Shown here: positions 1 to 64,000 of the stretch, one piece after another
Position numbering within the stretch: position 1 is the stretch's first letter
Layout of the letters: each line of letters opens with the position of its first letter
Source: an uncultured Haliea sp.
Lineage (GTDB): Bacteria; Pseudomonadota; Gammaproteobacteria; Pseudomonadales; Halieaceae
Direction: 5' to 3'
Length of the DNA: 64,000 nucleotides
Assembly (NCBI GenBank): GCA_913062625.1
Contig: CAJXWP010000003.1
Location: 5,640 to 69,639, forward strand
Made by a program: the position numbers and the translations under genes
The notes under the pieces: generated by a model
Seen by the model: the letters and a program-made list of their open reading frames with translations, nothing else
Databases searched by the model: none
Told to the model about the DNA's origin: nothing

Positions 1-1
1 C

Positions 2-877
2 ATTATCCAGAGGGGAGACCGTGTGGGGATCGTCGGACCCAACGGTGCCGGTAAATCCACTCTGGTGAAGATCCTGCTAGGACAACTGCAACCAGACGCT
101 GGAAAAATTAATTTCGGCAGCAAGCTGGAAGTCGCGTACTCCGATCAACTCAGAGGCCAACTGGATCCGCAGAAAAACCTGATCGATAACGTCTGCGGTG
201 GCCAAGATTTTATCGAAATCAATGGTAAGCGGCGCCATGCGATCTCCTACCTGGGCGATTTTCTATTTAGCCCCGAGCGCGTGCGTACGCCAGTGAAAGC
301 ACTTTCTGGAGGCGAGCAAAATCGAGCCATTCTGGCCAAACTTTTCAGCAAACCCGCCAATTTACTGGTGCTTGATGAACCCACTAACGACCTCGACATC
401 GAAACACTGGAACTTTTGGAGGAGATACTACTGACCTTCGATGGGACCGTACTGCTGGTCAGCCATGACCGGGACTTTATGGACAACGTGGTTACCAGTC
501 TACTCGTACTCGAAGGGGACGGCGTAGTGAGTGAACACGCCGGTGGCTACAGCGATTGGGACGCACGGGGAGGAAGACTTCAGGATCCTACGCAGAAGTC
601 GACACCCGAATTAGCTCCGACGAGAGCGAGTAAAGATTTAGCAACGAGTACCGTAAAAAAGTCCAAACTTTCCTACAAGGATCAACGCGAGCGGGACAGC
701 CTACCCGGGGTCATCGAAACCCTAGAGCAGCGTCAACAGGTCCTTGAGGACACTATTTCGCAGTCTGATTTTTACCAAGGCGATCACGATCAGGTTCAGA
801 AGGTACTAAGCGAATTGGCGCGCGTAGAGTTCGAACTGGAAACGACGTTTGCGCGCTGGGAAGAGCTGGAAGATTGA
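2..877 (+). CDS. uup: ABC-F ATPase Uup, C-terminal part (5' end lies outside the window)
   Basis: Frame open from position 2; Walker A GPNGAGKST, signature LSGGE, Walker B LLVLDEPTNDLD, C-terminal KLSYKDQRE coiled-coil typical of Uup. Confidence 0.9.
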   Translation: MIQRGDRVGIVGPNGAGKSTLVKILLGQLQPDAGKINFGSKLEVAYSDQLRGQLDPQKNLIDNVCGGQDFIEINGKRRHAISYLGDFLFSPERVRTPVKALSGGEQNRAILAKLFSKPANLLVLDEPTNDLDIETLELLEEILLTFDGTVLLVSHDRDFMDNVVTSLLVLEGDGVVSEHAGGYSDWDARGGRLQDPTQKSTPELAPTRASKDLATSTVKKSKLSYKDQRERDSLPGVIETLEQRQQVLEDTISQSDFYQGDHDQVQKVLSELARVEFELETTFARWEELED

Positions 878-947
878 TCGGCTTAAAGGCCATGCGGTGG
901 TCGCATATTGTCGTCACAATCCTGTGGGCACCGTAAGCGGAGAAGTA

Positions 948-1688
948 ATGAGCACTTACCAACAACAAGTCCACTGCTCCGCCAGTGAAATCGATATCGA
1001 TTTCTGGAGAGCACCGGAGGGTGTCGCTATACCCGATGATGAACTCACTTTTTTGCTTATTCCGGATGCCGTTGAGGCCATGGCAGTGTTCACGTTGTCA
1101 CAACAAGTGCATCGCTACCAACAGGAACAGTCGCCGGATGGAGCCCCTATAACACGGGCATTGATGGCCACGATGGGCGGCATGCTGCCGGGCATACTCC
1201 TCCACGACCACTTGGAAAAGGGTCGATCTCAGGGAACACCACCGATAGAGTTTGGCACCATTGGCATATCGCTTTACAAAGGCCCTAATGAGCGCTACGA
1301 AAATCCGCAGGTACAGCAAGATGTTTCAATACCCGTTCTCAATGACACCGTGCTCATCATCGATGATTTAGGTGATCGTGGTGGCACAATGGACTTTCTT
1401 ATTCAATATGTTGCAGAGAAGGGGGCAAAAAAAATATTAACTCTAGCCCTCTATATGAAGCCAATGGCAATGAGTATCTGTCCGGTAGACTTTTTTTTCG
1501 GCGAACTACAGCAGGATATTTGGGTCATCACCCCACGGGAATACGTTGAGACTATCGTCAAGCGTGTACCCGTCTGGAAAAGTCGGGGCGCAAGCCTTGG
1601 GGAATGTCGTCGACGGCTGGTCGATATTATTGGCTACCCGCAGGCGCTGACCGATTATTATCTCGAAAAAGCGTTTACCGGCGGCTAG
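948..1688 (+). CDS. Type I phosphoribosyltransferase family protein
   Basis: PRPP-binding motif LIIDDLGDRGGT; ATG 948 follows GGAG; the ORF-track start at 849 overlaps uup. Confidence 0.75.
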   Translation: MSTYQQQVHCSASEIDIDFWRAPEGVAIPDDELTFLLIPDAVEAMAVFTLSQQVHRYQQEQSPDGAPITRALMATMGGMLPGILLHDHLEKGRSQGTPPIEFGTIGISLYKGPNERYENPQVQQDVSIPVLNDTVLIIDDLGDRGGTMDFLIQYVAEKGAKKILTLALYMKPMAMSICPVDFFFGELQQDIWVITPREYVETIVKRVPVWKSRGASLGECRRRLVDIIGYPQALTDYYLEKAFTGG

Positions 1689-2872
1689 AGGACCTTCGAC
1701 ACCGACTCAGCCAGGTAATCTATATTCTGGGTGTTCACGCCGGCTACATTGATACGTGAGGAATCGAGCATATACACTCCGTAATCCTGCCGCAGGCGCT
1801 GGGCTTGCTCGGCACTGAGACCGAGAAAAGAAAACATACCTTTTTCTCTCTCAATAAAACCGTAGTCTCTCCCACAGCGTAGTTCCAACGCTTCCCGCAA
1901 TATACTGCGCAGACTATTAATACGCCGGCACATAACGTCCAATTCCGTGCGCCAAATGTCACCCAGATGATCATTCGTCAAAATGCGGCCTGCCAATAGT
2001 GCGCCGTGTGCCGGCGGCATGGAATAGATCCGCCGCGCCGCCACCTGAGCCTGGCTCATGATTGCGCGGGCGTTAGCGGGGTCGCGACAGACAAAAATAG
2101 TCGCGCCAGTGCGCTCACGATAAAGCCCAAGATTCTTGGAGCAAGACGTAGCAATAATCACCTCTGGCAGGCGTTCTACCAGCAAGCGTAAACCCGCAGC
2201 GTCCTGTTCCAGCCCATCACCGAATCCCTGATAAGCGAAATCGACAAACGGAGTAAAACCTTGCTGCTCGGCCATATCAGCAATGACGGCCCACTGAGCC
2301 AAAGACAGATCAGCGCCACAAGGATTGTGACAACACGCTTGCAGTAGCACTGCGTCTCCTACCACCGCGTTTTTTAGGTCTTGAACCATGCCATCAAAGT
2401 TGACGCCGTGCGTTGCAGGATCATAGTACCGATAGGTTTGGAACTCGAGGCCGACACTTCCCAGCAGCGGTATATGCACGGGCCAGGTCGGATCAGAAAG
2501 CCATACCCGTGCACCGGGTGCCGCCGCATGGACAATCTCAGCACCTATGCGTAAAGCGCCACATCCACCGGGAGTCTGTATGCTAGTGACGCGATCGTCC
2601 GCAAGCGCCGCACTAGCCAGCCCCAACGTCAGGCGCTGTATACCAAGATTGAAATTTTCATCACCAGCAGGAGGCAGGTAGGCTTTAGTGACCTCCTCTG
2701 CCTCGAGGGCACGCTGCGCCTGCTTCACGGCTTCGAACACCGGACACATACCCTGATCATCCATATAAATCCCAACGGTCAGGTCAACCTTATTAGGATT
2801 AGGATCTGCTCGGCAGGCGGCGGCCAGACCCAGAATCGGATCGGCAGGCAGTTGTTGAAGATCTTGCAGCAT
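1685..2872 (-). CDS. Aromatic/aspartate aminotransferase (AspC/TyrB family)
   Basis: DPILGL, KVDLTVGIY, CCHNPCG, DFAYQGFG, PLP lysine in SCSKNLGLYRER. Confidence 0.92.
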   Translation of the reverse strand: MLQDLQQLPADPILGLAAACRADPNPNKVDLTVGIYMDDQGMCPVFEAVKQAQRALEAEEVTKAYLPPAGDENFNLGIQRLTLGLASAALADDRVTSIQTPGGCGALRIGAEIVHAAAPGARVWLSDPTWPVHIPLLGSVGLEFQTYRYYDPATHGVNFDGMVQDLKNAVVGDAVLLQACCHNPCGADLSLAQWAVIADMAEQQGFTPFVDFAYQGFGDGLEQDAAGLRLLVERLPEVIIATSCSKNLGLYRERTGATIFVCRDPANARAIMSQAQVAARRIYSMPPAHGALLAGRILTNDHLGDIWRTELDVMCRRINSLRSILREALELRCGRDYGFIEREKGMFSFLGLSAEQAQRLRQDYGVYMLDSSRINVAGVNTQNIDYLAESVSKVL

Positions 2873-3065
2873 AAAAATTCCTTAATCATTTACATCTGTT
2901 GTAACCGCTGTCCCAGTAATGGCAGAAACAGGAACAAGATTATAGCCCAACACTTGCGACGCCGATATTACTCAGAGAATTCACCCCTACTTTTAATTCA
3001 TGCTAGAATTCGGTAACAGCCTTATCGTGTATAAATTTAACTATTTTCGGCGCTAAAAACTATTT

Positions 3066-3797
3066 GTGACTGAAGACCATGATTCACTTTATGCCGACCC
3101 GTTGTCAGAATACGGCCTATTTACGTTCGATGAGAGCGTAGCCCGCGTATTCCCGGACATGATCAAACGCTCTGTACCCGGCTACCCCACTATAGTGGCC
3201 ATGACCGGTCTGCTCGCAGGAAAGTACGCCACCCCCGGCAGCTCAGTTTATGATCTAGGCTGTTCTTTAGGTGCCTCGACCTTGGCGATGCGTCAAAATA
3301 TCCTGCAGCCGAACTGTAAGATCATTAGCTTGGATAACTCCAGCGCCATGCTAGAGCGCTGTAAAAGCATCATCGATACCGACACACATGACACCCCCGT
3401 TGAGCTGACCTGTGCCAATTTACAGGATGTTGTCATCCAGAATGCCTCGGTGGTAGTACTCAACTTCACCCTACAATTTATTCCCACAGCGTTGCGTAAC
3501 GAGGTGATCAAAGGCATATACCGAGGGTTGCAGCCCGGTGGGATCATGGTGCTATCAGAGAAAGTCACCTTCGAAGACCCGCACCTTGATGAGCTCAATA
3601 TCGAACTACATCATCAGTTTAAGCGCGCCAACGGCTACAGTGACCTAGAAGTCGCAGGCAAGCGCAATGCGCTGGAGACTGTGCTTCTGCCGGAGACGCT
3701 TAAGCAGCACAAACAGCGTATTAAGGCTGCCGGCTTCAGCAGCTGCGACGTTTGGTTTCAGTGCTTCAATTTTGCGTCTCTCGTCGCACTTAAATGA
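3066..3797 (+). CDS. cmoA: Carboxy-SAM synthase CmoA
   Basis: FTFDESVARVFPDMIKRSVPGY, YDLGCSLGA, WFQCFNFASL; 4-bp overlap with cmoB. Confidence 0.95.
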   Translation: MTEDHDSLYADPLSEYGLFTFDESVARVFPDMIKRSVPGYPTIVAMTGLLAGKYATPGSSVYDLGCSLGASTLAMRQNILQPNCKIISLDNSSAMLERCKSIIDTDTHDTPVELTCANLQDVVIQNASVVVLNFTLQFIPTALRNEVIKGIYRGLQPGGIMVLSEKVTFEDPHLDELNIELHHQFKRANGYSDLEVAGKRNALETVLLPETLKQHKQRIKAAGFSSCDVWFQCFNFASLVALK

Positions 3798-4771
3798 TCA
3801 ATTATCAGCCTCTGATAGATCGCTGGCGCGATAGCGAACTGGATCGCTGGGCACAGCTGCTGGAACAGCAAATTGACACGGGTCTAAGTCAGGAACGCCA
3901 CGGCGATCTGCCGCGATGGTTGCAGGCGTTGCAGGACTTGCCATCCTTGCCGGTGGAGAGTGTTCACCTAGATACATCCCGAGTGGGTGCAAACTCTGCC
4001 CTGCCTCTTGCGGAACCGATGACGGCACAGCTGCGTGACGCGCTGCAAAGACTGCATCCCTGGCGCAAGGGTCCGTTCGAACTTTTCGGCATACACATCG
4101 ACACAGAATGGCGCTCTGACTGGAAATGGGATCGGCTGCGCGAGAACATTGACTCCCTAGAAGGGCGGCGTGTACTTGACGTCGGCTGCGGCAGCGGCTA
4201 TCACTGCTGGCGCATGCTGGGCGATGGTGCAAAGGAAGTCATTGGCATCGACCCTACTCCGCTGTTTATCGTGCAGTTCTGGGCCCTACAAAAATATCTA
4301 CAGCAGGACAATATCTGGTTACTGCCCATGGGCATCGAGCAAGTGCCAACCAAACTTCACGCCTTCGATACCGTCTTTTCCATGGGCGTCCTCTATCACC
4401 GACGCTCGCCACTGGATCACTTGCAAGAGCTTAAAGGCTGTCTGCGACCAGGTGGACAACTAGTGCTGGAAACCCTGGTAATCGAGGGTGAACTGGGAGA
4501 TACCCTGTTACCAGAAGGTCGCTACGCTCGCATGGGCAATGTCTGGTTTCTGCCTAGCTGCGACACATTACTAAGCTGGCTCTCTAAGCTCGGTTTCGTC
4601 GACCCGCAACTGGTGGATGTTTGCGATACCACGACGCAGGAGCAGCGTTCTACCCAGTGGATGACGTTTCATTCACTGGCGAATTTTCTTGACCCCGAGG
4701 ACGCAAAAAAATCAGTTGAGGGGCATCCGGCGCCACGCCGCGCTATTGTCACAGCTCACGCACCCGATTAA
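3794..4771 (+). CDS. cmoB: tRNA U34 carboxymethyltransferase CmoB
   Basis: HPWRKGPF, IDTEWRSDWKW, LDVGCGSGYH, GVLYHRRSPLDHL. Confidence 0.95.
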   Translation: MINYQPLIDRWRDSELDRWAQLLEQQIDTGLSQERHGDLPRWLQALQDLPSLPVESVHLDTSRVGANSALPLAEPMTAQLRDALQRLHPWRKGPFELFGIHIDTEWRSDWKWDRLRENIDSLEGRRVLDVGCGSGYHCWRMLGDGAKEVIGIDPTPLFIVQFWALQKYLQQDNIWLLPMGIEQVPTKLHAFDTVFSMGVLYHRRSPLDHLQELKGCLRPGGQLVLETLVIEGELGDTLLPEGRYARMGNVWFLPSCDTLLSWLSKLGFVDPQLVDVCDTTTQEQRSTQWMTFHSLANFLDPEDAKKSVEGHPAPRRAIVTAHAPD

Positions 4772-5068
4772 ATCCAACACTGGACACTCCACGCAGGCTT
4801 GAGATTCCCATTATTGTTAGGCGGCGTCTTTACGAGGCCCTAGCGGTCCGATCGAGGTCGTTGCACTTGGGGCCGTATTGCGACAAATCTGTTGCGAGCA
4901 CCTAGGCTTGTGCCATCCTGACCCATGCGCGTGGCCGCCACTGCCCTGATTAGACCAGAAGTTTTTCGCCTGGGTATCATCGAGGCATTTTGCTGCGCTG
5001 CAGTTACCGTTATAATTACGTTTGGCAATAGCTGCCACCTATCGACACTGTTACACGAGGAGAAAGCC

Positions 5069-6352
5069 GTGCATATCGATCAGCTGTCAGTCGCTGAACT
5101 TTCGACACAACGAGACATTGTGCTTAAACAATACAATGCATTGAAAGAATTAAATCTGGCACTCGATCTCACCCGAGGCAAGCCCTGCAGCGAGCAGGTG
5201 GCTTTATCGGACGCTCTGGACGGAGTTCTTCAAGGTAACTATTTCACCGACAGCGGCACTGACGTGCGTAATTATGGTGGCCTAGAGGGACTCGCTGAAG
5301 CGAGGGCGCTGTTTGCTAAGGTACTAGACACGCCAGCCGAAGAAACTTTAGTCGGAGGAAATTCTAGCCTGGCACTGATGTACAACACTATTGAGTTCGC
5401 GCTCACCGAAGGACTTTCTGGCTCTCCTTCAGCCTGGGGAAATAATGATAGGGTAAAATTTCTATGCCCCACTCCCGGTTATGATCGTCACTTCGCCATT
5501 TGCGAGCACCTCGACATTGAGATGATCACCGTACCCATGCTCGACACCGGACCCGATATGGACCGGGTTGAAAGCTTGGTCAAAGAGGACCCTCTCATTA
5601 AAGGGCTATGGTGCGTGCCGCGCTTTTCCAATCCCACCGGCGGCGTCTACAGCGACGACACCGTGGAGCGAATAGCCCGCCTGGGCCTTATTGCAGGGGA
5701 TCATTTTGTCGTAATGTGGGACAACGCTTATGCAGTTCACACATTGTATGATGATGCTTCATCTGTGATGCCCGTGCGAGACGTGTGCCACAAACACGGC
5801 ACGCTGGACAACCTCTTTCAATTCGGCTCCACCTCTAAAATCACTTTTGCAGGAGCCGGTGTTGCGTTTATGGCCAGCAGCGAAAAGAATCTAGCGGGCC
5901 TTAAGCAGCACCTAGCCTTCCAGACGATTGGGCCGGACAAGGTGAATCAGCTGCGTCACGTGCGCTTCCTGGCAAACCCAGAAACACTTGCAAAACATAT
6001 GTCAGCCCATGCCGCCATTATTAGGCCGCGCTTTGAGTGTGTGTTGAATACGCTAGAACACGAACTATCGAACAGCGGGATGGGGGATTGGTCTTCACCT
6101 CGTGGCGGGTATTTCGTCTCGTTCAACGCATTGCCCGGACTGGCTAAAAAAGTGGTGAAGCTGGCCGAATCTATTGGCGTCAAGCTCACACCGGCAGGCT
6201 CTACGTTCCCCTATAACGACGACCCACAGGACACCAATATCCGCCTTTCTCCGACTTTCCCGCACCTTGAAGACGTCAAGGCTGCTATCAATGCTTTTGT
6301 GATCTGCGTGAAACTCGCCTCAATCGAGCACTGTCTGCGGCTGAAGCGCTAG
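5069..6352 (+). CDS. PLP-dependent aminotransferase class I/II
   Basis: LDLTRGKP, DVRNYGGL, PGYDRHF, WDNAY, STSKITFAG; GTG 5069 follows GAGGAG. Confidence 0.85.
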   Translation: MHIDQLSVAELSTQRDIVLKQYNALKELNLALDLTRGKPCSEQVALSDALDGVLQGNYFTDSGTDVRNYGGLEGLAEARALFAKVLDTPAEETLVGGNSSLALMYNTIEFALTEGLSGSPSAWGNNDRVKFLCPTPGYDRHFAICEHLDIEMITVPMLDTGPDMDRVESLVKEDPLIKGLWCVPRFSNPTGGVYSDDTVERIARLGLIAGDHFVVMWDNAYAVHTLYDDASSVMPVRDVCHKHGTLDNLFQFGSTSKITFAGAGVAFMASSEKNLAGLKQHLAFQTIGPDKVNQLRHVRFLANPETLAKHMSAHAAIIRPRFECVLNTLEHELSNSGMGDWSSPRGGYFVSFNALPGLAKKVVKLAESIGVKLTPAGSTFPYNDDPQDTNIRLSPTFPHLEDVKAAINAFVICVKLASIEHCLRLKR

Positions 6353-6394
6353 AGAGGGCAGCGTATTTATGCCATGACGTGCGGCAGAATAACC

Positions 6395-6739
6395 TTACTC
6401 TTCGCCGCCTTTTTTACCGGGGGTCAGGCCCGCGAAGGGTAAACTGGTTACATTGCTATCGGCGGGGGTCACGCTGGAAACCTTACTGCAGCCTTCTTTG
6501 TCCACCTCATCAATTCGAATAATAGCCTGCATCGGGATATAACTGCGCTTCACACCATTAAATTCATTTTTGAGCTTTTCCTCACCCGGATCCACAAGAA
6601 TTTGAGAGCGCTCGCCAAAAACGAACTCTTCTACCTCGATGAAACCCCACATATCGCTCTGGTAAATTTGACGGGCAAAAACCTCGAACACCTGACTGCC
6701 GTTCTGAAAAATTACTTTATATACGGGTTGGTTGGCCAT
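6395..6739 (-). CDS. DUF1820 family protein
   Basis: YKVIFQN...EVFARQIYQSDMWGFIEVEEFVFGE...RSYIPMQAIIRIDEV; divergent from miaB. Confidence 0.8.
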   Translation of the reverse strand: MANQPVYKVIFQNGSQVFEVFARQIYQSDMWGFIEVEEFVFGERSQILVDPGEEKLKNEFNGVKRSYIPMQAIIRIDEVDKEGCSKVSSVTPADSNVTSLPFAGLTPGKKGGEE

Positions 6740-7052
6740 TGTATTCTCGTGTAACAGCTGGAGCGAAGTCACTACCCTACAGAAAAACAGCGGCAGGATG
6801 CGTGACTTTGATGAGCAGTAATATTACCACCGCGTCCGCAGAATACCACTTTCGGCTCGAGTATACCCACACTCTGTAGCGATATAACCCTCGCATTATA
6901 ACGGATATAGCGTGGTTTCGTGTTTAGACACCGCTGAATATCATAACGGTCCAAGCGGGTCGCACTAGGTTTGACGCCGGCAACTCTGTACACTCAAATC
7001 CTCATTTTTTCACTTGGAGCGATATCAGCGGTCAGCCCGTTGCAATATTACC

Positions 7053-8384
7053 GTGAGCAAGAAACTCTACATCAAAACCCATGGCTGTCAGATGAACGAA
7101 TACGACTCAGCTCGTATGCGAGATTTATTGCAGGAAAGCCATAACCTAGTGTCCACAGATAATCCTGAGGACGCCGATGTATTGCTTTTAAATACTTGTT
7201 CTATAAGGGAAAAAGCTCAAGAAAAGGTGTTTCATCAGCTGGGGCGCTGGAAGAAGCTGAAACAAAAAAATCCCGGGCTAATCATCGGCGTAGGCGGCTG
7301 CGTCGCCAGCCAAGAAGGCGCAGAAATCGGTCGTCGTGCTCCCTATGTCGACCTCGTTTTCGGCCCACAGACTCTCCATCGACTGCCCGAAATGTTGGAA
7401 CAACGCGGCGCCGGCGACACACTGGTTGTGGATATCAGTTTTCCAGAAATCGAGAAATTCGACAATCTTCCTCAGCCCAAGGTGGAGGGTCCCAGCGCTT
7501 TCGTGTCCGTGATGGAAGGTTGCAGCAAATACTGCACCTTTTGCGTCGTGCCTTATACCCGTGGAGAGGAGGTCTCCAGACCCCTAGATGATGTGATCGC
7601 CGAAATCGCTCACTTGGCCGCTGGCGGGGTCCATGAAGTCAACCTGTTGGGACAAAATGTCAACGCCTATCGCGGACCCAACCACGAGGGCGAGATCGTC
7701 GACTTTGCCGAACTCCTGCATTTTGTTTCCCGCATCCCCGGTATAGAGCGCATCCGCTACACAACTTCTCACCCCGTGGAGTTTTCCGACGCACTGATCG
7801 ACGCCTACGCTCAAATACCACAGCTGGTGGACCATCTGCATCTGCCGGTACAAAGCGGCTCTGACCGCATCCTTGCCGCCATGAAACGTGGTCATACTGC
7901 GCTGGAATACAAATCGAAAATACGCCGCCTGCGCGCTATCCGTCCCAACATCAGCATCTCTTCGGACTTTATTATTGGTTTTCCCGGTGAGACCGAGGAT
8001 GACTTTGCTGCCACCATGAAGCTGATTGAGACGATAGGGTTTGACAGCTCGTTCAGCTTTATTTACAGCGCTCGCCCGGGAACGCCCGCAGCGGAACTCC
8101 CGGATAACATCAGCGAGGACATCAAGAAGCAGCGGCTGCAAATATTGCAGGCGCGAATTCTCCAGCAGGCTGCGGAGATCAGTCGCCGCATGGTCGGCAC
8201 AACGCAGCGTATTCTGGTGACCGGCCTGTCCAAAAAAGACCCTGGCCAGCTGCAGGGCCGCACTGAAAACAATCGGGCGGTGAATTTTTCAACGACTGAC
8301 GTGTCACTGATCGGACGTTTTGTGGATGTTGAAATCGTGGATGCCCTGCCTAATTCTTTGCGCGGAGTGATATTCGATGGTTGA
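7053..8384 (+). CDS. miaB: tRNA-2-methylthio-N6-dimethylallyladenosine synthase MiaB
   Basis: [24 protein letters not shown], radical-SAM CSKYCTFC, C-terminal TRAM domain; GTG start at 7053. Confidence 0.97.
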
Positions 8385-8447
8385 CGCCCGCGAATTCCGG
8401 TATATCCTTACGATTCATTGGATGGCCATTGGTGGCGACAGGATACT

Positions 8448-9482
8448 TTGAACAGCAAACCTCCCCCACAACCGTCTCCTCGACAGTTGACTCAACAAAG
8501 CCTGACTCTGGAACCCGATGATGCACGTCAGCTGGCGACGTTGTGTGGCCATCTGGATGGTCATTTACGTCAAATAGAGCAGCGCCTTGGGGTCAGTATC
8601 AACGCCCGGGGCAACCAGCTGCAACTTAGTGGTCCCGCTGTGAATGTGGCAACAGCTGAGCAGCTGCTGATTCGTGTCTATACTGAGGTCTGCCAGGGCG
8701 TGGCACTGAGTCCAGAATCACTGCACCTGCACCTGCATGAGGCCGAATTGGGAAGTCTGATCGAATCATCAAGTTCCGGCCCATCCATTGCGCCTACGCA
8801 GATCATTCGCACCAAACGGATCTCCGTCAAACCGCGCGGCGAAAACCAGCAAGGCTATGTAAAAACTATCAAGGATTTCGACATCACCTTTGGTATAGGT
8901 CCGGCCGGCACTGGCAAGACCTACCTTGCGGTCGCATGTGGCGTCGAGGCCTTACTTGAAGAAAGGGTGCGCCGTATCATGCTCGTGCGGCCAGCCGTAG
9001 AGGCGGGCGAGAAGTTAGGTTTCCTGCCAGGCGATCTGAGCCAAAAAATTGATCCCTATTTGCGCCCACTCTACGATGCCCTCTATGAAATGCTGGGCTT
9101 CGAAACGGTCAGTAAATATATCGAGCGCAATATTATCGAAGTCGCGCCCCTGGCCTTCATGCGTGGGCGAACGCTGAATAATGCTTTCATCATCCTCGAT
9201 GAGGCACAAAACACCACCCGGGAACAAATGAAAATGTTCCTCACTCGCATCGGCTTTGGCTCCACCGCGGTAATCACCGGCGACGCCACACAAATCGACT
9301 TACCCCGAGGTTCTCCATCGGGGCTGACACATGCAAGCAATATACTGGACGGCGTTCCAGGCTTAGGGTTTACCTATTTTGGCAATAAAGATGTGGTTCG
9401 CCATCCACTGGTGCAACGCATTGTCGAGGCCTATGATATTGCTGAGAATAACGCCACACCTCTGGACAAGCGTCAGCCATGA
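8448..9482 (+). CDS. phoH: PhoH-like ATPase (YbeZ)
   Basis: GPAGTGKTY, RPAVEAGEKLGFLPGD, FMRGRT, DEAQN; lies in the miaB-ybeZ-ybeY-corC-lnt operon. Confidence 0.93.
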   Translation: MNSKPPPQPSPRQLTQQSLTLEPDDARQLATLCGHLDGHLRQIEQRLGVSINARGNQLQLSGPAVNVATAEQLLIRVYTEVCQGVALSPESLHLHLHEAELGSLIESSSSGPSIAPTQIIRTKRISVKPRGENQQGYVKTIKDFDITFGIGPAGTGKTYLAVACGVEALLEERVRRIMLVRPAVEAGEKLGFLPGDLSQKIDPYLRPLYDALYEMLGFETVSKYIERNIIEVAPLAFMRGRTLNNAFIILDEAQNTTREQMKMFLTRIGFGSTAVITGDATQIDLPRGSPSGLTHASNILDGVPGLGFTYFGNKDVVRHPLVQRIVEAYDIAENNATPLDKRQP

Positions 9483-9958
9483 AGCTGCTCGTGGATATTC
9501 AAAGCGCAAGCAGCGAGCCTCTGCCAAAGGAGGAAGACATACGCAAATGGATAGGAGCAGCATTAACCGGCCGAGCAACACAGAAGCAGGTCGAAATCAG
9601 TGTGCGCCTTGTCGACCAGACTGAAATGGCACAGCTGAACGAAACCTACCGAGGTATAAAAGGGACGACCAACGTGCTGTCCTTTCCAGCAAACTTACCT
9701 GTGGAACTGGACATACCTCTGCTGGGTGATATCGTCATCTGTGCGCCAGTAGTCGGGGCTGAGGCGGTACAGCAAGGCAAGACCGAGAAAGCACATTGGG
9801 CCCATCTGACCGTTCATGGCGCCCTCCATCTGTTGGGCTATGATCATATTCAAGAGGAAGACGCTAAAATAATGGAAGCGCTGGAAAGCACCATTCTTAT
9901 GGACCTAAATTACGCGTGTCCGTACAACCTAACTCAGCCCTGCGAGCATTTACCGTGA
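9479..9958 (+). CDS. ybeY: Endoribonuclease YbeY
   Basis: TNVLSFP, HLTVHGALHLLGYDH metal motif. Confidence 0.95.
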   Translation: MKLLVDIQSASSEPLPKEEDIRKWIGAALTGRATQKQVEISVRLVDQTEMAQLNETYRGIKGTTNVLSFPANLPVELDIPLLGDIVICAPVVGAEAVQQGKTEKAHWAHLTVHGALHLLGYDHIQEEDAKIMEALESTILMDLNYACPYNLTQPCEHLP

Positions 9959-10803
9959 CGAACGACGATCGCTCTGGGAGTTTGGCCAGCGATAAATCCT
10001 GGATGGACAAAATAGCTTTACTGTTCAACTCTGAACCACGCACCCGTCGGGACCTCGAAGATGTGTTAACTGTCGCCGCTGATAACGAGGTCATAGACCA
10101 AGACGCTCGCAGCATCATGGAAGGGGCGATGCAGGTCAGTGATATGCAAACCAGGGACATCATGATTCCTCGCTCGCAAATGGTGTCTATTAAGGCGGAA
10201 GCGACTCTGGAGGACATTTTGCCTCAGATCATTGCGTCGGCCCACTCCCGCTATCCGGTGATTGGCGACAGTCCCGACGATATACGGGGTATTCTGCTGG
10301 CCAAAGATCTTCTACCACAAATTCTCGAGCCGGATAATGACACTTTCAAAGTGACCGATATGCTGCGCACCACGATGGTGGTCCCGGAGAGTAAGCGCCT
10401 TAATATATTGCTGCGCGAATTTCGTGAAAAGCGCAATCATATGGCTATCGTTATCGATGAATACGGCGGCGTAGCCGGACTTGTGACCATCGAAGATGTG
10501 CTGGAGGAAATCGTCGGCGAGATCGAGGATGAAACCGACACTGAAGCCGATCGATTTATTCACGTGATAGCTGACCAATTATTTATGGTGAATGCGCTCA
10601 CACCCATTGAAGCGTTCAATACTTTTTTTGAATCCCAGTGCAGCGATGAAGAATTCGATACTATCGGAGGCTTGGTCATACAGGCGTTCGGACATATGCC
10701 TGCGCGTAATGAAGTTACCGTTATTGATGGTTTCAAATTTGAGGTGGTCAAAGCCGACCAGCGAAAAATTTACAGCCTCCACGTTAGCCCGTCTCAAGAC
10801 TAG
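9955..10803 (+). CDS. corC: HlyC/CorC family CBS-domain transporter-associated protein
   Basis: IMIPRSQMV, HSRYPV, HMAIVIDEYGGVAGLVTIEDVLEEIVGEIEDE; GTG overlaps the ybeY stop. Confidence 0.92.
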   Translation: MTNDDRSGSLASDKSWMDKIALLFNSEPRTRRDLEDVLTVAADNEVIDQDARSIMEGAMQVSDMQTRDIMIPRSQMVSIKAEATLEDILPQIIASAHSRYPVIGDSPDDIRGILLAKDLLPQILEPDNDTFKVTDMLRTTMVVPESKRLNILLREFREKRNHMAIVIDEYGGVAGLVTIEDVLEEIVGEIEDETDTEADRFIHVIADQLFMVNALTPIEAFNTFFESQCSDEEFDTIGGLVIQAFGHMPARNEVTVIDGFKFEVVKADQRKIYSLHVSPSQD

Positions 10804-10830
10804 CCAGAAAACAAACAGCGATATTAATTC

Positions 10831-12351
10831 ATGCGCTCAGAACCCGGCACCAGCCTAAACCCTCTATTCGTCCTGGTGTCTGCTCTATCAGCCGGAGCTC
10901 TGGTCACCCTATCACTGTCACCCTTCGATATCTGGCCGGCGGGCATTGTAAGTTGTGCCATTTATGCCTACCTACTGTGCGCCTGCAGCGCCCGGCAGGG
11001 ACTTTGGCGCGGCTGGCTCTTCGGCCTAGGCATGTTCGGTACCGGCATTTCTTGGATCTACGTCAGCATCCACGTCCACGGCCACGCCAGCATTGTTTTA
11101 GCGGCGGGATTAACCGCTTTGTTTTGTGCCGCACTGGCACTCCTACATGCACTGTTCGCGTGGTGCTATGTGCAGTTTATCCGGCCCCTGCCAGGCGGCA
11201 TGCTGGTGGGGTTTCCGGCACTGTGGGTACTCTTTGAATGGCTTCGCGATTGGCTGCTCACGGGCTTCCCTTGGCTCTATCTCGGCTACGCTCATGCTGA
11301 AACCTGGTTATCCGGGTGGGCACCTATAACTGGCGTGTTCGGACTATCGTTCATTTGCGCCCTCTCAGGTACCTGCCTTTTTCTTGCATGGCGCAGCCGA
11401 AAATTAATCACGTGTACCACCTATGCCGTCATAATGGTCACTGTCTGGGGCGGCGGAGCCATTCTCAAACCGACGCAGTGGGTCGCTAAAGCCAGTGAAA
11501 ACGCGCTTTCAGTGGCTATCGTCCAGCCCAATGTTTTGCAGGAGAACAAATGGGACCCGCAGTGGTACCAACCCATCCTGAACCAGTTAAGTGAAGCCAC
11601 CGACCCAGTATTGGGACACGACATTGTTATCTGGCCTGAGTCGGCAGTCCCCAACTACTATCAGCGAGCGCAGGACTTCCTCGGTCCTCTTGCACGCCGT
11701 GCAGCGGATGCCAACACTACTCTGATCACTGGCATTCCGTTTCGTGCGGCAGGCAGTAACACCTACTACAACAGCATCGCTGCACTGGGCTATGGCGAAG
11801 GCATCTATCACAAGCAGCGATTGGTGCCCTTCGGAGAATATGTCCCACTGGAAGACCAGTTACGCGGTCTGATCGACTTTTTTGATTTACCCATGTCTGC
11901 CTTCAGCTCGGGACCGCAAGAGCAACAGCCCCTGCGAGCAGCAGGCTATCGTATTGCGCCTTTTATTTGCTATGAAATAGTCTACGGAGGCCTTGTCGCC
12001 AAGAGCGCTCGTGATGCAGACCTGTTAGTGACGATAAGCAACGACAGCTGGTTTGGTGACTCCATCGGCCCCTGGCAACATCTACAGATTGCCCAGATGC
12101 GGGGGCGTGAGAATGGACGATTTGTACTCCGAGCGACGAATAATGGCATCTCCGCTATTATTGATCACCAAGGACACATCGTAAAACGTACTGAGCAATT
12201 CGTAGCCACCACGCTTACGGGAGAGGCGGAAGTGATGCTGGGCAACACGCCTTTTAGCAGTTTTGGCAACACTCCCATAATCGCGGGCTGCTTCATCAGC
12301 CTGCTACTCATGGTGCTTATGTACCTTGGGTTCTGGCGCGATAACGACTAG
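10831..12351 (+). CDS. lnt: Apolipoprotein N-acyltransferase
   Basis: TGFPWL, IWPESA, KQRLVPFGEY, ICYEI, SNDSWFG, RATNNGIS. Confidence 0.96.
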   Translation: MRSEPGTSLNPLFVLVSALSAGALVTLSLSPFDIWPAGIVSCAIYAYLLCACSARQGLWRGWLFGLGMFGTGISWIYVSIHVHGHASIVLAAGLTALFCAALALLHALFAWCYVQFIRPLPGGMLVGFPALWVLFEWLRDWLLTGFPWLYLGYAHAETWLSGWAPITGVFGLSFICALSGTCLFLAWRSRKLITCTTYAVIMVTVWGGGAILKPTQWVAKASENALSVAIVQPNVLQENKWDPQWYQPILNQLSEATDPVLGHDIVIWPESAVPNYYQRAQDFLGPLARRAADANTTLITGIPFRAAGSNTYYNSIAALGYGEGIYHKQRLVPFGEYVPLEDQLRGLIDFFDLPMSAFSSGPQEQQPLRAAGYRIAPFICYEIVYGGLVAKSARDADLLVTISNDSWFGDSIGPWQHLQIAQMRGRENGRFVLRATNNGISAIIDHQGHIVKRTEQFVATTLTGEAEVMLGNTPFSSFGNTPIIAGCFISLLLMVLMYLGFWRDND

Positions 12352-12575
12352 TGCACTGCGCTCCACGCGCAATTTAATCTTCTTGAGGGCGTGTCTTTAT
12401 TGGCCAGCTTCGCCGCGGCCGCCGATGTCGCCACGAATAAGAAGCTTATCGCCAGACCCTTCGCAGACAACCGCAATAACTGCTAGAATCTACGCTTAAT
12501 TTTCGCTCGCAGTGGCCCCATAAGAGACTGTAATTCGCTCGTTTTCTCACCTAATACCAAGGACGCTCCGCGTAA

Positions 12576-15029
<2,454 letters not shown>

Positions 15030-15038
15030 CCCTTAACA

Positions 15039-15617
15039 ATGAGACTCATCATGTACAGTCGGCTTAGCCAATACAGCGTAACCTTAGTCATGACTTGTCT
15101 GCTTGCTGCCTGCGGATTCCAGCTGCGTGGCGTTGGCAGCTCGGCGGTACCTGAAGTATGGAAAAATATGTATCTGGCCACTGACAGTCCAAACAGTGAC
15201 TTCAGCCGGGACGTGGTGTCACAGCTTGACGCCAATGATGTGCAGTGGACCGATCGTGAGAACGCGACTTTTATCCTCGTGCTGAGTCCAGAGCTCTTTA
15301 AACAGCGCAACCTCTCTCTCAACTCGCAGGCTCGGGTCGCTGAACTCGAACTTACCATGAGCTCGCAATTTACGATAATCGATGCTCGCAGCGAAGTGAT
15401 TATGCCTCTAACCACGGTGTTGGTCGTCAAGCAGATGGAGAATAACCCGCGTAATGAGGTCGGCAATGCCTCTGAGATTCGACTGATTCAGGGCGAAATG
15501 CGCAGCGAACTAGCCGCAACGATCATGCGACGAATTAGTTTTTATGCTGCCAGTTTCCAGTACTCTGCAGCAGCCTCACTTCCAACAACAACACCAGCCG
15601 ATTCCCCGGCGCAATAG
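15039..15617 (+). CDS. lptE: LPS assembly lipoprotein LptE
   Basis: Lipobox LLAACGFQLRG; located between leuS and holA. Confidence 0.9.
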   Translation: MRLIMYSRLSQYSVTLVMTCLLAACGFQLRGVGSSAVPEVWKNMYLATDSPNSDFSRDVVSQLDANDVQWTDRENATFILVLSPELFKQRNLSLNSQARVAELELTMSSQFTIIDARSEVIMPLTTVLVVKQMENNPRNEVGNASEIRLIQGEMRSELAATIMRRISFYAASFQYSAAASLPTTTPADSPAQ

Positions 15618-15623
15618 TCAGCA

Positions 15624-16634
15624 ATGCGCCTGTACCCCGATAAACTGGCCGACCATCTTCAGCAAAAACTTCTCCCTGTTTATCTGGTCAGTGGCGATGA
15701 GCCCCTGCTATTGCAGGAGTGTTGTGACCAGATTCGCCAGAAAGCACGGATAGAAAATTGTAACGAACGTGAGATTATCGAAGGGGGTATCTCCAGTTTC
15801 AACTGGCAGGATATCCTGCATAGCGCTTCCAACATGTCACTGTTTGCCGATCGGAAGCTGATTGAGCTGCGTCTGCCCAGTGGCAAGCCAGGAGCCGAAG
15901 GCAGCAAAGCCCTCTGCGAATATCTAGAAAGGGCCAGTGCCGACGATGTACTGCTGATTGTGTCAGGGAAAATTGACAAACAATCCACCAATAGCAAGTG
16001 GTACAAGGCTCTCGACAAAGCAGGTGTCACTGTCCAAGTATGGCCGGTAGATGCCAAAAATCTGCCTCGGTGGCTGCAGCAAAGAGTCCGCAACGCTGGC
16101 ATGAGTATCGATGACGATGCCCTGCGATTGCTGTGTGAGCGGATGGAGGGCAACCTGTTAGCCGCAGTACAGGAAGTTGAAAAACTGAAACTGTTGGCAG
16201 CAGATTCTAAAATCACGATGCAAACGGTCACTGAAGCGGTGTCTGACAATGCTCGCTACAACCTGTTCGACATGGCCGATAACGCTCTAAAAGGCAACGC
16301 CAGCGGCAGCCTGCGAATGCTACATGGCCTTCGCGCAGAGGGCGCGGAGCCTCCAGTAGTATTATGGGCCTTAGCTCGGGAAATTCGGACTCTTTACGAA
16401 GCACAACTGGATTGCGATAGGGGTCAAAGCGCACAGCAGGCGCTCAGTTCTCGGCGCGTATGGCAAAATCGCATGCCATTCATGCAGGCCGCGCTAAAGC
16501 GCCACAACACGTCCTCCTTATCCTTGCTGCTGGAGCAGGCGGCCCAGGTTGACGGCAGTATCAAGGGTTTTGCTGAGGGCAAACCCTGGGATAACCTCTC
16601 ACGTCTCGTCCTGACGCTATGCCGAGCTTATTAA
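15624..16634 (+). CDS. holA: DNA polymerase III delta subunit
   Basis: YLVSGDEPLL, SLFADRKLIEL, EGNLLAAVQEVEKL. Confidence 0.96.
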   Translation: MRLYPDKLADHLQQKLLPVYLVSGDEPLLLQECCDQIRQKARIENCNEREIIEGGISSFNWQDILHSASNMSLFADRKLIELRLPSGKPGAEGSKALCEYLERASADDVLLIVSGKIDKQSTNSKWYKALDKAGVTVQVWPVDAKNLPRWLQQRVRNAGMSIDDDALRLLCERMEGNLLAAVQEVEKLKLLAADSKITMQTVTEAVSDNARYNLFDMADNALKGNASGSLRMLHGLRAEGAEPPVVLWALAREIRTLYEAQLDCDRGQSAQQALSSRRVWQNRMPFMQAALKRHNTSSLSLLLEQAAQVDGSIKGFAEGKPWDNLSRLVLTLCRAY

Positions 16635-16719
16635 GTATTCGCTTGTTTTCTGGCATGTTGTAGAGTCCGACAGTTCTCGACACCGTCATTCATAGCTTGC
16701 ATTCTGTCTTTTTCAATAC

Positions 16720-16739
16720 TACTGTACGTATATACAGTT
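16720..16739. promoter_or_regulatory. LexA (SOS) box upstream of imuA
   Basis: TACTGTACGTATATACAGTT matches CTGT-N8-ACAG (core 16722-16737). Confidence 0.9.
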
Positions 16740-16772
16740 TTTATGGGAAAGATAACTCCGAGGTACAGAACT

Positions 16773-17501
16773 ATGAATGCAATGCTAGAACAGATTATTA
16801 ATCGCAACGACACCTGGCGTGGGCGCCACCGCCACTTTCAGGATCAAAATATTTCAGCGAATAGCGATTGCAACGATTCTTCGGGTCTTGCTTCTGGCCA
16901 TACAGCACTGGATGCACAATTGCAGCAGGGGGGCTGGCCTCTGGACAGCACCATTGAACTGTTAAGCGACGGCTGCGGACTCGGTGCTATGGGTTTATTC
17001 CTGCCCGCCATGGAGCGCCTTAGCGATCAAGGCCGCTGGCAAGTATTTATCGCTCCACCCTACATACCCTACGCGCCACTTTTGGCCGCCCGAGGTATCG
17101 ATACACAACAGATTTTGATGGTCCATCCCAAGAATCGTAAGGAGCGGCTATGGGCGACCGAACAAGCTCTGCGCAGCACTACCTGCAGCGCCGTATTCAG
17201 CTGGCTAGGCGCGCAGGACTATAGTTACAGCGAACTGCGCAAACTACAACTAGCGGCCGCCAGCGGAGACAGCCTAGCCGTACTGTTTCGCCCCAACCAG
17301 GCACACCACAACAGTGCTCCCTCCAGCCTGCGCATGCAGATGCGTGAATACCGCAAAGTACATATCCTCAAGCAACGTGGCGGCAACCAATCCATTGATG
17401 TGGATTTATCCCCCGCAGCAGATGAGCCACTACAACCACAACTGTGGGAATTACCGGTCTGGACAGCGAGTAGCCAACACAGCTCTGCAATGAGCCTATA
17501 G
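16773..17501 (+). CDS. imuA: Translesion-synthesis protein ImuA
   Basis: GHTALDAQLQQGGWP, IAPPYIPYAP, LWATEQALRS, LRKLQLAA; SOS box upstream; ATG 16773 follows GAGG. Confidence 0.92.
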   Translation: MNAMLEQIINRNDTWRGRHRHFQDQNISANSDCNDSSGLASGHTALDAQLQQGGWPLDSTIELLSDGCGLGAMGLFLPAMERLSDQGRWQVFIAPPYIPYAPLLAARGIDTQQILMVHPKNRKERLWATEQALRSTTCSAVFSWLGAQDYSYSELRKLQLAAASGDSLAVLFRPNQAHHNSAPSSLRMQMREYRKVHILKQRGGNQSIDVDLSPAADEPLQPQLWELPVWTASSQHSSAMSL

Positions 17502-17608
17502 CCTGTGGCGACTTTGTTGCTCACGCACGCATTTTTATCGGCCCGCTATAGAAGCTGCAGGTTTCCTCATCACAGTCATCCCCACTGACCTGTCAGAGAA
17601 CGCGCGTA

Positions 17609-17914
17609 CTATTGTCCCGCAATGAGATTGGAGCGAATCTGAAATTCAATGACTTCGTCATTATAAACTTGAGAAAAATCTTCCAGTGTCGCGATCAAAA
17701 TCAGGTGCTGCTCAGGACTCATCACGCTGCATCCTATATAGGCCTCCGCACGCAGTAGGTATTTTTCCGCCGCCAGCTGGCCCCTGTACATTGCTTCATC
17801 GCTCGCGACTGCGCCATCAGGCAACACTGGCAATTCTCCCGGCCTGTTAACAGGACAGCCAGCAGAGGCATTGAATGCCAGACAGATCAGGACAGTCATT
17901 AATAACATTTTCAT
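17609..17914 (-). CDS. Small secreted hypothetical protein
   Basis: Signal peptide MKMLLMTVLICLAFNASA, then C-x-P...LPDGAVAS...YIGC; RBS-like GGGAG upstream. Confidence 0.75.
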   Translation of the reverse strand: MKMLLMTVLICLAFNASAGCPVNRPGELPVLPDGAVASDEAMYRGQLAAEKYLLRAEAYIGCSVMSPEQHLILIATLEDFSQVYNDEVIEFQIRSNLIAGQ

Positions 17915-18177
17915 CAGCAGATCTCCCGCTTGTAACTTTAAGTAACATTATTCAAAAAATATGTTACCACTATCTACCCATCTCATGGCTTCTGCAACCC
18001 TAACCTACACATTATTCATTGAATATGTCTCACAAATACTGGCCTAAAAAGTGATCCGAAGTCTTACTCCGCGCAATAATTTGTGTCATAAGGTAACAAA
18101 ATAAGAAAAAAGAGGCGTATCGGACACCACAAAAGGACCCCTTCGCTGACGCTGGACAGAGAAATAGATGCTAATAA

Positions 18178-18197
18178 TACTGTATATTTATACAGTA
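18178..18197. promoter_or_regulatory. LexA (SOS) box upstream of imuB
   Basis: TACTGTATATTTATACAGTA, inside a 30-bp inverted repeat at 18173-18202 (14-bp arms, TT centre). Confidence 0.92.
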
Positions 18198-18258
18198 TTA
18201 TTGATATTATAGCGGCCTTATCTTCGCCGGTTACAGGCCACTACTCGAGAACAAAATT

Positions 18259-19686
18259 GTGAGCCTTTGGCTGTGCCTGCGCTTTGACCAGCTCCCTCTG
18301 CAATGTCTGAGCCACTGTGAACAACAGCCAGTGGCTGTCATGGCCGCACAGCGCGTTATTCGTATCAATGACTGTGCCGCCGCCCTGGGAATATGCCAAG
18401 GCATGGGTGCTGCAACGGTACGGGCACTCGCCGGTGAAGAACCGATCCGCTTGCTGGAGCGCGACAAACAGGCGGAACAACGCTGCCTGCAACAACTATG
18501 CTGCTGGGCTTATAGCATCACTCCTACTCTCTATTCCTGGCAATTCGATTGTCTGCAGCTGGAAATCGGAGGCTGCCTCAGTTTGTTTCAAGGACTGGAT
18601 ACTCTGCTAGCAGAAGTAGCCGACGGCATCAGCAGCCGTGGCTATTGCGCACATCACGGACTGGCGCCGACGCCCAAAGCTGCCTGGCTACTGTCTTTTG
18701 CTCCCAGCGTCACGGCCATGGCAATACAGCAACCACTGGAGCAACGGCTGAGCCCCCTACCCCTCAATCTCCTAAAAGAATTCGCTGCCACCGTAGACTC
18801 TTTACGTCGGGCAGGCCTGCACACAGTGGGTGACGTGCTCGCACTACCACCTGCGGCACTGGGTCGGCGCTGCGGCAAAGCGTTTACCCATTTTCTACAA
18901 CAGCTTCTGGGGCAGCGAGAAGACTTACAGACAGACTATAAACCCCCCTCAAACTTCAACGACGAATACTGGTTTGGCTATGAAGTAAAAACTAATGATG
19001 AGTTAATCCCCGCTGTGCAACAACTGCTGCAGTCATTGTGTTATTTTCTGCGCAACACCCAACTGCAGACCAGCGAAATTAACTGGCAGCTAATCGGCAG
19101 TGATAAAAAACTGCAGAATATCTATGTGCGCAGTGCCAACAGCCACAGTGACTGGAAAAACTGGTACCAACTCACCTGCCTCCGCTTTGAACAACTGCAT
19201 TTGACCAGCGGCGTAGAAGGCCTGGCACTGGCCTGCCCGCAACTGCAACCTGGGCAGCAGGAAAGTATCGATCTGTTCAGCCCACACAACCAGCGTGAAC
19301 CTCTGGCGGCTCTGCTGGACAGGCTGCGCAACCGGCTGGGATTACAAGCCGTTAAAAAACTCGGCTGTCGAGACGAGCACCTACCGGAGCTTGCCATGTT
19401 GGTCAGCAACGACCACCCCGGGAATGAACACCGCGCCAGCCAACACTGCGCCCAGCGCCCCTTCTGGCTAATGCCGCAACCCAAAAAATTACGCCACCAC
19501 GGCAAAAATTTATACTGGAACGATGCCCTGAGCATGGTGTGCGGACCGGAACGAATTGAGGACAACTGGTGGCAAGAACCGGTAAGCAGGGATTACTACA
19601 TCGCGACAGATAAAAGCAACCAACGCTACTGGGTGTTTCGTGACCGCCTGACACAGCAATGGTATGTCCACGGAGTTTTTGCCTGA
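18259..19686 (+). CDS. imuB: Y-family polymerase-like ImuB
   Basis: LWLCLRFDQLPL, QLCCWAYSITP, LRRAGLHTVGD, RPFWL, C-terminal GPERIEDNWW...RDYY...WYVHGVFA. Confidence 0.93.
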   Translation: MSLWLCLRFDQLPLQCLSHCEQQPVAVMAAQRVIRINDCAAALGICQGMGAATVRALAGEEPIRLLERDKQAEQRCLQQLCCWAYSITPTLYSWQFDCLQLEIGGCLSLFQGLDTLLAEVADGISSRGYCAHHGLAPTPKAAWLLSFAPSVTAMAIQQPLEQRLSPLPLNLLKEFAATVDSLRRAGLHTVGDVLALPPAALGRRCGKAFTHFLQQLLGQREDLQTDYKPPSNFNDEYWFGYEVKTNDELIPAVQQLLQSLCYFLRNTQLQTSEINWQLIGSDKKLQNIYVRSANSHSDWKNWYQLTCLRFEQLHLTSGVEGLALACPQLQPGQQESIDLFSPHNQREPLAALLDRLRNRLGLQAVKKLGCRDEHLPELAMLVSNDHPGNEHRASQHCAQRPFWLMPQPKKLRHHGKNLYWNDALSMVCGPERIEDNWWQEPVSRDYYIATDKSNQRYWVFRDRLTQQWYVHGVFA

Positions 19687-19710
19687 AAGCGAGCGCGCTG
19701 TATCATGCGA

Positions 19711-20733
19711 TCAGTCAAACAACACAACCTCCTCAAACCGAGGCAGCACACTAAAGTGTAATTCAGGATTGTCGGCTGCCTTGTCATGCAGAAATAACAG
19801 GGTCTCTTCCTGCCCCCCAGAAATGAGAGCCACTGCCTGGACTGGCCCCCTAAACGGTCCTTCCGCCGACCCTGTGAGACTATCGAAATGAATGGGGATA
19901 ATATGCGTGGGTGCAGTGGCGTCCACTGTCTCGCGCCAGAACGTCTCGCGGTAATCCGCTGTTTGCGACCCCAAACCACCGACGCCAAGGAAGACAATAT
20001 CCGCGTCTAGACCCTGCAATGCGCCCTCCACATAACCCGCACTACCGACTATCAACCAACTTCCCTTGGGGTGACTGACATGCAGCACCCACGCGGTACC
20101 CACGCGGTAATCAAACACACGTACCGGCGGCACCAAAGGCACGGTAAGCTCTGGATTTCCTAGCGCACGCTCACGAATCGCCGGGTCGGGAAACTCAAAA
20201 TGTCGAGATTCAATCGGCGTAATCAAAAACTTCCCCAACTGCACAGGCTCGCGGTCTACCAAGACCTGTATCTGCGACTCGGGCAACCCCCATCCACGTC
20301 CAATATTGGCCGTGGACTCCGACCCTAGTAGTAACGCGCCAGTGCGCCTGGCAACCTCTGGCGCATCCATAGCGTGGTCATAATGAGAGTGCACCGGCAA
20401 CACCGCCGCCAATTCAACAACATGATTCTCCGTTAGACCCCGCTCTATGTTCGACAGATCTGGCGCAATTTTTCCCAATAACAAACGCAGGGGACCGGGA
20501 CGACTAAACCACCCATCAGTCATCCACTGTGTCTCGCCATCACTAAACAGCAAGGTCGCTGTGCCGCTAAAGCGCACCGTCACTGCATCCTCCGGTATAG
20601 AGTCGGCACCTAACACTGCCCACTCAGGCTCCACCGGTACCGGCGTGTAAATATTCAGGGCATAGACCAGAAACAGTGCCGAGAACAGAAAAACCAACAA
20701 TAACAGTGCAAGAACGCCACGCCGCAAGCTCAT
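19711..20733 (-). CDS. MBL-fold metallo-hydrolase, membrane-anchored
   Basis: N-terminal TM segment, DGWFSRP, HSHYDHAMD. Confidence 0.85.
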   Translation of the reverse strand: MSLRRGVLALLLLVFLFSALFLVYALNIYTPVPVEPEWAVLGADSIPEDAVTVRFSGTATLLFSDGETQWMTDGWFSRPGPLRLLLGKIAPDLSNIERGLTENHVVELAAVLPVHSHYDHAMDAPEVARRTGALLLGSESTANIGRGWGLPESQIQVLVDREPVQLGKFLITPIESRHFEFPDPAIRERALGNPELTVPLVPPVRVFDYRVGTAWVLHVSHPKGSWLIVGSAGYVEGALQGLDADIVFLGVGGLGSQTADYRETFWRETVDATAPTHIIPIHFDSLTGSAEGPFRGPVQAVALISGGQEETLLFLHDKAADNPELHFSVLPRFEEVVLFD

Positions 20734-20842
20734 AAAAAATACTCTAATTAATGCATTGGGGGGCAAGTTGCCGCAGCGCAGACAGCATGCCAATCAGATC
20801 GGGGACATCTATTAACCCTTCGTTTAATCAACGGGCTCAGTA

Positions 20843-21103
20843 CTACTTGAGAAACTGTGTCGGCTTTTCAATTTCATAAATTGCCTCAGCGATGTTTTCC
20901 ATGCGGCTTGCCAAGATTCCTTGGGCGTCATACAGACCCCGATTGTAAAAATAGGCTCCAATTTCCTCGGCAAAAAAATCTAACAGGAAACCAGCCTCGA
21001 ACTGGCCCACTTCCTGGTCGAGCTCCTCGTGCAAATAAAGCTGTATCTTGCGACAAATAATATCGCGTTCTTCACTTTTAAATGTAATTTCTGACATGGG
21101 CAT
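20843..21103 (-). CDS. DUF2164 family protein
   Basis: ELDQEVGQFEAGFLLDFFAEEIGAYFYNRGLYDA. Confidence 0.85.
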   Translation of the reverse strand: MPMSEITFKSEERDIICRKIQLYLHEELDQEVGQFEAGFLLDFFAEEIGAYFYNRGLYDAQGILASRMENIAEAIYEIEKPTQFLK

Positions 21104-21677
21104 CCTTGTAATAGATAAGTACTAAAAATTCGTTCTATGCTGTCCTGTATAAATTTTTATACCCGTGTTATCGCATTATTTTTTTCACTTTTTCTCATCT
21201 TTTTCTCTGCCATGTTGCAGCCAAAAAGCTCGCAGCGCCCTGATTGCTAGCCCGTTGTCTTCTCGCGATCTCAAGATTAACTCGCATACGATACGAACGA
21301 CAGATTGGCGATCATACACTTCTTTGCTTTGGAGCCTCTGATAAGGTCCTAATAGACGGAGATAGTGGCTAGCCCGCAGTCCTTGCAGACTAGAAGGACC
21401 TCAAGGCTTGTATAGTCGACCGCAGCAGCGTTCACATCTATAATTTTACAGGCAGCACCTACTGTGTTGGTGGGATACAACGAGCTCATTGCCGACTACT
21501 GCAAGGCCTCACAAAATCGTCTAGAACTTCGAGGTGAACTTCTCACTCTCAGGGCCCGACATATTTCATCAGAGACCTTAAAACGTGTACTGATGTAGGC
21601 TGCTGATCATTTTTTCTCTAGATAGTCTGCCACGTTTTTGCCATATTGTAGCATCAAGCTTCACAGCCAGCGTCTAC

Positions 21678-22925
21678 TCATGACTCTTTTTCAACCTGAT
21701 AGCTTTGCATATAAGCTTCAGCTTGCTTCTCTAGCGTTTCAGTATTCATGCCCCAGTCCTCTGGCAAGTACCGGTGTTTCCCATGCTTCCCTTTCGGCTT
21801 CTGAGCTAAATATTCTGTGATGGCATGCCGGTAATCTTGACTAAAGGGCTTTCCTGATTGGCGATAAACCCCTTCTAATGCTTTCACCGGGTCGCTCATT
21901 AAATCACTAAAATGTAAGTCGATAAAACGTTCTGGCAGTTCGCCAGCCTGTCTTCTGCGATACACATCCATCATCATGTCATTCCTAGCGTTACCCGCAA
22001 GCTCCAGCAACTGCTCTGAACCCTCTCTGTCACTGCGCATATAACGTGTAGCAGCAAAAGTAGACACGCCAGACGGTACCGTTTTTAGAGGGTCTCTGTG
22101 ATTCAGGATAATCCAAGCGTCAGGGTACATTGAAAATACCAAATCGAGCATTGGCAAATACGTTGGCGTTTTTAGTACCCAGTGCGGCACATTTTTACTG
22201 GCATGTTTTTTTCTATGCTCATACTGCATTAACTGCATAACGACTTTTTGGTATTTCATCGCAGCTTCGGGATCCATTGGGAATGTCTGTACATCATGAA
22301 GCACCCACCAAAGCATCCCGCCAAAGGAGGGTTTTTGAACACCGATACACTCGTCAGGAATGTCCGAACGCAACTCGTGAATGGCGGCCATTTGTGGACA
22401 GACATCCAGCCATAAATCCTGTTCACACTCCGTGAGGCGTAGCAACGTTTCTTCGTCACCCAAGTCATCGGTGGGGTGAAATGCCTTCCATGCGATTGGT
22501 GCTAGTGAGTCTGCATCCTGGCTCAGCAACTCAAGGGTAATGGAGGTGCCCGAGCGTCCTGTTCCCGTAATAATCAATGGCTCGATAATTTCTTCATTCA
22601 CGATTTCGGGCTGATCGGTAATTTTTTTAGTCAGATATAATCGGCTTTGCAAGCACCGTAAAATCTCTTGCCGTACTTGAAGGCGACCCATCACATTTAA
22701 ATCGGCTTCGGCGTCTAGGCTTGCGACCAAGCCTTCTAATCGGCCCCGCCAATCACCGTCAATTCGCTCCCCGAAATCACTTAATCCGGTGACGCGACGA
22801 CTCGCTTCAATCATTGCATTGGGCTCGAGGCTGATCAACTCGGCCGCACCGCCAACGGTATTAGCCATTAGATTAATCCGTTTGACTAAATCTGGACGCG
22901 GGAATCTTTCAGCAAGTGTTTTCAT
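21678..22925 (-). CDS. Sulfotransferase family protein
   Basis: PAPS-binding loop ITGTGRSGTS, WVLKTP, LNHRDP; ATG 22925 preferred. Confidence 0.88.
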   Translation of the reverse strand: MKTLAERFPRPDLVKRINLMANTVGGAAELISLEPNAMIEASRRVTGLSDFGERIDGDWRGRLEGLVASLDAEADLNVMGRLQVRQEILRCLQSRLYLTKKITDQPEIVNEEIIEPLIITGTGRSGTSITLELLSQDADSLAPIAWKAFHPTDDLGDEETLLRLTECEQDLWLDVCPQMAAIHELRSDIPDECIGVQKPSFGGMLWWVLHDVQTFPMDPEAAMKYQKVVMQLMQYEHRKKHASKNVPHWVLKTPTYLPMLDLVFSMYPDAWIILNHRDPLKTVPSGVSTFAATRYMRSDREGSEQLLELAGNARNDMMMDVYRRRQAGELPERFIDLHFSDLMSDPVKALEGVYRQSGKPFSQDYRHAITEYLAQKPKGKHGKHRYLPEDWGMNTETLEKQAEAYMQSYQVEKES

Positions 22926-23263
22926 AGTAGGCACACATTGGGTAAAAAGAAGACAACGCTGTGACCGCGTTGCCAAATGATATTCAAAATATACGGATTA
23001 CGGCCCGTCGTTACCAGAGCAGTCTGTCTAAGTTGACGATTGTTAACAATAACGCCTGTGGGAATCCTCTGGTAATCGCTGTACACCGACACCCAGCGCA
23101 ACATGAACCATCGATTTGCTTAAATAGACGCGTCGGCCATGTTTAGCCGGGACATTAGACTAATAATCTGGTCGCTCTCGGATATTCGTTGCCCAGCACT
23201 TGTTCTTGTTACCCTCGCCGGGCTATAAGCAATGTAATTTGTGATGCACAGCGATGCTAAAGC

Positions 23264-24628
23264 ATGAGCGAGATTTTTCATAACTTACCCCACGGTCTCT
23301 ATGAATGGGTGGAACAAAGTGGCGGTGGCACTATTACCCGCCTAGAACGGCACCTTGCGCGGAGGGAGGCTTGGGTGGTCGACATTACCGCACCCAACGG
23401 GAACGTGATGGAAGGCTTTCTCCGCTTGGACAGACATCCGGTGAAGGGTAGTGCAACCTCGCTCTACAAAGAGGCCATGATCTGTCAAGCGCTGGAGGGC
23501 ACTGATATCCCGGCGCCAAAACTGTATGCCTGGAGTGATGACCATTGCGCTGCGTTGCTTGCACGAGACGGAGGCCGCGCTGATATCGATAAGTTGGAAG
23601 ACACCGCACGTCAGCGGGCGATCATGCAGGACTTCATCAAAATCATAGCGCGTTTGCACCGTTTAAATACCGATACGCTTGGCCTTGATGAGGTGTTGGG
23701 CGCAAGACCGCAGACGGCGGCAGAGCTGGCGCTGGGCGATCTGGATCTGCAACTGCGTAATTTCAAGGGCTTTCTGGCGAACTACACTGATCCGCTGATG
23801 ACCTATGCGATCCAGTGGCTGCGGCGGCACGTGCCACAGGAGGTGCCGCAAATGGCTTTGGTTCAGGGCGACACCGGCCCGGTTAACTTCATGTTCCAGA
23901 AAAACAAAGTCAGCGTAGTGGTCGACTGGGAGTGGGGCCACTGGGGCGACCCAATGGAGGACCTCGGGAATATTTGTGTACGTGAATTCTGGAACCCCTC
24001 AGGCGGCCTTGATGGGCTGTTCAAACTGTATGAGCAGGAGTCGGGGCTGCCCTATCAGCGCTTTTCTGCGCAGTATTACCGCATTCAACAAAACGTGCGT
24101 GGAATGGTGCCGATTCACGCAGTTTGTGCCAGACCTCCAGAGCAGGAGCCTCTGGCGTGGTATCTGTGTTATCGCTATGTCACTGATCGGGCCACCTGCG
24201 AAGGCATAGCAGACGCGATGGGCATACGCATTGAGTGTCCCGAAATGCCCACCACGACGGTACCCGCCGACCTGCTCGTGAGCTCAGCCGCCGATAGCCT
24301 GCGCCGAGACGTTTTGCCACGGCTTGACAATGCTTTTGCCCGTTCACGAACTCAAGACGCAGCAAGACTTATTGAATGCCTAGACCGTCGCTTGCGGTTT
24401 AGTGCGACTTTGGATAACACCGAGCGCGAAGAAATAGGCGTATTGCTTAGACACCGTTTCACTGATGTGTCACAGGCACGCCAAGCGCTTGTCACCGCCA
24501 TTGACGCGCGGACGCTGGATGATGAACCGCTTCTGCAATATCTCGCACGCAAAGCCTATCGAGATGAATGGCTGTATGCGCCCGCTGTGGAGCTGTATCC
24601 GAATCGTCAGTGGTCAGCTCTGGACTGA
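23264..24628 (+). CDS. Aminoglycoside-phosphotransferase/choline-kinase-like phosphotransferase
   Basis: Brenner-like VQGDTGPVNF, DWEWGHWGDPMEDL. Confidence 0.85.
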   Translation: MSEIFHNLPHGLYEWVEQSGGGTITRLERHLARREAWVVDITAPNGNVMEGFLRLDRHPVKGSATSLYKEAMICQALEGTDIPAPKLYAWSDDHCAALLARDGGRADIDKLEDTARQRAIMQDFIKIIARLHRLNTDTLGLDEVLGARPQTAAELALGDLDLQLRNFKGFLANYTDPLMTYAIQWLRRHVPQEVPQMALVQGDTGPVNFMFQKNKVSVVVDWEWGHWGDPMEDLGNICVREFWNPSGGLDGLFKLYEQESGLPYQRFSAQYYRIQQNVRGMVPIHAVCARPPEQEPLAWYLCYRYVTDRATCEGIADAMGIRIECPEMPTTTVPADLLVSSAADSLRRDVLPRLDNAFARSRTQDAARLIECLDRRLRFSATLDNTEREEIGVLLRHRFTDVSQARQALVTAIDARTLDDEPLLQYLARKAYRDEWLYAPAVELYPNRQWSALD

Positions 24629-24755
24629 CACTCGCTTTTTCCGTTTGCAGGACTCGCCAAAGCGGTAAATCTTACTAAGTCTTAAAGCGGAAACCACCAA
24701 CCTATGCCGGTGCTGAGATTTGTACTACCGACGCTAGAACCCGCAGCAATACGTT

Positions 24756-25979
24756 CTACAAATCACTAAGCTTAACTACGTTGACCTCCGGCATAGGGAT
24801 ATTGTCGCCTTTGCTTCCCAGCCATCGGAAGGTCATAAACCCAAACTCTTGACCACTGGTATCCAGCCAATTGGGATGCCCAGGATTTTTGTGAGCAACC
24901 ACAAATTCCACCTTGCCATCCTCCTCATAAGTCACTTCTTCTAGCGTTAGCGATACGGGACGATGCAAATAGTCGGTTGTTTCGTGCCAACGAGATTCCA
25001 AAGTGAAGTTCCAATAACGCGATTGAGGAGGCTCGACCCGAACGACCAGCGCTTCATCTTGAGCCAGCTGATAACTCCCCACCATATATAAATTATCTGC
25101 ACTACTGATTGCGCCACCCAGTGACTCGGAAGTCGTTTGGATAAACCTATTTTTTTCCTCCAGCAATTCAGGAAGCACGTATTTGTGAAGCGTCGACAGC
25201 TTTAAAAACGCATAGCTAGTACCGATCAAGGCGTTGGCAATCTCATCATCAGTGGGCGGCACAAACGGTGGTTGCTCGCCAAGTACTTCAATTGAAAGTG
25301 TCGGCAGCACTTCAACACCGCGGTTGGCAATATATTCTCTCACCAAAATGCCCGAGGCATCTTCGGGTATTTGTATCCAGTTAGCGGGTCCTCCCGAGTT
25401 ACCATAAGCATCAAGGTCTGGCTGCTCTTTTGTCAGCAATAGCGTGAAGTTACCCTGGTCATCAACGTTCAGTTCGAGGTCATTGATATATCCGACCTGG
25501 CGACGCGGGGTCATACCCTTACCCCCGGTAATCGTAAATCCAATGTAGGGAACAGTCCCTCGAGTCCCCGTGATAATATAATCATATTGTCCATCAATCT
25601 GAACATTGTGATACTCAGCGTCCGGATTATCACCACCGACCTTACGAACTAGCGTATCCATTTGCTGAAAATGCGGGTAGCGAGGATTCCCATCGGCTGC
25701 AACTTCAGCACTCATCGCCATTACCCGCAGTAACCAGCGCATGCCTTCTATCGCTTCTTGCTGTGTTTGAGCTTCATCCAACACCATTTGATGCGTACGG
25801 TCGAACAGAGCCTTAAAGTCGATCATCGCCTGATTCGATTTTAACCCGGTATAGTCGGACTTATGACTATTTCCAATACTTGTTACTGTGGCGACAAGCC
25901 CGGCACCGCGGGGTAACTGAAATCCGATATAAACACCCACTGCCAGCACTAGAACGAGTGCAATTAAATTTTTTATCAT
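24756..25979 (-). CDS. DUF1214 domain protein with N-terminal signal/anchor
   Basis: KVGGDNPDAEY, YWNFTLESRWHE, HKNPGHPNWLDT, FRW. Confidence 0.82.
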   Translation of the reverse strand: MIKNLIALVLVLAVGVYIGFQLPRGAGLVATVTSIGNSHKSDYTGLKSNQAMIDFKALFDRTHQMVLDEAQTQQEAIEGMRWLLRVMAMSAEVAADGNPRYPHFQQMDTLVRKVGGDNPDAEYHNVQIDGQYDYIITGTRGTVPYIGFTITGGKGMTPRRQVGYINDLELNVDDQGNFTLLLTKEQPDLDAYGNSGGPANWIQIPEDASGILVREYIANRGVEVLPTLSIEVLGEQPPFVPPTDDEIANALIGTSYAFLKLSTLHKYVLPELLEEKNRFIQTTSESLGGAISSADNLYMVGSYQLAQDEALVVRVEPPQSRYWNFTLESRWHETTDYLHRPVSLTLEEVTYEEDGKVEFVVAHKNPGHPNWLDTSGQEFGFMTFRWLGSKGDNIPMPEVNVVKLSDL

Positions 25980-26401
25980 GTTAGTGGTTCCCCTAACTAG
26001 TTAATAAATGTGATGCCCGGTCGCTTTTGAGTAGATCAAGATTAGGACGTGCGTCTCACCTTCACGGGAGAGAAAACTACGTTGCCGGAACGGAGGATCT
26101 TACCTGCCATTACAGGCACCTTTTACACCTCTCTTTGTTTTAGGTTATTACAATTATTCTGCAACCATTGCCGTGATAATTTCATACTTACATCAAAGTT
26201 AACTCGATCTTGCAGTAATGTTCCACATTTAGGCTCTGTCGCATCACACTTATATGATGCTGGCTCAATAAACTGTGATGATCGCATCCATGACGCGTCC
26301 TTAAAGGGTAAAAACATACCGCCTACCGAAAAATCAGCACCTTCTTTACCAGTGATCGCACACAAACCTAAGGCGACATTGCCTGACAGGCGATGTGCTA
26401 T

Positions 26402-26791
26402 TCAATCCTCACTATCCGCGTATACCGCCTCAGTAAAGCGGGGCGAACAGATCGCCAGAAATACCAGATCCGTTAAGCCCGTGTTAGTGATACGCTGGTG
26501 CGCCTCAGGCGGAATCAACACGACATCTCCAGCGCTAACATGATCTGGCTCCAGGTGATCAATCTCTACCAAACCCGCACCCTCAAGGATTACATAACGC
26601 TCACCTGTCCCACGTAGATAATGCCGCCGAGTTGTCTTGCCTGGCTCTAGGCGTGCTCGTGCGATTGAAATATCTGGATCATCTGCGGAGTTCGATAACT
26701 CGCTAATAAAACAACCCTCGGCAATGAGGTCCTCAGGGGTCGCACTGTTAGATTTCGTACAGGCCTTCATCGCACTCGGCAGCTGTGTCAT
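26402..26791 (-). CDS. Cupin domain protein
   Basis: SIARARLEPGKTT...ERYVILEG...GDVVLIPP...HQRITNTG. Confidence 0.85.
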   Translation of the reverse strand: MTQLPSAMKACTKSNSATPEDLIAEGCFISELSNSADDPDISIARARLEPGKTTRRHYLRGTGERYVILEGAGLVEIDHLEPDHVSAGDVVLIPPEAHQRITNTGLTDLVFLAICSPRFTEAVYADSED

Positions 26792-26873
26792 TTCACTGTT
26801 TCCTATTTTTGGGTTTACTGAGGACTTATTTTTTTAACGCATGCTAACGGTAACACCGCCAAGCAACTGGCGA

Positions 26874-27515
26874 CTAGTACTGCACAATCGGCACCCGACC
26901 CAGCCATGTGTCATCATTGAGCATCTCCACCATGGCGTGCGCGCAGTCAGCAAAGGAAATGCTGGATAAGCCACTGAAAGCGTTGTAGCCCAGTCGATAT
27001 TCACCCCTCTTTATGCCGGATTTCATCTGCAATGGACGTACTCCCATCCAGCAAAGATCCGCATTCTCATCTAAAAGATTCAACTGATGTTCTTTGTCTG
27101 CATGTCGATGCCTGAGAAAGGTTTCCGAGAACCAGCGCACAAATCGTGCCCCAAACGTCATTACATCGTCTACACGAATATTACTGCCACCGCCACACCA
27201 GACCAGCTTCAGCCTCTGCTGCTTGCGCATAACAGCTAGAATATGACGCGTAACATCTGTACACAGATCAGGTGGCGAGGTTCTTTCATCAACCCCTACC
27301 GCAAACAGAATTGCATCTGTCCCGGATGGAATAGAACGGGCAACATCCGCAGCGATCAAGCCGTCACCCTTGATAACGGTAATGGCGTCTCGCAATCCAT
27401 CCGGCAGTTTTTCTGGGCTGCGCACTAGTACGGTCATGTCATGACCGGCCTGCAAACATTGGTCGAGACATTCCCTACCCAAATTACCAGTGGCACCGAA
27501 AAGAGACACTTTCAT
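26874..27515 (-). CDS. NAD(P)H-binding oxidoreductase (flavin/biliverdin reductase-like)
   Basis: FGATGNLG, VRSPEKL, VRPLQM, ISFADCA. Confidence 0.85.
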   Translation of the reverse strand: MKVSLFGATGNLGRECLDQCLQAGHDMTVLVRSPEKLPDGLRDAITVIKGDGLIAADVARSIPSGTDAILFAVGVDERTSPPDLCTDVTRHILAVMRKQQRLKLVWCGGGSNIRVDDVMTFGARFVRWFSETFLRHRHADKEHQLNLLDENADLCWMGVRPLQMKSGIKRGEYRLGYNAFSGLSSISFADCAHAMVEMLNDDTWLGRVPIVQY

Positions 27516-27749
27516 ATCAATACAAATCCTGAATAACATTTCAACGGTGTCACCGCATTATGGCGCGACTCATATCCTCGCCATACAACTTGACAGTATA
27601 CTGCTGCTCTATACTATCGTGTTGCACAGTTAATGTTTAGCCCAGTGCTTTTCCTGCTTAAGAGCAAGGCAATTAGTGGCCAGCAATTGGCTTAAAATCT
27701 TATCCTATCATGCCGATTCGACACTGAATCTTAAATCAGGAGAAACTCC

Positions 27750-29732
27750 ATGTGCAACGTCCTAAGGTTCCGAAAAGGGCTTCTGATTTTTCCTCTCCTT
27801 GCACTACTGTTAGCGTGTGAGAGAGAGCAGCCCACAGACACTACAACAGGTTCTCAGGGCAATACGCCAGCGACCAATGCAACCATGCTCGCTAACGCTA
27901 AAGTCCGAGAGGAATTGAATCTCGGCGACCAGAGGGACTTCGAGGATGCACGCCGAGGTCTCATCGCTGTGCCAACAGTGCTTGAGGTAGCGGGTCCCGG
28001 CGATTCTGTTGTTTGGGATATGCCTTCCTATGATTTTATACAAGGCGAAGCTCCGGATACCGTTAATCCTAGCCTGTGGCGTCAGGCCACACTGAATAAT
28101 AATCATGGGCTTTTTGAAGTCACTGAGGGCATATACCAACTTCGTGGCTTTGATCTTTCCAACATGACCATTATCGAAGGGCAAACCGGATGGATCATTG
28201 TAGATCCACTGACCTCCAAGGAAACCGCTGCTGCCGCAATTGCATTTGCTAGAGAGCACCTCGGAAACGAGCCGGTTTCAGCCATCATTTTTACCCACTC
28301 CCACATAGACCACTTTGGCGGAGTGCTATCTGTTCTCAGTGTTGAAGGCGATACAGAGATTTTTGCGCCGGTTGGATTCATGGAGGAAGCTACCAGCGAA
28401 AACGTGATCGTGGGTAGTACTATGAGCCGACGCTCTATGTATATGTATGGCAGTCAGCTGGAACATTCTGCAAGAGGCCACGTCGGCTCCGGGCTCGGAA
28501 AAAGCCCTGCCTTCGGCAGTGCAGGCATAGCATCACCTACCCATATTATCGCTGCGACTGGTGAGTCGACTACCATCGATGGGGTTGAATTTATTTTTCA
28601 AAATGCGGCGGGCTCCGAAGCACCGGCCGAGCTGACTTTTTATCTGCCAGAACTAAAAGCCTTCTGCGGCGCCGAAGTGGTATCTCGCAATATGCATAAT
28701 CTCTACACCCTGCGTGGCGCCAAAGTACGTGATGCCCGTAAGTGGAGTCACTACATTAACGAGGCGATCGAATTGTTTCCCGATACTGAAGTGTATTTTG
28801 GGAGTCATCACTGGCCCTTGTGGGGCAATGAGGCGATCATCGATTTCTTAAAAAAGCAGCGTGATATGTACCGGTACATTCATGATCAAACCCTACGTCT
28901 GGCTGCGAGTGGTCGCACGCCGAGGGAAATCGCTGATTTACTGGAAATGCCCGAGACGCTGCGCACCAACTTTTCCAACCGTGGCTACTACGGCACGGTA
29001 AAGCACAACGCTAAAGCCGTGTATCAGATGTACTTTGGCTGGTATGACGGCAATCCCGCCAATCTCGACCCTTTGCCACCGCAAAGGTCTGCCGAACGCT
29101 ATGTTGAGATGATGGGCGGGAGCGAGGCCATCATAGAACAGGCGAGAACAGACTTCACTAAAGGCGAGTATCGCTGGGTTGCAGAGTTGCTCAATCATCT
29201 AGTGTTTGCAGAACCGAGCAATAAGGCAGCCAAAAATTTGTTAGCGCAAACTTACGACCAAATGGCCTATGTGGCGGAGTCAGGACCTTGGCGCGACGTT
29301 TACCTTACAGGCGCACTAGAGCTGCGACAGGGCGCTCCCACTAAAGGCATCGACCTAGCCAACGCTATAGACCTGATCGAAGAGACGCCCGTTAATCAAT
29401 TCTTTGAGCTTATGGCAGTCATGCTTAACGGGCCTAAGGCAGACGGCAAGACCTTCGTCTTAAATATTAACTTTACCGACCTGAACGAGAACTACGTCCT
29501 GGAATTAGAAAATGCCGTCCTCCACCAGCGTAAAGGAAGGCTTTCAGAAGAAGCCGATGCAACTATCCATATCACACATGCTCTTTTTGTGAAAATGCTG
29601 ACGGGAGGCGCAGGTGCTAGCGAAATACTATTCTCGGACGACATCTCTATTGAGGGCAGTAAGCTAGGTCTGGTACAGTTTTTTGCTCTACTGGACATGC
29701 CAGAGGGCTCATTCAATATAGTGACGCCTTAA
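27750..29732 (+). CDS. Alkyl sulfatase (SdsA1/BDS1 type) lipoprotein
   Basis: Lipobox LLLACE, DFEDARRGLIA, HSHIDHFGG, HNLYTLRGAKVRD, C-terminal SCP2-like domain. Confidence 0.92.
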   Translation: MCNVLRFRKGLLIFPLLALLLACEREQPTDTTTGSQGNTPATNATMLANAKVREELNLGDQRDFEDARRGLIAVPTVLEVAGPGDSVVWDMPSYDFIQGEAPDTVNPSLWRQATLNNNHGLFEVTEGIYQLRGFDLSNMTIIEGQTGWIIVDPLTSKETAAAAIAFAREHLGNEPVSAIIFTHSHIDHFGGVLSVLSVEGDTEIFAPVGFMEEATSENVIVGSTMSRRSMYMYGSQLEHSARGHVGSGLGKSPAFGSAGIASPTHIIAATGESTTIDGVEFIFQNAAGSEAPAELTFYLPELKAFCGAEVVSRNMHNLYTLRGAKVRDARKWSHYINEAIELFPDTEVYFGSHHWPLWGNEAIIDFLKKQRDMYRYIHDQTLRLAASGRTPREIADLLEMPETLRTNFSNRGYYGTVKHNAKAVYQMYFGWYDGNPANLDPLPPQRSAERYVEMMGGSEAIIEQARTDFTKGEYRWVAELLNHLVFAEPSNKAAKNLLAQTYDQMAYVAESGPWRDVYLTGALELRQGAPTKGIDLANAIDLIEETPVNQFFELMAVMLNGPKADGKTFVLNINFTDLNENYVLELENAVLHQRKGRLSEEADATIHITHALFVKMLTGGAGASEILFSDDISIEGSKLGLVQFFALLDMPEGSFNIVTP

Positions 29733-30427
29733 CAGTAGGGTCTGGAATCTAAAATTACATCCATGGAAAAGCTCTGGCAGCGGTCTCGATTGACAAATAG
29801 CTCCTCATCTGTCGCAGCCTCAGGCGCTATTTCGCGTATGACGTCGCTAAACACATAATCTTCAAGACGCTCAAAACGCAACTCAGATATATTGTCTGCG
29901 TCGTGAGCGTTCACACCGAAAAGAGCCGCTAGCTCTCGCCCACCCTCTTGATCCAGATAATTTTGATAATAGTCTGCCAGCGGTGTGGCAACACCAAATC
30001 GATAGTGACTGTGGATGTAATAATCCAGATAGTCGGCTCGGCTATAATCCTCGCCCCGAAACATTAAGTAATGATACCTCAGCGGTTTTTTGCCTGATTC
30101 TTGGAACGTCCTCTGGTAGCCAAGCAATAGACACGACTCGCTTCGATCGACCGCATCGAGCATCAAAGACATAGCCGCACGCAATTCCGTTTGCAGGCGC
30201 TTAATGGGTTGTCCAGCAGGAAAGGTGACCTCGACGATAAGATCAAGCTTAGCCAAAAAATGACTGCCCGCCGGTATCGCTAAAAGATCAGAAGTGCATG
30301 GCGTCATAACAGCCAGATGGAGTGCATACTTCCCAAACATAGAATGTGACGCCAACGCGACAGCTGCATCAGCCAACGCTGAGGACTGCCCTACAGTAGC
30401 GTGCAAATAAAAGATGATTTTTGACAT
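29729..30427 (-). CDS. EthD-like domain protein
   Basis: RADYLDYYIHSH...YYQNY...DNISELRF; family call is by recall. Confidence 0.6.
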   Translation of the reverse strand: MSKIIFYLHATVGQSSALADAAVALASHSMFGKYALHLAVMTPCTSDLLAIPAGSHFLAKLDLIVEVTFPAGQPIKRLQTELRAAMSLMLDAVDRSESCLLLGYQRTFQESGKKPLRYHYLMFRGEDYSRADYLDYYIHSHYRFGVATPLADYYQNYLDQEGGRELAALFGVNAHDADNISELRFERLEDYVFSDVIREIAPEAATDEELFVNRDRCQSFSMDVILDSRPYC

Positions 30428-30470
30428 CAGGCTCTCCCTTCAATAAAGCTTACAGCACCTTGAAGCCGTA

Positions 30471-30896
30471 TTATCGATCGCAATAGATGAATTCTGGGTC
30501 ATTCTCAGGTAAGACAGTATTGGGGGTCGACTGTTCTCCTACATAGAAAACAACAATTTCCACCGGCCCCGCGATTGCTCGGCCACGATGAACAGTCCTC
30601 ATCACTTCAACCACTGAATCCCCTTGGTTAAACCTCGCCGTCTTCCCAGATTTTTGTTCAACCTCCAGACTCCCTTGCAGGATATAGCCTAGCGTCGGGA
30701 CCGGATGGCAGTGAAACTGCGTCACCTCGCCTTCACCAATGCGCAGTACTACCGACGTTATCTTCGGCTCTCCCTTGGGGTACACAATTTCACCCCCCTC
30801 CCACGTAGACGAAGTCTCCAGAAGAATATCCGCATAGACCGACGTCATAAAAGTGTTCAGAAAAAATACAACAAAAATCTCGCGAAAAGCCATCAA
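30471..30896 (-). CDS. Cupin domain protein (exported)
   Basis: FHCHPVPTLGYILQGSLEV...VHRG. Confidence 0.85.
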   Translation of the reverse strand: MMAFREIFVVFFLNTFMTSVYADILLETSSTWEGGEIVYPKGEPKITSVVLRIGEGEVTQFHCHPVPTLGYILQGSLEVEQKSGKTARFNQGDSVVEVMRTVHRGRAIAGPVEIVVFYVGEQSTPNTVLPENDPEFIYCDR

Positions 30897-30928
30897 TGTC
30901 TCCCAGTAAAATTCAGCATTTCCGACCT

Positions 30929-31216
30929 CTATTTTTTTTGAGGAGCCTCACCAAAACTGTGTTTTTTTGCGTACTTTGAATTGGCCCAAGGAGATTTTTT
31001 TTCAAACGTTGAGAGATACAAGGCCTCGACCTTCTCTCTAGCCCATTGAGTTCTGCGCAGGAACGTGAGCGATGACTTGATGGAGGGGTCTTTACTAAAA
31101 CAATTGATATCGATTTTTTGAGCCAAGCCACTCCAACTGTAGTGCTCGACTAACTTTGTTACGATCCTTTCCAGCGTAATGCCGTGCAGCGGGTTATCAG
31201 GCTGCGCCTTATTCAT
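30929..31216 (-). CDS. VF530/DUF2132 family putative DNA-binding protein
   Basis: [40 protein letters not shown]. Confidence 0.9.
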
Positions 31217-31246
31217 GCTTCAATGCCCTGCCATCAGATCACCTAC

Positions 31247-31495
31247 TCACTGCTCGCGTTCTTCGGCCTTCTTCACGCGGACCTTGCTATTGCCAATATT
31301 TTTATCATTCAGAGCTTTCATAGCAACTTTAGCTTCTGCTGCTTTCGGCATCTGCACAAAACCAAATCCCTTGGATATACCCAGGGCTTTATCCATCACA
31401 ACATCGCAGGACTGCACCGTGCCATACTCTTCAAAGAGAATTTTTATTTCACCTTCGGTAGTACTGCGGTCTAAATTCCGAATTATCAGCTTCAT
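31247..31495 (-). CDS. RRM RNA-binding protein
   Basis: RNP-2 LIIRNL, RNP-1 KGFGFVQM. Confidence 0.92.
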   Translation of the reverse strand: MKLIIRNLDRSTTEGEIKILFEEYGTVQSCDVVMDKALGISKGFGFVQMPKAAEAKVAMKALNDKNIGNSKVRVKKAEEREQ

Positions 31496-31643
31496 AGGTC
31501 AACGTACCCTCAAAGATCCTGTCAATGTGAAAAACGTGGACCCTGCATACGGAGCACAAAGCCCTTCACCGTCAAACACGCACAGCCGAATATCTTAACA
31601 ATTATACCACCGAAAGCCTGTTGGCCGTCGGCTATACACACGG

Positions 31644-31844
31644 TTAGACTGTTTCATTTTCATCGTATACGGCAACAGACATATAGCCCATCGCGTCAAC
31701 CAACACACTAAACGTGATAGGCCTACAGCATACCTGACAATCCTCAATATACTGCTGACCCGCTTCCTCATGGTCTATGAGGACTCTGATCGATTCTCCG
31801 CAGTAGGGACAGCTCACGACTTCTTCCAACAAAGAATCCGTCAC
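31644..31844 (-). CDS. CPXCG-motif zinc-ribbon protein
   Basis: CPYCGE...YIEDCQVCCRPI. Confidence 0.88.
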   Translation of the reverse strand: MTDSLLEEVVSCPYCGESIRVLIDHEEAGQQYIEDCQVCCRPITFSVLVDAMGYMSVAVYDENETV

Positions 31845-32040
31845 TCAGCGACCTCCACGCTGCTACCACGCGGCACCCAATTCTCGGGCGCTATGACCTG
31901 CATGAGACTCATCCAATGTGTAGTGCGTAAAAACCTACAGACCGACAGCGGCCCCCAGCGCAACGCTAGTAGCGGACGCTCAGAACGACGCGCCGGCGTA
32001 CTACGTGTGGTTAACCAGCCTGGCTTAGAGATATTTATGC

Positions 32041-32331
32041 TTATTCCTCGTGTGTAATCGACTTATCGGTAAAAAGGTAATCTTTTAACTCTTTATCAAA
32101 TCTTGGATCTTGCCGCCTAATCCATTCGAGGACCATCGCCGCGTGCTGTTTTTCTTCATCCCTGTTATGCGCTAGTATTGACTTTAGCTCTGCATTTTTA
32201 CACTCATTAACACTTCGATTGTACCATTCCACCGCTTCGAGTTCTTCCATTAGCGATATAATCATTGTGTGCGTATCTCTAGTTTCGTCGGTAAGCTCGC
32301 CTATTAGCTCGTAACAGTCTTCATTTAGAAT
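32041..32331 (-). CDS. Encapsulin-associated ferritin-like protein (EncFtn type), ATT start or decaying
   Basis: SLMEELEAVEWY...AHNRDEEKQHAAMVLEWIRR; similarity continues 22 codons upstream of the ORF-track ATG (32265) to an ATT at 32331. Confidence 0.8.
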   Translation of the reverse strand: MLNEDCYELIGELTDETRDTHTMIISLMEELEAVEWYNRSVNECKNAELKSILAHNRDEEKQHAAMVLEWIRRQDPRFDKELKDYLFTDKSITHEE

Positions 32332-32464
32332 ATTTCTCTTCTCGAAAAAGAGTAGTGAAATTGTATTTTATAAAACATTCATAGTTGACTAGCTTCTCAC
32401 CACTTCAGTACCGAAATACGCAAAGCCAATTTACGGGCTTAGGCCGGTCAGCGAACAGTACTCA

Positions 32465-32680
32465 TTATTTCCAACCCTGAAGCCACTTATTCGTGTCTTC
32501 TAACTCATGCCACTGTATTAGAGTCGCACGATTCGATATAACGGCCTCTATGAGGCAACGAATAAGCACTCCTTCTTCGTTAAACTCGACTTCGGTTATA
32601 ATGAAGTGTTTTTCTTTTTTCGTAGGGTTCGCAGCAGTCCATTTGCTATGGAGTAATTTCCTAGGATTAATTGTCTTCAC
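32465..32680 (-). CDS. TIGR02450 family Trp-rich protein
   Basis: INPRKLLHSKWTA...KEKHFII...W.QGW. Confidence 0.88.
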   Translation of the reverse strand: MKTINPRKLLHSKWTAANPTKKEKHFIITEVEFNEEGVLIRCLIEAVISNRATLIQWHELEDTNKWLQGWK

Positions 32681-32843
32681 CTGAATGCCTTACCCCGCCC
32701 ACTATTCATCTTAGGTTAAGAACCAATACGTGCAAGCGGTGAAAACCGACTTGTCTCACACACAATTTCTATAAATGAGTATAAGAAGTAGCCTCCGACA
32801 CTTAGTCTTTTGCGTGCAATGAGCGGAGAATAATTTTAGGTGG

Positions 32844-33260
32844 CTATAGCGGAGAACCCGCACCCGGTCCTAAAGGTTGTCCATAGCTGAATTCTATAAC
32901 ATTACCGTCGGGATCTTTGATGCCACAATAGTAGCCGGCCGGATATGGCTCGTCTCTGGGCGTCCACTGTAAAATTCCTGCTGCTCTTGCGCGTTCAACA
33001 ACAGCATCTACCGTATCGCGAGTCGCCATAGCAAAGCCGAGATGAGAAAAATCTTCAGCCGATTGTGCTCTCCCTGAACCACCGGGTATGAGTACTAGTA
33101 TAAAATTTTTCTCTTTTCCCTTCTCGGCAAGCCAGACCACGCGCTTGCCATCCGAAACTCGATCATGAACCAAATGCATATCAGCATACGATTCATAAAA
33201 AGCTATGCAGGCATCCAGATCCCTTACATGCAACGCAATATGCGTCAATGAAACGGTCAT
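32844..33260 (-). CDS. VOC/glyoxalase family protein
   Basis: THIALHVRDL, HLGFA, DPDGNVIEFSYGQ. Confidence 0.9.
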   Translation of the reverse strand: MTVSLTHIALHVRDLDACIAFYESYADMHLVHDRVSDGKRVVWLAEKGKEKNFILVLIPGGSGRAQSAEDFSHLGFAMATRDTVDAVVERARAAGILQWTPRDEPYPAGYYCGIKDPDGNVIEFSYGQPLGPGAGSPL

Positions 33261-33263
33261 CCC

Positions 33264-33509
33264 TCAACTCTGACAATGCGCTTCGAACTGTTCAAGCGTA
33301 TTGTCAAAACCCTCTTTCTTGGCTAGCTCCCAAGGTCGTTCACATTGATTAGATCGCTCGCACCATGAGTAACCCGCCGAACCGATACAGCCGTGTATAT
33401 CTCTATCTGAACCGGGCAAATTGCCGTTGTCAGAGTTGCCAGTGCTATTTAAGGAACAACCGGTGAGAAAAGCCACTAAAACAATGTACAGTACATATAA
33501 TTTCTTCAT
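33264..33509 (-). CDS. Small Cys-rich lipoprotein
   Basis: Lipobox FLTGC; DRDIHGCIGSAGYSWC...C.RPWE. Confidence 0.8.
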   Translation of the reverse strand: MKKLYVLYIVLVAFLTGCSLNSTGNSDNGNLPGSDRDIHGCIGSAGYSWCERSNQCERPWELAKKEGFDNTLEQFEAHCQS

Positions 33510-33935
33510 TAAGAGTGCCTCTTGCCAACCATGCATCTAACATTCAACCCTGCCACACCTAGCATGCGACTTGCTAAATATACCATTGAGCACACAAGGT
33601 TTCATATTTGAGGCTCGAAAACCACCATGAATGATACTTTTTTGTCGGCATTGTCCATGAGCTACGGTTACCATCGATTCAACCTCTCAGTGGCAAGAAT
33701 GTGTCGCCAAAGGGTCGGCATGGAGCTAAGCAGACAAGCGCACTGTACAATAGTCGCTGGTCTAGACATGACATCAGCAGAACGCCATTGCCGAATATCG
33801 AATAACATGGCAAAGCGATAGACTAGCTCTTACAATTAACACGACAGCACATCATAGAGCGATGCGCGGCAGGCACGATGAGGCCTACCCACAGAGAGGG
33901 TAGAAAGACCACCGTACAAACAAGAGGGAAGCCTG

Positions 33936-34322
33936 ATGTTCCGATGCGTGAGAATATGGACTGGCGATGATGACAGCTCCTTTTTCGAGGAGGGGCTGAT
34001 AGCGCTCAGTCCCGTGCCTGGCGGCGATTTTTTCAGCGACGAGTTGTCGGTGACGACCACGTCTTTTCGTGAGACGAGGCCCGGCGGCAAGCTGGCATGG
34101 CACACAGCGCCGGTGCGGCAGCTAGTCGTGACGCTGAGCGGGACCTTAGAGTTCGAGACGAGAGAAGGACAGCACTTTCAACTCGCGACCGGCGATGTGC
34201 TCCTGGCGGAGGACACCGTCGGTAGCGGACATTCCTGGAGGATCATCGATGACCAACCCTGGCGCCGCGTCTATATTGTGTTGGCACCAGATGCTTATGT
34301 CCCTTTCAAGTCTTTGAAATAA
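33936..34322 (+). CDS. Cupin-like protein
   Basis: WHTAPVRQLVVTLSG...GDVLLAEDTVGSGH. Confidence 0.82.
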   Translation: MFRCVRIWTGDDDSSFFEEGLIALSPVPGGDFFSDELSVTTTSFRETRPGGKLAWHTAPVRQLVVTLSGTLEFETREGQHFQLATGDVLLAEDTVGSGHSWRIIDDQPWRRVYIVLAPDAYVPFKSLK

Positions 34323-34373
34323 ATATTTAAATTTTTTACAATCTGCGCAGTACGACATAGGAAGGAGAAAGTA

Positions 34374-35870
34374 ATGAGCGAAGCCGCGACTGAAGAAGAG
34401 ATCGATGTGGCATTAGTCGGCGCAGGCATCATGAGCACCACGCTCGCGGCCTTTTTAAAAGAATTGCAGCCTCATTTGAAGCTTGAGATTCTAGAACAAC
34501 TGCCCGGAGAGGCTCAAGAAAGTTCGGGAGCCTGGAACAATGCCGGTACAGGACATGCGGCGAACTGCGAACTGAATTACACACCAATGAGCGCAGATGG
34601 CAGCATCGACATTGCGAGGGCGCTTGACGTTAACGTCGAATTCGATATGTCGCTGCAGTTCTGGTCCTATCTGGTCAAGAAGGGTGCAATACCCTGCCCC
34701 GACGAATTCATCCAGCCGGTGCCACATATGAGCTTCGTTATCGGTGAAGACAACCAAGCCTTTCTCAAGAAACGTCATGCCGCGATGAGTAGCCATCATT
34801 GTTACCACGGTCAGGAGTATTCCGAAGATCACGCAAAGATCGCGGAATGGACACCCCTGATTATGGAAGGACGCGACCCGCGCCAGCAGGTGGCGGCAAC
34901 TCGCACCATAACCGGTACCGACGTCAACTATGGCGCGCTCACGTCCAGCCTGTTGACCTATCTCCGGAAGCAGGATGATTTTAGTGTCCGCTTCTCTCAG
35001 TCAGTGGTCGACCTAGAACGTCGAGCAGGTGGAGGGTGGAGACTCTTTGTAAAGGATGAGATAACCGGCGCGCGACGTATCGTGAACGCGAAATACGTAT
35101 TCCTCGGAGCGGGGGGAGGCGCACTCCCGCTGTTGCAGAAATCTGGCATCCCGGAATCTAAAGGTTATGCTGGCTTCCCAGTGAGCGGACTTTGGCTGCG
35201 CTGCGGCAAACCGGAAGTGGCCGAGCGCCACAGCGCCAAGGTCTACGGCATGGCGGCCAAGGGCTCTCCTCCGATGTCGGTACCCCATCTCGATACCCGC
35301 ATCATAGACAACAAGCGCTGGTTGCTGTTCGGACCCTACGCAGGTTTTTCGACCCGATTCCTCAAAAATGGCTCTCTCTTCGATCTGCCAAAGTCAGTGA
35401 GGTTGGATAATATTCTGCCGCTCCTGGCGGTAGCGCGCGACAATTTCCCGCTAGAGGAGTACTTAATCGGACAGGTTCTGCAAAGCGCCTCGCACCGCTA
35501 CGACTCACTACGTGAATTCTACCCTGAAACAAATGTTGCAGACTGGGAAGTTGTGGTCGCTGGCCAACGCGTGCAAATCATTCGAAAAGATAAGGCGCAT
35601 ACCGGGAAACTCGAGTTCGGCACCGAAATCGTGCATTCCGCTGACTCTTCGATAGTCGCGGTATTAGGCGCATCACCGGGAGCTTCGACTGCGGTCTCGA
35701 TTATGGTCCACATGCTCGAGAACTGCTTTCATGAGCAACTCGTCGGCCACTGGGCGCCCAAACTAAAAGAAATGATCCCTTCCTATGGTCACGACCTAAA
35801 GACAGATGCCGCGCTATCTGCGCGCCTGCGCGCCGATAGCGCGGAGACCCTTAACCTGAGCAGGCACTAG
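34374..35870 (+). CDS. mqo: Malate:quinone oxidoreductase
   Basis: GAGIMSTTL, WNNAGTGHAANCELNYT, PPMSVPHLD, LGASPGAST. Confidence 0.95.
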   Translation: MSEAATEEEIDVALVGAGIMSTTLAAFLKELQPHLKLEILEQLPGEAQESSGAWNNAGTGHAANCELNYTPMSADGSIDIARALDVNVEFDMSLQFWSYLVKKGAIPCPDEFIQPVPHMSFVIGEDNQAFLKKRHAAMSSHHCYHGQEYSEDHAKIAEWTPLIMEGRDPRQQVAATRTITGTDVNYGALTSSLLTYLRKQDDFSVRFSQSVVDLERRAGGGWRLFVKDEITGARRIVNAKYVFLGAGGGALPLLQKSGIPESKGYAGFPVSGLWLRCGKPEVAERHSAKVYGMAAKGSPPMSVPHLDTRIIDNKRWLLFGPYAGFSTRFLKNGSLFDLPKSVRLDNILPLLAVARDNFPLEEYLIGQVLQSASHRYDSLREFYPETNVADWEVVVAGQRVQIIRKDKAHTGKLEFGTEIVHSADSSIVAVLGASPGASTAVSIMVHMLENCFHEQLVGHWAPKLKEMIPSYGHDLKTDAALSARLRADSAETLNLSRH

Positions 35871-36039
35871 CAATCTGCGTGCCCACGGTTCAATAATAAA
35901 GGGAATACAATATTCAAAAAATACCGACAAAGGCTAACAGTAGAAAAATTCTCCAAGGAGACATAAAGAATACCAAGAAAGAATGCTCCTGACGCTACCT
36001 TGAATTATAGACTGCGCATCATTGCCCCGCGTGGGCCAG

Positions 36040-36440
36040 TCACCCCCTTTGAAACCACTGGTACCAAAGGCTTTCAGCGGCTCTGTACCCTACAATGTAC
36101 CCTGAAGTAGCCAAATGTAACCTTAGGGCAACCATAAGACAGTGGACAGGGTGGGCTAGAAATACTACGGAGAGAATAGTGTCAGGTTCCCTAGATTATC
36201 TGGCTCCCTTAGTTGCCTCTGATTCCCAAGGTCTAGGGCTGCTGCCGAGTGCCCGTGTTACTCCGCGCCCTAGGTCAAAGGCCTGTTTATCTCGGCCCGT
36301 TTGAGGTGCCTTAGTATCCCAAGGGATTAAGGGCGCCGGGGGCGGGGCGGCGGACGCGCAATGTTTAGGGTAGCCCCAAGGTTTACTAGATGGTAAATTT
36401 CAGCAAACCAGCAAGCAAAACGGCTCTAGGAAAAGCCTAG
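36040..36440. mobile_element. Possible remnant end of an integrative element/phage (no integrase in the window)
   Basis: TGTACCC direct repeats at 12-bp period (36084, 36096), about a dozen CCTAG/CCTTAG/CCAAGG-type motifs and a G-tract; non-coding. Confidence 0.35.
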
Positions 36441-36597
36441 CTCGTCTCTGTGCGTTCGACAGTTCAGCAATGGACGGATGTAAATTTTCGATGACTGAGG
36501 CCGATAGGACTTCATAGTGATCAACCGGCTGCCCGCGATCTGTTCAGACCTTGTGGCTCGTATCCATAAGAAGACCTACTCACGATAGCCCTTTTAT

Positions 36598-37410
36598 TTG
36601 TCCTATACTTCTTTCAGAATTGTAATTTCAATCACCGGTAAAGAACTCTTGACTAAATATGTATATAACGACGATGAATCGATGATGCCCACGCTGTCAG
36701 CCATGCTGACTAGCCGCATGGGCGATGGCACCGGCAAACACGAAGCAGCCTATCTGAATACCATTGAGCTGTTAATAAATGCCTTTCGTGCTGGATCAAT
36801 GATCGACATTGGCTGTGGCATGGGTCGAATCACCCAGCTTGGCGCAGGCAAAATTGTCGAGCTGGTAGCCCTTGAGCCTGACGCGGCGAGATGCAATTGG
36901 ACGCGAGAACTAGTACTCGACATTCCAGGAGTGTCTGTCCTTGAATTAGCCACTAGTGACTTTATTGCGCAGAACCCGGACAAGACGTTTGATCTGTCGG
37001 TGTTGGGCATGGTGCTACAGCATATGCCTACAAACTATTGCCCAGGTTTAATGGAAGATGTTGCAACGCTTACTCGGCCTGGTGGTCTCGCTATCATTTC
37101 GACAACTCACGCGCTGGAGAAGGCAAAATGCTTTACCTACCAGGATGTGTCTGACGCGCGCGTAAGTGAGGAAGAGTTTAACGCCTACGCCTCAAAGACC
37201 GATGCACAAGACAAGGGCCTTCCTGTGCACCGCTTTTCACGCACCGAGTTGGAGGCACTGGTTCCCGACAGTTTCGAAATCGCACAGTGGACACAATATT
37301 CGTACTTTCGCCCAGAATTCCTCCAGCGATTTGCCAATGTGCATCAGGTTGAACCGGAGGAAATTGCGAACGTGGGCAATAGCCAGTTTCTGGTGTTGAG
37401 AAAAAAATAG
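36598..37410 (+). CDS. Class I SAM-dependent methyltransferase (start uncertain; TTG ~36649 possible)
   Basis: IDIGCGMGR motif I, VALEPD, LGMVLQH. Confidence 0.82.
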   Translation: MSYTSFRIVISITGKELLTKYVYNDDESMMPTLSAMLTSRMGDGTGKHEAAYLNTIELLINAFRAGSMIDIGCGMGRITQLGAGKIVELVALEPDAARCNWTRELVLDIPGVSVLELATSDFIAQNPDKTFDLSVLGMVLQHMPTNYCPGLMEDVATLTRPGGLAIISTTHALEKAKCFTYQDVSDARVSEEEFNAYASKTDAQDKGLPVHRFSRTELEALVPDSFEIAQWTQYSYFRPEFLQRFANVHQVEPEEIANVGNSQFLVLRKK

Positions 37411-37679
37411 CCAGGTGTGATATGCCACGCCATATACCGGCCCTGCTAAACAAATCCTGCTGAATTAGCCGCTCACTGTAAGTCGTCAGACCTTATGGAG
37501 CCAGTTGGCACTTCTTCTCAAAGACACTTTTCTGCCAGTCACTTCTCTACTCTAGCCTGCTCCCTGGAGCGATATAGAACACTCTCAACAGCCCCCGAGA
37601 TTTCTAAATCATTCATGTTCTTTTCAAAAGTTGCCTTCGCCTGCTCTTTAAATAGAAGCGATAGGCTCTGGGGGAGCCA

Positions 37680-38255
37680 TTATTTTGCGTCTGCTCGACT
37701 CAAAAACTTACGCTCTTCTACACTCACCTTTATGCTATCGCCGACAGAAATGTGTTCAGGCACCTGCACCGTTAACCCTGTCGATAGTAGTGCTGGCTTC
37801 GTTCTTGACGTTGCAGAGCCACCCTTGATTGATGGGTCAGTCTCAACCACTTCAAGCTCAACGTTAGAGGGCAAATCAAGCGCCACTGGGACATCGTTAA
37901 CCATAATGACATGGACGCCATTTGTTGACTCGTTAATAAAGAGAGCTTGATCGGCAATCGACTCTTTATTCAGACTGTATGGCGTATAGTCTCCAGTATC
38001 CATAAAGATATATTCATTGCCGTCAATGTAGGACAACATGACGGGTTTTCGTATAAGGTCTGCAAAGTTCAAAATATCTGAATCTTTAAACGTCTCATCA
38101 ATTTTGTTTTCAGTAACCACATCATACATACGCATACGGTAGATGCTGCCCCCTGCACGACCTTGCGGAACCGAACGCTCAATATCGCTGACCATATAGG
38201 TTTTACCGTTATAGTCGACGGCGGCACCTTTCTTGATTTCACTTGCCTTTGGCAT
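37680..38255 (-). CDS. efpL: EF-P-like protein EfpL (YeiP type)
   Basis: [41 protein letters not shown]; loop VPQGRAGG rather than KPGKG. Confidence 0.82.
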
Positions 38256-38319
38256 TTTCTCTCGTCCTAGTTTATGAAAACGTTAAAAATTCTATGCGCT
38301 TTCTAAAGTGCGTATTCCC

Positions 38320-39549
38320 TTAAGATCCTGCCTCTGCAATGCGGTCTTGCACACTCGTCAGCTGCGCTCGATCCGCACGTTGTTTCTCGACCGAGACCTC
38401 TTTGAGCACGTCACCCTCCATAGGCGCCTGCCGAAAGCCCGTGTAAACAACCTTCCGCGGGCGCGCGGTGGGCGGATAGGCGCGATGAAGCGTATCACTG
38501 CAATGCACCGTTAAGTCGCCCGTTTGCGTGGCCAACTTTATCACCGGTAAATCGAGACTGTCGTCTTTACCCGCGGTCTGAACATTGGCGCGATGGGAGC
38601 CCGGGACAACGCCGAGCGCACCGCTGCTTTCGTCCGCGCCGGTAACGGAGATGCCGATCGAGAGGCCGTTACAGTAGTAGGAGTGTTGTCCTTGCCCACA
38701 GTCCTTATGCCAGGGGAGATCCGAAAGACCGCTTTTAATGTCGAGTGGCTTGATCAGTCCCTCGGCGCCCAGCCAGCCAGCGCCCTTAGTATTACCACAG
38801 AGATCGTCTCCTGTGATATTAGAGAGCCACGATAGCCGATCGTCCTGAAGTAGGCCGCGCAACGCGGCGGATTGTTCTTGAAAAAATAGTACACGCACCG
38901 CCTGCTGCAGACCTTTCGAATCTCCCGCCCACCATGATGCTCCGTCGTCGGGACGCGCGCGCTCAAGGGCAACGTCGAGGTCGGCCGATACGGCGGCCAT
39001 CTCAGCTTCTGTGAAGACACCACGCAGATGTAAAAAACCAGCTTGGTGGAGAAAATGGGAGATCTCATCCCGGTCATCGTCACGTCCAAACGATCGACTG
39101 AGATCTAGGTCACGTCCGTCTCTATCGCTCAGCGTGATGGCGCCAGCTTCATGAACAGCGCGGCCGTCAAATAGTGCACGGAGCACCGGCTCCCAGCCAA
39201 TCCAATGCTCAAAACTGCCCTGAGTCATTTTAACGCGCGATTTCATCGCCAGTCCCATTGTTGTCGTCCAGTCCTGAACAAGATCCGAAAGACCATCGCA
39301 GTCAAGTTTTGCAGTCGCGCTGTCGGATGCATGGCCCGCTTCGATGCGCAGCGCGCCGCGCCGTTCACATAAAGTGACGGTGCGATCACCGACGCTAAGC
39401 GTGAGGGCTGGCAGATTTTTGTAGCGCAAGCCTCGAGCGGCGAGCTCGGCATTACGAGACAACGCTTCTGGAATCAGCAAGTCGAAGATTGCGTCTCGAT
39501 CACGTGGTTCTCGATCACGGTGGCGACGGGTGCGGCAATCGATAGACAT
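38320..39549 (-). CDS. Phytanoyl-CoA dioxygenase family protein with SCP2-like N-terminus
   Basis: WHKD (HxD), VVPGSH, GDLTVH...TLHRA. Confidence 0.82.
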   Translation of the reverse strand: MSIDCRTRRHRDREPRDRDAIFDLLIPEALSRNAELAARGLRYKNLPALTLSVGDRTVTLCERRGALRIEAGHASDSATAKLDCDGLSDLVQDWTTTMGLAMKSRVKMTQGSFEHWIGWEPVLRALFDGRAVHEAGAITLSDRDGRDLDLSRSFGRDDDRDEISHFLHQAGFLHLRGVFTEAEMAAVSADLDVALERARPDDGASWWAGDSKGLQQAVRVLFFQEQSAALRGLLQDDRLSWLSNITGDDLCGNTKGAGWLGAEGLIKPLDIKSGLSDLPWHKDCGQGQHSYYCNGLSIGISVTGADESSGALGVVPGSHRANVQTAGKDDSLDLPVIKLATQTGDLTVHCSDTLHRAYPPTARPRKVVYTGFRQAPMEGDVLKEVSVEKQRADRAQLTSVQDRIAEAGS

Positions 39550-39695
39550 TAAGTGACTCCTTATTTGCTCTACTAGGACACCACCAGAGGTGTCACTAGA
39601 GGGTACCTGCGCTGTTGCCGGATATTGTCAACAGTGTGTAATGCCTAAGTGGCCCTATCAGCCTGGCAATATTGGCGGGCATTTCTATACATCGC

Positions 39696-40046
39696 TTATA
39701 ACTTTACCCCAAAATAATTTAATACCGCCAGCATTAATAAGTAACACAAAGAGGTGAGACCGATTGATATTGCTATGGCCCAGTAAAAATGGAACTCAAG
39801 TTTCAGTAAAACCGGCAATGCCAAGAACAGTATTAACGAGGGTAAAACTAACCAAAAAATGCTAGATGACAGGTTGCTCACTTTTGTTGAGTCACCCGTA
39901 TCGATGTATAGCCAGAACATCGCCAACACCGAAACAAGCGGAATAGAGGCCAAGACGGCACCGATAAGAGAGTTTCTCTTGGAAATCTCTGAAATCGCCA
40001 CGATAAGAATGGTGGTAATCGCAATTTTTATGACGTAATAAATCAA
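39696..40046 (-). CDS. DUF3147 family membrane protein
   Basis: KIAITTILIVAISEISKR...LASIPLVS...FWLVLPSL; TTG 40046 follows GGAGG. Confidence 0.82.
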   Translation of the reverse strand: MIYYVIKIAITTILIVAISEISKRNSLIGAVLASIPLVSVLAMFWLYIDTGDSTKVSNLSSSIFWLVLPSLILFLALPVLLKLEFHFYWAIAISIGLTSLCYLLMLAVLNYFGVKL

Positions 40047-40282
40047 TTCATAGCCTCCACAGCTAAAACGCATAACGCCTACTCTGCCAACGGTCTGGGC
40101 GTCCCACGAGGTCCCGAAGTGTTTGAGTATAGGTGAGCCCCTTTTCTCATGCAAAACGGCCACCGGATTGTTTTTTTAGTGCCCGGCAATGCGTGTCTAT
40201 CTCGCATAATGGGAGATTTACGTGTGGCGCACAATTCACCATCAGATCAAAATTAATTCAATCTATTTGACAGAACCAATAA

Positions 40283-40302
40283 TACTGTATATTTATACAG
40301 TA
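40283..40302. promoter_or_regulatory. LexA box and overlapping sigma70-like promoter of dnaE2
   Basis: TACTGTATATTTATACAGTA, TTGACA at 40267-40272, ATG at 40305. Confidence 0.9.
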
Positions 40303-40304
40303 CT

Positions 40305-43300
40305 ATGTCAAGCTACGCCGAACTTCACTGCCTTAGCTGTTACAGCTTCCTTCGCAGTGCCTCTCATCCCCACGAATTGGTGGAGCGCGCCGCCGTACTC
40401 GGCTATCGCGCACTAGCAATCACGGACGAGTGTTCCTTTGCAGGGATAGTCAAAGCCCATGTGGCCGCGAAAGAAGCCGGTATCCAGCTCATCATTGGCA
40501 GCGAGCTGATATTGGAGGAAGGCATTCGGCTGGTAGTACTCGTGCCTACTCGGGATGCCTACAGCGAATTGTCCGGTCTGATCAGCATGGCTCGCCGGCG
40601 CAGCCCCAAGGGAGAATACCGCGTTACCCTGCGCGACGTAATATTCCACCTCAAACGCTGCCTTCTGATCTGGCTGCCTCAAGTGAATGACGAAAACAGT
40701 CGCGCCTATGGCCTGCAACTGAAGCGACTGTGCAAAGGTCGTCTGTGGCTTGGCGTCAATCATCTACTGGGTAACAATGAAGTACAGCGCTACCTCACAC
40801 TACAGCAGCTGGCCCAAGCATTGGATATCCCGATGCTAGCCTGCGGCGATGTGCGCATGCATACCGCCAAGCGTAAACCTCTGCATGATGTGTTTACCGC
40901 CCTATATCACGGCACCAGCATCGCTCAGTTGGGCCGACGACGCCTTGGTAATAGCCAGCAACACCTTCGCACTATCGACAAATTGCAATGGCTCTATCCC
41001 CCTGAATTACTGGAACAAACTCTACACATCGCCAGCCTCTGCAATTTCAGCCTGGATGAGCTGCGTTATGAATATCCCGAAGAGGTGGTGCCATCGGGTT
41101 ACCACGCTAACCAGTATCTGCGTGAGCTGGTGACGACAGGCTCAGATGCCCGCTGGCCCCGAGGTATCCCTATAAAGATACAGCAGAGCATCGATAAGGA
41201 GCTGGCGCTGATAGAGGAACTGCACTACGAATACTATTTCCTCACGGTATACGACATCGTACGCTTTGCCCGCTCACGCGACATTCTGTGCCAAGGCCGC
41301 GGCTCAGCGGCCAACTCGGTGGTGTGCTACTGCCTATTTATTACGGAGGTATCGCCCGAGCAGATATCTTTACTGTTCGAGCGTTTTATCTCCAAAGAGC
41401 GGGACGAGCCACCAGATATCGACGTGGACTTTGAGCACGAGCGGCGGGAGGAAGTGATTCAGTATATTTATGACAAGTACTCCCGCAAGCGTGCCGCCCT
41501 CGCCGCCACAGTCATCACCTACCGCTCACGCAGCGCGGTACGCGATGTAGGCAAGGCACTGGGGCTGGACCCGGTATTCGTCGACGACCTAGCAAAGTCT
41601 ATGGCGTGGTGGGATCGCTCGGCAGATCTCAACAAACGATTTGAAGAGCAAGGTGTCGCCAGCCACAGCCGGCAGGCAGAGCTGTTTTATTCACTAGTGC
41701 AACAAATCTTGGGCTTTCCTAGGCACCTATCACAGCATGTGGGCGGCTTTGTTATCACCCGTAGCCCTATCTCGACGCTGGTACCCGTGGAGAATGCCAG
41801 CATGGCAGAACGCACTATTATCCAGTGGGACAAGGAGGACATCGAGTCTATGGGACTGCTCAAGGTGGACATTCTAGCCTTAGGCATGTTGTCTGCCATT
41901 CGCAAAAGCCTACAGATGGTGCAGCGCTACTGTCCCACCATCAGAACGGTCAGCGATATCCCCAAAGACGACCAGTCCACTTACCGCATGCTGCAAATTG
42001 CCGATACCATTGGCGTATTTCAGATCGAGTCACGGGCGCAGATGTCCATGCTACCCCGACTCAAACCTGAGTGTTTCTACGATCTGGTCATTCAAGTCGC
42101 CATTGTGCGCCCTGGCCCTATTCAGGGCGATATGGTGCACCCGTATCTACGACGCAAACAGGGGCTGGAGGCTGCTACCTACCCCGACGACGCCATCAAA
42201 GAAGTGCTAGAGCGGACACTCGGCGTACCTATTTTTCAGGAGCAGGTGATCAAACTCGCAATGGTAGCGGCAGGCTTCTCCGGCGGCGAAGCAGACCAGT
42301 TACGCCGCGCCATTACCAGCTGGGGCAGAAACAGCAAGCTGCTAACTTTTGAAGAAAAGCTCACACAAGGCATGATCGAACGCGGCTACAGCGAAGATTT
42401 TTCCCGACGCCTGTTCGAGCAGATCAAGGGCTTCGGGGGCTACGGTTTTCCAGAATCGCACTCCGCCAGCTTTGCACTTCTGGCGTATATTTCCGCATGG
42501 CTCAAGTGCCATCACCCGGCCGCGTTTGTTGCGGGGCTGCTCAACAGTCAGCCTATGGGGTTTTACAGCCCCTCGCAGTTAATTCAGGACGCTCGCCGCC
42601 ACGGCGTCACCGTATTGTCTATCGATGTCAACCATAGCGACTGGGATCATCAGTTGCTAGACAGCCGCTTTGCACAACAGAACCAACCAGCGCTACGACT
42701 GGGCCTGCGCTTGGTCAGGGGCCTAAGCCGGCAAGGCGCGCAGAGAGTAATAGAAGCGCGACAACGCAACCCTTTTCGTCAAATCAGCCATTTGCGTCAG
42801 TGGGCTGCCCTGAACAAACGTGACATGGAAGCACTAGCAGATGCAGATGCTCTACAATCGCTGAGCGGACATCGGCATCAGTCTCAGTGGCAAATCATGG
42901 CACTGGAACAACCCAAACCCTTGTTACGCGATGAACAGTACCAGAACGCTAGTTACTTCGACGATGGCGTGCAATTGCCCGCACCACAGATAGCGGAGGA
43001 AGTCCTCTCAGACTACCGAGCCACCGGTCTCACTTTGCGTGCCCATCCATTGAGTTTGTTACGCGACCGCGCCCCTTTCAACCGCTGCAAGCGCCACACC
43101 GATCTAGCATCCATTGGACATAAACGTTTCGTGCGCATTGCAGGACTAGTCACCTGTCGCCAGCGTCCGGGAACTGCCTCGGGCGTTTTATTTCTTACTC
43201 TAGAAGATGAAACTGGCAACAGCAATATCGTAGTGTGGGAGCGAACACAGCAACACTTTCGCCAAGCGTTGATGAACGGAAAGCTGTTACTGATAAACGG

Positions 43301-43406
43301 CATTGTGGAAACTAAAGATAACGTCACCCATGTGATCGCCGGCGCTCTGTACGATTATTCTCATGAGCTGGGCAATTTGTCTGTACAGTCACATGACTTT
43401 CACTAA
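40305..43406 (+). CDS. dnaE2: Error-prone DNA polymerase DnaE2 (ImuC)
   Basis: YAELHCLSCYSFLR, GRGSAANS, PDIDVD, YGFPESH, QRPGTASG, C-terminal SHDFH. Confidence 0.97.
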   Translation: MSSYAELHCLSCYSFLRSASHPHELVERAAVLGYRALAITDECSFAGIVKAHVAAKEAGIQLIIGSELILEEGIRLVVLVPTRDAYSELSGLISMARRRSPKGEYRVTLRDVIFHLKRCLLIWLPQVNDENSRAYGLQLKRLCKGRLWLGVNHLLGNNEVQRYLTLQQLAQALDIPMLACGDVRMHTAKRKPLHDVFTALYHGTSIAQLGRRRLGNSQQHLRTIDKLQWLYPPELLEQTLHIASLCNFSLDELRYEYPEEVVPSGYHANQYLRELVTTGSDARWPRGIPIKIQQSIDKELALIEELHYEYYFLTVYDIVRFARSRDILCQGRGSAANSVVCYCLFITEVSPEQISLLFERFISKERDEPPDIDVDFEHERREEVIQYIYDKYSRKRAALAATVITYRSRSAVRDVGKALGLDPVFVDDLAKSMAWWDRSADLNKRFEEQGVASHSRQAELFYSLVQQILGFPRHLSQHVGGFVITRSPISTLVPVENASMAERTIIQWDKEDIESMGLLKVDILALGMLSAIRKSLQMVQRYCPTIRTVSDIPKDDQSTYRMLQIADTIGVFQIESRAQMSMLPRLKPECFYDLVIQVAIVRPGPIQGDMVHPYLRRKQGLEAATYPDDAIKEVLERTLGVPIFQEQVIKLAMVAAGFSGGEADQLRRAITSWGRNSKLLTFEEKLTQGMIERGYSEDFSRRLFEQIKGFGGYGFPESHSASFALLAYISAWLKCHHPAAFVAGLLNSQPMGFYSPSQLIQDARRHGVTVLSIDVNHSDWDHQLLDSRFAQQNQPALRLGLRLVRGLSRQGAQRVIEARQRNPFRQISHLRQWAALNKRDMEALADADALQSLSGHRHQSQWQIMALEQPKPLLRDEQYQNASYFDDGVQLPAPQIAEEVLSDYRATGLTLRAHPLSLLRDRAPFNRCKRHTDLASIGHKRFVRIAGLVTCRQRPGTASGVLFLTLEDETGNSNIVVWERTQQHFRQALMNGKLLLINGIVETKDNVTHVIAGALYDYSHELGNLSVQSHDFH

Positions 43407-43478
43407 CGTATTATGCACTGCAACGCTGACAAAGGGCTCACCGCCCTCAACGTACGCTCTCCATAATAGAAGAAAAAC

Positions 43479-44705
43479 TCAACCATCCGCCAAAAAGGGA
43501 TCGCACTCCAGCGTGCGAAGTGTCGCGACCAAAAAGCTGGCGCCTACCAGCACTGTCCCAACTGCCGCCGTATCGAAGGCTTCCGGACCCGCGTCAACAA
43601 TAGCCTGAAGATCAACCAAAAACTGCTCAGCCGTTACCTGCGCCTCCGGCGGAAACCGCCCAATGTCAGATTGTGCGGCTTCGACAATAGGCAATAATTC
43701 TTCAGCATCTTCATAAACACTAAGCGGAGCCTCATCATCGAACACTGGCACGTCATCGGTCACCACAAGCCTTCGAATCAACGCGTTTGCAGTACGAATC
43801 TGCTGCTCAAGCTTAGGGAAATCAACCGCGTCGATATCATCTTTCACCGTGTGATAGCAACCATTGTTAGCGTCAGTAAAGAACACCGCGGGAACACCAG
43901 AGCGCGCCAGCACAGCATGATCGCTGCGCCCTTGTCCGAAGATCAAACTTAACATTACTGTATCTAGGCTGGATGATTCTCTTGCCTGATCTGAGGCTTC
44001 GATAAGATTCGCACCGCCCGTTTCAGCACCCACCAGTACTGTGTAATTCCTCAGCGACGGAAGTAAATTAGCGCCCTGAATATCAAAGTTCACGTAGGCA
44101 ATCATTTTTCCCAATGGAATGACAGGATTCTCGACATAGTATTGCGAGCCGACAAGGCCGTCTTCCTCTCCATCCCACAGCGTCACGATAATGGAACGGC
44201 GCGGAACACCGTCGGCAACAATGGATCGCACAATGTCGATGACAGCCGCAACACCTGCTGCGTTATCGCTGGCTCCGTTACAAATATCATCCTCAGCTGT
44301 TTTTCCCTCACAGACATCGTCAGAGCCATGACCATCGTAGTGCGCCCCGATCATGACATATTCATCTGCCAGTTCCCCGCCAGGGACAACGGCAAGAAAG
44401 TTGGTACCCACATCATAGTGCTGAAGATAGCCTTCTATGCCCTGCGCTGCAGGAAATATTGGCTGAGCAATCTTCGCCAGCTCCTCATAAAGAAAAGACT
44501 GTGCCAGCAAGGAGCCGGGTGACAGGTTGTCACGCCCACCCATCTCATCCGCGGCAAGCGTCTCTACTATAAGGAAGACACTTGAATCGGCTCCACTGAA
44601 AGTCGTCTCGGAGTCGCCCGAGCAACCGACTATCGTAAAAATTGTTGCCATGCATGCCGTTATGACTTTATGACGCATCAACATTCCCCTTGGGATGGTT
44701 TTCAA
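43479..44705 (-). CDS. M28 family peptidase lipoprotein
   Basis: Lipobox IVGC, GAHYD, GASDNAAG, WDGEEDGLVGS, RSDH, YHT. Confidence 0.88.
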   Translation of the reverse strand: MKTIPRGMLMRHKVITACMATIFTIVGCSGDSETTFSGADSSVFLIVETLAADEMGGRDNLSPGSLLAQSFLYEELAKIAQPIFPAAQGIEGYLQHYDVGTNFLAVVPGGELADEYVMIGAHYDGHGSDDVCEGKTAEDDICNGASDNAAGVAAVIDIVRSIVADGVPRRSIIVTLWDGEEDGLVGSQYYVENPVIPLGKMIAYVNFDIQGANLLPSLRNYTVLVGAETGGANLIEASDQARESSSLDTVMLSLIFGQGRSDHAVLARSGVPAVFFTDANNGCYHTVKDDIDAVDFPKLEQQIRTANALIRRLVVTDDVPVFDDEAPLSVYEDAEELLPIVEAAQSDIGRFPPEAQVTAEQFLVDLQAIVDAGPEAFDTAAVGTVLVGASFLVATLRTLECDPFLADG

Positions 44706-45017
44706 CGCATCTTACAATACGTATAGAATATAAAATAGGCCGAAGTGAGCCTGCTTTCTGACTGATTCTATTAGATAGATTTGCGAAGTTCACAAAATGC
44801 CCGCCGGACATAATCAGCAATGCTGGCTCTATTTTTACTTCAGGTTTAAATCACTCTAGCAGCGCCGTCTATTGCACTAACCGCAAGCAAAATGGCTAAG
44901 TCAGGCACATCAGGCGTGTTGAGGTATCCGAATTAGAACTCACAATAGCACCTGTGCTTTGCCTGTCTGGCACAAACATCAGGAACAGCCATAACCGAGG
45001 CCGCCCCTGTAAAACAA

Positions 45018-46238
45018 CTACAGAGGCGATCGCCCTTTGTTCGCAGCAATGCGCATCCGCAGTGCATTGAGTTTAATGAAACCCTCTGCGTCGGCCTGAT
45101 TGTAAGCGCCGGCGTCCTCGTCAAAGGTAGCAATGTGCTCATCGAATAGACTGTCATTGGATTGACGGCCGGCGACAATTACATTGCCCTTATAGAGTTT
45201 GAGTCGCACCTTACCGTTCACCATTGTCTGGGAATCGTCAATGGCAACCTGCAGCATCCTGCGCTCGGGCGACCACCAGTAGCCATTGTAGATAAGCTTA
45301 GCGTAGCGCGGCATCAACTCGTCCTTTAGATGGGTCGCCTCCCGGTCCAGCGTCAAAGACTCAATAGCCCTGTGCGCCTTTAGCAGGATGGTGCCGCCGG
45401 GTGTTTCATAACACCCGCGCGCTTTCATCCCAACGTAACGGTTTTCTACAATATCGGCACGGCCAATGCCATTGGCCCCGCCGACCTTGTTTAGGTGCTC
45501 GAGCAAAATAGCCGGACTCATCGTCTCGCCATTGACTGCCACGGGGTCACCGCGCTCAAAATCAAGCTCAATATAAGTCGCCGTCTCTGGCGCTGCTTCC
45601 GGACTGACACTCCAGCGCCACATATCCTCCTCAGGCGCCGTCCAGGGGTCTTCCAACAGATCACCCTCATACGAGATGTGTAGGAGGTTGGCATCCATAG
45701 AGTAGGGAGATTTTTTCTTCGCAGTGGAAAAATCCACAGGAATATCGCGGCTCTTACAGTAAGCCATTAAGGATTCTCGTGAAGTCAGGTCCCATTCACG
45801 CCAGGGTGCGATAACTTTTATACCCGGTTTTAAAGCATATGCACCGAGTTCGAAACGCACCTGATCATTGCCTTTACCTGTCGCACCGTGAGAAATCGCA
45901 GAAGCACCGGTCTCATTGGCAATCTCAATCAGTCGTTTAGCTATCAGCGGGCGAGCAATAGAGGTACCGAGGAGATACTCCCCTTCATAAATAGTATTGG
46001 CACGAAACATTGGAAAAACAAAGTCGCGCACGAACTCCTCACGCAGGTCGTCGATATAGATTTCTTTGACGCCCATCGCCTGTGCCTTGGCACGTGCGGG
46101 TTCGACTTCCTCGCCCTGGCCAATATCGGCCGTGAACGTCACCACTTCACAGTCGTAGTTATCCTGCAACCAGCGAACAATGACTGACGTGTCCAGACCA
46201 CCGGAATACGCCAACACAACCTTGTTTACATCTGACAT
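45018..46238 (-). CDS. argG: Argininosuccinate synthase
   Basis: [31 protein letters not shown]. Confidence 0.97.
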
Positions 46239-46396
46239 TGGGTGCTCCTCAGAGCTAGGGTCAAAGCGGCCGCACAGTCTAACGCTGGAGAGGTTTAATT
46301 CCCAGCCCCCAATCTCTTAAAGGAGACCGCACAATGAAGAGTCTACCCTCTTTTGTGGTAGAATCTTGATCTGTCTTTTATTTCACAAGGTTCCCC

Positions 46397-47449
46397 GTGA
46401 TCGAACTGACCATTACTCGTCCCGATGACTGGCACGTGCACCTAAGGGATGGGGCTGCTTTGCAAAACACCTGTGCAGACCTCGCGCGTTACTTCGGTCG
46501 AGCGGTCGTTATGCCCAACATCGCGCCCCCGGCAGAAACGGTTGCACAGGCGCTCGAATATCGTGATCGAATCACGGACGCCATGAGCACGCTGCCACGC
46601 CAGTTTGAACCGCTGATGGTGCTTTATCTGACTGATCAGACCACTACAGCCGAGGTCCGCTTGGCCGCCGCCACCGCAAGTGTGCATGCCGTCAAACTGT
46701 ATCCGGCGGGCGCAACTACCAACTCTGCGGCAGGCGTGACTGAATTGGAAAAACTCTTTCCGACTCTGGCCGCTATGGAAGAGGCTGACCTACCCTTATT
46801 GATTCACGGCGAGGTCACTGATCGTGATATCGACATTTTCGATCGGGAAAAGGTCTTCATTGATCGACATCTGACCCGAATCGCAGCACGTTTCCCGTCG
46901 CTGCGTATTGTGCTGGAACATATCACCACCGCCGATGCCGTGCAGTTCGTCAGCGCCGCAGGCACGAATATCGCCGCGACTATTACGCCACACCATTTAA
47001 TGTTCAACCGCAACGATATGCTGGTGGGTAGCATCCGACCCCACTATTATTGTCTGCCTATACTCAAACGCAATACTCATCAGGAAGCGCTGCAGGCAGC
47101 TGCAATTTCAGGTAACCCCAAATTCTTTTTGGGATCAGATTCCGCGCCCCATAGCACCGCCAGCAAAGAGAACAGCTGTGGCTGCGCCGGCATATACTCC
47201 GCCCATGCGGCACTCGAATTTTACGTCGAAGTGTTTGAAAAACTCGACTCTCTAGAGAAGCTGGAGCCCTTCGCATCCCACTTTGGAGCGGATTTCTACC
47301 GCTTACCCCGCAACGAGGATACAATTACTTTGCGTAAAAAAAGTTGGGAAATTCCGGCAAAAATTCCTCTGGGAACAACTACGCTAACGCCGCTGCGCGC
47401 CTCAGAATCAGTCGCCTGGCAGGTCGTTAATGCCGGAGCCAGCGCGTGA
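46397..47449 (+). CDS. pyrC: Dihydroorotase
   Basis: [29 protein letters not shown]. Confidence 0.97.
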
Positions 47450-48081
47450 AAATCATTACGAAACACGAAATCAACGATCGCTTCCGCGGATTTCTACCCG
47501 TAATAATTGATGTGGAGACCGGTGGCTTCATTGCAGGCACCGATGCCTTATTGGAAGTGGGCGCAACCACCGTGCGCATGGATGACGACGGGCAACTGGC
47601 GGTACACCGCACCTACAATTACCATGTCCAACCCTTTGAAGGGGCAAATATCGAGCAAGCGGCGCTAGATTTCACTGGCATAGACCCCTATCACCCCTTT
47701 AGGGAGGCTGTCACGGAAGAAGAGGCCTTGGGAGAATTATTCAACGTCGTGCGTAAGGAGATCCGCGACCGACAATGTACCCGCGCCATCCTCGTTGGAC
47801 ACAATGCGCACTTCGACGCGGGCTTTATCACTGCGGCAGCGGAGCGCTGCGGCATCAAGCGCAATCCGTTCCACCCCTTTTCATTTTTCGACACGGCTAC
47901 TATGGCCGGTCTGGCGTTCGGGCAAACCGTATTAGCCAAAGCCTGCGCGGAAGCCGGCATTGCTTTTGACAACAACGAAGCACACTCCGCTGCCTATGAT
48001 GCGGAACGCACAGCAGAATTGTTTTGTGACATCGTCAACCGCTGGAAAGAATCGGGCGGGTGGTTACCCGAGTTTAGCTGA
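47446..48081 (+). CDS. rnt: Ribonuclease T
   Basis: [31 protein letters not shown]. Confidence 0.96.
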
Positions 48082-48085
48082 CGCG

Positions 48086-48101
48086 CGGGGCATAAGCCCC
48101 G
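48086..48101. terminator. Hairpin between convergent rnt and LON-N genes
   Basis: CGGGGC-ATAA-GCCCCG; no clear U-tract. Confidence 0.45.
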
Positions 48102-48102
48102 A

Positions 48103-48699
48103 CTAGTCTTCTCCACTAATCTCGTTTAGCAGAAGATGCAACTCCGACATTACTCCCTCAATGTTATCGATACCCAGCAACTCGTACTTCACAGACTCCT
48201 CCAGCGGCAACAGCTGCAACAGCGTATAGCCGACCTGCCAGGCATCATTGTAATCCACGTGAAGCTTCATGCGTTGAACATGCGGATGTGTCTCGAGGCT
48301 GCGCAGTACGTCCAGCAATGACAACCAGTCTTCAGACAGAGGTGTCGCAACGGTAGGCTGCAGCAGGTCAACTTGCCCCACGACTAAGCCATTAGAGCGC
48401 GTGTGAGTCTTGCGCAACTCAAAGCGCTGGGCTCCTTCGATGGTAATGCCCAGTAAACCGTTCGACAATTGATCCCAGTCCACGATACGAGCACAAGTGC
48501 CGTAGTCGCCCAACTCCGGTGCCGCACGACCACGCTGCCCGACCTCCCCACCATGGCGTATCCACACCACCCCGAAGTGACTATCAGCCTTCATGCTTTG
48601 GCGCACCAAATCCAGATAACGCTGTTCAAAAATCTTTAGCGACACGCGGCCAAAAGGTAGTAGCACCCCCGACAGCGGAAACAACGATAGCTCAGTCAT
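48103..48699 (-). CDS. LON peptidase substrate-binding domain protein
   Basis: LFPLSGVLLPFG...IFEQRYLDLV, GAQRF. Confidence 0.88.
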   Translation of the reverse strand: MTELSLFPLSGVLLPFGRVSLKIFEQRYLDLVRQSMKADSHFGVVWIRHGGEVGQRGRAAPELGDYGTCARIVDWDQLSNGLLGITIEGAQRFELRKTHTRSNGLVVGQVDLLQPTVATPLSEDWLSLLDVLRSLETHPHVQRMKLHVDYNDAWQVGYTLLQLLPLEESVKYELLGIDNIEGVMSELHLLLNEISGED

Positions 48700-48977
48700 G
48701 CATCACCTTCGAGAACCACCACGTCTGGCAAACTTTGCACCTCAAGTTGGGCCAGCCGAAGCAGCGCCTGCTCACGATTATCACCGCAGAATTCGCGTTC
48801 CGCTTTAAAAGCATCACACAGATCCGGACGTCGCGCATCGCCAAACAAGATACAGCGCATGTTTGGGCTCAGATGAACACAGGGCACGCCAGCCGGTTTG
48901 CCGTTTGGCATAGCGTAAAAAGGCTGATGAATTGAGATGGCAATACAACAGGCGCCACAGTCTACTCGGCACTCCAT
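48696..48977 (-). CDS. YkgJ-family Cys-cluster protein
   Basis: CRVDCGACC...GKPAGVPC...RP.LC. Confidence 0.88.
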   Translation of the reverse strand: MECRVDCGACCIAISIHQPFYAMPNGKPAGVPCVHLSPNMRCILFGDARRPDLCDAFKAEREFCGDNREQALLRLAQLEVQSLPDVVVLEGDA

Positions 48978-49023
48978 CAGACGCGAGGCCGCTGCGCTCG
49001 TCCGAATTTAACGCCAAGCCAGT

Positions 49024-51603
49024 TCACGCGATGCTCTCAGGACCCAAGGGTTTGAACACGAGAATTAAACGTGGCAGGAGTAACAACGCACCCAATACCG
49101 CAGCTGCCATGGCCAGCACCGTGAGCAGTCCGAAATAAATACTGGGATTAAAATTGGACAGCGTGAGAGTGGAAAATCCAACCACGACCGTCAGTGTCGT
49201 GTAGTACATCGCACGACCGATGCTATTGTGACAGCGATACATGGCGGCACAATAATCCCGATCTACCGCAAACTCCTTGATAAATCGGTGAACGTAATGA
49301 ATGCAATCATCGACACCGATGCCCACTACGATAGCGGCAATAGTAATCGTCATGATATCCAACGGAATGCCCAAAATTCCCATAGCGCCCAATACCAGGC
49401 CCGCGGCTAGCATATTGGGCGCCAACGTGATTAACGCCAGTGACAGTGAACGAAACAACAGCAGGAACATAATAAGAATGGCGCCAAAGACAGCACCAAG
49501 CGTAAGTATCTGTGACTGGAACAGACTTTGTAACACATTATTATAAAGCACCAGCATACCAGTGAACTGTATCCGCTCCGGTGCCAAACCAAGAGGCCCT
49601 TCAAGGTGCTCACGCACGCTACGCAGAAACTCATCGCGGCGCAGGTCTTTACTGGTTTCTCTTACACGCACCGTCAATCTTACCTGTTCATTCTGTTCAG
49701 AAAAATACGGCGAGACCATCAGTTCTTTCAAGTCATCGGGAAAGCTCTTTTGTACAATCGCCAGTTCGACGCCACCGATATCTTGCCCCATCAAATCTTT
49801 CACCACCGCGAATACGGTTGACAGCGATAGCACCTTACCCGCCTCAGGCAAGGAGTCGATGTAGTTGTGCACGCGATCAAGCTCGCGCATACCCGCCAGA
49901 CTAAACCAGTAGCTGGGTTGAAAATTGTCTGTTGAACTGGCGAACGCATCCGTGTCACTTGCGAACTCATCGTCCCAGTCATCATCACCAAAATCATCGT
50001 CTAGGGCGAAGGGATCATCGGCGGACATTGGCAATGCTTCCGAGTTGGACGCCACCATCTCTAACCCCGGTAATGGCGCATCTCTGTCGGGGGGCGAAAT
50101 TATAATATCCAGAGGGATGGTGCCACCTAGCATGGTGTCCAACAATTCCATACCCTGATAGATTTCCGTGGTTTTTTTAAAGTAATCAATGAAACGATTT
50201 TCTACCTGAAGACGACTAATGCCAACCACGACAAGAACAACCAACAGGCCACTGACCAACAATACACTGTTTCCGTGCCGGTCGGTCAGCCGAGCAAAAA
50301 ACGCAGTGAGTGCAGGATCACTTCCCGAGTGATGATGCGGTTTACCCTCTGGCCACACTAGCATCAGGCAGGGCACTACAATAAAAGACATCAGCAAAGC
50401 CACACACACACCCACCGTCATCATCCAGCCAAAATCGATGACCGGTTGGATGCCCGACACCACCAGAGACATGAACGCGACTATCGTCGTAAGACCGGTG
50501 TAAAAACACGGTACTGCCATCAGCTTCATGCTCTGCAGCACGCGCTCGTGAAAATCTCCGTCTGGATCCTCCGCATGTAACTCTCGGTAGCGCACTATCA
50601 GGTGTATTGCCATCGCCAGGGCGATGATAAGTAACACCGCAACAAAATTAGACGATATAACCGTCATGCGCCAGTCCAGCGCACCCAGCAGGCCAAGCAT
50701 GATCAAGACCGTCCCAGCACAGGTAACCAAAGGAATCACAACCCAACGCACGCGACGGAAAATAATCGCCAGAGCCACCATCATAATGCCCAAAATCGCG
50801 CTACCGAAAATCACAAGATCGTTACTGACGAAGCTCACCATGTCTGCAGCAATCATAGGCACCCCGCCGACAAACAATCGAGCGTCACCCGTATACTGGG
50901 CAGCTATTGCCCGCACGTTTTGCACAAGCAGCTGGTCACGTTCCAGCACGATCGCCGAGCGAATCTTGAACGCTGTCTCAACAGCCTCCAGATCCCTGCG
51001 CTGCGATGCCGAAAGATTTTCACGATTGCGCTCGGACCGAAGCGCTTCACGCGCATCCAGTAATTCGAAGTAGAGCTCGTCACGGTGAAGGTTGATCTGC
51101 ACCGCACTAATGAGCCCGTCGCGACTCACCAGCAGATCGGCATAAATCGGACTGGTGGTAAATTCTCGCAGGACCGTGTCCAAGTCTAGGTCGGGCTGAG
51201 CCAGCGTAGGCAGGGGGTCAACGGATATCATATCTGACAGCGTGACGGGCGGACTCTCCAACAGAGGCACATCCAAAATAGTGACAACAGAAGATACACC
51301 GTCCAGCATCCTCAATGCCTCAGCCATATCGCCCAGTGGCTCCAGCGACTGCGGCGATAGCAACGGTGCATTGGGCTGCCAAGTGATGAGCACGAAGTCT
51401 TCAGCGCTATACTCTTTGGAGACCTGCCGGTAGAACTCCAGAGAAGGGTCACCCTGCAACATTAAGGAGTCGGCAGAAGCATCGATTTTGATTTTATCGA
51501 GTTGCGTCGACATTGCTGCCAGCAACAGCGCCACTAGAAGCAGGGATAGCCACGGACGACGCAGCACCAACGCATCGTAAAAAGACGACAATGATGAATT
51601 CAT
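49024..51603 (-). CDS. MMPL/RND family transporter
   Basis: Two TM blocks, GVPMIAADM, GIGVDDCIH. Confidence 0.9.
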   Translation of the reverse strand: MNSSLSSFYDALVLRRPWLSLLLVALLLAAMSTQLDKIKIDASADSLMLQGDPSLEFYRQVSKEYSAEDFVLITWQPNAPLLSPQSLEPLGDMAEALRMLDGVSSVVTILDVPLLESPPVTLSDMISVDPLPTLAQPDLDLDTVLREFTTSPIYADLLVSRDGLISAVQINLHRDELYFELLDAREALRSERNRENLSASQRRDLEAVETAFKIRSAIVLERDQLLVQNVRAIAAQYTGDARLFVGGVPMIAADMVSFVSNDLVIFGSAILGIMMVALAIIFRRVRWVVIPLVTCAGTVLIMLGLLGALDWRMTVISSNFVAVLLIIALAMAIHLIVRYRELHAEDPDGDFHERVLQSMKLMAVPCFYTGLTTIVAFMSLVVSGIQPVIDFGWMMTVGVCVALLMSFIVVPCLMLVWPEGKPHHHSGSDPALTAFFARLTDRHGNSVLLVSGLLVVLVVVGISRLQVENRFIDYFKKTTEIYQGMELLDTMLGGTIPLDIIISPPDRDAPLPGLEMVASNSEALPMSADDPFALDDDFGDDDWDDEFASDTDAFASSTDNFQPSYWFSLAGMRELDRVHNYIDSLPEAGKVLSLSTVFAVVKDLMGQDIGGVELAIVQKSFPDDLKELMVSPYFSEQNEQVRLTVRVRETSKDLRRDEFLRSVREHLEGPLGLAPERIQFTGMLVLYNNVLQSLFQSQILTLGAVFGAILIMFLLLFRSLSLALITLAPNMLAAGLVLGAMGILGIPLDIMTITIAAIVVGIGVDDCIHYVHRFIKEFAVDRDYCAAMYRCHNSIGRAMYYTTLTVVVGFSTLTLSNFNPSIYFGLLTVLAMAAAVLGALLLLPRLILVFKPLGPESIA

Positions 51604-52985
51604 AGCGATGCTATATCCTGCAAATGATTCAGAAGTTTCTGGTGAACACCACCAAAGCCACCATTGCTCATGATGACAACCTGATCACCGGCAACGACCT
51701 CACCCGCAACCAACGTCACCAGCGCGTCTATATCGTCCACCAACGTCGCAGGCACCGGACTGTCCGCAACCAACGACTCCAGCGACCAGTCCATGCCCGC
51801 AGGCTGGAACCAGTAGACCGAATCCGCCTCCGCGGTGGCGCCAGCCAGATGTTGTCGATGCTCACCCATGCGCATGGTATTGGAGCGGGGCTCTACCAGT
51901 GCAATAACGCGACCACTCCCAGCGCGCGCACGCAGACCCTGCAATGTCGTTGCAATAGCCGTCGGGTGATGCGCAAAATCGTCATATATCGCGACACCGC
52001 CAGGCCTACCCAACAATTCAAGTCGACGCTTGACACCTTGGAATTTTTCAAGCGCCGCAACCGCCACATCAGGTGCAACGCCGGCATGTCGGGCTGCCAC
52101 TAGAGCCGCAAGCGCGTTTTCAATATTGTGGAGGCCACAGTGTGACCAACGGACATCGCTAGTCTTGCCGCCACCAGATGCCACGCGAAATGCCGAGCCG
52201 TCTTTTGCCAAGAGCTGCGCACTCCAGTCAGCAGTGTCGTTCTCGCCGATACCAAAAGACGTTGTGGGCGTCCAACAACCCATGGCCAGTGTCTCCTCAA
52301 TAGCCTCAACAGCATGGTGACACACAATGAGCCCATCACCCGGCACGCAGCGCACGACATGGTGAAACTGACGCTGAATTGCCGCCAAGTTATCAAAGAT
52401 GTCAGCGTGATCGAACTCTAGATTATTGATCGTCAGGGTACGCGGACGGTAATGAACAAATTTAGACCGCTTGTCGAAAAATGCGGTGTCGTACTCATCG
52501 GCCTCAACCACAAAAAAATCTGAATCACCACCGCGCGCCGAGACGCCAAAGTTCGCAGGCACTCCGCCAATTAAGAAGCCCGGCGCCAACCCTGCATATT
52601 CGAGTATCCAGGCCAACATACTACTGGTGGTGGTTTTGCCATGCGTGCCAGACACTGCCAATACCCATTTGCCTTGCAGCACTTGCTCTGCCAGCCACTG
52701 AGGCCCTGATGTGTAGGGCAGCCCCGTATTCAGCAAATACTCAACCAACGGGTTGCCGCGTGTCATCGCGTTGCCGACCACTACGCAATCCGGACGTGGC
52801 TGCAGATGCTCTGGGAAGTAACCTTCCATTAGCTCGATACCGGCGGCGCGTAGCTGAGTACTCATGGGAGGATAGACACTGGCATCAGAACCTGTCACCC
52901 GATAACCCAACTCCCTGGCCAGCAATGCGATGCCGCCCATGAACGTGCCACAAATGCCGAGAATATGAATGTGTCCTTTCAACAA
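51600..52985 (-). CDS. mpl: Murein peptide ligase Mpl
   Basis: HILGICGTFMGG, GTHGKTTT, EADEYD, DDFAHHPTA, EPRSNTM. Confidence 0.96.
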   Translation of the reverse strand: MLKGHIHILGICGTFMGGIALLARELGYRVTGSDASVYPPMSTQLRAAGIELMEGYFPEHLQPRPDCVVVGNAMTRGNPLVEYLLNTGLPYTSGPQWLAEQVLQGKWVLAVSGTHGKTTTSSMLAWILEYAGLAPGFLIGGVPANFGVSARGGDSDFFVVEADEYDTAFFDKRSKFVHYRPRTLTINNLEFDHADIFDNLAAIQRQFHHVVRCVPGDGLIVCHHAVEAIEETLAMGCWTPTTSFGIGENDTADWSAQLLAKDGSAFRVASGGGKTSDVRWSHCGLHNIENALAALVAARHAGVAPDVAVAALEKFQGVKRRLELLGRPGGVAIYDDFAHHPTAIATTLQGLRARAGSGRVIALVEPRSNTMRMGEHRQHLAGATAEADSVYWFQPAGMDWSLESLVADSPVPATLVDDIDALVTLVAGEVVAGDQVVIMSNGGFGGVHQKLLNHLQDIASL

Positions 52986-53167
52986 CTGCTCCCTCTATGC
53001 AGCGGGCATAATAGCATGCGCTCGTCGACGGCTACAGTCGGCGAAGCAAAACCACGGCGGCAGTCCACAAGTTGTGCCGATTGACGTATGATCTCACCTC
53101 AAACTAAGCCAAGTTATTAGCGTAGCGGGAGCATTTGCCGCTCCCTCCTATCAGGAATCGACACGAC

Positions 53168-54433
53168 ATGCCAAAAAGAAATGCCTTCTATGCCCAGTCT
53201 GGTGGCGTCACGGCGGTGATTAACGCTTCCGCTTGCGGCGTCATTGAAACGGCCAGACAGCACCGGTCGCAGATCGGCAAGGTCTATGCTGGCCGCAACG
53301 GCATCATTGGCGCGCTGCAAGAGGATCTGATCGATACCAGTAAGGAGAGCGCCGCCGCGATTCACGGGCTGCTGACCACCCCCGCTGGTGCGTTCGGCTC
53401 CTGCCGCCACAAACTGAAGAGCCTGCAGGAAGACCCGGCCGAATATGAACGGCTTCTTGACGTATTTAAGGCGCACAACATCGGCTACTTCTTTTATAAT
53501 GGCGGCGGAGACTCCGCCGATACCTGTCTGAAGGTCTCTCAGCTGGGCCAAGCCACGGGTTATCCCTTGCAAGCCATACACATACCCAAAACAATCGATA
53601 ATGACCTGCCCCTGACGGATAACTGCCCAGGCTTTGGCTCTGTGGCCAAGTATATCGCCATCTCCACGCGTGAAGCGGCGATGGATGTAGCCTCGATGTG
53701 TGAAACCTCCACCAAGGTCTTCATCCTAGAGGTTATGGGGCGCCATGCTGGCTGGATTGCTGCAGCCGGCGGTTTAGCCGCGACACAGAAAGGCGATGCC
53801 CCGCACATTATTTTATTTCCAGAAATCGCCTTTGACCGAGACAAATTCATGGCGAAGGTAAAGCGCACTGTCAAGCGCCATGGCTACTGTGTCATCGTCG
53901 CGTCAGAGGGAGCCCAATATCAGGACGGCACCTTTTTAGCAGAGTCTGGACTCAAGGATGCTTTTGGCCACAGCCAGTTGGGCGGGCTAGCCCCGCAGTT
54001 GGCGCAGATGATCAAATCAGAATTCGGTTATAAATATCACTGGGCGGTGGCTGATTACCTACAACGCTCGGCGCGCCATATCGCCTCACAGACGGATGTC
54101 GACCAAGCTTATGCGCTGGGTGAGGCTGCTGTTAAGTTTGCCCTGCGTGGCGACAATGCCATCATGCCCTGCATCGTTCGAGGCAAGGGGAGGCGCTATA
54201 GCTGGTCCATCGGGGAGGCCCCTCTTGAGGCTGTGGCCAATCGTGAGAAAAAAATGCCGCGCAACTACATCAGTCGTGACGGTTTTGGTATTACCGATGC
54301 AGCAAAAGACTATCTGACACCTCTTATTGCGGGAGAGGCCTACCCGGAATATCGCAACGGTTTGCCAAACTATGTCCGGTTGAAAAACATATCTGTACCT
54401 CGAAAACTAAAAATCCGCTTCAAATTGTTGTGA
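53168..54433 (+). CDS. pfp: 6-phosphofructokinase with PPi-type signature
   Basis: AQSGG, NGGGDS, PKTIDND, EVMGRHAG; ATG 53168. Confidence 0.85.
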   Translation: MPKRNAFYAQSGGVTAVINASACGVIETARQHRSQIGKVYAGRNGIIGALQEDLIDTSKESAAAIHGLLTTPAGAFGSCRHKLKSLQEDPAEYERLLDVFKAHNIGYFFYNGGGDSADTCLKVSQLGQATGYPLQAIHIPKTIDNDLPLTDNCPGFGSVAKYIAISTREAAMDVASMCETSTKVFILEVMGRHAGWIAAAGGLAATQKGDAPHIILFPEIAFDRDKFMAKVKRTVKRHGYCVIVASEGAQYQDGTFLAESGLKDAFGHSQLGGLAPQLAQMIKSEFGYKYHWAVADYLQRSARHIASQTDVDQAYALGEAAVKFALRGDNAIMPCIVRGKGRRYSWSIGEAPLEAVANREKKMPRNYISRDGFGITDAAKDYLTPLIAGEAYPEYRNGLPNYVRLKNISVPRKLKIRFKLL

Positions 54434-54548
54434 AAAACTCTGGGTAACGGTTAATTCTTCCAACGCGAACAAGATTTTGCCCGCTGTTATCTGTACACTT
54501 CGCGCCTTCTGAATTTTGTAACCCACCCAATGAATTTGAGGTAGAACC

Positions 54549-55193
54549 ATGTACAGCAACAGTGAGTTTAATCGATGGCGCCGCCACCCTTGGCATGGGC
54601 TGCACGTGCGCGCGGATGACGCGCCCGAAGATATTGTGCAGGTTTACATCGAAATGACACCTTCTGACGTGGTCAAGTATGAGCTGGACAAAGCATCAGG
54701 CTTTCTGATGGTAGACCGACCTCAGCGCACAACATCAAGCCCACCAGCTCTCTATGGTTTTGTTCCGCGAACCTACTGCGCAGAAGAAGTGGCCAAGCGC
54801 TGCCCCGGAGTGGAGGTCGCCGACGGTGACCCACTGGATATCTGTGTATTTTCCGAGCGTCACATCACCCGCGCAGATATTTTGTTAAAAGCCCGAGTCG
54901 TGGGCGGCATCCAGATGATTGATGGCGGTGAAGCCGACGATAAGATCGTGGCAGTGCTGGAAGGAGACAATATCTGGGGGGATGTGCACGACATTGCTGA
55001 CCTGCCCGCGATTAAAACCGAGCGCCTGCAGCATTACTTTTCCACCTACAAAATGATCCCAGGCAAAGAGAATAACGTTAAGGTGGATCTTGTTTATGGT
55101 CGTGAGGAAGCGCTCCGGGTCATTGCCGCTGCCGAATTAGATTACAAGAATCACTTCGGACATCTACACACGCAAGCCAAGGCGGGCGAGTAA
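54549..55193 (+). CDS. ppa: Family I inorganic pyrophosphatase
   Basis: HPWH, KYELDK, YGFVPRTY, DGDPLD, DDKIVAV. Confidence 0.93.
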   Translation: MYSNSEFNRWRRHPWHGLHVRADDAPEDIVQVYIEMTPSDVVKYELDKASGFLMVDRPQRTTSSPPALYGFVPRTYCAEEVAKRCPGVEVADGDPLDICVFSERHITRADILLKARVVGGIQMIDGGEADDKIVAVLEGDNIWGDVHDIADLPAIKTERLQHYFSTYKMIPGKENNVKVDLVYGREEALRVIAAAELDYKNHFGHLHTQAKAGE

Positions 55194-55245
55194 CTCTCAG
55201 GACACAATTCCCCTCTCGATATCACAACATAAAGAGGGGGGGATC

Positions 55246-55977
55246 TTACAACGAGACACTGGGACACCAATCTTCGGGTACAGCGACATACCGCGTCATG
55301 ATTTGCGACAAATCTGCATCAATCTCCGCTTTTAACAGCATCTCCCCTTCAACCTCCTCAGCATCCAAACAAAAAGCCAGCATTGCGCCGCTAAACTGCG
55401 CAGCACACGCGACCGACAGCGGCGCATAACTCAAATGCCAGCGCTCCGGGGCGACACCACCGCGATCTATCCCGTAAGGTCGAAAAAATCCGTGTGACTC
55501 GCCTGCGGCTAATCGCGCATCCAGCCAACAGTGCAGCGGATCGAACACACCGCCCGCAGCGACTTCTGACGGGGATAACTGCAACGGATAATCTGGCGGC
55601 ACGGCCGCAGAGTCGTACACATCCAGATCCGTACCCCAGTGATGTCGGGACGCGCCAGGGATGGCCGAAAAACGCAGGATCGCATGCAGCTGTTCCGCGC
55701 GGGACAGTCGTTCGATCGGCATAGGGCGACCCAGATCATCATGTATCGGCCGGGTGCCAGCGGCCTTGCCATTCCAGATGGTGAGTTGCCGGCAGAAAGA
55801 TCGAAAGCTACTGGCGATCGACAGTTCAAAGCCAGCGTTACGAGCATCTAACTGCAGCGCCGTAAACGCACGAGCTACCTCGCTTTGTAAACGATGGCCG
55901 TTGGCGAGCGTGACAAGGTGCGTTTCATCTCGTCCTGTCAACTGCCTCCGATTTAGGGCCTTGGCCATAGATGGCAT
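55246..55977 (-). CDS. M15 family D-Ala-D-Ala carboxypeptidase
   Basis: SSFRSF, SRHHWGTDLD, ERWH. Confidence 0.88.
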   Translation of the reverse strand: MPSMAKALNRRQLTGRDETHLVTLANGHRLQSEVARAFTALQLDARNAGFELSIASSFRSFCRQLTIWNGKAAGTRPIHDDLGRPMPIERLSRAEQLHAILRFSAIPGASRHHWGTDLDVYDSAAVPPDYPLQLSPSEVAAGGVFDPLHCWLDARLAAGESHGFFRPYGIDRGGVAPERWHLSYAPLSVACAAQFSGAMLAFCLDAEEVEGEMLLKAEIDADLSQIMTRYVAVPEDWCPSVSL

Positions 55978-56078
55978 CTCCGCTGGAGCCGCTTAATTTC
56001 GGTATCGATCTTGGCACAATACCGCCTTATATTGAGTATCCTAGCGCGAACGTGATAAAAGCAATATGCATGCCACAG

Positions 56079-57287
56079 TCAGCCCAACACCTTAGCCAGA
56101 CGCTCAACAGCAAGCTCCAGGCGATCCATGCTGGTGGTATAGGAGAACCGCACATGCTGACGGGCCAAGTTATGACCAAAATCCACACCGGGCGTCAGAG
56201 CCACGCCGTGCTCCTCCAGTAAATTCAGGCAAAATTGCTGGCTATCGTCGGTAAAGCGGCTGGCATCAGCATAAATATAAAAAGCCCCCTGTGGATTACA
56301 GGGCACCAAAAAGCCCAGTTCCTGCACCGCTGACAATAGGTAGTCCTTGCGCTGACCAAATATTTCCCGACGCTGCTCCAGTATCTCCCGCGTCCCGGGC
56401 TCAAAGCCTGCAAGCGCTGCATGCTGGGCCATGGTAGACATCGAGATAAAGAGATTCTGAGACAGCTTTTCCATCTCAGCCGTGGCCGCCTCTGGTGCCA
56501 CCAGCCAACCTAGACGCCAACCCGTCATACCAAAATACTTTGAGAAGCTATTAATGACGAAGGCATCGGGATCGACCTCTAACACCGATGGCGCTGATCC
56601 GTCATAAACCAGCCCATGATAAATCTCATCTACCAGCAAATAGCCATTACGCGCTCGCACGGCACCCGACAGGGCTGTCAGTTCCTCCCGAGACAAGGCA
56701 GTGCCGGTGGGGTTTGCCGGTGAAGCCACCATGGCACCGATAGTATTGTCCTGCCAGTGGGCTTGAACCAATTCGGCATTGAGTTGGTAGTTGCTCTCAG
56801 CGCCCACCGGCACCAGCTGGCCACTTCCTTCCACCAGGCGCATGAAGTGTCGATTGCAGGGATAACCGGGATCGGTCATCAGCATGCCGTCACCAGGATT
56901 CACCAACAGTGCCGCAATCAATAACAGTGCACCGGAAGCACCTGGCGTAATGAGGATGCGTGAAGGTGCAACGTCCACGCCATAAACGTCAGCATAATGT
57001 CGCGATACCGCCTCACGCAGTTGTGGAATGCCGGCAGCCTGAGAATAGTGCGTCGCACCGCGCGCAAGAGCGGCCTGACCCGCGGCTACGATGGGCGACG
57101 CGGTAACAAAATCGGGCTCACCGGCCGCCATATGCACAATGTCGGCGCCGCCCGCTGCCAACTCCGTTGCTCGCGCCAGCACTTCCACCACCCTAAATGG
57201 CTCAATTTCAGCCATGCGTCGGGAAAATCCCCCTGGCCTATAAATGGATTTTGTCGAATCCGACATCGATAACCCCTGCTGTTGCAA
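56079..57287 (-). CDS. PLP-dependent aminotransferase class I/II (start uncertain)
   Basis: GEPDF, SPANPTG, DEIYHGL, SFSKYFGMTGWRLGW. Confidence 0.92.
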   Translation of the reverse strand: MQQQGLSMSDSTKSIYRPGGFSRRMAEIEPFRVVEVLARATELAAGGADIVHMAAGEPDFVTASPIVAAGQAALARGATHYSQAAGIPQLREAVSRHYADVYGVDVAPSRILITPGASGALLLIAALLVNPGDGMLMTDPGYPCNRHFMRLVEGSGQLVPVGAESNYQLNAELVQAHWQDNTIGAMVASPANPTGTALSREELTALSGAVRARNGYLLVDEIYHGLVYDGSAPSVLEVDPDAFVINSFSKYFGMTGWRLGWLVAPEAATAEMEKLSQNLFISMSTMAQHAALAGFEPGTREILEQRREIFGQRKDYLLSAVQELGFLVPCNPQGAFYIYADASRFTDDSQQFCLNLLEEHGVALTPGVDFGHNLARQHVRFSYTTSMDRLELAVERLAKVLG

Positions 57288-57470
57288 GCGGACTATACTA
57301 GCAACTGGTGATTGGGTGCGATAGCAAGCGCGAAAAAGCGTAAGGAAACAGTGGCAGGACCTGCGGTTATCTGGTAGCTTCTCCGCCCTCGGATTTGGGA
57401 CCCTCTTGGCAGCCCTTCCCGAAGAATTGTGGACATTGTCGAGTTACCTTTGCCTCATGGAAAAATAGCC

Positions 57471-58004
57471 ATGCCTAGAGCAGCCAAAACAACCAAAACG
57501 ACCAAAACGACCAAAACGACCAAAACGGCTAAGGTCGCTACTGCGACTAAAGCCGTCAAAAAAGTCAAAGCGCCCAAAAATGCAGGCGGTATTGAGTTCA
57601 ATAACTTCGAGCCCTACAAACCGAAACGGGGCGAAAAGTATATGAATGAGCAACAGCGCGCGCATTTTAAGACGATCTTGCTGAATTGGAAGAGCGATTT
57701 AATGCAAGAAGTGGATCGCACTGTTAACCACATGAAAGATGAAGCTGCCAACTTCCCTGATCCAGCCGATCGAGCTACTCAGGAAGAAGAATTCAGCCTA
57801 GAATTGCGCACGCGAGACAGAGAGCGCAAGCTAATCAAGAAGATCGACTCCACCATGGAGCTGATTGATATGGACGATTACGGATACTGCGAGGCCTGCG
57901 GCGTAGATATCGGTATTAAGCGGCTTGAAGCTAGGCCGACTGCGACGCAATGTATCGATTGCAAGACGCTCGCCGAAATCAAAGAAAAGCAGGAAATGGG
58001 CTAA
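57471..58004 (+). CDS. dksA: RNA polymerase-binding factor DksA
   Basis: [20 protein letters not shown], zinc finger CEAC...CIDC; ATG 57471 preferred. Confidence 0.96.
57483..57527 (+). repeat. 9-bp tandem repeat in dksA 5' end
   Basis: ACCAAAACG x4 perfect (57492-57527) plus one imperfect unit; encodes (TKT)n. Confidence 0.95.
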
Positions 58005-58022
58005 GTCCCGCGGGCGCTAACG

Positions 58023-58925
58023 ATGCCCGACTCCAACGGACAGTACCGGGGGCGTTTTGCGCCCTCACCCACTGGCCCGCTCCATCTAGGGTCTCTGATT
58101 GCTGCCTTGGCAAGTTACCTAGACGCTCATCACTGCAACGGCAAGTGGCTAGTCCGCATGGAAGACCTTGACCCTCCCCGCGAGGAAACGGGCGCTGCCG
58201 ACAGCATCCTCTACAGCCTGCAATGTCACGGCCTGCGGTGGGACGACAATATCCTGTACCAGAGCGCGCGCTCCTCAGCATACGCCGCTGCACTGGAGAC
58301 TTTGTCTGATCGCGGCGACCTTTTTCCCTGTGACTGCACCCGCGCAACACTGGGCGCAAACGGCGCTTGTCAGGGCAGTTGTCGAACACCGCAGGCAAGC
58401 CTATCCGGCCCTGCCGCGATAAGAATAAGGATTCCTTATGCACAGGAAATTCTGTTCGTGGATAGACTGCAGGGCCCAGAACATACGTTGTTGGGTCAAT
58501 CTTTGCAGGATTTTGTCATAAAACGAAAGGACACACTGTATGCCTATCAGCTAGCAGTGACCGTCGACGATGCCGCACAGGGTATCACCCACATAGTGCG
58601 CGGGTCCGACCTGCTTGACTCAACACCACGTCAGGTGTTCCTCCAACAACGTTTAGGTTACTCTACCCCTCGCTATTGCCACCTCCCAGTCATAACGACT
58701 GGACAGGGACAAAAATTCAGCAAACAGAACCACGCGCCGGCGCTGGACAATAGCATGGCTCGCAGTAACCTGCTCCGTGCCTTGCGCTTCCTGCGCCAGT
58801 GCGAACCTCCTGCCACGCTGGAGAGTGTCGAGCAATTGCTTATGCACGCGATCGAGCACTGGTCACTCGAGCAAGTGCCAGCCGTGCCATCAATTCCTGC
58901 CGCCAATATCGGGCTGAGTGTATGA
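58023..58925 (+). CDS. gluQ: Glutamyl-Q tRNA(Asp) synthetase
   Basis: RFAPSPTGPLHLGS, RMEDLDPPR, YQLAVTVDD, KFSKQ; downstream of dksA. Confidence 0.95.
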   Translation: MPDSNGQYRGRFAPSPTGPLHLGSLIAALASYLDAHHCNGKWLVRMEDLDPPREETGAADSILYSLQCHGLRWDDNILYQSARSSAYAAALETLSDRGDLFPCDCTRATLGANGACQGSCRTPQASLSGPAAIRIRIPYAQEILFVDRLQGPEHTLLGQSLQDFVIKRKDTLYAYQLAVTVDDAAQGITHIVRGSDLLDSTPRQVFLQQRLGYSTPRYCHLPVITTGQGQKFSKQNHAPALDNSMARSNLLRALRFLRQCEPPATLESVEQLLMHAIEHWSLEQVPAVPSIPAANIGLSV

Positions 58926-59027
58926 ACTTTACGCACAGCAGTCGCTTCAGTAATATCAATTGCCAGCGAGCGTTCCAGAGCTATTTTCATCAATACAACA
59001 ACTATTGCTAACGGGGGGACTTGGACC

Positions 59028-59204
59028 ATGTACATCAACCGATTCCTTTTGCTCATTGTCGGCGTTGTGTTGATTTTTTTCCCTGCGATAGAGAGCTGGG
59101 TGGTCAGCTCAGAAGTTGCCTGGTACCGACCATACCAGTTATGGCTTTTGATCGTAGCTGCAGCCTACTGGAACCAGCGCAAGAGATATCCAGATGACCT
59201 TTAG
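59028..59204 (+). CDS. cbrX: CbrX-like 58-aa membrane peptide (below the ORF-track cut-off)
   Basis: Hand translation MYINRFLLLIVGVVLIFFPAIESWVVSSEVAWYRPYQLWLLIVAAAYWNQRKRYPDDL; overlaps the cbrA ATG by 11 nt. Confidence 0.85.
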   Translation: MYINRFLLLIVGVVLIFFPAIESWVVSSEVAWYRPYQLWLLIVAAAYWNQRKRYPDDL

Positions 59205-62172
59205 CCTGACTCAAATACTGCTGGTTATTGTTGCTTATCTTACCGGCTTGTTTGCAGTGGCTCATTTGGCCGACCGCGGTATCATCCCGAAACGTATTAC
59301 TCACCACCCTGCCGTCTATGTCCTTTCTCTGGGGGTATTCGCTGGAGCAATGGCTAGCAATGGCGTGGTTGCCATGGCCCACCAGTACGGCTACAACTTT
59401 TTACTGTACTACCTTGGCGTAGTCTTAATGTTTGTATTACCCCTTGTCCTGTTGATGCCTCTGTTGCGACTGTGCAGAGTTTATCAACTCTCCTCTCTGG
59501 CAGACGTTCTGACTTTCCGTTTTCGCAGCCCTTGGGTCGGGTCTGCGGTGACCGTTGCTATGTGCATCACGCTGCTTCCGCTGCTGGCGCTCCAAATTCA
59601 GGCGGTCGCTGAGAGTATCCATATTCTTGCTGGCGACAGTGCAAGCGAGTCGTTCGGTGGGAACCGAAATAACCTGCTGGCATTTCTTTTTTGCGTCATC
59701 ATCACTGTGTTTTCCATCCTATTCGGTACGCGCCACGTATCATCTCGGCACCGTAACACCGGTTTAGTGACTGCCATTGCGTTCGAATCGTTGGTTAAGT
59801 TAAGTGCTATGCTAATGCTCTTCTTCGCAGCGGTTTATGCCGTATTCGGAGGCATTACGGGGCTAGAACAGTGGTTGCTTGAAAATCCGCAGACGAGCAA
59901 TCAACTGGCACAGCCTATTCAGGGCGACGATGCCCGCGCCTTGTTGCTGATCTTTTTCGCTGGTGCAGTGTGTATGCCCCACATCTTTCATATGGCTTTT
60001 GCCGAAAACAACGACAGCCGAGATTTGCGCAGTGCCACTTGGGGGCTCCCGCTCTATTTGCTATTGCTGAGTCTACCGATTCTTCCGGTGACCTGGGCGG
60101 GCATCAAGCTGGGCCACGAGTTACCTATGGACTACACGGGACTTGCTATTGGCATGGCCCTGCAGTCCGGCGCAATCACTACCGCCGCTTTTGTAGCAGG
60201 CCTATCCGCCTCGAGTGCCACTATTATCATCACGACACTGGCACTGGCCAATATGTGCCTCAATCATTTGGTATTACCTTTTAGTCCACTGCAAATCAAT
60301 CGAGGGCAGGATATCTATGTTCAGCTCAAATGGCTTCGCAGGGCTCTGATTGCGATTTTGATTCTGGCCGGATATATCTTTTTTACCACGCTAAATGGCC
60401 GGCAGAGCCTCTCGCAACTGGCGTTGGTGGCGTTCACAGGCACACTGCAGTTTCTACCAGGCATCATTGCTACTCCCTATTGGCCCCGAGCGAACCGCAC
60501 AGGCCTTCTCGTTGGGCTCGCCGGCGGACTAGGCTTTTGGTTCTTCTCAATGCTGTTACCGCTGTTCGGAGGACAAAGCCCGGAACTACTGACCTCGTTC
60601 TACACCATGGTGCTAGGTCACAGTAATAACGTGTCGACCGCCACTGCACTGGTTTCACTGGGAATCAATACGGCCTTGTTCATTGCCGTTTCGCTCATAA
60701 CGAAAAGAAGCTCAGACGAGGAAAAAATTGCGGCGGAGATATACTCTATGGACGACCTCGCGCGCCCCACACGCCGAATATTGTCCGTCTATAGCCCGGC
60801 AGAATTTAGCCAGCGCCTAGCATTGTCTCTAGGCGAAAATACTGCAAAATCTGAAGTCGAGCGAGCGCTGAGGGAGCTGCAATTTTCACCCTCTGAGACC
60901 AGGCCCTATGCTCTGAGAGGCCTGCGCGCTCGACTAGAAGCAAATCTTTCCGGGCTACTGGGCCCATCCGTCGCCCACCGCATCATTGAAGGCCGCATTC
61001 CTTTCCTGCCCGGCGCGCATACCGACACCGAAGATATCCATCTGATAGAGCAAACCCTAGATCAGTCGCAACCTCACTTTACGGGTTTTGCGGCGGACCT
61101 AGATAATCTGCGCAGACACCACAGAGAAACGCTGGACAAACTGCCCATAGGCGCTTGCTCGATTAGTCCAGACGGCGAACTACTTATGTGGAATCAAAGT
61201 ATGGAGCGAATCACCGGGATCGCGCCAACGGATATTCTGGGATCTTTATTAGGCGCGATACCCCATCCATGGGGCTCCATTCTTGAGGGGTTTCTGCGAG
61301 GAAACACTGAAACAATGATCAAAAAAGAAGTCGTGATGGACAATAACCCGTCACGCTGGATTGATCTGCATAAAACACTGATTAAAGACAACCACTATAG
61401 CAATACAGTCATCATGGTGGAGGACATTACCGACCTCGAATTACTCGAAGAAGAGTTACTACAGAATGAGCGCTTGGCATCCATTGGTCGCCTCGCTGCC
61501 GGTGTTGCTCATGAAATCGGCAACCCCGTTACCGGCATCGCATGTCTGGCACAAAATCTCGAGTACGAATCAGATCCAAAGGAAATCCGTCACATGGCGC
61601 AGGATATCCTCAAGCAAACCAGTCGCGTCACACGGATAGTAGAATCACTGATGAACTTTTCGCACACAGGTTCATATTTGGAAAAGACGACATTGGCGCC
61701 AGCCAACCTAGCAGACTGTGTGGACGAGGCCGTTCATCTGTTGGCGCTAGACAGAGAAGCCAAACCGGTACAGTTTGACAATCAGTGCGACCGGGAATTA
61801 TTGGTCCTGGCAGATAGTCAGCGCCTGTTGCAGGTATTTATCAATCTGCTGGGAAACGCCAGGGACGCTTGTGACAGCGACGGGGAGGTCCATATACGGG
61901 CCAGCACAACGGGTGAACAGGTGCAAATTGATGTGGAAGACAACGGCAGCGGTATTCCACCAGGGCTACAAGCTCAGGTATTCGAGCCTTTCTTTACCAC
62001 CAAAGACCCAGGTGTCGGCACCGGACTGGGTCTAGCACTGGTATTTAGTATCATGGATGACATGAATGGTAAGGTTTATATCACGAGCCCGGTGAGCCTT
62101 GGCGTTAAGTGCGGTACCCGGGTTACCTTACATTTATCCTCCGCCCGTTACGGGCCGGACTTGTCAATGTAA
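59194..62172 (+). CDS. cbrA: CbrA: SLC5-like transporter-PAS-histidine kinase
   Basis: N-terminal multi-TM symporter-like domain, HEIGNP, GTGLGL; synteny dksA-gluQ-cbrXAB. Confidence 0.92.
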   Translation: MTFSLTQILLVIVAYLTGLFAVAHLADRGIIPKRITHHPAVYVLSLGVFAGAMASNGVVAMAHQYGYNFLLYYLGVVLMFVLPLVLLMPLLRLCRVYQLSSLADVLTFRFRSPWVGSAVTVAMCITLLPLLALQIQAVAESIHILAGDSASESFGGNRNNLLAFLFCVIITVFSILFGTRHVSSRHRNTGLVTAIAFESLVKLSAMLMLFFAAVYAVFGGITGLEQWLLENPQTSNQLAQPIQGDDARALLLIFFAGAVCMPHIFHMAFAENNDSRDLRSATWGLPLYLLLLSLPILPVTWAGIKLGHELPMDYTGLAIGMALQSGAITTAAFVAGLSASSATIIITTLALANMCLNHLVLPFSPLQINRGQDIYVQLKWLRRALIAILILAGYIFFTTLNGRQSLSQLALVAFTGTLQFLPGIIATPYWPRANRTGLLVGLAGGLGFWFFSMLLPLFGGQSPELLTSFYTMVLGHSNNVSTATALVSLGINTALFIAVSLITKRSSDEEKIAAEIYSMDDLARPTRRILSVYSPAEFSQRLALSLGENTAKSEVERALRELQFSPSETRPYALRGLRARLEANLSGLLGPSVAHRIIEGRIPFLPGAHTDTEDIHLIEQTLDQSQPHFTGFAADLDNLRRHHRETLDKLPIGACSISPDGELLMWNQSMERITGIAPTDILGSLLGAIPHPWGSILEGFLRGNTETMIKKEVVMDNNPSRWIDLHKTLIKDNHYSNTVIMVEDITDLELLEEELLQNERLASIGRLAAGVAHEIGNPVTGIACLAQNLEYESDPKEIRHMAQDILKQTSRVTRIVESLMNFSHTGSYLEKTTLAPANLADCVDEAVHLLALDREAKPVQFDNQCDRELLVLADSQRLLQVFINLLGNARDACDSDGEVHIRASTTGEQVQIDVEDNGSGIPPGLQAQVFEPFFTTKDPGVGTGLGLALVFSIMDDMNGKVYITSPVSLGVKCGTRVTLHLSSARYGPDLSM

Positions 62173-62261
62173 CCTTAGGTAAGACGCATCTGCTCTCGTA
62201 GGCTGGAATATTCCACTGGAGAGTAGTATGTTGGGTAGTAATGACTCACAGGTAACATCGC

Positions 62262-63695
62262 ATGCAAAAGATCCTCATTGTCGAAGATGAGCCCGTTATC
62301 AGGACTGCTTTGCGCCGTCTGCTCGAGCGGCACGACTTTCAGGTGAGCGAGGCCGGCTCAGTGCAGGAAGCGGAAAAAGATCACACTTTTAACGATTTTG
62401 ACCTCGTCATCAGTGACTTGCGCCTCCCGGGCGCACCCGGTACCGACTTAATTAAAAAAGCGGGGGATGTACCGGTATTAATTATGACCAGCTATGCCAG
62501 CCTGCGATCAGCCGTAGACTCCATGCGTATGGGCGCAGTGGACTATATCGCTAAGCCGTTCGATCACGGCGATATGGTGATTGCTGTTCAGCGCATTATT
62601 GCCGATCACCCCAGCGGTCGCTTTGCGGAAGAGTCTGCGACTATCGACGGGAGTTCCCCTGCGATGGACGGCATCATCGGCAATTGTCCTTCGATGCGAT
62701 TGCTCTTTGAGCATATCAAAAAAATGGCGCCAACTGACTCTACGGTGTTGGTGCTAGGTGAGACCGGGACGGGTAAGGAGTTGGTGGCGCGCAGCGTACA
62801 CGAGAGTAGCCTGCGCGCGGATAAGATCATGATTTCGGTTAACTGCGCTGCCATTCCAGATACTCTTATCGAATCTGAGCTATTTGGCTACGAAAAAGGC
62901 GCGTTCACCGGTGCGAATGCAAGCCGCATGGGGCTGATTGAAGCCGCGGATGGGGGCACGTTATTTCTTGATGAGATTGGGGAGCTGCCTATGGAGGCGC
63001 AAGCGCGCCTACTGCGCTTTATTCAAGAAGGAGAAATTCGTCGAATAGGGTCGGTGCATTCACGTAAGGTCAATGTCCGCCTGATCTGCGCGACCCATCG
63101 CAACCTGCAAATTCTGGCGGCGGAGGGGCTGTTCCGAAAAGATCTATTCTATCGGATAAATGTCCTTTGTTTGGCGCTCCCACCCCTGAGAGAACGGGGC
63201 AAAGATATCCTGTATCTGGCGGAGCGTATGCTGGAAACTCAGACAGGACGTGCTGGGAAAGGCATTATGCGGTTGTCTCCGCGGGCCATTCAAGCTATTA
63301 CAACTTACCAGTGGCCGGGAAATGTCAGAGAACTGGAGCACGCCATCGAACGTGCAGTCGTGCTCTCAAACAGTGAAGAAATCGACAATGAAGGACTCGG
63401 CATTGATCTCGAACTGGTCAACATCAACCGCATTCGTGGCCAGCAGAGCCTCAATACTGGGAATAACCCCAGTACCGTCAGGACAAATCACGATCCCGGA
63501 GAAGATCTGTCGTTGGAAGATTATTTTCAGCGCTTCGTATTGGAGCATCAGGACTCCATGAGCGAAACCGAGCTAGCGCAAAAGTTAGGTGTCAGCCGCA
63601 AATGCCTATGGGAGCGCCGCCAGCGATTTGGTATGCCTAGAAATAAGGGTAATGTGAATAATCGAGCCAAAATCACCGCTGTCGAGGAAAAATAA
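62262..63695 (+). CDS. cbrB: CbrB sigma54-dependent response regulator
   Basis: Receiver domain, [15 protein letters not shown]-terminus [16 protein letters not shown]...SRKCLWERR. Confidence 0.93.
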
Positions 63696-63697
63696 CC

Positions 63698-63745
63698 GTT
63701 ACCTGCGCCCGATCGCACACCTCAATTAGGAGTATTTTGGTAACA
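63698..63745. promoter_or_regulatory. Putative CbrB upstream activating sites
   Basis: GTTACC (63698) and GGTAAC(A) (63739) form an inverted pair resembling the TGTTAC subsites described for CbrB. Confidence 0.65.
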
Positions 63746-63819
63746 AAAAGATCCTTCATACCAGTATTTGAACAACTCTAAAAACCACAATCCTCTGATT
63801 AATATAGATAAAATTTAGT

Positions 63820-63835
63820 TGGCATGGAATATGCA
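63820..63835 (+). promoter_or_regulatory. Sigma54 (-24/-12) promoter
   Basis: TGGCATGGAATATGCA: GG-N10-GC spacing is exact. Confidence 0.85.
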
Positions 63836-63845
63836 GTGTCATGTG

Positions 63846-63939
63846 CAGCAGACGAATAAAAATAATAGCTGCAGCAATAAAAATAATAAAGCTTGATATG
63901 GATCTGGATGGGGGAAGATATCTTCCCTTCATTTTTTTT
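63846..63939 (+). ncRNA. Short CrcZ-like Hfq/Crc-sequestering sRNA candidate
   Basis: Follows cbrB and a sigma54 promoter; two AATAAAAATAATA tracts; ends at a hairpin plus U8; 5' end estimated from the promoter. Confidence 0.72.
63912..63939 (+). terminator. Intrinsic terminator
   Basis: GGGAAGATATCTTCCC palindrome followed by TTCATTTTTTTT. Confidence 0.8.
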
Positions 63940-64000
63940 GCTTATTACGCTAAGACTCAAGGCAATTGCCTGAAGGTTGACGGGGGGTATAGGTATTCAA

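Follow-up and report, generated by a model that had tools for sequence, protein, structure and literature searches.

How does a regulon survive the break-up of its operon? The question is raised by a locus in a 3.07-Mb marine Halioglobus genome (117 contigs), studied here within a stretch of 64 kb that we call the window, in which imuA, imuB, and dnaE2 form a complete mutasome, in the usual order and on one strand, as three units within 27 kb. A preliminary description of this DNA had reported such a three-unit split, and the observation is confirmed: a perfect CTGT-N8-ACAG box lies just 5' of each of the three full-length genes. Our main reading, to which we assign a probability of roughly 0.8, is that the window holds the whole ImuA-ImuB-DnaE2 mutasome as three LexA-repressed units, that the split is ancestral, and that each unit has a box of its own.

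Under this reading, each gene would be transcribed from a promoter of the sigma-70 type, whose -10 region is covered by a 20-bp LexA operator of the canonical gammaproteobacterial kind, and DNA damage would lead, through RecA-stimulated cleavage of LexA, to de-repression of all three units. The imuA-imuB junction would have received an opposite-strand gene and the imuB-dnaE2 junction a flexible gene island, and each gene thus isolated would have stayed under SOS control by way of its own box. The locus offers a natural experiment in this respect, in which a box appears on isolation of a gene and disappears on re-joining, all within one family.

Genes of the mutasome

The first unit is preceded by holA (DNA polymerase III delta; 15624..16634, + strand; TIGR01128, 296 bits), a conserved neighbour, located 5' of imuA in 17 related loci. 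The imuA gene (16773..17501, + strand) encodes a RecA/SulA-like accessory protein of 243 aa, which scores 207 bits against the equivalog model NF033429 (cut-off 150) and also matches Pfam SulA. Its start is the conserved ATG at 16773, preceded by GAGG, and both the GAGG and the N-terminus MNxxLEQI are kept in relatives. The ATG at 16743, chosen by the ORF tool, is not conserved among relatives and was rejected as the start.

The second gene, imuB (18259..19686, + strand), has a GTG start and encodes a protein of 475 aa, beginning LWLCLRFDQLPL, that matches Pfam IMS at 31.7 bits and aligns over residues 1-475 with family orthologues. Full-length orthologues are present in 73 of 81 family genomes, and orthology with those ImuB genes of the family that adjoin imuA is clear. 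DinB-type enzymes carry a DxD motif at the N-terminus; in its place ImuB has LCLRFDQLPL, as read by eye from the sequence rather than from a residue-wise Y-family alignment, and reading of the sequence also gave a possible clamp-binding motif, QESIDLF (in ...QESIDLFS). ImuB is a candidate Y-family homologue that appears to lack the N-terminal catalytic Asp pair and to carry a putative clamp motif.

The third gene, dnaE2 (imuC; 40305..43406, + strand), encodes an error-prone polymerase of 1033 aa. The protein scores 1396 bits against NF004225 (cut-off 939), in an alignment spanning its residues 2-1033 and profile positions 4-1047, and contains PHP, pol3 alpha, finger, HHH, and OB domains. It is a full-length member of the DnaE2/ImuC error-prone subfamily of the C family, and models of replicative DnaE score below their own cut-offs.

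Predicted promoters and LexA operators

The palindromes at imuA, imuB, and dnaE2 have AT-rich spacers and match the consensus TACTGTATATATATACAGTA at 17, 19, and 19 of 20 positions, leaving three mismatches at imuA and one each at imuB and dnaE2. Consensus-like hexamers overlap each box, giving promoter positions that are predicted from sequence, and hexamers and box positions alike are conserved between genera. The putative P_imuA (16697..16739, + strand) has a -35 element TTGCAT at 16697-16702 and, after a 17-nt spacer, a -10-like TACTGT at 16720-16725, which is overlapped by the 20-bp operator TACTGTACGTATATACAGTT (16720-16739, core 16722-16737, + strand). This box lies 35 nt 5' of the imuA ATG, and the cTTGCATT-N-TACTGT geometry is kept in 12 genomes of several genera. 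At imuB, the predicted promoter P_imuB (18153..18202, + strand) combines TGGACA at 18153-18158 as the -35 element with a -10-like AATACT at 18176-18181, and the operator TACTGTATATTTATACAGTA (18178-18197, core 18180-18195, + strand) lies within a 30-bp palindrome (18173-18202). The box is 63 nt 5' of the GTG, and most split genera keep TGGACA as well as a box at about that distance from the start.

The arrangement at dnaE2 is more compact. P_dnaE2 (40267..40302, + strand) has TTGACA as its predicted -35 element (40267-40272), and the operator, again TACTGTATATTTATACAGTA (40283-40302, core 40285-40300, + strand), includes the candidate -10. The latter is ambiguous: TATATT would leave a spacer of 15 nt, and TATTTA one of 17 nt. 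There are 2 nt between the operator and the start codon, and 4 nt between its core and the ATG; a TTTGACAG-N-box-ATG geometry, with 3-4 nt from core to ATG, is kept in seven genera. For dnaE2, a leaderless or almost leaderless mRNA is predicted.

A 25-bp sequence, AATAATACTGTATATTTATACAGTA, is identical at imuB (18173-18197) and dnaE2 (40278-40302), as it would be had the operator been duplicated when the operon broke and the dnaE2 promoter been copied from that of imuB. This is an improbable history. The imuB operators of two related genomes, the complete genome of Halioglobus sp. Uisw_031 (G046) and a MAG (G010), have AATAA and TTATT flanks in common and differ in their spacers (ATGTATAT, ATATATAT), while the dnaE2 operator is ATATTTAT in both of these and in the window's genome. 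Furthermore, the -35 regions differ and are separately conserved (TGGACA at imuB, TTTGACAG at dnaE2), as do the distances to the start codons. Because of these differing spacers, -35 regions, and distances, the identity of the two operators is best explained by point mutations that converged on the consensus.

Could the boxes instead be chance AT-rich palindromes of promoter DNA? Intergenic DNA is AT-rich, and one of the four CTGT-N8-ACAG matches in the window (0.87 expected), an intragenic site with a GC-rich spacer at 3410-3425, is probably such a chance match. For the three mutasome sites the explanation is scarcely credible, since the motif occurs only 50 times in the whole 3.07 Mb, hardly any other site of the genome comes as close to the 20-bp consensus, and dozens of genomes have the boxes in the orthologous places although the flanks have diverged. 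The four best 20-mers of the genome against TACTGTATATATATACAGTA are those of dnaE2, imuB, lexA, and imuA, and the presence of a box by chance in each of three 100-nt upstream regions has a p of about 4e-9. The genome's own lexA likewise carries this motif, in the form of a double box (C26:10354) directly 5' of the LexA ORF and in the arrangement of an autoregulated gene; this ORF is canonical, with an HTH N-terminus, an AAG cleavage site, GDSM, and KRL. These observations argue that the three mutasome sites are LexA operators.

The junction between imuA and imuB

In this genus, imuA is separated from imuB by a small gene (17609..17914, − strand) for an exported protein of 101 aa with a signal peptide, convergent with imuA and divergent from imuB, in an intergenic distance of 757 nt. 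The protein has no Pfam or NCBIfam match. Homologues 36-85% identical to it occupy the matching position in 29 loci, and the opposite-strand gene that had been placed here in the preliminary description is a real one.

It has to be considered that imuA and imuB may still form one transcript by read-through from P_imuA, the imuB box being redundant or serving the divergent small gene. The distance between them is short and there is no strong intrinsic terminator 3' of imuA, where a hairpin with a U-run is weak (-10 kcal/mol, z = -0.2). In two relatives (G047 and G069), moreover, same-strand genes bridge imuA to an imuB that has no box, which implies that long imuA-to-imuB transcripts exist in the family. 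In the window, however, such a transcript would run antisense to the small gene, because the latter is on the opposite strand, and the box is 265 nt away from the small gene's ATG. Across genera, the box stays about 63 nt from imuB while the divergent neighbour varies (the small exported protein here, DUF885 elsewhere), and it has been lost exactly where imuB has been re-joined to imuA (G078). Read-through as the main source of imuB expression is consequently unlikely, and an independent imuB transcript from its own LexA-repressed promoter is the preferred reading.

The region between imuB and dnaE2

The distance of about 20.6 kb that had been claimed between imuB and dnaE2 was measured as 20,618 nt. 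This flexible gap (19687..40266) contains about 20 unrelated genes, as judged by Pfam and NCBIfam matches. The first of those listed, for an MBL-fold hydrolase (19711-20793, − strand), adjoins imuB and is the only one widely conserved beside it (26 loci). Other genes encode a sulfotransferase, an APH-like kinase, DUF1214, an alkyl sulfatase, a cupin, VF530, and a glyoxalase, along with Mqo, a methyltransferase, PhyH, and PRK09272.

Had the gap arisen by recent insertion of mobile DNA, or the split by mis-assembly, the layout would be peculiar to this MAG. The assembly is indeed fragmented, the G + C content of the gap is slightly lower than that of its flanks (0.45-0.51 vs 0.52-0.55), and gaps of 18, 21, and 52 kb occur within the genus. 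The gap nevertheless has no integrase, no tRNA, and no flanking repeats, and imuB and dnaE2 are separated, by 0.7-60 kb, in all 38 collinear genomes of the family; the conservation of the MBL gene beside imuB (26 loci) also speaks against such an origin. In the complete genome G046 the layout recurs, and most genes of the gap are present there too, at 77-95% aa identity. Such an origin is very improbable, and the assembly artefact allowed for in the preliminary description is not borne out, as G046 and G010 agree with the window in order, strands, and boxes.

In many relatives, the imuB-dnaE2 gap is the site of a chromosomal integron, with intI directly 5' of dnaE2. These relatives resemble the window in their three-unit mutasome, in P_imuA and P_imuB of the same type, and in collinear order; their third unit consists of a LexA box, intI, and dnaE2, and an attC cassette array fills part of the gap. 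Unlike them, the window is without intI and attC, and dnaE2 keeps its own promoter. TIGR02249 had no match in the window's genome, a tblastn search of the window with four IntI proteins of the family gave nothing above noise, and a covariance model (R1) derived from 34 attC sites of the Halieaceae gave no hit in the 64-kb window at E <= 0.1. Elsewhere, the same model matched 105 sites in relatives' loci and four on contig C39 of this genome.

Separation and boxes across the Halieaceae

A synteny comparison across the Halieaceae had been proposed as a check, and in a set of 81 genomes it reveals the split layout to be common to most of the family. The order imuA > imuB > dnaE2 on a single strand is kept while the gaps vary, that between imuA and imuB from 0.13 to 30 kb, and these two genes lie apart in 46 of the 62 informative genomes. 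Presence of a box tracks separation: imuB has its own in 34/37 genomes in which it is split from imuA and in 0/11 in which the two are adjacent (Fisher p = 1.6e-8; because the genomes are related, this and the Mann-Whitney value below overstate independence, with about 1-3 independent gains and 2 losses). Where dnaE2 is separated, a box was found in all 36 genomes checked, in eight of them as the box of an intI directly in front, and dnaE2 has no box in contiguous second cassettes (3/3). On the ImuB tree, the split-plus-box state extends over a 28-genome clade, within which re-fusions that lost the box are nested; the imuB box is absent from the re-joined lineages, one of G078 and one of G047 and G069.

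These patterns indicate that LexA boxes follow the transcriptional isolation of mutasome genes and that the split is ancestral to a large Halieaceae clade. Since the box tracks separation and is lost on re-fusion, the suggestion that LexA control was rebuilt for each piece after the operon broke up is supported; as an event of this genome, on the other hand, the break-up cannot be upheld, given its age. In this locus imuA, imuB, and dnaE2 stand apart as units, with a LexA site in front of each, and the layout is an old one that most of the Halieaceae share.

Relation to known mutasome loci

With its opposite-strand gene, 20.6-kb gap, and three boxes, the locus does not have the canonical ImuABC form of a single LexA-controlled operon, and it belongs with the documented split variants. 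The statement that these genes usually form one operon understates the known range: in a review's summary of the survey by Erill et al. 2006, almost all imuABC configurations exist, among them the placement of imuA, imuB, and imuC at distinct loci, every one with a separate SOS box, and splits leave LexA control in place (PMC3901139). The three-locus configuration with SOS boxes is already documented in other bacteria and phyla, and the result for the window alone is confirmatory. Compared with the split cassettes in that summary, which does not name the Halieaceae, the units of the window are collinear, on one strand, and within 27 kb rather than dispersed.

In Myxococcus xanthus DK1622, three independent promoters with differing induction times and strengths have been demonstrated by experiment, imuA being induced 1 h after UV and imuB and dnaE2 later (bioRxiv 10.1101/2020.12.14.422803). 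The order of the genes is the same as in the window, and dnaE2 is likewise set apart, by 6.57 kb of unrelated cistrons. SOS boxes of the deltaproteobacterial motif are present at imuB and dnaE2 in M. xanthus, whereas the window has CTGT-N8-ACAG at all three promoters and, as a further difference, an opposite-strand gene between imuA and imuB. Mycobacterium tuberculosis, in the account of the same review, also has two or more LexA-controlled loci with dnaE2 away from imuB (PMC3901139); it differs in having ImuA' for ImuA, an imuA'-imuB pair that is still an operon, and another LexA motif. The lexA2-imuA-imuB-imuC cluster of Pseudomonas putida (Abella 2004, as cited in PMC3901139) encodes the same three proteins under LexA control, but as a single transcription unit with a dedicated LexA2, whereas the window has three units and no second lexA at the locus.

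Operator strength and predicted order of induction

With three mismatches to consensus, against one each at imuB and dnaE2, the imuA operator is predicted to lose its repressor after less damage, or sooner, than the other two. The family comparison points in the same direction: mean mismatches are 2.58 at imuA, 1.65 at imuB, and 1.34 at dnaE2, and imuA differs from dnaE2 with p = 1.7e-8 (Mann-Whitney; the genomes compared are related). Mismatch count is a crude proxy for LexA affinity. On this measure, the operators of imuB and dnaE2 appear consistently stronger than those of imuA, as would be expected if induction were staggered. The preliminary description had suggested that the split could allow the units to differ in stoichiometry or timing, and it is this operator difference that speaks for such a possibility.

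A bolder proposal, which we put forward tentatively and regard as rather doubtful, is that the three-promoter layout is a selected design of a Halieaceae 'evolvability locus' and not just debris of operon decay, in which graded operators order induction and a sedentary chromosomal integron docks by preference in the slot before dnaE2. If so, induction would begin at the weak imuA operator and come late at the near-consensus ones of imuB and dnaE2, an order that has been measured in M. xanthus; in many relatives, co-transcription of intI with dnaE2 from one LexA box would co-induce point mutagenesis and cassette shuffling; and the window would represent the integron-free state of the locus, with a leaderless dnaE2 directly under its operator. 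Cultured Halioglobus strains provide a system for asking whether graded operators stagger the supply of ImuA relative to ImuB and DnaE2, and likewise for the question of leaderless dnaE2 translation. Several relatives have two overlapping boxes at imuA, which could give tighter repression.

Mutasome genes and LexA boxes in the window

Family models bear out the identities proposed for imuA, imuB, and dnaE2 in the preliminary description. ImuA matches NCBIfam NF033429 with 207 bits (cut-off 150), and the error-prone polymerase model NF004225 matches DnaE2 over its full length with 1396 bits. ImuB gives the usual weak match to the Y-family (IMS) model and aligns end to end with its orthologues from the family. 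Read from the sequence, its N-terminus has LWLCLRFDQLPL at the place of the catalytic DxD, and QESIDLF is a candidate clamp-binding motif. The physical separation of the genes was also described correctly: imuB and dnaE2 are 20.6 kb apart, and a minus-strand gene for a small exported protein of 101 amino acids (17609-17914) lies between imuA and imuB. This is a real gene, since homologues are found at the same position in 29 related loci. The protein has no family assignment; in several genera its gene is kept immediately 5′ of imuB and pointing away from it.

A pattern search for CTGT-N8-ACAG found four sites in the window, compared with 0.87 expected, and one box precedes each mutasome gene as had been claimed. 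The imuA box (16722-16737) is 35 nt upstream of the conserved imuA start at 16773, the imuB box (18180-18195) is 63 nt upstream of the imuB GTG at 18259, and the dnaE2 box (40285-40300) is 4 nt upstream of the dnaE2 ATG at 40305. The probability of a box occurring by chance in each of three given 100-nt upstream windows is ∼4e-9. The fourth site, at 3410, lies within a gene and has a GC-rich spacer; it was set aside as probably a chance match.

The source genome, a Halioglobus (Halieaceae) assembly of 3.07 Mb in 117 contigs, contains only 50 such sites, and the top four when scored against TACTGTATATATATACAGTA are those of dnaE2, imuB, lexA, and imuA. A double box at C26:10354-10400 is directly 5′ of a canonical LexA open reading frame, which identifies CTGT-N8-ACAG as the SOS box of this genome. 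Another good box is found at C52:22155, ∼180 nt from the end of that contig, and recA-recX open contig C70 (C70:2-1072, with the recA start at base 2). Given these positions, the C52 box may belong to recA as its operator, with an assembly gap falling between the two contigs.

The three-unit layout across Halieaceae

The synteny comparison proposed in the preliminary description was conducted on 81 Halieaceae genomes that represent 40 genera, by locating the three genes and comparing their coordinates. The order imuA > imuB > dnaE2 on a single strand is almost universal. Both imuA and imuB are on one contig in 62 genomes, and in 46 of these (21 genera) over 600 nt lie between them. In each of the 38 collinear cases imuB and dnaE2 are separated, by 0.7-60 kb with a median of 8.9 kb. 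The complete genome of Halioglobus sp. Uisw_031 (G046) shares the layout of the window, and its imuB and dnaE2 are 18.3 kb apart. This complete genome and the family-wide separation rule out an assembly artefact or a peculiarity of the source genome, and show the three-unit layout to be widespread.

The contiguous form of the cassette was limited to three genomes (G005, G019, G073), in each of which it is an additional, divergent copy. In these copies (L031-L033) imuA-imuB-dnaE2 are contiguous behind a single box. Their ImuB proteins are only 34-36% identical to the resident ImuB, so the second cassettes were probably acquired horizontally.

The window locus is not the canonical single operon, and it fits among split variants that are already documented. 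According to a review (PMC3901139), cassettes occur in almost all configurations, one of them being three loci that each have an SOS box, and LexA control is kept; in M. tuberculosis dnaE2 is apart from imuA′-imuB. In M. xanthus the A-B-E2 order is again found, the promoters are independent, and an insert of 6.57 kb precedes dnaE2 (bioRxiv 10.1101/2020.12.14.422803). What the present comparison adds is evidence from across the family that the gain and loss of boxes go with transcriptional isolation, along with the recognition of the source genome as integron-free at this locus.

LexA boxes follow transcriptional isolation

Boxes were mapped against gene starts in ∼60 fetched loci. Leaving out a truncated imuA in G001, imuA is boxed in every primary-cassette locus with a readable upstream region (∼50). 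A perfect-core box lies within 300 nt of imuB in 34 of the 37 genomes where imuB is apart from imuA, and in none of the 11 where the two are adjacent (Fisher p = 1.6e-8, a value that overstates independence because the compared genomes are related). One further split genome has an imuB box with one mismatch. Two genomes, G047 and G069, are true exceptions: the genes running up to the start of imuB (DUF2788 and a macro domain) are all on its strand, which makes an imuA-X-Y-imuB operon. At both loci (L099 and L100) all four genes are on one strand, a stop/start overlap occurs at imuB, and there is no imuB box; a macro-domain gene (ADP-ribose binding or hydrolase) may be embedded in an SOS operon.

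Separated dnaE2 genes have their own box in every case except G018 and G069, where the box precedes an integrase gene abutting dnaE2. The dnaE2 box is absent from all three contiguous second cassettes.

These states were placed on a maximum-likelihood tree of ImuB. The adjacent, box-less state occupies basal lineages and one 7-genome clade, and the split-plus-box state a 28-genome clade that includes the window. Nested in the latter are re-fusions with loss of the box, in G078 and in G047 with G069. In G078 (L087) imuA and imuB are 14 nt apart and there is no imuB box, and in its sister from the same genus, G035 (L088), an insert of 3.7 kb parts the genes and imuB is boxed. It looks as if a deletion in G078 re-fused the operon and took out the operator. 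The proposal that each separated unit had its own LexA control rebuilt is therefore supported by the contrast between split and adjacent genomes and by the box-less re-fusions.

Promoters and predicted order of induction

Around the boxes, all three promoters are homologous between genera: cTTGCATT-17-TACTGT for imuA; cTGGACA-17-AATACT for imuB, with the box ∼63 nt 5′ of the start; and TTTGACAG-N-box-ATG for dnaE2. This homology shows the three units to be old, vertically inherited features. The imuB and dnaE2 operators of the window share 25 bp of identity, which might suggest that one arose by duplication of the other. This origin was rejected: the imuB operators of G046 and of G010, a metagenome-assembled genome with the same arrangement, have AATAA and TTATT flanks in common around a different spacer, and the −35 regions of the imuB and dnaE2 promoters are different, each being conserved. 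Convergence on the consensus accounts best for the identity.

The best-supported reading is of three LexA-repressed promoters that would be released together upon DNA damage, possibly at different thresholds. Mean operator mismatches to the consensus in the family are 2.58 for imuA, 1.65 for imuB, and 1.34 for dnaE2 (imuA versus dnaE2, p = 1.7e-8 across Halieaceae loci), and in the window they are 3, 1, and 1. In E. coli, stronger LexA operators give later induction. As imuA operators are further from the consensus, this rule predicts that imuA would be turned on first, ahead of imuB and dnaE2. The predicted order agrees with what was measured in M. xanthus, in which UV induces imuA after 1 h and imuB and dnaE2 later (bioRxiv 10.1101/2020.12.14.422803). 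Many relatives have two overlapping LexA boxes at the imuA promoter, offset by 15 nt (for example L016, L018, L019, L024, and L038); imuA of the window has one box only.

The dnaE2 operator ends 2 nt 5′ of the ATG (40283-40307), leaving no room for a Shine-Dalgarno sequence. The box-to-ATG spacing of 3-4 nt is kept in seven genera, with the start set by the conserved N-terminus, and on these grounds the dnaE2 mRNA is probably leaderless or near-leaderless. A search 3′ of imuA for a strong intrinsic terminator found only a weak terminator-like hairpin, so some transcription may read through into imuB.

Genes in the gaps, and an integron in relatives

The imuA-imuB gaps of relatives recurrently contain a same-strand OsmC-like gene and DUF2788, followed by an opposite-strand DUF885 gene; the small exported protein takes that place in the genus of the window and a few others. 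In 14 genomes (for example L019, L022, L027, and L040) the OsmC-like gene follows imuA in the same orientation, and the LexA-controlled promoter of imuA probably drives both. Where the imuB-dnaE2 gap is smallest, it has just one gene, for a lipocalin and on the opposite strand. An MBL-fold gene directly 3′ of imuB, as seen in the window, recurs in 26 loci. The remainder of the 20.6-kb gap is shared mainly with G046. Signs of a mobile island around it were limited to a mild GC dip, with no tRNA, direct repeats, or integrase.

A chromosomal integron occupies the imuB-dnaE2 gap in many relatives, with an integrase gene (intI) that matches TIGR02249 at ∼420 bits (cut-off 265). Of the 29 family genomes with an integrase match above the family cut-off, 16 have intI directly 5′ of dnaE2 and in its orientation; it lies 1.3 kb upstream in G044, and a broken copy 1.5 kb upstream in G022. 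In eight genomes the sole box is 5′ of intI, giving the order LexA box-intI-dnaE2, as for the G018 gene (L107 9578-10901, strand of dnaE2, 421 bits). Boxed intI genes are 0-40 nt from the dnaE2 start (L107 in G018, L108 in G069, L110-L114, L118, and L119). A literature search found no publication on this pairing in Halieaceae.

A covariance model based on 34 attC sites detected arrays upstream of intI in relatives, including ∼65 sites over 27 kb from imuB to intI-dnaE2 in G044 (L121 10356 to L122 17676). Further large arrays are in the same interval in G011 (L109 and L129) and G069 (L123). Cassettes in these arrays run in the opposite sense to intI, as in canonical integrons. Relic attC sites without intI remain in G003 and G027.

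An integron in the window gap was considered and rejected, as it has no intI, attC sites, or repeat families. Neither a regex-plus-fold search nor the covariance model found attC there, the covariance model had no match in the whole window or in the gap of G046, and TIGR02249 found no intI in the whole source genome. Its four attC sites are confined to contig C39 (C39:20993-23153, L131 5993-8153), a cassette cluster with no detectable integrase and unlinked to the mutasome. A stretch 5′ of the window dnaE2 promoter, ‘EIY...SPSD*’, resembled an IntI C-terminus by eye, and was dropped when tblastn and blastn of the upstream region gave nothing significant beyond the promoter and box. The genome of the window thus represents an integron-free version of a locus where many relatives bear an integron. 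In G050 (LLGHEDVTTTQIYTHAVGRGALGVVS, L039) and G016 (WGVISPLDD*, L016), clear remnants of the IntI C-terminus persist ∼100 nt 5′ of the dnaE2 box. As intI itself is missing from that position in both, the integron has been secondarily lost.

Follow-up and report, generated by a model that had tools for sequence, protein, structure and literature searches.

A short RNA gene lying between cbrB and pcnB in an uncultured Haliea sp. is, on sequence grounds, a divergent positional orthologue of CrcZ that falls below the threshold of the curated family. In Halieaceae (OM60/NOR5-type) this crcZ counterpart probably gives rise to a CbrB/σ54-driven decoy for Hfq and Crc that is made in a 94-nt and a ∼286-nt form. 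The CrcZ of Pseudomonas, an RNA of ∼400 nt with five or six A-rich tracts, lifts catabolite repression by titrating Hfq with Crc. For the Halieaceae RNA, we infer dependence on CbrB and RpoN, binding to Hfq/Crc and an effect on catabolite repression. The window, that is the whole stretch of DNA analyzed, comprises 64,000 nt; positions beyond its end were read from L006, a fetched locus sequence running past the window end, for which the window coordinate equals the L006 coordinate + 63560.

The gene order at the locus is gluQ-cbrX-cbrA-cbrB-RNA-pcnB-folK, with the RNA on the same strand as cbrB and pcnB. This synteny was kept in 80 relatives and corresponds to the Pseudomonas order, gluQ-cbrX-cbrA-cbrB-crcZ-pcnB-folK. 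Beyond the window end, pcnB begins at L006 664 and is followed by folK; the protein-coding genes within the window are as follows.

58023-58925: gluQ, upstream of cbrX
59028..59204, plus strand: cbrX-like 58-codon membrane ORF, overlapping the cbrA start by 11 nt
59194..62172, plus strand: cbrA, a 992-aa sensor kinase with an SLC5-like N-terminal domain, PAS, HisKA and HATPase
62262..63695, plus strand: cbrB, a 477-aa NtrC-family σ54 activator with receiver and AAA+ domains

The cbrX-like ORF matched chain X of PDB entry 10ed over all 58 residues (E = 2e-10), and residues 1-610 of CbrA matched 10ed_A (E = 1e-167); the Pfam domains PAS, HisKA and HATPase_c were found in the cbrA product. The translationally coupled cbrX-cbrA arrangement is kept outside Pseudomonadaceae also, as this cbrX homologue at window 59028-59204 illustrates. 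CbrB orthologues with 72-93% identity were present in 80 Halieaceae genomes, the same RNA locus being found 3′ of each, and the best 80 CbrB relatives were nearly all labelled Halioglobus, Haliea, Parahaliea, Congregibacter or other Halieaceae. That the RNA gene occupies the CrcZ position, and does so in a lineage other than Pseudomonas, had been proposed in a first-pass annotation of the window and is borne out by the gene order and by the Halieaceae origin of the locus. The counts given below refer to 81 Halieaceae loci, the source locus included. Halieaceae-type or Litorivivens-type cbrB-RNA loci were also observed in MAGs labelled Bacteroidia, Cryomorphaceae and Paracoccaceae (L047, L056 and L161), which are probably mis-binned contigs; the “Paracoccaceae” contig, the sequence of which is Litorivivens-like, was rejected as a true carrier.

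Between the cbrB stop codon and the RNA lie the predicted elements of a CrcZ-type promoter.

63697..63746, plus strand: CbrB-type upstream activating sequence (UAS), with CGTTACC at 63697-63703 and GGTAACAA at 63739-63746 (GGTAACA at 63739-63745)
63783..63795, minus strand: IHF-like site, a consensus match only, reading AATCAGAGGATTG on the minus strand (WATCAANNNNTTR with one mismatch), in an AT-rich spacer
63820..63835, plus strand: σ54 -24/-12 promoter TGGCATGGAATATGCA, with GG and GC at σ54 spacing

By itself, the promoter pattern occurred at chance level in the window (2 matches versus 1.06 expected), and its weight therefore comes from conservation: TGGCAY-N6-TGCW was present in 81/81 Halieaceae loci, 114-184 nt after the cbrB stop (125 nt after cbrB in the source genome). 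The second exact match in the window, TGGCATGCATATTGCT at 56060-56075 on the minus strand, lies between a 402-codon ORF (57287-56079), which ends 4 nt before it, and a downstream 243-codon ORF (55977-55246); one match per window is expected by chance. GTTAC-N36-38-GTAAC was found in 80/81 loci, starting 121-125 nt upstream of the -24 box, and a middle G(T/A)(T/A)AC subsite was additionally present in 48/81, that of the source genome being degenerate. The CbrB consensus in Pseudomonas is TGTTAC-N12-14-GTAACA-N15-19-GTAACA, of which two good subsites are enough (PMC8871633), and the putative Halieaceae sites fit this published consensus. An IHF-like YAA-N4-YTGDTW match occurred at -70 to -15 in an AT-rich spacer in 49/81 loci. 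At the sequence level, σ54 promoter, CbrB subsites and an IHF-like site are all represented, and rpoN is present in the source genome.

The RNA that would start from this promoter opens with a compact two-tract module, the parts of which are listed here together with the beginning of the longer form.

63846..63939, plus strand: module 1, the short RNA form of ∼94 nt; the start is predicted from promoter geometry (±3 nt)
63844..63873, plus strand: stem P1, in which 63844-63849 pairs with 63868-63873, enclosing tract 1
63855..63867, plus strand: A-rich tract 1, AAUAAAAAUAAUA, lying in the hairpin loop and made up of about five ARN triplets, AGC among them
63876..63888, plus strand: A-rich tract 2, AAUAAAAAUAAUA(AA), predicted unpaired
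63900..63939, plus strand: terminator T1, leaky, made up of the GGAUCUGGAUGGGG box, a GC-rich hairpin (63906-63934) and a U8 tail (63932-63939)
63940..64000, plus strand: start of the structured spacer of the long form, the remainder of which lies outside the window in L006

The 13-mer AATAAAAATAATA occurred in two exact copies in the window, compared with 0.02 expected, and 0/100 shuffles reached two. In an alignment of 80 Halieaceae sequences, both AAUAAAAAUAA cores and the GGAyCUGGAUGGGG box before the hairpin were nearly invariant. Folding of each of the 80 loci separately placed tract 1 in a 17-23-nt loop of a short stem and left tract 2 unpaired. Five of the six P1 pairs changed on both sides (pair 8-36, for example, is CG in 38 sequences and UA in 26), giving a covariation score unmatched in 500 shuffles or in any slid register; these changes were counted after realignment to R1, a covariance model built only from Halieaceae module 1 sequences, and a model-fitted alignment somewhat favours the structure. 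Recovery of P1 needed both the per-sequence folds and the model-guided realignment, and RNAalifold applied to the MAFFT alignment recovered the terminator stem only. Module 1 of the source genome scored 90.2 bits with R1.

A simple scan called the hairpin-U8 ending at 63939 a terminator and gave no σ70-type promoter on the plus strand. The terminal hairpin stem was nearly invariant in sequence and showed little covariation, a sign of sequence-specific constraint. A proper U-tract follows neither hairpin in most Halieaceae, the T-rich tails after hairpin 1 having been acquired by the source's genus. The elements named in the first-pass annotation, namely activator-like sites, an exact -24/-12 promoter, two identical A-rich tracts of about five ARN triplets and a hairpin-U8 terminator, were all confirmed at the positions listed above. 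The TGCAGCA words, read there as a tandem duplicated module, proved instead to be the two arms of a covarying stem, UGCAGC/GCUGCA.

The window cuts the locus: a second, paralogous module lies 135-320 nt past its end.

L006 459-491: hairpin P3 of module 2
L006 493-506: tract 3 of module 2
L006 513-525: tract 4 of module 2
L006 545-571: terminator T2, from the terminator scan, about 235 nt beyond the window end

The tracts of module 2 read GAUAAAAAUAACAACA and ACAAAUAAGAAUAAU and are followed by the GAUCUGGAUGGGG box, as in module 1. Module 2 scored 53.5 bits with R1, a model derived from module 1 only, and a genome-wide R1 search of the source genome returned no further copy besides modules 1 and 2. 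Across the family, R1 detected a second module in 62 Halieaceae loci at E ≤ 0.01, and at least one further A-rich tract was seen downstream of hairpin 1 in 76/81 loci by sequence inspection; the 5/81 loci with module 1 only belong to Congregibacter, Chromatocurvus and one MAG. The description of the RNA in the first-pass annotation as a two-site species of ∼95 nt fits the predicted short form, with its two tracts in ∼94 nt, but overlooks the second two-tract module that follows, and the label “miniature” fits one-module relatives of the Congregibacter type better than the source genome.

In several other Halieaceae (L020, L023, L024, L029, L031, L035 and others), a conserved box, cTTGGGCAT-N12-TGTGTTTTTATA, was observed ∼30-60 nt ahead of where the tracts of module 2 begin. 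It is preceded by a palindrome, TGTAA-N5-TTACA, fits neither a σ54 nor a σ70 promoter and was absent from the source's own genus. The box could represent a second-promoter relic, an operator or an RNA structure.

Relatedness to CrcZ was assessed with covariance models in both directions. Positions 256-380 of the Rfam CrcZ model (RF01675) aligned to module 1 with 19.1 bits (E = 0.004 over 501 nt) and positions 262-380 aligned to module 2 with 14 bits; modules 1 and 2 were the first and third best matches of this model in the source genome, the third lying 90 nt past the window end. The score of module 1 compares with a gathering score of 95 bits, and the cut-off was reached by 0/20 related loci, as anticipated in the first-pass annotation, which had supposed that CrcZ models would miss the RNA. 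Conversely, R1 found the 3′-terminal 105 nt of 4/4 genuine CrcZ genes, defined as those scoring 350+ bits with RF01675, at 24-32 bits (E 3e-4 to 9e-3). The CrcZ 3′ end and module 1 share one order of elements, in which a stem whose loop is A-rich is followed by an unpaired A-rich tract, a linker and a GGGG hairpin. These reciprocal matches and the common element order argue that the unit is homologous to the last (3′-terminal) module of CrcZ, with sequence and structure homology to genuine CrcZ detectable in both search directions. A covariance model of the locus had been suggested along with the first-pass annotation, and reciprocal searches with R1 and the Rfam model link the unit to the CrcZ 3′ module.

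The two models were also run on 401 genomes of the same GTDB order. The Rfam CrcZ model passed its cut-off in two families only, gave sub-threshold full-length matches in six more and produced partial matches (positions 263-380) in two families at the same loci that R1 finds; no Halieaceae genome was matched at E ≤ 1e-5. R1 matched 59/401 genomes, which included 12/12 of the Halieaceae searched (the source among them) and members of ten other families. The matched units are σ54-promoted and lie upstream of pcnB, each having two to four tracts along with the shared 3′ box; in several genomes the unit occurs twice in tandem, both copies being preceded by TGTTAC/GTAACA sites and a -24/-12 box of their own. 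Among named genomes, a pattern scan found units in Oceanicoccus, Dasania, Zhongshania, strain HTCC2143 and Litorivivens lipolytica, and also placed them in MAGs of Spongiibacteraceae and Pseudohongiellaceae. Related one-module and twin-promoter versions occur across Cellvibrionales. Pattern matches in Sphingomonas, Actinomycetota and Krumholzibacteriia were put down to chance in GC-rich coding DNA and discarded.

At the Spongiibacteraceae-type loci L106, L107, L112, L113, L121, L133 and L160, isolate HTCC2143 included, cbrB and pcnB are separated by two tandem mini-CrcZ units. In those inspected in full (L106, L107, L112, L113 and L121), each unit has its own CbrB-type UAS and -24/-12 promoter. 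No publication on the twin mini-CrcZ genes of Spongiibacteraceae and relatives was found.

Evidence for the RNA itself came from assembled marine metatranscriptome contigs, which are without strand, true ends or local depth. L006 273-600 was covered up to hundreds-fold, compared with 3-6x for the neighbouring genes, the flanking genes being covered 30-100 times less than the RNA region. One contig spans 63833-63939 at ∼167x, versus ∼5x for cbrB and ∼3x for pcnB, and extends upstream to the -12 box, 13 nt ahead of the predicted start. In run X25, depth was ∼5.6x over cbrB, ∼3.4x over pcnB and 120-380x per contig over L006 273-470, with no contig from this run at L006 223-272 or 471-692. Neither L006 223-272 nor 601-692 was covered by any contig, and in no run did a contig lie over the promoter and UAS or over the pcnB leader. 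The RNA is abundant in the metatranscriptomes, its contig coverage being confined to L006 273-600.

Contigs from seven runs cross T1 into the spacer and five reach module 2. Those starting inside module 1 extend over L006 288-473 (X27), 311-532 (X30), 325-536 (X28), 350-529 (X24), 347-473 (X31) and 350-417 (X25), and a contig from run X26 covers L006 374-600. In run X25, spacer depth was above module 1 depth and no drop was seen beyond the hairpin-U8, though a U8 hairpin normally terminates efficiently. The contig coverage indicates that transcription from near the predicted start to slightly beyond T2 far exceeds that of the neighbours and that read-through of T1 is common. Given the second module and the contigs crossing T1, the products are most likely a 94-nt two-tract form and a ∼286-nt four-tract form. 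The RNA is among the more abundant transcripts of the source organism in ocean metatranscriptomes.

The contig end at the last U of U8 was rejected as a mapped 3′ end; because a variant with extra T exists, it may be an assembly-graph branch point. A separate X25 contig (L006 350-379, ∼33x) extends the U8 of hairpin 1 by eight more T, which could reflect slippage of the polymerase on the U-tract, strain variation or an artefact.

The same contigs bear on whether modules 1 and 2 might be two independent small RNAs, the first ending at U8 and the second transcribed from its own promoter in the spacer. This arrangement would resemble the Spongiibacteraceae twins, where tandem units each carry a UAS and a -24/-12 promoter, and it would account for hairpin 1 with U8 looking like a strong terminator, for the excess of spacer depth over module 1 depth in X25 and for the conserved box and palindrome upstream of module 2 in many Halieaceae. 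It is nevertheless unlikely, as no σ54 or σ70 consensus for an internal module 2 promoter was found on the plus strand of the source genome's spacer, hairpin 1 lacks a U-tract in most Halieaceae, and the contigs that begin at L006 288, 311 and 325 run across T1 to 473-536 in independent runs. A single RNA with a short and a long form is the preferred reading of these data.

The protein partners of a CrcZ-type RNA were found in the source genome. The search of the genome for crc and hfq that had been proposed with the first-pass annotation located both. The hfq gene adjoins miaA, and its product, compared with E. coli Hfq, keeps the sequence around the distal-face residues Y25, I30 and K31. Two ExoIII-like proteins are encoded. 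The first keeps the catalytic QETK, CADWN and SDH motifs, and its best matches are true exonucleases. The other, Crc-like protein has QD for QE, CGN (CGNWN) for CAD and SSH for SDH, so that three nuclease catalytic residues are lost, and its best PDB match is P. aeruginosa Crc (4jg3, E = 2e-64). Its gene lies in the order rph, crc-like, pyrE (G000:C14; L089 673-3088), and a location of crc between rph and pyrE is also that of Pseudomonas. The protein is accordingly predicted to be a catalytically dead Crc orthologue, and the genome as a whole encodes CbrA (an SLC5-type kinase), CbrB, Crc (inactive ExoIII-like) and Hfq.

A search for the Hfq/Crc regulon, in the form of AAnAAnAA near the start codons of crude ORF calls, yielded no clear regulon; it returned the usual excess of A over T upstream of starts and a mixed list that included a TonB-dependent receptor, an SDR, a pyrophosphatase, a sigma factor and PlsB. 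This null result, together with a 3′ box and stem that are conserved in sequence across several families with little covariation and so suggest a sequence-specific contact beyond termination, would suit a CbrB-controlled RNA that acts otherwise than as a sponge, either as a base-pairing Hfq-dependent sRNA or through binding of another protein to the GAyCUGGAUGGGG hairpin. Such a mode of action is improbable when set against the ARN tracts, which are the most conserved elements, are repeated 2-4 times and are displayed unpaired, a hallmark of distal-face Hfq decoys, and against the retention of crc and the homology of the unit to the CrcZ 3′ module.

That the RNA is a pcnB leader or attenuator, a cbrB 3′UTR or a small-protein gene has very little to recommend it, since its position directly upstream of pcnB on the same strand, the one contig starting upstream of the predicted start site and a mechanical 58-codon ORF from 63841 are outweighed by the lack of any contig over L006 601-692 (T2 to pcnB) or 223-272 (cbrB to RNA), by the 30-100 times lower coverage of the flanking genes, by the absence of the plus-strand ORF in 34/81 loci, the six nearest relatives included, and by tract spacing that shifts by 1-2 nt among relatives in a region conserved without codon periodicity. 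A coding reading was also rejected on account of ORFs that are inconsistent among relatives and indels between the tracts that are not multiples of three. The statement in the first-pass annotation that there is no ORF is mechanically wrong in that the 58-codon frame runs off the window, but the frame is not conserved.

In the decoy mechanism that we favour, poor carbon would be signalled by CbrA, and phosphorylated CbrB would bind the GTTAC/GTAAC sites just past its own stop codon. CbrB, probably aided by IHF bending, would then activate σ54 RNA polymerase at 63820-63835, with transcription predicted to start near 63846. Some transcripts would end at the hairpin-U8 (63939) to give a 94-nt RNA with two (ARN)5 tracts, and others would read through the spacer into module 2 and end at T2 to give an RNA of ∼286 nt with four tracts. 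Each tract would be long enough to fill most of the distal face of one Hfq hexamer, and the RNA would titrate Hfq, with Crc, from A-rich sites on catabolic and transport mRNAs, such that catabolite repression would be lifted.

A more speculative proposal, which we advance tentatively and consider rather less probable than its opposite, concerns the origin of the locus. The Halieaceae RNA may have arisen when two ancestral mini-CrcZ genes with separate promoters, a state still seen in Spongiibacteraceae, became fused. The second promoter would have decayed, and the first terminator would have turned into a point of tunable read-through, allowing a single CbrB-driven promoter to give two-site and four-site Hfq decoys in a regulated ratio. 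The unit, comprising a stem-looped tract, a free tract and the GAyCUGGAUGGGG hairpin, may likewise be the ancestral block of the 400-nt Pseudomonas CrcZ, and the invariant 3′ box may be a protein contact, for example with Crc or a ribonuclease.

According to a 2022 review, descriptions of the cbrA-cbrB-crcZ organisation are limited to Pseudomonas and Azotobacter, and the organisation is unique to Pseudomonadaceae (PMC8871633); the CbrAB-CrcZ module has likewise been called unique to Pseudomonadaceae elsewhere (PMC6296734). No account of CrcZ from marine or Cellvibrionales bacteria came up in a literature search, the coverage of which was not exhaustive. Against the restriction to Pseudomonadaceae given in these reviews stands a complete set of genes for a Cbr/CrcZ/Crc-Hfq circuit, a predicted Crc orthologue included, in Halieaceae, which are abundant coastal marine bacteria, with related RNAs in Spongiibacteraceae, Litorivivens and other Cellvibrionales. 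These Halieaceae and Cellvibrionales RNAs all go undetected by current RNA annotation. Given its abundance in ocean metatranscriptomes, the RNA could be used in situ to report carbon limitation or the substrate preference of marine heterotrophs. A natural series, made up of the one-module, two-module and twin-gene forms, bears on how many Hfq sites a sponge needs and on how CrcZ arose.

Compared with the CrcZ of P. aeruginosa, P. putida and Azotobacter vinelandii, the Halieaceae RNA has the same place between cbrB and pcnB, the same promoter layout and the same kind of A-rich AAnAAnAA tracts, and its genome encodes the same partners, cbrX, cbrA, cbrB, crc (between rph and pyrE), hfq and rpoN. 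It differs in size and in tract number, with 94 nt and two tracts or ∼286 nt and four tracts in place of ∼400 nt and five or six A-rich CA motifs. Unlike CrcZ, it consists of two recognisable paralogous modules with a leaky terminator between them, and the lineage-wide GAyCUGGAUGGGG box that precedes both Halieaceae hairpins is absent from the aligned Pseudomonas CrcZ 3′ ends. In the CrcY and CrcX RNAs of P. putida, P. syringae and A. vinelandii, duplication has likewise given more than one CbrB-controlled Hfq-titrating unit; those paralogues are full length, lie at distant loci and have promoters of their own, whereas the second Halieaceae unit is in tandem, is without a recognisable promoter and would be reached by read-through. 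The twin mini-CrcZ genes of Oceanicoccus, HTCC2143, Dasania and Pseudohongiellaceae MAGs have the 3′ box, hairpin, tracts and cbrB-pcnB position in common with the Halieaceae RNA; in those genomes each unit has a TGTTAC/GTAACA UAS and a -24/-12 promoter of its own, whereas in Halieaceae only the first unit does.
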